The notes below the pieces were generated by a model. It saw only the letters and a program-made list of their open reading frames with translations, was not told the origin of the DNA and did no database searches. 29,119 bases of DNA from Macrostomum lignano (Eukaryota): positions 1-29,119 of the forward strand of contig NIVC01000798.1 of NCBI GenBank assembly GCA_002269645.1, in the 5' to 3' direction. How positions within the stretch are numbered: the stretch's first letter is position 1; each line of letters opens with the position of its first letter. The translations under genes and the position numbers were made by a program. Positions 1 to 29,119 of this stretch are shown one piece after another.

Positions 1-878
1 GTTTGCCAGCATTTTAGAGTCTCTTCGCGAAGCAAAGTAACCGAAGCCATTTGGAAGACTGTAATGGACAAGTGTCAAGTAGCAGCTGCAGACATGCTAC
101 CGCTAGATGTTGATGGCAAATGCACGCTATTGTACCACACAAATGAAGATGTGTCTAATGCCAATTGTGAGGAGCTGCGAAAAATTGTCGATGATAACAA
201 TCCGGTGCGGATAATCAATGCAACTTGTACTGGAAGGCAACCGCTGATTGGCAACAATGCTGCTGATAGTAGCAAGCAGAAATCGGAGACAGGCCTAGCC
301 AGGCGACTATTTCTGGCGATTGGAGCACGTGTGATGTTGACTCGGAACCTATCTGTGCAAAATGGCCTGGTGAATGGCTCGGTTGGTACGGTTCGTGGCA
401 TCTGCTACGCGAATGGAAAGAAGCCGCCAAATGATTTGCCCGACTGCGTTTGGGTTGAATTCGAGCGCTACAATGGCCCGGCAATGCAAGCCATGCGGCT
501 GCCCAGAGAAGATGGTAATAGTAGTAGCAGCGAGTGTGCACGACAGTTTCTGTTGTGCCAATTCTACCAGTATCAAGCCAGTGGCTTCAGCGAGGCGCCA
601 GCTTGTCGAGACATCAGTTTCCGCTGAGGCTAGCCTGGGCAATCACTATTCACAAGTCGCAAGGCCTAACGATTGACAAGGCGTTTGTACAGCTGGGCAA
701 GGGCCGCAAGTCGCCGCCAGCAGGTCTGTACTACACTGCCGTGAGTAGAGTTCGTGCTTTGTCTGATCTGTTTGTTACCTGTTGCGATTTCGTTAGATTT
801 CAGCGCCTATTTTCTACAGGCGGTATTGTAGCACAGGTAAATGAACAGAAGCGATTATTAGATTTGTGCGAGAAATGA
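1..878 (+). pseudogene. pif1: 3' part of a PIF1-family DNA helicase (Helitron RepHel-like or host PIF1-like), 5'-truncated by the window, two frameshifts
   Basis: ORF 64-627 has the PIF1 2B-region motif LFLAIGARVMLTRNLSVQNGLVNGSVGTV. ORF 534-878 has RHQFPLRLAWAITIHKSQGLTID and GLYYTAVSRV (late SF1B helicase motifs). Frame 2 from base 2 reads FASILESLREAK* and frame 1 continues KVTEAIWKTVMDK. No introns evident. Symbol is family-level only. Confidence 0.9.
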
Positions 879-1644
879 GCCAGCAGTATTTGGCAGTTTT
901 TAACTGAAAATGTGCACGAATCTATATAATATAGAGCAAACAATGGCTCTGAGAAAAAACGGTGTTTGCGGTCTTAATGAAAGTCTTGCGCGTTGCTTTT
1001 GTGTGTGTTAAGTGTAGTACAGTGTTTTGTTCTTAAATAGCCGTTTCTCCTAGGCTTTGAATAGCTATATAGGACTGATTTAATTTCGTTAGATTGGGAT
1101 TGGGAAGTATAAAGCAAAATAAGCATTTCAAGTCGTCTTAAGTCGTTTTAAATCACTTTTTAATTAACCATACAGTGTTATCAGCCACCTTGCTCAGTTT
1201 ATCAGTCAAAAGTTGAATAGTTTATTTAATCAATTTAAATTCATTTTAATATTTGAAAAAGAGGTTTGATTTCGGGGTATTTCTTTTAAATTCGTTTTTA
1301 AATATTGTATAAAATGGATAAGTAAAGCAACGCGCAAGGCTTTCACTCTGTGAAGCGTGGGGCTGACACGTGTGCCAGGGTAGACTATTGACGAGTTATG
1401 CCAAAGTGCTGTCAATAGTTTGCTGTTGGGTCACAAGGATAATATATGAATTGTGATTGAGTGTCAGTCTAATAAATTTTCGGCCTGAGTTACGCAGATA
1501 ATTCTGGCGGGTACTTATGCCTGTTGGTTAGATAAGTCTCGTGCTGTTGCGTGACTATTCGGTGTCTGTTGAATAAGCTTCTTAAATATGTATGCATAGG
1601 TGTTATCTTGGTAGCTAAGCCAGTTAAAATGTATCATATAAAGA

Positions 1645-1787
1645 ATTATTGAGCAAGAAAATATACAAACACAAAGGAGATCTTTTATTTTGTAGGATTG
1701 TAGTTAGTAAGACATTAATTACGAAAAGTATAAAAATATTCACAGTTCTAGTAGTTGCTCAATAATCTCTCAATAATTGCAATTATT
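1645..1787. repeat. 12-bp inverted repeat pair followed by a perfect 16-bp palindrome; possible tiny non-autonomous element end
   Basis: attattgagcaa (1645-1656) and ttgctcaataat (1755-1766) are exact reverse complements; aataattgcaattatt (1772-1787) is self-complementary. AT-rich, so chance is possible. Confidence 0.35.
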
Positions 1788-2696
1788 CCAAGACTATAAC
1801 GTCTTTAACAACAGTTTATAAGTATGTAAGTAGTTTCCTTTTCTGTTGTGAGAGTATAGTCTAAAATGTTTATACCAAAGTGCCCGATAAATTAAAAAAG
1901 AAGCTTGTTGAAACGACAAAACCAGTCAGAGGAGTACCAGAACTCAGAGCTGTGAGTGCCATGCAGTTTTAAAGGTTGTTCTAATTGTTTATGTGAGTGT
2001 CATTTAGCAGTATTTTTAGGAAGAAATTTTGGTGGGAAAAACTGAATAATAACTCAATACACGATTTGAGTAAGATTCATAGCGCCCTTAAGTGCTGACA
2101 GCCCCCCACCAAATATTCCTTGATTTGGAAGCACTTTAGCACGTGTTCGGCACCAAATTGTACTTTATAGGTAGGCGCCCTGTTCATCCCTATCGAATAA
2201 AAATCCTACATCCGCTACTAAGCCATGTGTAAACTAAATTGGTTCAATCGACATATTTAATGGTCGGAGTTACATTCATAAATATTTATTAAGAATCTAC
2301 TGATAATTATTTCCCAGTAGAGTAACAAATTAAAGTCATATGAATAGGACCTTTATAGTTAACGGTATATCCGGTTTCGCCTTAAAAGTGCATTTTAAGT
2401 GTAGGAACATTCAAATTAAATAAACACCTTAAACTGCAAAGGGCACGGGTTTACAACAGCAAACCTTGAATGATACGCTGCAGGGCTGACACGCAAACAC
2501 GTCTGACAAGGTGAAACGAGAAGGTGCATTTTAAAGGTGCAACCTGATAAATTATAGCACAAAGTGTGCGAATGACCTGTCAGAATCGTATTAGTGCTAA
2601 AAAAGCAAGTGTTTTGTTACTTTGTATTTTGGTTTTTTGTCTTAGATTGATTTTAAATTTCGTCTACTATATTGGCTTCTTACGTAATTTCGGGAC

Positions 2697-2971
2697 TAGA
2701 GGAGATAGTTTCTCAAATACTTTGGTGTTTAGACGGGATCTTGGGCTCTCAAATACTTTGGGTGATTAGAGGGGATCTTGGGCTCTCAAATACTTTGGGT
2801 GATTAAAAAAGATTATGGGCTCTCAAATACTGTGATGATTAGATGGGAATGTACGTGGCTTCTCAATTACTGTGATGATTAGAAGGGATTTTGGCTTTTC
2901 AAATACTCTGCTGATCAGAGGAGATCCTGGCTTCGTGAATACGTTTGGTGATTAGAGGGGATCTTGGGTTC
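2697..2971. repeat. Degenerate 36-37 bp minisatellite, about 7 copies
   Basis: Recurrent unit tctcaaatacttt(g)ggtgattagaggggatcttgggc, e.g. starting 2711, 2747, 2784 and 2821, decaying rightwards; no spacers. Confidence 0.85.
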
Positions 2972-3354
2972 TTGGCCAAATAATTATTTGGGAATTGCGG
3001 ATTCTGGCTGCTTCTAAAGCAACTGTGGGTTTATTGGGAAAAGACGGGGCAATACGAGCTATCTAGAATGAAATATGGTCCGGTTGAAATTGGGTGAAGG
3101 GATGATTAGGTTCACTGACATACTGTATATGAATATAATTCCATAATTTTTATTGTATGCGTTATTTCATTCATTAAAATGTGTTTTTATGCATTCGGTA
3201 TTCTTGTTGTTCCGTATATGGATTTTTTCCTCAGCTCAAAATTGTTACATTTCAAGCATTTTTGACAATTTATTTTTCCACTTCTTTCTACTGTTTGTAC
3301 ATGAAATGCTTCTTTCGCATCCATATCATCAGTACTCCATTCGTGTAGTTGCGA

Positions 3355-4360
3355 AACATTTAGAAAGACCAGAAGCACTGCAAATCAGGTAAGCTTTCAT
3401 TTGTATTATTCACCATTGTCATGACTATATGACACCCTCTATTTGTTTTTTTATTTAAATGACAAAAAGTTGTAAACCAATTTGACATTTACATGTAACA
3501 CGAGCCAGGGCGTTGCGACTAAGTCATTTACAACTGCAGCGTACCTGACGTGCAAGATGTTCACCGACAGCAACCAAGGTGGTACGCAGTGCCAGTTGTT
3601 CATTCACCTGCTGGGCGGTCTGGTGTCAAACTTTCAATGACTGGCATGCATGCGATCGCTACAGCGAGACATACAGTTGAAAAACTGTTTCTGAAATTTA
3701 GAAAAACGAAAAGCACTGCAATTCAGGTAAGCTTTCATTTGTATTATTCACCATTGTCATGACTATATGACTCACTATTTGTTTTTTGATAAAAGTTGTA
3801 ATCCAATTTGACATTTACATGTAACACGAGCCAGGGCGTTGCGACTAAGTCATTTACAACTGCAGCGTACCTGACATGCAAGATGTTCACCGACAGCAAC
3901 CAAGGTGGTACGCAGTGCCAGTTGTTCATTCACCTGCTGGGCGGTCTGGTGTCAAACTTTCAATGACTGGCATGCATGCGATCGCTACAGCGAGACATAC
4001 AGTTGAAAAACTGTTTCTGAAATTTAGAAAAACGAAAAGCACTGCAATTAAGGTAAGCTTTCATTTGTATTATTCACCATTGTCATGACTATATGACACA
4101 CTATTTGTTTTTTGATAAAAGTTGTAATCCAATTTGACATTTACATGTAACACGAGCCAGGGCGTTGCGACTAAGTCATTTACAACTGCAGCGTACCTGA
4201 CATGCAAGATGTTCACCGACAGCAACCAAGGTGGTACGCAGTGCCAGTTGTTCATTCACCTGCTGGGCGGTCTGGTGTCAAACTTTCAACGACGGGTACT
4301 CAACGACTGGCATGCATGCGATCGCTACAGCGAGACTTAAAGTTGAAAAACTTTTTCTAA
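3355..4360. repeat. Three tandem copies of a ~326-bp unit
   Basis: gcactgcaa(a/t)t(c/a)aggtaagctttcatttg starts at 3375, 3713 and 4039 (spacings 338 and 326); near-identical ORFs at 3550/3876 and 3744/4070 are offset by 326. Confidence 0.95.
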
Positions 4361-4370
4361 CAACGATGCT

Positions 4371-5094
4371 TATCTGATGATTGTAGTAAAAGTTCTCGGA
4401 ATATTTACTACAATATTCACTTCATTCAAACTTATTATTATTTTTATTAATTTATTAGTATTCAATGTAATTTGCATCAGAGGCAATAACCTCCTGCCAA
4501 CGTCCATACAGAGAATGGATGCTTTTGCGGTACCACTCGGAGTTGTGAGAGTCGAATAAGTCACGCAGATGCTTCTCCAAGTCCTCCTCATCTTTGAAGC
4601 TGTGAGCAGCCATGGACTGGCTGAGCGCGGCAAAAGGTGGTAGTCGGTAGGCACAAGATCTGGGCTGTAATATGGGTGGAGAAGAACTTCCCAACCCAGC
4701 GTCAGCAGCATTGAGAATGGCCAGATATCTAGGTCACGAGTTGCCAGTTTATGCGACACCCAGCACTTGAGTTTAGCTTTTAGATTTCAAAACATAACGC
4801 CTGTTGTCTGCTGATTGTTCTACGCGATGAGCACTTCCAGGGCATCGTCATCATTGAGTTCAGGTGAACGCTCACTTCAAGACGTGTCCTCAAGGCCCAG
4901 TTGTCCATTCTTGTAGCGCTTGTACGAGCTACCAATCCTACACCCTGGAGGTCTTGATGGTGGACTGGGAATGGGACTCGGACTGGGAATAAGTAATACC
5001 GTATTTATACTCATGAAAAAGTTCTAGAAAATTCAAGAAAAAAGTTGTATTGAAATGTTTTAAAAATTCCGAAAACTTTCCCTACAATCAGATA
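4371..5094 (-). mobile_element. Internally deleted, non-autonomous mariner (Tc1/mariner) DNA transposon, ~720 bp
   Basis: Left end TA-tctgatgattgtagtaaaagttctcggaatattt and right end aaaaattccgaaaactttccctacaatcaga-TA are imperfect ~30-bp inverted repeats flanked by TA at 4371-72 and 5093-94; transposase remnants lie between them. Confidence 0.9.
4455..5014 (-). pseudogene. Mariner transposase remnant: second-HTH region fused to the catalytic C-terminus
   Basis: Minus strand from ATG 5014 reads MSINTVLLIPSPSPIPSPPSRPPGCRIGSSYKRYKNGQLGLEDTS*SERSPELNDDDALEVLIA, similar to the mariner WFxRFKxGxxxLEDxxRSGRP region. Downstream LGWEVLLHPYYSPDLVPTDYHL is the mariner HPPYSPDLAPSD motif, then after a frameshift WYRKSIHSLYGRWQEVIASDANY. 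WVPHEL and the first two catalytic Asp regions were not found. Confidence 0.9.
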
Positions 5095-5294
5095 CTTGAA
5101 TACTGTTCAAATTCCATTGATACGTCCAAACTGCAAATGAAATTGTGCATTTATTAAGTGTTATGCTTAGCATTTTTTCTGTAAAAGTCTCTCACTCTCT
5201 GTTTAATAATACCCTATTTTCTTAACCAGTTAGCATCTTGTTATATTAGACAACTTTTCACATTTAGTGTACACACTTGTATGTTTTTCCAGAG

Positions 5295-5358
5295 TGTTTG
5301 TCTAAGTCTGTCTGATCGTATGTTCATCTCTTCAACAGTCTGTCTGTCTCTCTGTCTC

Positions 5359-5396
<38 letters not shown>

Positions 5397-5560
5397 GGTT
5401 TGTCTGTTTGTCTGTTTGTCTGTCTTTCTGTCTGTTCAGCCGTTTAACTATCTTTCTGTTCATCTGTTTATCTGTCTGTCAGATTGTATGTTTGTCTCTT
5501 TTTCTGTCCATCTATCCATTTATGTATCTATCTATGAACCATATGTACGTCTATTTAATC
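5295..5560. repeat. (TCTG)n / (TCTA)n degenerate microsatellite
   Basis: Runs of tgtctgtctgtc, purest around 5341-5430, decaying into tatctatc. Confidence 0.9.
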
Positions 5561-5892
5561 TATAATATCTATAGAAGCAGTAAGAGTTAATTAAAGCTCC
5601 ATTCGACAACAACTTTATGCAGTGACCCCTACTCTCTACTTCTTTCCTTTCTCCCCTCAGTCTTCTCTCTCTTATATCTACTGCCTGTATCTGTTTTGTT
5701 CAGGGTTCAGTACCAATCGGAAAATAAATATCACCTCCCTGATCTGGATATGATTTTGGCCAAATGCGTATTAGCCCTATGCCAAAGGTTAAAGTCTACG
5801 CTTAACTGATGGCTGACATGGCAGGCTCCTTGTCCTTTAAATCCAAGAAAGCAAAGCAAATTTAAATTCCATTCGCCACTAAAACTCTTTGG

Positions 5893-5935
5893 CTCCTTCC
5901 TCTCTCCTCTCTCCCTCTCTCTCTCTCCTCTCTCC

Positions 5936-6030
<95 letters not shown>
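5893..6030. repeat. (CT)n microsatellite
   Basis: About 135 bp of nearly pure ctctct. Confidence 0.97.
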
Positions 6031-6664
6031 AGTCTTCACTAGGCCCAGTCATGAGGTCTTTTGGCCTTAGTTCTTTGTCCATATGACAAAGTTCATATGT
6101 CTGTTTTCTGTCTAACTATCTATGTACTGTTTACTGTCAGTTTGTTAGTTGGCCTGTCTATGGATTACACTATCTTCGTAAGACAGCACAAGTTCGTTGT
6201 AAAACGTTTTTAGTTGAGTAGCGTTAAAACATTAATATTTTCCAGTAGCGCAATAGCCTTAGCGCAAACGGAGTATAATTAGGATTTTTTACAAATATTA
6301 ACAAAGGTTAACAAATTAGCCTAAACAGTTTTATAAATTAACGTAATTAAATTGCCATATTGTCACTCCTGTCAAAGTGTATTCTACTTATATTAGCAGC
6401 TAAGCTTTGCTACTCTCCCTTTTGAGTACTTTTTTATTCCGTTTCTTAAAAAATACAATTTTCATTTTAATAGAATTTTATAAAATTTTGAATTCGTTCC
6501 ATTTAATTTATAAAAGTTGATAAGGTAGTCAAATACCAACTCAAAGTAATGTTCGTGATTAGCCTATTGAGAATTTATACGAGCAGTGCAGTCTATGTAC
6601 AGACGACACATTACAGACAGACAGTCACACAGCTAATATTAGTTGCACAACTTTCTTCTTTCAG

Positions 6665-7167
6665 ATGATCGTAAAACTATATTTCAATGAACAGGGAGGC
6701 GGGCGAGGCGAAGGCGGGCGAGGCGGTGGCGGGCGAGGCGGAGGCGGGCGAGGCAGAGGCGGAGGCGGGCGAGGCGGAGGCGGAGGCGGACGAGGCGGAG
6801 GCGGAGGCGGAAGCGGAGGCGGAAGCGGAGGCGGAGGCGGGCAAGGCGGAGGAGGAGATGGCGGCGGAGGAGGAGATGGCGGAGGAGGAGGAGATGGTGG
6901 AGGAAGAGGAGGCGGGAAGGGTTCAGTGCAAAGTAAGTCTGAATTAGTATAAATGTGTATATACATACACGTATGTATATAAATAGCAAAAACGCTTACA
7001 ATCATTTCTATATTGTAGAGAGATGCTTCGTCTGTAAGAAAATAGGGCACATTGCCCGTAACTGCTGGAAAAAAAAAACAGCAGACAAAGCAACAAGAGC
7101 AGCCGCAACAGCAGACAACGCAACAAGAGCAGCAGGAGAAGCAGGGATGACAGTGCATTTGGACTGA
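6665..7167 (+). CDS. Two-exon Gly/Arg-rich (RGG) plus CCHC zinc-knuckle protein or gag-like fragment; exons 6665-6932 and 7019-7167, intron 6933-7018
   Basis: ctttcttctttcAG acceptor ends at 6664. The exon encodes GGGRGEGGRGGGGRGGGG...GKGSVQ. GTAAGT donor at 6933, ttctatattgtAG acceptor at 7018. The phase-1 join gives VQ-K-RCFVCKKIGHIARNCW (CX2CX4HX4C), stop at 7165-7167. The 5' end is uncertain (ATG directly after an acceptor). Confidence 0.65.
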
Positions 7168-7189
7168 GGGTAGTTTTGTGTACTAATGG

Positions 7190-7560
7190 CTAAATGAAAG
7201 GGAATAGAGAAAAGAGAAAAGGAAAGAGTAGATAAAATATTAGATGAAAGAGAACATGAAAAGAGAGAATTAAAAGGGATAGATTAGAGAAAAGAAAAAA
7301 GAGAATAAAGGCGAGAGAAGAGATGAGGGAATTGAGAGGAGAGAGGAGAGGGGGTAAGAGAGGTGAAAGAGGAGACAGGAGGGAGTAGAGCCGAAAAGAC
7401 GAGAGAGAATAGATAAATGAGTAGAGATGAGAAGAGGGAGAGGAGAGAGAAGCGAGAGGATAAGGGAGAGAGGAGAGGGTAGAAAGTAGAGAGATGACAG
7501 AGCAGAGAGGAGATAAAGGAGAGGAGAGAGAAGATGAGAGAGGGAGAGAGAGGAGGGGAA
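7190..7560. repeat. GA-rich polypurine low-complexity tract
   Basis: About 370 bp almost entirely A/G on the + strand (gagaggagagga...). Confidence 0.9.
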
Positions 7561-8044
7561 AACCCGTGTTTGAATCGCGTAAATTTTTAGTTTGTTTTTG
7601 TTAAGCATTTTTAAAATTGTTCAAACAGTTACTGTATTTTAACTTTGTGTTTATAAATGTAAATGTATGAAAATAAAATCTTACTGATCGAATGTGTTGT
7701 TAGCGTTAAATATATAATTACAAAGGTTTAATTGTCTTCCATGCAGCAAAGTATCTTGCGCTTATTTGGCAACTCTGATTGTAGCGGTGAACATTAACGC
7801 TTCGCATTTTGATGCACAGCACGGACGGAGTCCAGACAGAATGACAAATGTGTTAACTGTTGGTTGGTGTCTGCCCAAACTGAGCTTAGCTGCGCAAATA
7901 TCATTAGCCAAATATGCTGTGCTCTTTCTAACTGCTAGGGTGGCCCTGCGCCTGAGTGGCACACTCAATTATTGCTTCTTAATTAAGTTCTTAATTTGGG
8001 TTTAATAAACAGGTCAAAGCCGTAAAAGTTACAAACATTAAAAC

Positions 8045-8163
8045 CATCGTCCCACCTTTGAAGACGACAGCGTCTTCATTTTACTAGTTGTGGGACGATG
8101 AGCCAGTAAGTAGTATAGAAAAAAATGCGAGCGAAGCGAGAATTTTTTTCTATACTGCTTACT
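8045..8163. other. Double-hairpin head of the unit (also 13132-13250, 18487-18604, 24638-24755)
   Basis: catcgtcccac (8045-55) / gtgggacgatg (8090-8100) enclose tgaagacg-acag-cgtcttca. agtaagtagtatagaaaaaaat (8105-26) / atttttttctatactgcttact (8142-63) pair at 21 of 22 positions around the loop gcgagcgaagcgaga. Confidence 0.9.
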
Positions 8164-8324
8164 TTTGCGAAATCGTCCCTGATAAGATGTGCAACAGATG
8201 TGACACACTAAAAATGACGTTTTTCAACTTTTAAACGCTGCCAATAAAAAACGGTACAACCGATTTACAAACAGTTTTTGCCAAAATGTGTCAAAGACCT
8301 AGCGCTATCGGATGCACAATAGTT

Positions 8325-8366
8325 GGTTGCTATGGCAACGCGTTTTGGTTGCCATGGCAACCAAAA
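8325..8366. promoter_or_regulatory. Perfect 24-bp palindrome containing an RFX X-box consensus, preceded by an imperfect copy (palindrome also at 13428-13451, 18779-18802, 24934-24957)
   Basis: ttttggttgccatggcaaccaaaa at 8343-8366 has core GTTGCCATGGCAAC; upstream ggttgctatggcaac. The palindrome is certain; regulatory function is not shown. Confidence 0.4.
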
Positions 8367-8559
8367 ACTGCGTTTTTTCGACTTTGTCAAAAACTTTGAT
8401 CTCAAAAAATAAGGATTGAGAATATGGCAGCGCTTAGCGAGTGGGCTCAGTAAACGCGGGCATTCAAACGCTACAATGATCAGAAATGGATTTTTTGATT
8501 GTACTTTAACTTTTAGGGTAAAAGTACAAAAAACGTGTTTTTTGAGGTCGAAAAATCGG

Positions 8560-10275
8560 CATTTTTTTCAACTTTGCCTCACCGCAGCGAAAAGGACGCG
8601 CGATAGCGCGGCCTTTGAGCTGCCTCATAGCGTCAATAACACCTGGGGCTGTTTGATGCGCTATAGTTTTTAGGGCTAAAATGTACTTTTCACATGGCTG
8701 CCTATCTGCTGTTTAAAAGTACAAATTTTTAGTGCACTTTTGTGAGGCCTATGGCGTCGAGATGGAAAACTTTATTTTTTAATATTTCTACACCAAATTA
8801 CTCAAATGGATGTCTTCTATTCGGAAACATTGAGATTTGGCCGATTGGGCCATCAATAACCTGCCTAGGTGCCAAAGAGTGCCTAAAAACGACATTTTCG
8901 AAAAATTGGGTCACGTTTTCAAAAAGTAGTCCCCAAAAATAAGGAAGCGTTTTATGCTACGGTGTTGAGACTTTAACACGACGTGTCAAACATTTGGAAA
9001 TTTGTTTTCCTGAATTTTCTAAGCATTGGACCTACCTGTGCTGAGCAGTGACCCGGAAACCAGGGAAAAAAGAGGCCGGGGGCTCTGCAGAAAATCAAAC
9101 GTTGTTAAGGAAATTTTTTTAAAATGGGGCGAATTTTTTCGAGTGTAGTGTCAAATTGTAGCCCATCGGATGCCCTTTTGAATGACATAAGACACTCCTG
9201 AAAAAACCCCTGTTAACAGGTACTTTTTACCTGTTAAGTGAAAAACGGCCCATTTTAGGGTACAAACTTTGAAGTCGAAAAATAAGAAATTTTGCGCACC
9301 GATTTTTCTGCATTTTCAATATTGTTTAGTCGAATAGCTAAAGTTTCACCGGTCATACGCCAATATGGCTGGAAAATTCGTATTTTTGAGCAAACTGCAT
9401 CTGATTTTTAAAAATGCAATTTTTCGGCCAATTTTTTGTACATGTTTTTCAACCTTGCCCGTACTGCAGCGAAAAGGACGCGCAATAGCGCGGCTTTTGA
9501 GCTGCTGCATAATGTAAACAACACCTGGGGCTTTTAGATGCGCTATAATTTTTTGGGCTAAAATGTACTTTTGACATGGCTGCCTATCTGCACTTTAAAA
9601 GTACAAACCGTTTGTGCACTTTAAAGAGGCTTATCCTATACAGATGCAAATCTTGATTTTTTCAATTTTTCAACCCAAATCACTCAAATGGATGTCTTTT
9701 ATTCGGAAATGCTGAGATCTGCTTGATTGGGCCATTCATTGCTGCTCTATATGGCTACAAGGGTCAAAAAGAGTGTTTTTGAAAATTTGGGTCACGTTTT
9801 CAAAAAGTAGTCTCCAAAAATAAGAAAGTGTTTTAAGCTACGGTGTTGAAATTTTAACAAAACGTGTCAAACATATGGAAATTTGTTTTCCTAAATTTTC
9901 TAAGCATTTGGACCTACCTGTGCGGAGCAGTGACCCGGAAACCGGGGAAAAAAGAGGCCGGGGGACTCGACCAAAAAAGCATATGTTGTTAAAGAAAAAT
10001 TTTTATTACTGGGCGAATTTTTTCGAATGTGGTGTCAAATTGTAGCCCATCGGATGCCCGTTCGAATGGCGCAAGACACTCTGGAAAAAATACCTGTTAA
10101 CAGGTACTTTTTACCTGTTAAGTGAAAAACGGCCCATTTGGGGTACAAACTTTGAAGTCGAAAAATAAGAAATTTTGCGCACCGATTTTTCTGCATTTTC
10201 AATATTGTTTAGTCGAATAGCTGAAGTTACACCGGTCATACGCCAATATGGCTGGAAAATTCGTATTTTTGAGAA
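8560..10275. repeat. ~882-bp tandem sub-duplication present only in unit A
   Basis: cagcgaaaaggacgcg at 8585 and 9467; caatatggctggaaaattcg at 9361 and 10244; units B-D carry one copy. Confidence 0.9.
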
Positions 10276-10679
10276 AATTGGCTCCGAATTTTGAGTAGGC
10301 CATTTTTGGGCAAATTTTGAGCATACTTTTGCTAATAACTCTGCATTGGCGAGACCTAGAGACTCAAGTTTGGTGTCTAAAAACAGCACTATGGATGCAT
10401 TATGCAGCTAAATCAGTTTTGAAAACTGATTCTTAGGTTAACAGGTCTTAATACCTGTTTGATTACCTGCCAGAACAGGTGAAAATTAATATTTTGGCGC
10501 CTAGCAGCCGAAAAATTTGTTGACATAATTTGAAAATGCATTGGATGAATGCGCCTTGATGTTATCTCTGTAACGACATGCGACTCGTATTTTTAGGTAG
10601 AAGCGTTGCGATGCAACGAGCAGAAATGTATGAAAAAGCAGAAAAAATGGTAGAAATGGCTGCTATTAGCGATATTCGA

Positions 10680-10797
10680 TATAAAATACGTGTACAATAG
10701 GCCAACTTAGTAAGCAATTTGTGGCTCAGTGGCAGAGTTAGTTTCTATATAATTGAGTGCTGCAGGGTTCGATTCCCAAGAGATCCGAAAAATTTTT
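10680..10797 (+). promoter_or_regulatory. tRNA-derived / SINE-head-like Pol III cassette, type 1 (unit A)
   Basis: TATAAAA 10680; A-box tggctcagtgg 10722-32 with pairable D-stem gctc/gagt; B-box ggttcgattcc 10766-76; T5 at 10793-97. No good acceptor stem. Confidence 0.6.
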
Positions 10798-11094
10798 AGT
10801 TTAAAGTTCTTTTAGAGCAAACAGTTTTTTAGTATTTTTATTTCTCTAACTATTATGTTTTTTATACAATTAAATTACATTTATTTAAATTTATTTTTCT
10901 TTTTATACGTATTTAAAGAGTAACAGTGAATCTTTTAGTGCGGCACGTATGATTGTTAGTGCAAAAAGTATATTACGATACATGTCGGCAAGCAAGTATT
11001 TGATGTCTGGTCGTTTGAAGGCTAGAATATAGTTGTAACATATTACAAAGACGTGTTTAGATGTGGGAAAAGTTCTCGAGGGGTGGTGGAGCGG

Positions 11095-13061
11095 TGGGGA
11101 GCCAGCCCCCCTTTACCACTAGACTAACTAATGCCAGCGGCTAGCCCCCACTATACCACTATACCACTAGACTAACTAATGCCAGGGGCGTGGGGGCGGC
11201 CAGCCCCCACTATACCACTAGACTAACTAATGCCAGGGGCGTGGGGGCGGCCAGCCCCCACTATACCACTAGACTAACTAATGCCAGGGGCGTGGGGGCG
11301 GCCAGCCCCCACTATACCACTAGACTAACTAATGCCAGGGGCGTGGGGGGCGGCTAGCCCCCACTATACCACTAGACTAACTAATGCCAGGGGCGTGGGG
11401 GCGGCCAGCCCCCACTATACCACTAGACTAACTAATGCCAGGGGCGTGGGGGCGGCCAGCCCCCCACTATACCACTAGACTAACTAATGCCAGGGGCGTG
11501 GGGGCGGCAGCCCCCCACTATACCACTAGACTAATAATGCCAGGGGCGTGGGGGCGGCCAGCCCCCACTATACCACTAGACTAACTAATGCCAGGGGCGT
11601 GGGGGGCGGCCAGCCCCCCACTATACCACTAGACTAACTAATGCCAGGGGCGTGGGGGGCGGCCAGCCCCCACTATACCACTAGACTAACTAATGCCAGG
11701 GGCGTGGGGGCGGCCAGCCCCCACTATACCACTAGACTAACTAATGCCAGGGGCGTGGGGGCGGCCAGCCCCCACTATACCACTAGACTAACTAATGCCA
11801 GGGGCGTGGGGGCGGCCAGCCCCCACTATACCACTAGACTAATAATGCCAGGGGCGTGGGGCGGCAGCCCCCACTATACCACTAGACTAACTAATGCCAG
11901 GGGCGTGGGGGCGGCGAGCCCCCCACTATACCACTAGACTAACTAATGCCAGGGGCGTGGGGGGCGGCCAGCCCCCCACTATACCACTAGACTAATAAAT
12001 GCCAGGGGCGTGGGGGGCGGCCAGCCCCCCACTATACCACTAGACTAACTAATGCCAGGGGCGTGGGGGGGCCAGCCCCCACTATACACTAGACTAACTA
12101 ATGCCAGGGGCGTGGGGGGCGGCCAGCCCCCCACTATACCACTAGACTAACTAATGCCAGGGGCGTGGGGGCGGCCAGCCCCCCACTATACCACTAGACT
12201 AACTAATGCCAGGGGCGTGGGGGGCGGCCAGCCCCCACTATACCACTAGACTAACTAATGCCAGGGGCGTGGGGGGCGGCCAGCCCCCCACTATACCACT
12301 AGACTAATAATGCCAGGGGCGTGGGGGGCGGCCAGCCCCCCACTATACCACTAGACTAACTAATGCCAGGGGCGTGGGGGGCGGCCAGCCCCCCACTATA
12401 CCACTAGACTAACTAATGCCAGGGGCGTGGGGGCGGCCAGCCCCCCTATACACTAGACTAACTAATGCCAGGGGCGTGGGGGCGGCCAGCCCCCCACTAT
12501 ACCACTTAGACTAACTAATGCCAGGGGCGTGGGGGGCGGCCAGCCCCCCACTATACCACTAGACTAACTAATGCCAGGGGCGTGGGGGGCGGCCAGCCCC
12601 CCACTATACCACAAGACTAACTAATGCCAGGGGCGTGGGGGGCGGCCAGCCTCCCACTATACCACTAGACTAACTAATGCCAGGGGCGTGGGGGGCGGCC
12701 AGCCCTCCACTATACCACTAGACTAACTAATGCCAGGGGCGTGGGGGGCGGCCAGCCCCCCACTATACCACTAGACTAATAAATGCCAGGGGCGTGGGGG
12801 GCGGCCAGCCCCCTACTATACCACTAGACTAATAAATGCCAGGGGCGTGGGGGGCGGCCAGCCCCCTACTATACCACTAGACTAACTAATGCCAGGGCGT
12901 GGGGGGCGGCCAGCCCCCACTATACCACTATACCACTAGACTAACTAATGCCAGGGGCGTGGGGGCGGCCAGCCCCCACTATACCACTTAGACTAACTAA
13001 TGCCAGGGCGGCCAGCCCCCCACTATACCACTAGACTAACTAATGCCAGGGGCGTGGGGGC
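11095..13061. repeat. 51-bp satellite array 1 (~38 copies)
   Basis: Monomer actataccactagactaactaatgccaggggcgtgggggcggccagccccc; length varies ~50-54 bp through G/C run length. Confidence 0.98.
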
Positions 13062-14866
13062 TTTTTAGCTCTCAATTTAGGTTAAATAAATAGATGTCAT
13101 AGCCATAAACAATAATTGACACAATATAAACCATCGTCCCACCTTTGAAGACGACAGCGTCTTCATTCACTAGTTGTGGGACGATGGAGCCAGTAAGTAG
13201 TATAGAAAAAAAGGCGAGCGAAGCGAGAATTTTTTTCTATACTGCTTACTTTTGCGAAATCGTCCCTGATAAGATGTGGGCCATATGTCATACACTAAAA
13301 TGACATTTTTCAACTTTTAAACGCTGCCAATAAAAAACGGTACGACCAATTTACAAACGGTTTTTGCCAAAATGCGTCAAAGACTTGGGCTACCAGAGCC
13401 GCAGTGCTTGGTTGCCATAGCGACGCGTTTTGGTTGCCATGGCAACCAAAAACCAAAAACTGCGTTTTTTCAACTTTTTCAAAAACTTTGATCTTAATTA
13501 CAGCGGCAGGAAATTATGGCAGCGCTTAGCGAGTGGGCTCAGTAAGCGCGGGCATTCAAACGCTACAATGATCCGAAATGGATTTTTTGATTGTACTTTA
13601 ACGTCTAGGCTAAAAGTACAAAAAACGTGTTTTTTGAGGTCGAAAATTTGGCATTTTTTTCAACTTTGCCTTACCGCAGCGAAAAGGACGCGCGATAGCG
13701 CGGCCTTTGAGCTGCCTCATAGCGTCAATAACACCTGGGGCTGTTTGATGCGCTATAGTTTTTAGGGCTAAAATGTACTTTTCACATGGCTGCCTATCTG
13801 CTGTTTAAAAGTACAAATTTTTAGTGCACTTTTGTGAGGCCTATGGCGTCGAGATGGAAAACTTTATTTTTGCTGTTTTGCATACCAAATAACTCAAATA
13901 GATGTCTTTTAATCGGAAACATCGAGATTTGGCCGATTGGGCCATCAATAACCTGCCCAGGTGCCAAAGAGTGCCTAAAAACGACATTTTCGAAAAATTG
14001 GGTCACGTTTTTTAAAAGTAGTCCCAAAAAATAAGAAAGTTTTATGCTACGGTGTTGAGACTTTAACACAACGTGTCAAACATATGGAAATTTGTTTTCC
14101 TGAATTTTCTAAGCATTTGGACCTACCTGTGCGGAGCAGTGACCCAGAAACCGGGAAAAAAGAGGCCGGGGGCTCTGCAGAAAATCAGACGTTGTTAAGA
14201 AAAATTTTTTAAAATGGGGCGAATTTTTTCGAGTGTAGTGTCAAATTGTAGCCCATCGGATGCCCTTTTGAATGACATAAGACACTCCTGAAAAAACCCC
14301 TGTTAACAGGTACTTTTTACCTGTTAAGTGAAAAACGGCCCATTTGGGGGTACAAACTTTTGGAAAAATAAGAAATTTTGCGCACCGAATTTTCAATATT
14401 GTTTAGAATAGCTTTTCACCGGTCATACGCCAATATGGCTGGAAAATTCGTATTTTTGAGAAAATTGGCTCCGAATTTTGAGTAGGCCATTTTCGGGCAA
14501 ATTTTGAGCATACTTTTGCTAATAACTCTGCATTGGCGAGACCTAGAGACTCAAGTTTGGTGTCTAAAAACAGCACTATGGATGCATTATGCAGCTAAAT
14601 CAGTTTTGAAAACTGATTCTTAGGTTAACAGGTCTTAATACCTGTTTGATTACCTGTCAGAACAGGTGAAAATTAATATTTTGGCGCCTAGCAGCCGAAA
14701 AATTTGTTGACATAATTTGAAAATGCATTGGATGAATGCGCCTTGATGTTATCTCTGTAACGACATGCGACTCGTATTTTTAGGTAGAAGCGTTGCGATG
14801 CAACGAGCAGAAATGTATGAAAAAGCAGCAAAAATGGTAGAAATGGCTGTTATTAGCGATATTCGA

Positions 14867-14984
14867 TATAAAATACGTGTACTATAGGCCAACTTAGTAA
14901 GCAATTTGTGGCTCAGTGGCAGAGTTAGTTTCCATATAATTGAGTCCTGCAGGGTTTGATTCCCAAGAGATCCGAAAAATTTTT
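14867..14984 (+). promoter_or_regulatory. Pol III-like cassette, type 1 (unit B)
   Basis: TATAAAA 14867; A-box 14909-19; B-box ggtttgattcc 14953-63 with one C>T change; T5 at 14980-84. Confidence 0.5.
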
Positions 14985-15281
14985 AGTTTAAAGTTCTTTT
15001 AGAGCAAACAGATTTTTAGTATTTTTATTTCTCTAACTATTATGTTTTTTATACAATTAAATTACATTTATTTAAATTTATTTTTCTTTTTATACGTATT
15101 TAAAGAGTAACAGAGAATCTTTTAGTGCGGCACATATGATTGTTAGTGCAAAAAGTATATTACGATACATGTCGGCAAGCAAGTATTTGATGTCTGGTCG
15201 TTTGAAGGCTAGAATATAGTTGTAACATATTACAAAGACGTGTTTAGATGTGGGAAAAGTTCTCGAGGGGTGGTGGAGCGG

Positions 15282-18200
15282 TGGGGGAGCCAGGACCCCC
15301 TTTACCACTAGACTAACTAATGCCAGGGGCGTGGGGGGCGGCCAGCCCCCCACTATACCACTAGACTAACTAATGCCAGGGGCGTGGGGGCGGCCAGCCC
15401 CCCACTATACCACTAGACTAACTAATGCCAGGGGCGTGGGGGGCGGCCAGCCCCCCACTATACCACTAGACTAACTAATGCCAGGGGCGTGGGGGCGGCC
15501 AGCCCCCCACTATACCACTAGACTAACTAATGCCAGGGGCGTGGGGGCGGCCAGCCCCCCACTATACCACTAGACTAACTAATGCCAGGGGCGTGGGGGG
15601 CGGCCAGCCCCCCACTATACCACTAGACTAACTAATGCCAGGGGCGTGGGGGCGGCAGCCCCCCACTATACCACTAGACTAACTAATGCCAGGGGCGTGG
15701 GGGCGGCCAGCCCCCCACTATACCACTAGACTAACTAATGCCAGGGGCGTGGGGGCGGCCAGCCCCCCACTATACACTAGACTAACTAATGCCAGGGCGT
15801 GGGGGCGGCCAGCCCCCACTATACCACTAGACTAACTAATGCCAGGGGCGTGGGGGCGGCCAGCCCCCACTATACCACTAGACTAACTAAATGCCAGGGG
15901 CGTGGGGGCGGCCAGCCCCCACTATACCACTAGACTAATAATGCCAGGGGCGTGGGGGGCGGCCAGCCCCCCACTATACCACTAGACTAACTAATGCCAG
16001 GGGCGTGGGGGGCGGCCAGCCCCCCACTATACCACTAGACTAACTAATGCCAGGGGCGTGGGGGGCGGCCAGCCCCCCACTATACACTAGACTAACTAAT
16101 GCCAGGGGCGTGGGGGCGGCCAGCCCCCCACTATACCACTAGACTAACTAATGCCAGGGGCGTGGGGGCGGCCAGCCCCCACTATACCACTAGACTAATA
16201 ATGCCAGGGGCGTGGGGGCGGCCAGCCCCCACTATACCACTAGACTAACTAATGCCAGGGGCGTGGGGGGCGAGCCCCCCACTATACCACTAGACTAACT
16301 AATGCCAGGGGCGTGGGGGGCGGCCAGCCCCCACTATACCACTAGACTAATAATGCCAGGGGCGTGGGGGCGGCCAGCCCCCCACTATACCACTAGACTA
16401 ATAATGCCAGGGGCGTGGGGGGCGGCCAGCCCCCCACTATACCACTAGACTAACTAATGCCAGGGGCGTGGGGGGCGGCCAGCCCCCACTATACCACTAG
16501 ACTAACTAATGCCAGGGGCGTGGGGGCGGCCAGCCCCCCCCACTATACCACTAGACTAACTAATGCCAGGGGCGTGGGGGGCGGCCAGCCCCCACTATAC
16601 CACTAGACTAACTAATGCCAGGGGCGTGGGGGGCGGCCAGCCCCCACTATACCACTAGACTAACTAATGCCAGGGGCGTGGGGGCGGCAGCCCCCCACTA
16701 TACCACTAGACTAACTAATGCCAGGGGCGTGGGGGCGGCCAGCCCCCACTATACCACTAGACTAACTAATGCCAGGGGCGTGGGGGGCGGCCAGCCCCCC
16801 ACTATACCACACTAGACTAACTAATGCCAGGGGCGTGGGGCGGCCAGCCCCCCACTATACCACTAGACTAACTAATGCCAGGGGCGTGGGGGCGGCCAGC
16901 CCCCACTATACCACTAGACTAACTAATGCCAGGGGCGTGGGGGGCGGCCAGCCCCCACTATACCACTAGACTAACTAATGCCAGGGGCGTGGGGGGCGGC
17001 CAGCCCCCCACTATACCACTATACCACTAGACTAACTAATGCCAGGGGCGTGGGGGGCGGCCAGCCCCCCACTATACCACTAGACTAACTAATGCCAGGG
17101 GCGTGGGGGCGGCCAGCCCCCCACTATACCACTAGACTAACTAATGCCAGGGGCGTGGGGGCGGCCAGCCCCACTATACCACTAGACTAACTAATGCCAG
17201 GGGCGTGGGGGCGGCCAGCCCCCCACTATACCACTAGACTAACTAATGCCAGGGGCGTGGGGGGCGGCCAGCCCCCCACTATACCACTAGACTAACTAAT
17301 GCCAGGGGCGTGGGGGGCGGCCAGCCCCCACTATACCACTAGACTAACTAATGCCAGGGGCGTGGGGGCGGCAGCCCCCACTATACCACTAGACTAATAA
17401 TGCCAGGGGCGTGGGGGGCGGCCAGCCCCCCACTATACCACTAGACTAACTAATGCCAGGGGCGTGGGGGGCGGCCAGCCCCCCACTATACCACTAGACT
17501 AACTAATGCCAGGGGCGTGGGGGGCGGCCAGCCCCCCACACTATACCACTAGACTAACTAATGCCAGGGGCGTGGGGGCGGCCAGCCCCCACTATACCAC
17601 TAGACTAACTAATGCCAGGGGCGTGGGGGGCGGCCAGCCCCCCACTATACCACTAGACTAACTAATGCCAGGGGCGTGGGGGGCGGCCAGCCCCCCACTA
17701 TACCACTAGACTAACTAATGCCAGGGGCGTGGGGGCGGCCAGCCCCCACTATACCACTAGACTAACTAATGCCAGGGGCGTGGGGGGCGGCCAGCCCCCC
17801 ACTATACCACTAGACTAACTAATGCCAGGGGCGTGGGGGGCGGCCAGCCCCCACTATACCACTAGACTAACTAATGCCAGGGGCGTGGGGGGCGGCCAGC
17901 CCCCCACTATACCACTAGACTAACTAATGCCAGGGGCGTGGGGGGCGGCCAGCCCCCACTATACCACTAGACTAACTAATGCCAGGGGCGTGGGGGCGGC
18001 CAGCCCCCCACTATACCACTAGACTAACTAATGCCAGGGGCGTGGGGGGCGGCCAGCCCCCACTATACCACTAGACTAACTAATGCCAGGGGCGTGGGGG
18101 GCGGCCAGCCCCCACTATACCACTAGACTAACTAATGCCAGGGGCGTGGGGGCGGCCAGCCCCACTATACCACTATACCACTAGACTAACTAATGCCAGG

Positions 18201-18416
18201 GGCGTGGGGGGCGGCCAGCCCCCCACTATACCACTAGACTAACTAATGCCAGGGGCGTGGGGGCGGCCAGCCCCACTATACCACTAGACTAACTAATGCC
18301 AGGGGCGTGGGGGCGGCCAGCCCCCACTATACCACTAGACTAACTAATGCCAGGGGCGTGGGGGCGGCCAGCCCCACTATACCACTAGACTAACTAATGC
18401 CAGGGGCGTGGGGGGC
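15282..18416. repeat. 51-bp satellite array 2 (~60 copies)
   Basis: Same monomer as array 1; ends at gtggggggc-tttttagctctc. Confidence 0.98.
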
Positions 18417-20215
18417 TTTTTAGCTCTCAATTTAGGTTAAATAAATAGATGTCATAGCCATAAACAATAATGGACACAATATAAACCATCGTCCCACCTT
18501 TGAAGACGACAGCGTCTTCATTCACTAGTTGTGGGACGATGAGCCAGTAAGTAGTATAGAAAAAAAGGCGAGCGAAGCGAGAATTTTTTTCTATACTGCT
18601 TACTTTTGCGAAATCGTCCCTGATAAGATGTGGGTATGCACACACTAAAATGACGTTTTTCAACTTTTAAACGCTGCCAATAAAAAACGGTACGACCAAT
18701 TTACAAACGGTTTTTGCCAAAATGTGTCAAAGACTAGCGCTATCGGATGCCACAATAGTTGGTTGCCATGGCAATGCGTTTTGGTTGCCATGGCAACCAA
18801 AAACTGCGTTTTTTCGACTTTTCAAAAACTTTGATCTCAAAAAATAAGGATTGAGAATATGGCAGCGCTTAGCGAGTGGCTCAGTAAACGCGGGCATTCG
18901 AACGCTACAATGATCAGAAATGGATTTTTTATTGTACTTTAACGTCTAGGCTAAAAGTACAAAAAACGTGTTTTTTGAGGTCGAAAAATTGGCATTTTTT
19001 CCAACTTTGCCTCACCGCAGCGAAAAGGACGCGCGATAGCGCGGCCTTTGAGCTGCCTCATAGCGTCAATAACACCTGGGGCTGTTTGATGCGCTATAGT
19101 TTTTAGGGCTAAAATGTACTTTTCACATGGCTGCCTATCTGCACTTTAAAAGTACAAATTTTTAGTGCACTTTTGTGAGGCCTATCGTCGAGATTAAAAA
19201 CTTTATTTTTTGTTTTCTACCAAATACTCAAATAGATGTCTTCTATTCGGAAACATCGAGATTTGGCGATTGGGCCATCAATAACCTGCCCAGGTGCCAA
19301 AGAGTGCCTAAAAACGACATTTTCAAAAAATTGGGTCACGTTTTAAAAAGTAGTCCCAAAAAAAAGTGTTTTATGCTACAGTGTGAGACTTTAACACACG
19401 TGTCAAACATATGGAAATTTGTTTTCCTAAATTTTCTAAGCATTTGGACCTACCTGTGCTGAGCAGTGACCCGAAAACCAGGGAAAAAAGAGGCCGGGGG
19501 GCACTGCAGAAAATCAGACGTTGTTAAGGAAATTTTTTTAAAATGGGGCAAAGTTTTTCGAGTATGGCGTCAAATTGTAGCCCATCGGATGCCCTTTTGA
19601 ATGACATAAGACACTCCTGAAAAAACCCCTGTTAACAGGTACTTTTTACCTGTTAAGTGAAAAACGGCCCATTTTGGGGTACAAACTTTGAAGTGGAAAA
19701 ATAAGAAATTTTGCGCACCGATTTTTCTGCATTTTCAATATTGTTTAGTCGAATAGATGAAGTTACACCGGTCATACGCCAATATGGCTGGAAAATTCGT
19801 ATTTTTGAGAAAATTGGCTCCGAATTTTGAGAAGGCTATTTTTGGGCAAATTTTGAGCATACTTTTGCTAATAACTCTGCATTGGCAAGGCCTAGAGACT
19901 CAATTTTGGTGTCTAAAAACAGCACTATGGATGCACTGTGCAACTAAATTAGTTTTGAAAACTGATTCTTAAGTTAATAGGTCTTAATACCTGTTTGAAT
20001 ACCTGTCAGAACAGGTGAAAATGCACAATTTGGCGCCTAGGAGGCGTAAAATTTGTTGACATACTTTAAAAATGCATTAGATGAATGCGCCTTGATGTTA
20101 TCTCTGTAACGACATGCGACTCGCATTTTTAGATGAAGGCGCTGCGATGCAGCGAGCAGAAATGTATGAAAAAGCAGCAAAAATCGTAAAAGTGGCTACC
20201 ATAGGGAATATTCGA

Positions 20216-20333
20216 TATAAACGGCGTGCACTGTAGAGCTTCGCTTAAGTAAGAGATGGATCGGGGCCGAAGGCAGTTGCTTTGTAAATGGCCTAAACAC
20301 GGGTTCGAATCCCAAGTGGGCCAAGTTTTTTTT
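20216..20333 (+). promoter_or_regulatory. Pol III-like cassette, type 2 (unit C)
   Basis: TATAAA 20216; degenerate A-box-position sequence tggatcggggc 20257; consensus B-box ggttcgaatcc 20302-12; T8 at 20326-33. Confidence 0.5.
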
Positions 20334-20599
20334 ATATTTAATTTTTTAGCAGGAACGGATTTATTAGTATTTTCAATTCTCTTTCACTTGAATATAATTT
20401 AATATTGATTGTTTAATTTTCCTTTCCTTCTATACCTTATTAAAGAGTAAGAGTGAAGCTGAAAGTGCGGCACAGATGATTTGTTAGTGCAGAAAGAATA
20501 TTACGATACATATCGGCAAGTATCATGTGTTGCGCGGTCGCCAAAGGCTTACAAGCAGTTTTAGCATGCTAAAAAGATGTGTTAGAGGTGGGAAAAGTT

Positions 20600-20905
20600 G
20601 CGGAGGGGTGGGGTGGGGGAGCGGGGGTGTGGGGGCGGCAGCCCCCACGTTACGCAAACCCCACAACAACAACCACCCTCCCCAACAACAATGTGCGGGA
20701 GGGGTGGGGGAGCGGGGGTGTGGGGGCGGCAGCCCCCACGTTACGCAAACCCCACAACAACAACCACCCTCCCCAACAACAACGCGCGGGAGGGGTGGGG
20801 GAGCGGGGGTGTGGGGGCGGCAGCCCCCACGTTACGCAAACCCCACAACAACAACCACCCTCCCCAACAACAACGCGCGGGAGGGGTGGGGAGCGGGGGT
20901 GTGGG
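20600..20905. repeat. 91-bp G-rich/C-rich minisatellite, 3 copies plus a partial (unit C)
   Basis: gcccccacgttacgcaaaccccac starts at 20641, 20732 and 20823; contains gggaggggtgggggagcgggggtgtggggg. Confidence 0.95.
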
Positions 20906-23900
20906 GGCGGCCAGCCCTCCACTATACCACTAGACAAACTAATGCCAGGGGCGTGGGGCGGCCAACTCCCCACTATACCACTAGAGAAACTAATGCCAGG
21001 GGTGTGGGGGCGGCCAGCCCCCACTATACCACTAGACTAACTAATGCCAGTGGCGTGGGGGGCGGCCAGCCCCCCACTATACCACTAGACTAACTAATGC
21101 CAGGGGCGTGGGGGGCGGCCAGCCCCCACTATACCACTAGAGAAACTAATGCCAGGGGCGTGGGGGGCGGCCAGCCCCCCACTATACCACTAGACTAACT
21201 AATGCCAGGGGCGTGGGGGGCGGCCAGCCCCCACTATACCACTAGACTAACTAATGCCAGGGGCGTGGGGGGCGGCCAGCCCCCACTATACCACTAGACT
21301 AACTAATGCCAGGGGCGTGGGGGGCGGCCAGCCCCCCACTATACCACTAGACTAACTAATGCCAGGGGCGTGGGGGCGGCCAGCCCCCACTATACCACTA
21401 GACTAACTAATGCCAGGGGCGTGGGGGGCGGCAGCCCCCACTATACCACTAGACTAACTAATGCCAGGGGCGTGGGGGCGGCCAGCCCCCACTATACCAC
21501 TAGACTAACTAATGCCAGGGGCGTGGGGGCGGCCAGCCCCCACTATACCACTAGACTAACTAATGCCAGGGGCGTGGGGGCGGCCAGCCCCCACTATACC
21601 ACTAGACTAACTAATGCCAGGGGTGTGGGGGCGGCCAGCCCCCACTATACCACTATACCACTAGACTAACTAATGCCAGGGGCGTGGGGGGCGGCCAGCC
21701 CCCACTATACCACTAGACTAACTAATGCCAGGGGCGTGGGGGGCGGCAGCCCCCACTATACCACTAGACTAACTAATGCCAGGGGCGTGGGGGGCGGCCA
21801 GCCCCCACTATACCACTAGACTAACTAATGCCAGGGGCGTGGGGGTGGCCAGCCCCCACTATACCACTAGACTAACTAATGCCAGGGGCGTGGGGGCGGC
21901 CAGCCCCCACTATACCACTAGACTAACTAATGCCAGGGGCGTGGGGGCGGCCAGCCCCCACTATACCACTAGACTAACTAATGCCAGGGGCGTGGGGGGC
22001 GGCCAGCCCCCACTATACCACTAGACTAACTAATGCCAGGGGCGTGGGGGGCGGCCAGCCCCCACTATACCACTAGACTAACTAATGCCAGGGGCGTGGG
22101 GGCGGCCAGCCCCCCACTATACCACTAGACTAACTAATGCCAGGGGCGTGGGGGGCGGCCAGCCCCCCACTATACCACTAGACTAACTAATGCCAGGGGC
22201 GTGGGGGGCGGCCAGCCCCCACTATACCACTAGACTAACTAATGCCAGGGGCGTGGGGGTGGCCAGCCCCCCACTATACCACTAGACTAACTAATGCCAG
22301 GGGCGTGGGGGGGCAGCCCCCCACTATACCACTAGACTAACTAATGCCAGGGGCGTGGGGGGCGGCCAGCCCCCCACTATACCACTAGACTAACTAATGC
22401 CAGGGGCGTGGGGGCGGCCAGCCCCCCACTATACCACTAGACTAACTAATGCCAGGGGCGTGGGGGCGGCCAGCCCCCACTATACCACTAGACTAACTAA
22501 TGCCAGGGGCGTGGGGGGCGGCCAGCCCCCACTATACCACTAGACTAACTAATGCCAGGGGCGTGGGGGGCGGCAGCCCCCCACTATACCACTATACCAC
22601 TAGACTAACTAATGCCAGGGGCGTGGGGGGCGGCCAGCCCCCCACTATACCACTAGACTAACTAATGCCAGGGGCGTGGGGGGCGGCAGCCCCCCACTAT
22701 ACCACTAGACTAACTAATGCCAGGGGCGTGGGGGGCGGCCAGCCCCCACTATACCACTAGACTAACTAATGCCAGGGGCGTGGGGGCGGCCAGCCCCCAC
22801 TATACCACTAGACTAACTAATGCCAGGGGCGTGGGGGGCGGCCAGCCCCCACTATACCACTAGACTAACTAATGCCAGGGGCGTGGGGGCGGCCAGCCCC
22901 CCACTATACCACTAGACTAACTAATGCCAGGGGCGTGGGGGCGGCAGCCCCCACTATACCACTTAGACTAACTAATGCCAGGGGCGTGGGGGGCGGCCAG
23001 CCCCCCACTATACCACTAGACTAACTAATGCCAGGGGCGTGGGGGCGGCCAGCCCCCACTATACCACTAGACTAACTAATGCCAGGGGCGTGGGGGGCGG
23101 CCAGCCCCCTACTATACCACTAGACTAACTAATGCCAGGGTGTGGGGGCGGCCAGCCCCCCTATACCACTATACCACTAGACTAACTAATGCCAGGGGCG
23201 TGGGGGCGGCCAGCCCCCCACTATACCACTAGACTAACTAATGCCAGGGGCGTGGGGGGCGGCCAGCCCCCACTATACCACTAGACTAATAATGCCAGGG
23301 GCGTGGGGGGCGGCCAGCCCCCACTATACCACTAGACTAACTAATGCCAGGGGCGTGGGGGTGGCCAGCCCCCCACTATACCACTAGACTAACTAATGCC
23401 AGGGGCGTGGGGGGCGGCCAGCCCCCACTATACCACTTAGACTAACTAATGCCAGGGGCGTGGGGGGCGGCCAGCCCCCCACTATACCACTAGACTAACT
23501 AATGCCAGGGGCGTGGGGGGCGGCCAGCCCCCACTATACCACTAGACTAACTAATGCCAGGGGCGTGGGGGGCGGCCAGCCCCCACTATACCACTAGACT
23601 AACTAATGCCAGGGGCGTGGGGGGCGGCCAGCCCCCCACTATACCACTAGACTAACTAATGCCAGGGGCGTGGGGGCGGCCAGCCCCCCACTATACCACT
23701 AGACTAACTAATGCCAGGGGCGTGGGGGCGGCCAGCCCCCACTATACCACTAGACTAACTAATGCCAGGGGCGTGGGGGTGGCCAGCCCCCACTATACCA
23801 CTAGACTAACTAATGCCAGGGGCGTGGGGGGTGGCCAGCCCCCACTATACCACTAGACTAACTAATGCCAGGGGCGTGGGGGGCGGCCAGCCCCCCACTA

Positions 23901-24567
23901 TACCACTAGACTAACTAATGCCAGGGGCGTGGGGGCGGCCAGCCCCCACTATACCACTAGACTAACTAATGCCAGGGGCGTGGGGGGCGGCTAGCCCCCC
24001 ACTATACCACTATACCACTAGACTAACTAATGCCAGGGGCGTGGGGGGCGGCCAGCCCCCCACTATACCACTAGACTAACTAATGCCAGGGGCGTGGGGG
24101 GCGGCCAGCCCCCCACTATACCACTAGACTAACTAATGCCAGGGGCGTGGGGGGCGGCCAGCCCCCACTATACCACTAGACTAACTAATGCCAGGGGCGT
24201 GGGGGCGGCCAGCCCCCACTATACCACTAGACTAACTAATGCCAGGGGCGTGGGGGGTGGCCAGCCCCCCACTATACCACTTAGACTAACTAATGCCAGG
24301 GGCGTGGGGGGCGGCAGCCCCCACTATACCACTAGACTAATAAATGCCAGGGGCGTGGGGGCGGCCAGCCCCCACTATACCACTAGACTAACAAATGCCA
24401 GGGGCGTGGGGGCGGCCAGCCCCCACTATACCACTAGACTAACTAATGCCAGGGGCGTGGGGGCGGCCAGCCCCCACTATACCACTAGACTAACTAATGC
24501 CAGGGGCGTGGGGGGCGGCCAGTCCCCACTATACCACTAGACTAACTAATGCCAGGGCGTGGGGGGC
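20901..24567. repeat. 51-bp satellite array 3 (~70 copies)
   Basis: Same monomer; the first few copies are diverged (gacaaact, gagaaact, gccagtggcg). Confidence 0.98.
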
Positions 24568-26387
24568 TTTTTAGCTCTCAATTTAGGTTAAATAAATAGA
24601 TGTCATAGCCATAAACAATAATGGACACAATATAAACCATCGTCCCACCTTTGAAGACGACAGCGTCTTCATTCACTAGTTGTGGGACGATGAGCCAGTA
24701 AGTAGTATAGAAAAAAAGGCGAGCGAAGCGAGAATTTTTTTCTATGGTGCTTACTTTTGCGAAATCGTCCCTGATAAGATGTAACGTGGTTGCACACACT
24801 AAAAATGACGTTTTTCAACTTTTAAACGCTGCCAATAAAAAACGGTACGACCAATTTACAAACGGTTTTTGCCAAAATGTGTCAAAGACCTAGCGCTATC
24901 GGATGCACAATAGTTGGTTGCCATGGCAATGCGTTTTGGTTGCCATGGCAACCAAAAACTGCGTTTTTTCGACTTTGTCAAAAACTTTGATCTCAAAAAA
25001 TAAGGATTGAGAATATGGCAGCGCTTAGCGGGCTGGCTCAGTAAACGCGGGCATTCGAACGCTACAATGATCAGAAATGGATTTTTTTATTGTACTTTAA
25101 CGTCTAGGCTAAAAGTACAAAAAACGTGTTTTTTGAGGTCGAAAAATTGGCATTTTTTCCAACTTTGCCTCACCGCAGCGAAAAGGACGCGCGATAGCGC
25201 GGCCTTTGAGCTGCCTCATAGCGTCAATAACACCTGGGGCTGTTTGATGCGCTATAGTTTTTAGGCTAAAATGTACTTTTCACATGGCTGCCTATCTGCA
25301 CTTTAAAAGTACAAATTTTTAGTGCACTTTTGTGAGGCCTATCTCGTCGAGATTAAAAACTTTATTTTTTAATATTTCTACACCAAATTACTCAAATAGA
25401 TGTCTTCTATTCGGAAACATCGAGATTTGGCTTATTGGGCCATCAATAACCTGCCCAGGTGCCAAAGAGTGCCTAAAAACGACATTTTCAAAAAATTGGG
25501 TCACGTTTTAAAAAAGTAGTCCTCAAACTTGAAAAAGTGTTTTATGCTACAGTGGTGAGACTTTAACACGATGTGTCAAACATATGGAAATTTGTTTTCC
25601 TAAATTTTCTAAGCATTTGGACCTACCTGTGCTGAGCAGTGACCCGAAAACCAGGGAAAAAAGAGGCCGGGGGGCACTGCAGAAAATCAGACGTTGTTAA
25701 GGAAATTTTTTTAAAATGGGGCAAAGTTTTTCGAGTATGGCGTCAAATTGTAGCCCATCGGATGCCCTTTTGAATGACATAAGACACTCCTGAAAAAACC
25801 CTGTTAACAGGTACTTTTTACCTGTTAAGTGAAAAACGGCCCATTTTGGGGTACAAACTTTGAAGTGGAAAAATAAGAAATTTTGCGCACCGATTTTTCT
25901 GCATTTTCAATATTGTTTAGTCGAATAGATGAAGTTACACCGGTCATACGCCAATATGGCTGGAAAATTCGTATTTTTGAGAAAATTGGCTCCGAATTTT
26001 GAGAAGGCTATTTTTGGGCAAATTTTGAGCATACTTTTGCTAATAACTCTGCATTGGCAAGGCCTAGAGACTCAATTTTGGTGTCTAAAAACAGCACTAT
26101 GGATGCACTGTGCAACTAAATTAGTTTTGAAAACTGATTCTTAAGTTAATAGGTCTTAATACCTGTTTGAATACCTGTCAGAACAGGTGAAAATGCACAA
26201 TTTGGCGCCTAGGAGGCGTAAAATTTGTTGACATACTTTAAAAATGCATTAGATGAATGCGCCTTGATGTTATCTCTGTAACGACATGCGACTCGCATTT
26301 TTAGATGAAGGCGCTGCGATGCAGCGAGCAGAAATGTATGAAAAAGCAGCAAAAATCGTAAAAGTGGCTACCATAGGGAATATTCGA

Positions 26388-26505
26388 TATAAACGGCGTG
26401 CACTGTAGAGCTTCGCTTAAGTAAGAGATGGATCGGGGCCGAAGGCAGTTGCTTTGTAAATGGCCTAAACACGGGTTCGAATCCCAAGTGGGCCAAGTTT
26501 TTTTT
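26388..26505 (+). promoter_or_regulatory. Pol III-like cassette, type 2 (unit D)
   Basis: TATAAA 26388; B-box ggttcgaatcc 26474-84; T8 at 26498-505; matches unit C. Confidence 0.5.
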
Positions 26506-26771
26506 ATATTTAATTTTTTAGCAGGAACGGATTTATTAGTATTTTCAATTCTCTTTCACTTGAATATAATTTAATATTGATTGTTTAATTTTCCTTTCCT
26601 TCTATACCTTATTAAAGAGTAAGAGTGAAGCTGAAAGTGCGGCACAGATGATTTGTTAGTGCAGAAAGAATATTACGATACATATCGGCAAGTATCATGT
26701 GTTGCGCGGTCGCCAAAGGCTTACAAGCAGTTTTAGCATGCTAAAAAGATGTGTTAGAGGTGGGAAAAGTT

Positions 26772-27072
26772 GCGGAGGGGTGGGGTGGGGGAGCGGGGGT
26801 GTGGGGGCGGCAGCCCCCACGTTACGCAAACCCCACAACAACAACCACCCTCCCCAACAACAATGTGCGGGAGGGGTGGGGGAGCGGGGGTGTGGGGGCG
26901 GCAGCCCCCACGTTACGCAAACCCCACAACAACAACCACCCTCCCCAACAACAACGCGCGGGAGGGGTGGGGGAGCGGGGGTGTGGGGGCGGCAGCCCCC
27001 ACGTTACGCAAACCCCACAACAACAACCACCCTCCCCAACAACACGGGAGGGGTGGGGGAGCGGGGGTGTGG
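26772..27072. repeat. 91-bp minisatellite, 3 copies (unit D)
   Basis: gcccccacgttacgc at 26813, 26904 and 26995; the third copy has a short deletion (aacacgggag). Confidence 0.95.
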
Positions 27073-29119
27073 GGCGGCCAGCCTCCACTATACCACTAGA
27101 CAAACTAATGCCAGGGGCGTGGGGCGGCCAACTCCCACTATACCACTAGAGAAACTAATGCCAGGGGTGTGGGGGCGGCCAGCCCCCACTATACCACTAG
27201 ACTAACTAATGCCAGTGGCGTGGGGGGCGGCCAGCCCCCACTATACCACTAGACTAACTAATGCCAGGGGCGTGGGGGCGGCCAGCCCCCACTATACCAC
27301 TAGAGAAACTAATGCCAGGGCGTGGGGGCGGCCAGCCCCCCACTATACCACTAGACTAATAATGCCAGGGGCGTGGGGGGCGGCCAGCCCCCTACTATAC
27401 CACTAGACTAACTAATGCCAGGGGCGTGGGGGCGGCCAGCCCCCCACTATACCACTAGACTAACTAATGCCAGGGGCGTGGGGGCGGCCAGCCCCCACTA
27501 TACCACTAGACTAACTAATGCCAGGGGCGTGGGGGGTGGCCAGCCCCCACTATACCACTAGACTAACTAATGCCAGGGGCGTGGGGGGCGGCAAGCCCCC
27601 ACTATACCACTTAGACTAACTAATGCCAGGGGCGTGGGGGGCGGCCAGCCCCCACTATACCACTAGACTAACTAATGCCAGGGGCGTGGGGGGCGGCCAG
27701 CCCCCACTATACCACTAGACTAACTAATGCCAGGGGCGTGGGGGCGGCCAGCCCCCTACTATACCACTAGACTAACTAATGCCAGGGTGTGGGGGCGGCC
27801 AGCCCCCACTATACCACTATACCACTAGACTAACTAATGCCAGGGGCGTGGGGGGCGGCCAGCCCCCACTATACCACTTAGACTAACTAATGCCAGGGGC
27901 GTGGGGGGCGGCGAGCCCCCCACTATACCACTAGACTAATAATGCCAGGGGCGTGGGGCGGCCAGCCCCCCACTATACCACTAGACTAACTAATGCCAGG
28001 GGCGTGGGGGGTGGCCAGCCCCCACTATACCACTAGACTAACTAATGCCAGGGGCGTGGGGGGCGGCCAGCCCCCACTATACCACTTAGACTAACTAATG
28101 CCAGGGGCGTGGGGGCGGCCAGCCCCCACTATACCACTAGACTAACTAATGCCAGGGGCGTGGGGGGCGGCCAGCCCCCCACTATACCACTAGACTAACT
28201 AATGCCAGGGGCGTGGGGGCGGCCAGCCCCCACTATACCACTAGACTAACTAATGCCAGGGGCGTGGGGGGCGGCCAGCCCCCACTATACCACTAGACTA
28301 ACTAATGCCAGGGGCGTGGGGGCGGCCAGCCCCCACTATACCACTAGACTAACTAATGCCAGGGGCGTGGGGGGCGGCCAGCCCCCACTATACCACTAGA
28401 CTAACTAATGCCAGGGGCGTGGGGGTGGCCAGCCCCCACTATACCACTAGACTAACTAATGCCAGGGGCGTGGGGGCGGCCAGCCCCCCACTATACCACT
28501 AGACTAACTAATGCCAGGGGCGTGGGGGGCGGCCAGCCCCCCACTATACCACTAGACTAACTAATGCCAGGGGCGTGGGGGGCGGCTAGCCCCCACTACT
28601 ATACCACTAGACTAACTAATGCCAGGGGCGTGGGGGGCGGCCAGCCCCCACTATACCACTAGACTAACTAATGCCAGGGGCGTGGGGGCGGCAGCCCCCA
28701 CTATACCACTAGACTAACTAATGCCAGGGCGTGGGGGCGGCCAGCCCCCCCTATACCACTAGACTAACTAATGCCAGGGGCGTGGGGGCGGCCAGCCCCA
28801 CTATACCACTAGACTAACTAATGCCAGGGGCGTGGGGGGCCAGCCCCCCACTATACCACTTAGACTAACTAATGCCAGGGCGTGGGGGCGGCCAGCCCCC
28901 ACTATACCACTAGACTAATAATGCCAGGGGCTGGGGCGGCCAGCCCCCCACTATACCACTAGACTAACTAATGCCAGGGCGTGGGGGGCGGCCAGCCCCC
29001 ACTATACCACTAGACTAACTAATGCCAGGGCGTGGGGGGCGGCCAGCCCCCACTATACCACTAGACTAACTAATGCCAGGGGCGTGGGGGCGGCAGCCCC
29101 CACTATACCACTAGACTAA
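27069..29119. repeat. 51-bp satellite array 4 (at least ~40 copies, runs off the window)
   Basis: Same monomer continues to the last base. Confidence 0.98.

What the first reader, a model, noticed from the sequence alone, without database searches (positions are those of the whole stretch)
8041..29119. Nested system: a ~2-kb structured module alternating with variable-length 51-bp satellite arrays, four times head-to-tail
Seen: constant module order (double hairpin, X-box palindrome, palindrome-rich body, Pol III-like cassette, satellite, ~70-bp spacer), satellite blocks of ~2.0, 3.1, 3.7 and >2.0 kb, and a sharp left edge exactly at the first hairpin. Established: non-autonomous Helitrons/Helentrons (DINE-1/HINE type) form tandem copies and their internal tandem repeats seed satellites. 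Inference: a satellite-generating rolling-circle element caught in tandem, or a heterochromatin-edge macrosatellite. I do not recognise the family.
Basis: partly seen in the sequence, partly recalled or inferred. Interest (0 to 1): 0.75.

Follow-up and report, generated by a model that had tools for sequence, protein, structure and literature searches.

The report
Composite tandem repeat with nested satellite
A non-coding 5-6 kb unit, made of a 2.2-kb hairpin-rich module with a tRNA-like relic plus a block of 51-53-bp GC-rich repeats, is repeated head-to-tail at least four times; it behaves like an ordinary large tandem repeat reshuffled by recombination, and none of the defining marks of a rolling-circle transposon could be shown.

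Summary
The nested layout is real. Four head-to-tail units start at 7982, 13058, 18413 and 24564. Each has a ~2.2-kb non-coding module: spacer, double hairpin, two X-box palindromes, a palindrome-rich body and a tRNA-like A/B-box relic. A 51-53-bp GC-rich hairpin satellite follows (1.95, 3.1, 3.7 and >2.06 kb).

- The left edge is at ~7982, not at the hairpin at 8041. A diverged spacer copy lies there.
- Unit 1 carries an 880-bp internal duplication.
- Modules come in two subtypes. Units 3 and 4 have an extra 91-bp x3.5 array.

The units are mosaics of variant blocks. Neighbouring units are the most alike. Satellites 3 and 4 share their first five variant monomers and are colinear apart from indels. 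This points to whole-unit duplication, gene conversion and in-array expansion or contraction, that is, a macrosatellite-like array.

Helitron, Helentron and TIR hallmarks were tested and not found at the one visible edge or at the unit junctions. Hairpin-plus-CTRR matches occur at the rate expected by chance. There is no similarity to DINE-1 cores.

No relative was found in the papers, the metagenome, viral and prokaryote collections, or the protein databases. Dispersal and empty sites could not be tested. Interest is moderate to low.

The parts
7982..13057 (+). Unit 1: module 7982-11105 with an internal duplication, then satellite S1 ~11106-13057 (1.95 kb)
   Evidence: BLAST 7983-9435 and 9441-11105 against module 2; TRF; spacer homology
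7982..8040 (+). Diverged copy of the ~70-bp spacer; the true left edge of the array
   Evidence: Local alignment score 41, against a shuffle maximum of 32 and a real-sequence maximum of 22; nothing homologous further left
8560..10318 (+). Internal tandem duplication in unit 1 (8560-9435 and 9441-10318, 85% identical). The junction lies in a T-rich stretch
13058..18412 (+). Unit 2 (subtype A): module 13058-15295, then satellite S2 15296-18412 (3.1 kb)
13058..13130 (+). Spacer between the satellite end and the first hairpin. It is 99-100% identical in units 2-4
13131..13187 (.). Hairpin 1: 12-bp arms CCATCGTCCCAC/GTGGGACGATGG enclosing an 8-bp-stem inner hairpin at 13146-13165. Homologues at 8044-8101, 18486-18542 and 24637-24693
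13192..13250 (.). Hairpin 2: 21-bp stem, 17-nt loop. Homologues at 8105-8163, 18546-18604 and 24697-24755. Unit 4 has two uncompensated changes in the right arm
13259..13266 (+). Third copy of ATCGTCCC. The motif occurs in the order +, -, + around the hairpins in every unit
   Evidence: 12 matches against 0.36 expected
13408..13451 (.). Pair of X-box-like palindromes: GTTGCCATAGCGAC and a perfect GTTGCCATGGCAAC inside a 24-nt palindrome. The pair is present in all four modules
14903..14984 (+). tRNA-like relic: A box 14909-14919, B box 14953-14963, T5 14980-14984. Homologues have B boxes at 10766, 20302 and 26474. B-type copies have T8 but no A box
   Evidence: no Rfam tRNA hit
15240..15300 (+). 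G-rich 3' end of the module, which grades into a diverged first satellite monomer
   Evidence: sequence; alignment
15296..18412 (+). Satellite S2: ~60 monomers of 51-53 bp. Each has a 9-bp GC stem (GTGGGGGGC ggcca GCCCCCCAC) plus an AT-rich half
18413..24563 (+). Unit 3 (subtype B): module 18413-20605, 91-bp x3.5 array 20606-20922, then satellite S3 to 24563 (3.7 kb)
24564..29119 (+). Unit 4 (subtype B), cut by the window end: module 24564-26777, 91-bp x3.5 array 26778-27088, then satellite S4 27063 to beyond 29119

Best explanation
This is a non-coding composite tandem repeat, a macrosatellite-like array. Each 5-6 kb unit has a 2.2-kb AT-rich, palindrome-rich module that carries a decayed tRNA-type Pol III relic. 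After the module comes a GC-rich 51-53-bp hairpin minisatellite, which appears to have grown out of the module's own G-rich 3' end.

The array grows and changes by duplication of whole units (module plus satellite) through unequal exchange between misaligned units. Gene conversion spreads variant blocks between units. Each satellite block also expands and contracts on its own.

What is shown: the structure, the mosaicism, the nearest-neighbour similarity, the colinear satellites and the absence of coding capacity.

What is inferred: the recombination mechanism, and the satellite's origin from the module's 3' end.

The module may descend from a mobile element, but nothing here shows that it is or was mobile.
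For: 1. The units are real, distinct copies. Identity per 100-column window of the module alignment ranges from 54% to 100% depending on segment and pair.
2. The units are mosaics. Site patterns change by region: unit-1-private changes in the spacer, unit-2-private changes at 13306-13553, a third variant in the second copy of unit 1's duplication at 13554-14296, and a clean 1,2|3,4 split at 14527-15273. A single-event concatemer followed by neutral drift would not give this.
3. Neighbours are the most alike. Units 3 and 4 are 96.5% identical over 7.8 kb, satellites included.
4. After homopolymer compression, 120 of 190 monomers are identical. S3 and S4 begin with the same five variant monomers, share a private variant, and are colinear apart from indels. 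Another variant is enriched in S1/S2. So whole units were copied first, and the arrays changed length afterwards.
5. The edge copy of the spacer is much more diverged than the inner copies (72% against 99-100% over the first 100 alignment columns). This is expected where homogenisation does not reach the end of an array.
6. Unit 1 has an internal 880-bp duplication with its junction in a T-rich stretch.
7. The 52-bp and 91-bp repeats share a core (GGGGGYGKGGGGGCGGC(C)AGCCCCCAC) with each other. The module's G-rich end resembles it weakly.
8. No ORF is conserved between subtypes. The longest module ORF has no protein homologue and no Pfam match.
Against: The left edge of the array coincides, to within a few bases, with the satellite/spacer junction of the inner units. 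The chance of that for a random breakpoint is about 0.2%. It suggests a defined unit end, as a mobile element would have.

The hairpin cluster with three ATCGTCCC motifs, and the conserved islands inside the otherwise diverged 3' part (B box, a ~44-nt block), hint at sequence-specific function or recognition. Pure recombination does not explain these.

Only four units and one edge are visible. The genome, the array's right end and its copy number elsewhere are unknown.
Confidence: 0.58

Rival explanations
1. The array is a head-to-tail concatemer of a non-autonomous rolling-circle transposon (Helentron/HINE-like or Helitron-like). Its internal tandem array has grown into a satellite. Failed termination during rolling-circle transposition concatenated the units, which later diverged.
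For: - HINEs are described as a left module with a 5' subTIR plus a complementary inverted repeat, a central tandem array, and a ~60-bp right module with a 3' subTIR and palindrome. Tandem repeats can fill ~50% of an element, and whole elements can lie in tandem (PMC7492417; PMC4067079).
- Here a tandem array fills 40-60% of each unit and a 70-bp piece follows it.
- The motif ATCGTCCC occurs in the order +, -, +, with the inverted copy followed by a strong palindrome and a T-run. If the element ends are placed just after hairpin 2, this loosely mimics '3' subTIR, palindrome, T-rich end | 5' subTIR'.
- The unit begins with a T5 run.
- The array edge coincides with a unit boundary.
- A Helitron-type RepHel pseudogene lies on the same strand at 1-878. 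Its closest relative sits directly after an ORF with Helitron_like_N and PIF1.
- Every satellite monomer has a 23-nt GC palindrome followed 11 nt later by the end of a CTAG.
Against: - There is no A|TC at the left edge and no CTRR|TC at the junctions (sequences).
- The unit's left 40-90 nt have no inverted copy anywhere in the unit above chance.
- The only inverted motif shared between the putative ends is 8 nt, against the 12-15 nt required. It also requires the array to begin with a 5'-truncated element.
- Hairpin+CTRR hits occur at about the number expected by chance: ~12.5% per palindrome, about 2 expected, 2 families seen outside the satellite.
- There is no similarity to DINE-1 cores, nor between the Helitron-bearing flank and the module.
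- The block-wise mosaic and the 25-46% divergence of the 3' part do not fit one concatemer event.
Confidence: 0.22
2. The array is a functional locus rather than junk. Each unit would carry protein-binding sites: a B box for TFIIIC, paired X-box palindromes for an RFX factor, and a hairpin cluster. These would act as a boundary or organiser between satellite blocks, or the units would be transcribed (Pol III small RNA, hairpin RNA or piRNA source).
For: - The B box plus T-run is kept in all four units, although the surrounding ~100 bp are only ~64% identical between subtypes and the A box is lost in subtype B.
- The perfect X-box is invariant in all four modules.
- The hairpin region is 96-100% identical across units.
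- Conserved islands lie in a diverged background.
Against: - No binding or expression data can be obtained here.
- Conservation between copies of one array can come from gene conversion alone.
- No Rfam family matches.
- The cassette RNA does not fold better than shuffles (z = 0.3 and 0.6).
- Unit 4 has two uncompensated changes in hairpin 2.
Confidence: 0.08
3. The layout is an assembly artefact: one or two real units were inflated into four by misassembly of long noisy reads.
For: Monomer length varies mainly in G/C homopolymers, as expected from long-read error. Units 3 and 4 are nearly identical over the last kilobase of the module.
Against: Every unit differs from the others by private substitutions, indels, an 880-bp duplication, a subtype switch and a different satellite variant order. 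A collapse or duplication artefact would give identical copies.
Confidence: 0.05

Closest known systems
Helentron-associated interspersed elements (HINE; DINE-1, Cg_HINE of Crassostrea gigas, HINE-Cq of Culex)
   Same: Non-coding. A 5' hairpin is formed by a short motif and its inverted copy. An internal tandem array can make up about half of the element, and a short conserved piece follows the array. Ends are T-rich, and tandem arrangement is possible (PMC7492417; PMC4067079).
   Different: There is no 12-15-bp subTIR pair at opposite ends and no 3' subTIR in the 70-bp piece. No microsatellite lies inside the module. The module is 2.2 kb and the unit 5-6 kb. There is no similarity to DINE-1 cores. 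Dispersal and TT empty sites were not testable.
Canonical non-autonomous Helitrons in tandem arrays
   Same: Head-to-tail copies, hairpins, and a Helitron RepHel pseudogene nearby. Hairpin+CTAG motifs are present.
   Different: The unit edge and junctions lack 5'-TC and CTRR-3'. The hairpin+CTRR motifs are no more frequent than chance.
Macrosatellites and complex tandem repeats with embedded short repeats (for example human D4Z4/DXZ4; own knowledge)
   Same: Kilobase-scale units lie head-to-tail. Each unit contains GC-rich short-repeat blocks and protein-binding motifs. The unit copies vary and are homogenised by unequal exchange and conversion.
   Different: No sequence relation is expected or was tested. 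Here the embedded satellite is as long as or longer than the unique part, and its length varies two-fold between adjacent units.
Xenopus oocyte-type 5S DNA and tandem tRNA gene clusters (own knowledge)
   Same: A Pol III-type gene or pseudogene sits in each tandem unit, and the spacer is built of a variable number of short tandem repeats.
   Different: Here the Pol III element is a decayed relic that no Rfam model recognises. The repeat is GC-rich rather than AT-rich.
Complex satellite plus Helitron-fragment chromosome ends of Drosophila biarmipes and other Diptera (PMC6581046)
   Same: Satellite blocks are interleaved with non-coding, transposon-like pieces and maintained by recombination. 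The window also holds a Helitron fragment.
   Different: In that case the fragments are randomly oriented and the SAR satellite is AT-rich. Here the order is strictly head-to-tail and the satellite is GC-rich. The chromosomal position is unknown.

Membership tests
Canonical Helitron (non-autonomous) | 5'-TC terminus preceded by host A | tested here: not met
   Left edge ...GCTTCTTAATTAAGT|TCTTAATTT. No A|TC lies within ~15 nt of the edge. Inner junctions read ...GGGGGGCTTTTTAGC|TCTC.
Canonical Helitron (non-autonomous) | 3'-CTRR terminus with a 16-20-nt palindrome ~11 nt upstream, followed by host T or, in tandem copies, by the next 5'-TC | tested here: inconclusive
   Such motifs exist: the hp1 inner hairpin followed by TTCACTAG|T, a minus-strand palindrome at 14791-14805, and every satellite monomer. 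None lies at a unit junction or is followed by TC. The number found equals the chance expectation.
Canonical Helitron (non-autonomous) | Dispersed copies with A/T empty sites and no target duplication | not testable with these tools
   The source genome is not available. Scans of papers, metagenome, viral and prokaryote collections found nothing related.
Helentron / HINE / DINE-1 | 12-15-bp subterminal inverted repeats: 5' one 2-4 nt from the end, 3' one 38-60 nt from the end (PMC4067079) | tested here: not met
   The reverse complement of the unit's first 40-90 nt has no match in the unit above shuffles. The only alternative framing gives an 8-nt motif (ATCGTCCC/GGGACGAT) and needs a truncated first element.
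Helentron / HINE / DINE-1 | Short palindrome near the 3' end, T-rich ends, insertion within TT | tested here: inconclusive
   Strong palindromes and T-runs exist. Which position is the element's end cannot be fixed, and empty sites are unavailable.
Helentron / HINE / DINE-1 | Central tandem repeats and/or microsatellite between two conserved modules | tested here: met
   A 51-53-bp array lies between the module and the 70-bp spacer in every unit. This feature is not specific to the family.
Helentron / HINE / DINE-1 | Sequence similarity to the DINE-1 core | tested here: not met
   BLAST of 7 of the DINE-1 consensus sequences for the 12 Drosophila species (supplement of PMC2374699) matched only the (GTCT)n microsatellite at 5338-5435 in the flank.
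TIR transposon / MITE | Terminal inverted repeats with a target-site duplication | tested here: not met
   There is no inverted copy of the left end. The right end of the array is outside the window, so a duplication cannot be checked.
tRNA gene or tRNA-derived SINE | Cloverleaf recognised by a tRNA model | tested here: not met
   ARAGORN at its default setting found 0 genes. Rfam gave no hit at the gathering score or at E<=10 on 121-126 nt. A weak cloverleaf appears only at ARAGORN ps80, where the flank also gives false calls.
tRNA gene or tRNA-derived SINE | Internal A and B boxes at tRNA spacing, followed by a T-run | tested here: met
   In A-type units: TGGCTCAGTGG, then GGTT(C/T)GATTCC 44 nt later, then T5. 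In B-type units: B box plus T8 but no A box.
Macrosatellite / complex tandem repeat | Kilobase-scale non-coding units head-to-tail, with copy-to-copy variation shaped by unequal exchange and conversion | tested here: met
   Four units of 5.1, 5.4, 6.2 and >4.6 kb. Block mosaic, nearest-neighbour similarity, a diverged edge and colinear satellites with indels. No conserved ORF.
rRNA / 5S / snRNA gene arrays | A recognisable structural RNA gene in each unit | tested here: not met
   No Rfam match at gathering scores anywhere in the window.

The most novel reading that the evidence does not exclude
The module is a so far undescribed non-autonomous rolling-circle element. Its recognition region is the hairpin cluster with three ATCGTCCC sites, and its hairpin-plus-CTAG termination-like signal has been amplified into the 52-bp satellite. 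The array would then record satellite birth from a transposon terminus. Alternatively, the conserved B box and paired X-boxes make each unit a TFIIIC/RFX-bound boundary between satellite blocks.
Probability: 0.12. Interest if true: 0.6.

Novelty: new member of a known kind. Interest (0 to 1): 0.35.

Why it matters
Composite arrays like this show how satellites arise and spread. Here the satellite starts at the module's own G-rich end. Its length changes two-fold between neighbouring units. The variant order shows that whole units were copied before the arrays changed size.

If genome-wide mapping showed dispersed copies with fixed ends, this would be a new transposon family caught seeding a satellite. 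Without that, it is a well-documented but ordinary example of a complex tandem repeat, probably in repeat-rich chromatin of an animal genome without strong CpG depletion.

Tried and rejected
External searches that led nowhere:
- Full-text search for six exact sequence strings from the module and satellite: 0 papers. X-box string plus 'transposable element': 0 papers.
- Exact-pattern scans. Hairpin pattern in metagenomes: 0. Satellite pattern in metagenomes: 2 hits, both chance matches inside unrelated coding-like sequence. Viral contigs: 0 for three patterns. Prokaryote genomes: 0.
- Protein route to other copies. The longest module ORF had no homologue. The satellite's only open frame had none. 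An exact look-up of a flank ORF found nothing on record.
- Supplement searches for the motifs: no occurrences in the ten files held for PMC4067079; no supplement files are held for PMC13553610.

Ideas tested and rejected:
- A degenerate satellite monomer or module remnant left of 7982.
- A link between the Helitron-bearing flank and the module; only AT-rich 12-mers are shared.
- A Helitron 3' end similar to the satellite in the related locus L003.
- A higher-order repeat in the satellite. The TRF periods of 103 and 157 score no better than 52.
- tRNA identity of the satellite's minus strand. It is called only at a relaxed ARAGORN threshold, with a poor cloverleaf.
- A 9-nt 'AGATGTGGG' direct repeat flanking the body as a target duplication. 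It is not kept in the other units.

Full report
**Observation**

The window splits into a 'normal' left part (1-7981, GC ~0.40) and a strictly periodic right part. In the right part, AT-rich stretches (GC ~0.38) alternate with GC-rich stretches (GC ~0.63).

Tandem Repeats Finder reports four long arrays with a 52-53-bp period and 93-95% matches: 11156-13060, 15296-18416, 20895-24567 and 27063-29119.

BLAST of the stretch between the first two arrays (13061-15295) finds it again at 18416-20622 and 24567-26794 (86-87%). It also finds it, in two overlapping pieces, at 7983-9435 and 9441-11105 (90-91%).

There are therefore four head-to-tail units. They start at 7982, 13058, 18413 and 24564, and the last is cut by the window end.

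Monomers are 51, 52 or 53 bp in nearly equal numbers. They differ mostly in the length of G and C runs. After homopolymer compression, 120 of 190 monomers are identical. Much of that length noise may be long-read error.

**Anatomy of the module** (unit 2 coordinates)

- A 73-bp spacer (13058-13130) follows the last, truncated monomer.
- Hairpin 1 (13131-13187) has perfect 12-bp arms and an inner 8-bp-stem hairpin.
- Hairpin 2 (13192-13250) has a 21-bp stem. As single-stranded DNA the pair folds at -36 kcal/mol, z = -7.25 against shuffles.
- The octamer ATCGTCCC occurs three times around the hairpins, in the order +, -, +, in every unit. That is 12 matches against 0.36 expected.
- Two X-box-like palindromes lie 22 bp apart. 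One is a perfect GTTGCCATGGCAAC in all four modules.
- The body is rich in palindromes: 8 perfect inverted repeats with stem >=9, against 0.5 in shuffles and 1-2 in flank windows. AACAGGT/ACCTGTT pairs are over-represented, with 23 matches against 4.8 expected.
- No reading frame is kept between subtypes. The longest ORF has no Pfam match and no homologue.
- Near the 3' end lies a tRNA-like relic. In units 1 and 2 it has a consensus A box (TGGCTCAGTGG), a B box 44 nt downstream and a T5 run. In units 3 and 4 it has a perfect B box (GGTTCGAATCC) and T8, but no A box.
- The relic is not a tRNA by any model. ARAGORN at default settings finds none. Rfam finds nothing even at E<=10 on 121 nt. A weak cloverleaf appears only at a relaxed ARAGORN threshold that also makes calls in the flank.
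- After ~250 AT-rich bases the module ends in a G-rich stretch that grades into a diverged first monomer.
- Each satellite monomer has a 9-bp GC stem (GTGGGGGGC ggcca GCCCCCCAC) and an AT-rich half.

1. The left edge is not at the first hairpin (8041). A diverged copy of the spacer lies at 7982-8040. Its local alignment score is 41, against a maximum of 32 in 2000 shuffles and 22 in 312 real-sequence controls. Left of ~7982 there is no satellite remnant and no module homology. The array therefore begins, to within a few bases, where the inner units pass from satellite to spacer.
2. Module 1 is 3.1 kb because ~880 bp are duplicated in tandem (8560-9435 and 9441-10318, 85%). The junction lies in a T-rich stretch.
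3. There are two subtypes: A (the 3' part of unit 1, and unit 2) and B (units 3 and 4). The last ~450 bp are only 54-75% identical between them, while most of the rest is 76-99%.
4. B units have an extra 91-bp x3.5 array between module and satellite (20606-20922, 26778-27088). It shares the GC-hairpin core with the 52-bp monomer. It holds the only G-quadruplex motifs in the window.

**How the array evolves**

Identity between units changes block by block, and so do the site patterns:
- unit-1-private changes in the spacer;
- 27 unit-2-private changes at 13306-13553, where unit 1 groups with units 3 and 4;
- 89 private changes in the second copy of unit 1's duplication at 13554-14296, which amounts to a third variant type;
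- a clean 1,2|3,4 split from 14527 to the end of the module.

One concatemer event followed by drift cannot give this pattern. Repeated exchange or conversion within a larger pool of units can.

Neighbours are the most alike. Units 3 and 4 align at 96.5% over 7.8 kb, satellites included.

The satellites carry the same signal. S3 and S4 open with the same five variant monomers, share a private variant (8 copies, none in S1/S2), and are colinear apart from blocks of inserted or deleted monomers. Another variant is enriched in S1/S2. Whole units, module plus satellite, were therefore duplicated first, and the satellite blocks then expanded or contracted.

The much higher divergence of the edge spacer is what an array edge outside the reach of homogenisation would show: 72% over the first 100 alignment columns, against 99-100% among the inner copies.

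These are the signatures of a macrosatellite-type array. The mechanism itself (unequal exchange, conversion, slippage) is inferred, not observed.

**Tests of the transposon reading**

The defining features were taken from PMC4067079 and PMC7492417.

Canonical Helitron:
- No A|TC lies at the array edge, and no CTRR|TC lies at the junctions.
- A scan for GC-containing palindromes followed within 8-15 nt by CTRR found hits only inside the repeat. These were the inner hairpin of hairpin 1 (TGAAGACGACAGCGTCTTCA + TTCACTAG, then T), a minus-strand palindrome at 14791-14805, and every satellite monomer, where the CTAG ends 11 nt after the palindrome.
- With ~12.5% chance per palindrome and about 14 palindrome-strand trials, about two hits are expected. 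This is therefore not evidence.

Helentron/HINE:
- The reverse complement of the unit's first 40-90 nt has no match in the unit above shuffles, so there is no 12-15-bp subTIR pair.
- An alternative framing places the element end just after hairpin 2. That gives '3' inverted motif, palindrome, T-run | 5' motif', but with only 8 shared nucleotides. It also needs a truncated first element.
- DINE-1 consensus sequences of Drosophila species match only a (GTCT)n microsatellite in the flank.

Other points:
- TIRs are absent.
- The flank holds the C-terminal part of a Helitron RepHel gene, broken by a frameshift (1-878, + strand). It matches Pif1_2B_dom (above Pfam's threshold) and UvrD_C_2 (just below it). 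Its best relatives are 43% identical, and the closest sits directly after an ORF with Helitron_like_N and PIF1.
- This shows that Helitrons lived in this genome. However, the flank and the module share nothing but AT-rich 12-mers.
- Whether the module exists as dispersed solo copies with empty sites is the decisive test, and it cannot be done here. No relative was found in papers, metagenomes, viral contigs, prokaryote genomes or protein collections.

**What remains unexplained**

- The array edge coincides with a unit boundary. For a random breakpoint the chance is about 10 in 5300.
- The hairpin cluster has three ATCGTCCC sites and is 96-100% conserved.
- The B box with its T-run, and several ~40-nt islands, persist inside the otherwise strongly diverged 3' part.

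Conversion can explain conservation within an array. These points still leave room for a defined element end or for protein-binding function. The cassette RNA folds no better than shuffles, and hairpin 2 of unit 4 has two uncompensated changes. Both argue against strong structural constraint.

**Source organism**

The organism is unknown. CpG observed/expected is 0.8-1.05 outside the satellite, so there is little germline CpG methylation. A short intron-like gap in a CCHC zinc-knuckle ORF, CAG/CAA-rich coding-like sequence and the repeat content suggest an insect, perhaps a fly. This is a guess.

**Verdict**

The either/or interpretation is half right. The data fit a composite macrosatellite shaped by recombination. 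The rolling-circle element reading fails every defining feature that could be tested and stays open only because dispersal could not be examined. The family is new to every collection searched, but the kind of structure is known.

- Best explanation: 0.58
- Rolling-circle concatemer: 0.22
- Functional boundary or RNA locus: 0.08
- Assembly artefact: 0.05
- Interest: 0.35

Noticed in passing
window 1-878 (+): C-terminal part of a Helitron-type RepHel helicase, broken by a frameshift near 480-534. It matches Pif1_2B_dom (above Pfam's threshold) and UvrD_C_2 (just below it). Best relatives are 43% identical, and the closest lies directly after an ORF with Helitron_like_N and PIF1. The gene runs off the left end of the window.
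   Followed up: partly
window 978-999 and 1324-1345: A 22-nt inverted repeat (95% complementary) lies 324 nt apart, just downstream of the helicase stop codon. It could be the ends of a small inserted element or a long stem.
   Followed up: partly
window 2711-2972: A 37-bp minisatellite of about 7 copies, 75% matches.
   Followed up: no
window 3358-4293: A 326-bp tandem repeat, 2.8 copies at 96%. Each copy carries a 70-residue ORF with no Pfam match; its last codons read across a GTAAGC splice-donor-like site. It may be a duplicated exon.
   Followed up: partly
window 4370-4759 (-): Frameshifted fragment of a mariner transposase. A 27-residue stretch matches Mos1 transposase and SETMAR (E about 2e-5). 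Pfam did not detect it.
   Followed up: yes
window 5338-5435: A (GTCT)n microsatellite of ~24 copies. It is the only part of the window that matches DINE-1 consensus sequences, and only through their own GTCY microsatellite. No DINE-1 core lies next to it.
   Followed up: yes
window 5897-6028 and 7289-7560: A (CT)65 tract and a long AG-rich tract lie in inverted orientation to each other, ~1.4 kb apart. They bracket the G-rich/zinc-knuckle region.
   Followed up: no
window 6665-7167 (+): A glycine/arginine-rich ORF built on a 6- to 21-bp repeat is followed, after a ~90-nt intron-like gap (GTAAGT...TTGTAG), by a CCHC zinc knuckle (Pfam zf-CCHC, 22.6 bits, above the cut-off). It may be a gag-like or RNA-binding gene fragment.
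   Followed up: partly
window 20605-20907 and 26777-27074 (+): The only G-quadruplex motifs in the window (four per unit) lie in the 91-bp arrays of units 3 and 4, all on the + strand. There are none in the 52-bp satellite and none on the minus strand.
   Followed up: partly
window 14305-14325, 14627-14667 and homologues: Pairs of AACAGGT/ACCTGTT half-sites form short palindromes at two places in every module. There are 23 matches in the window against 4.8 expected.
   Followed up: partly
satellite arrays 11106-29119: Most differences between monomers are one-base changes in G or C runs. This looks like long-read homopolymer error rather than true variation, so the exact monomer length (51, 52 or 53) should not be trusted.
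   Followed up: partly
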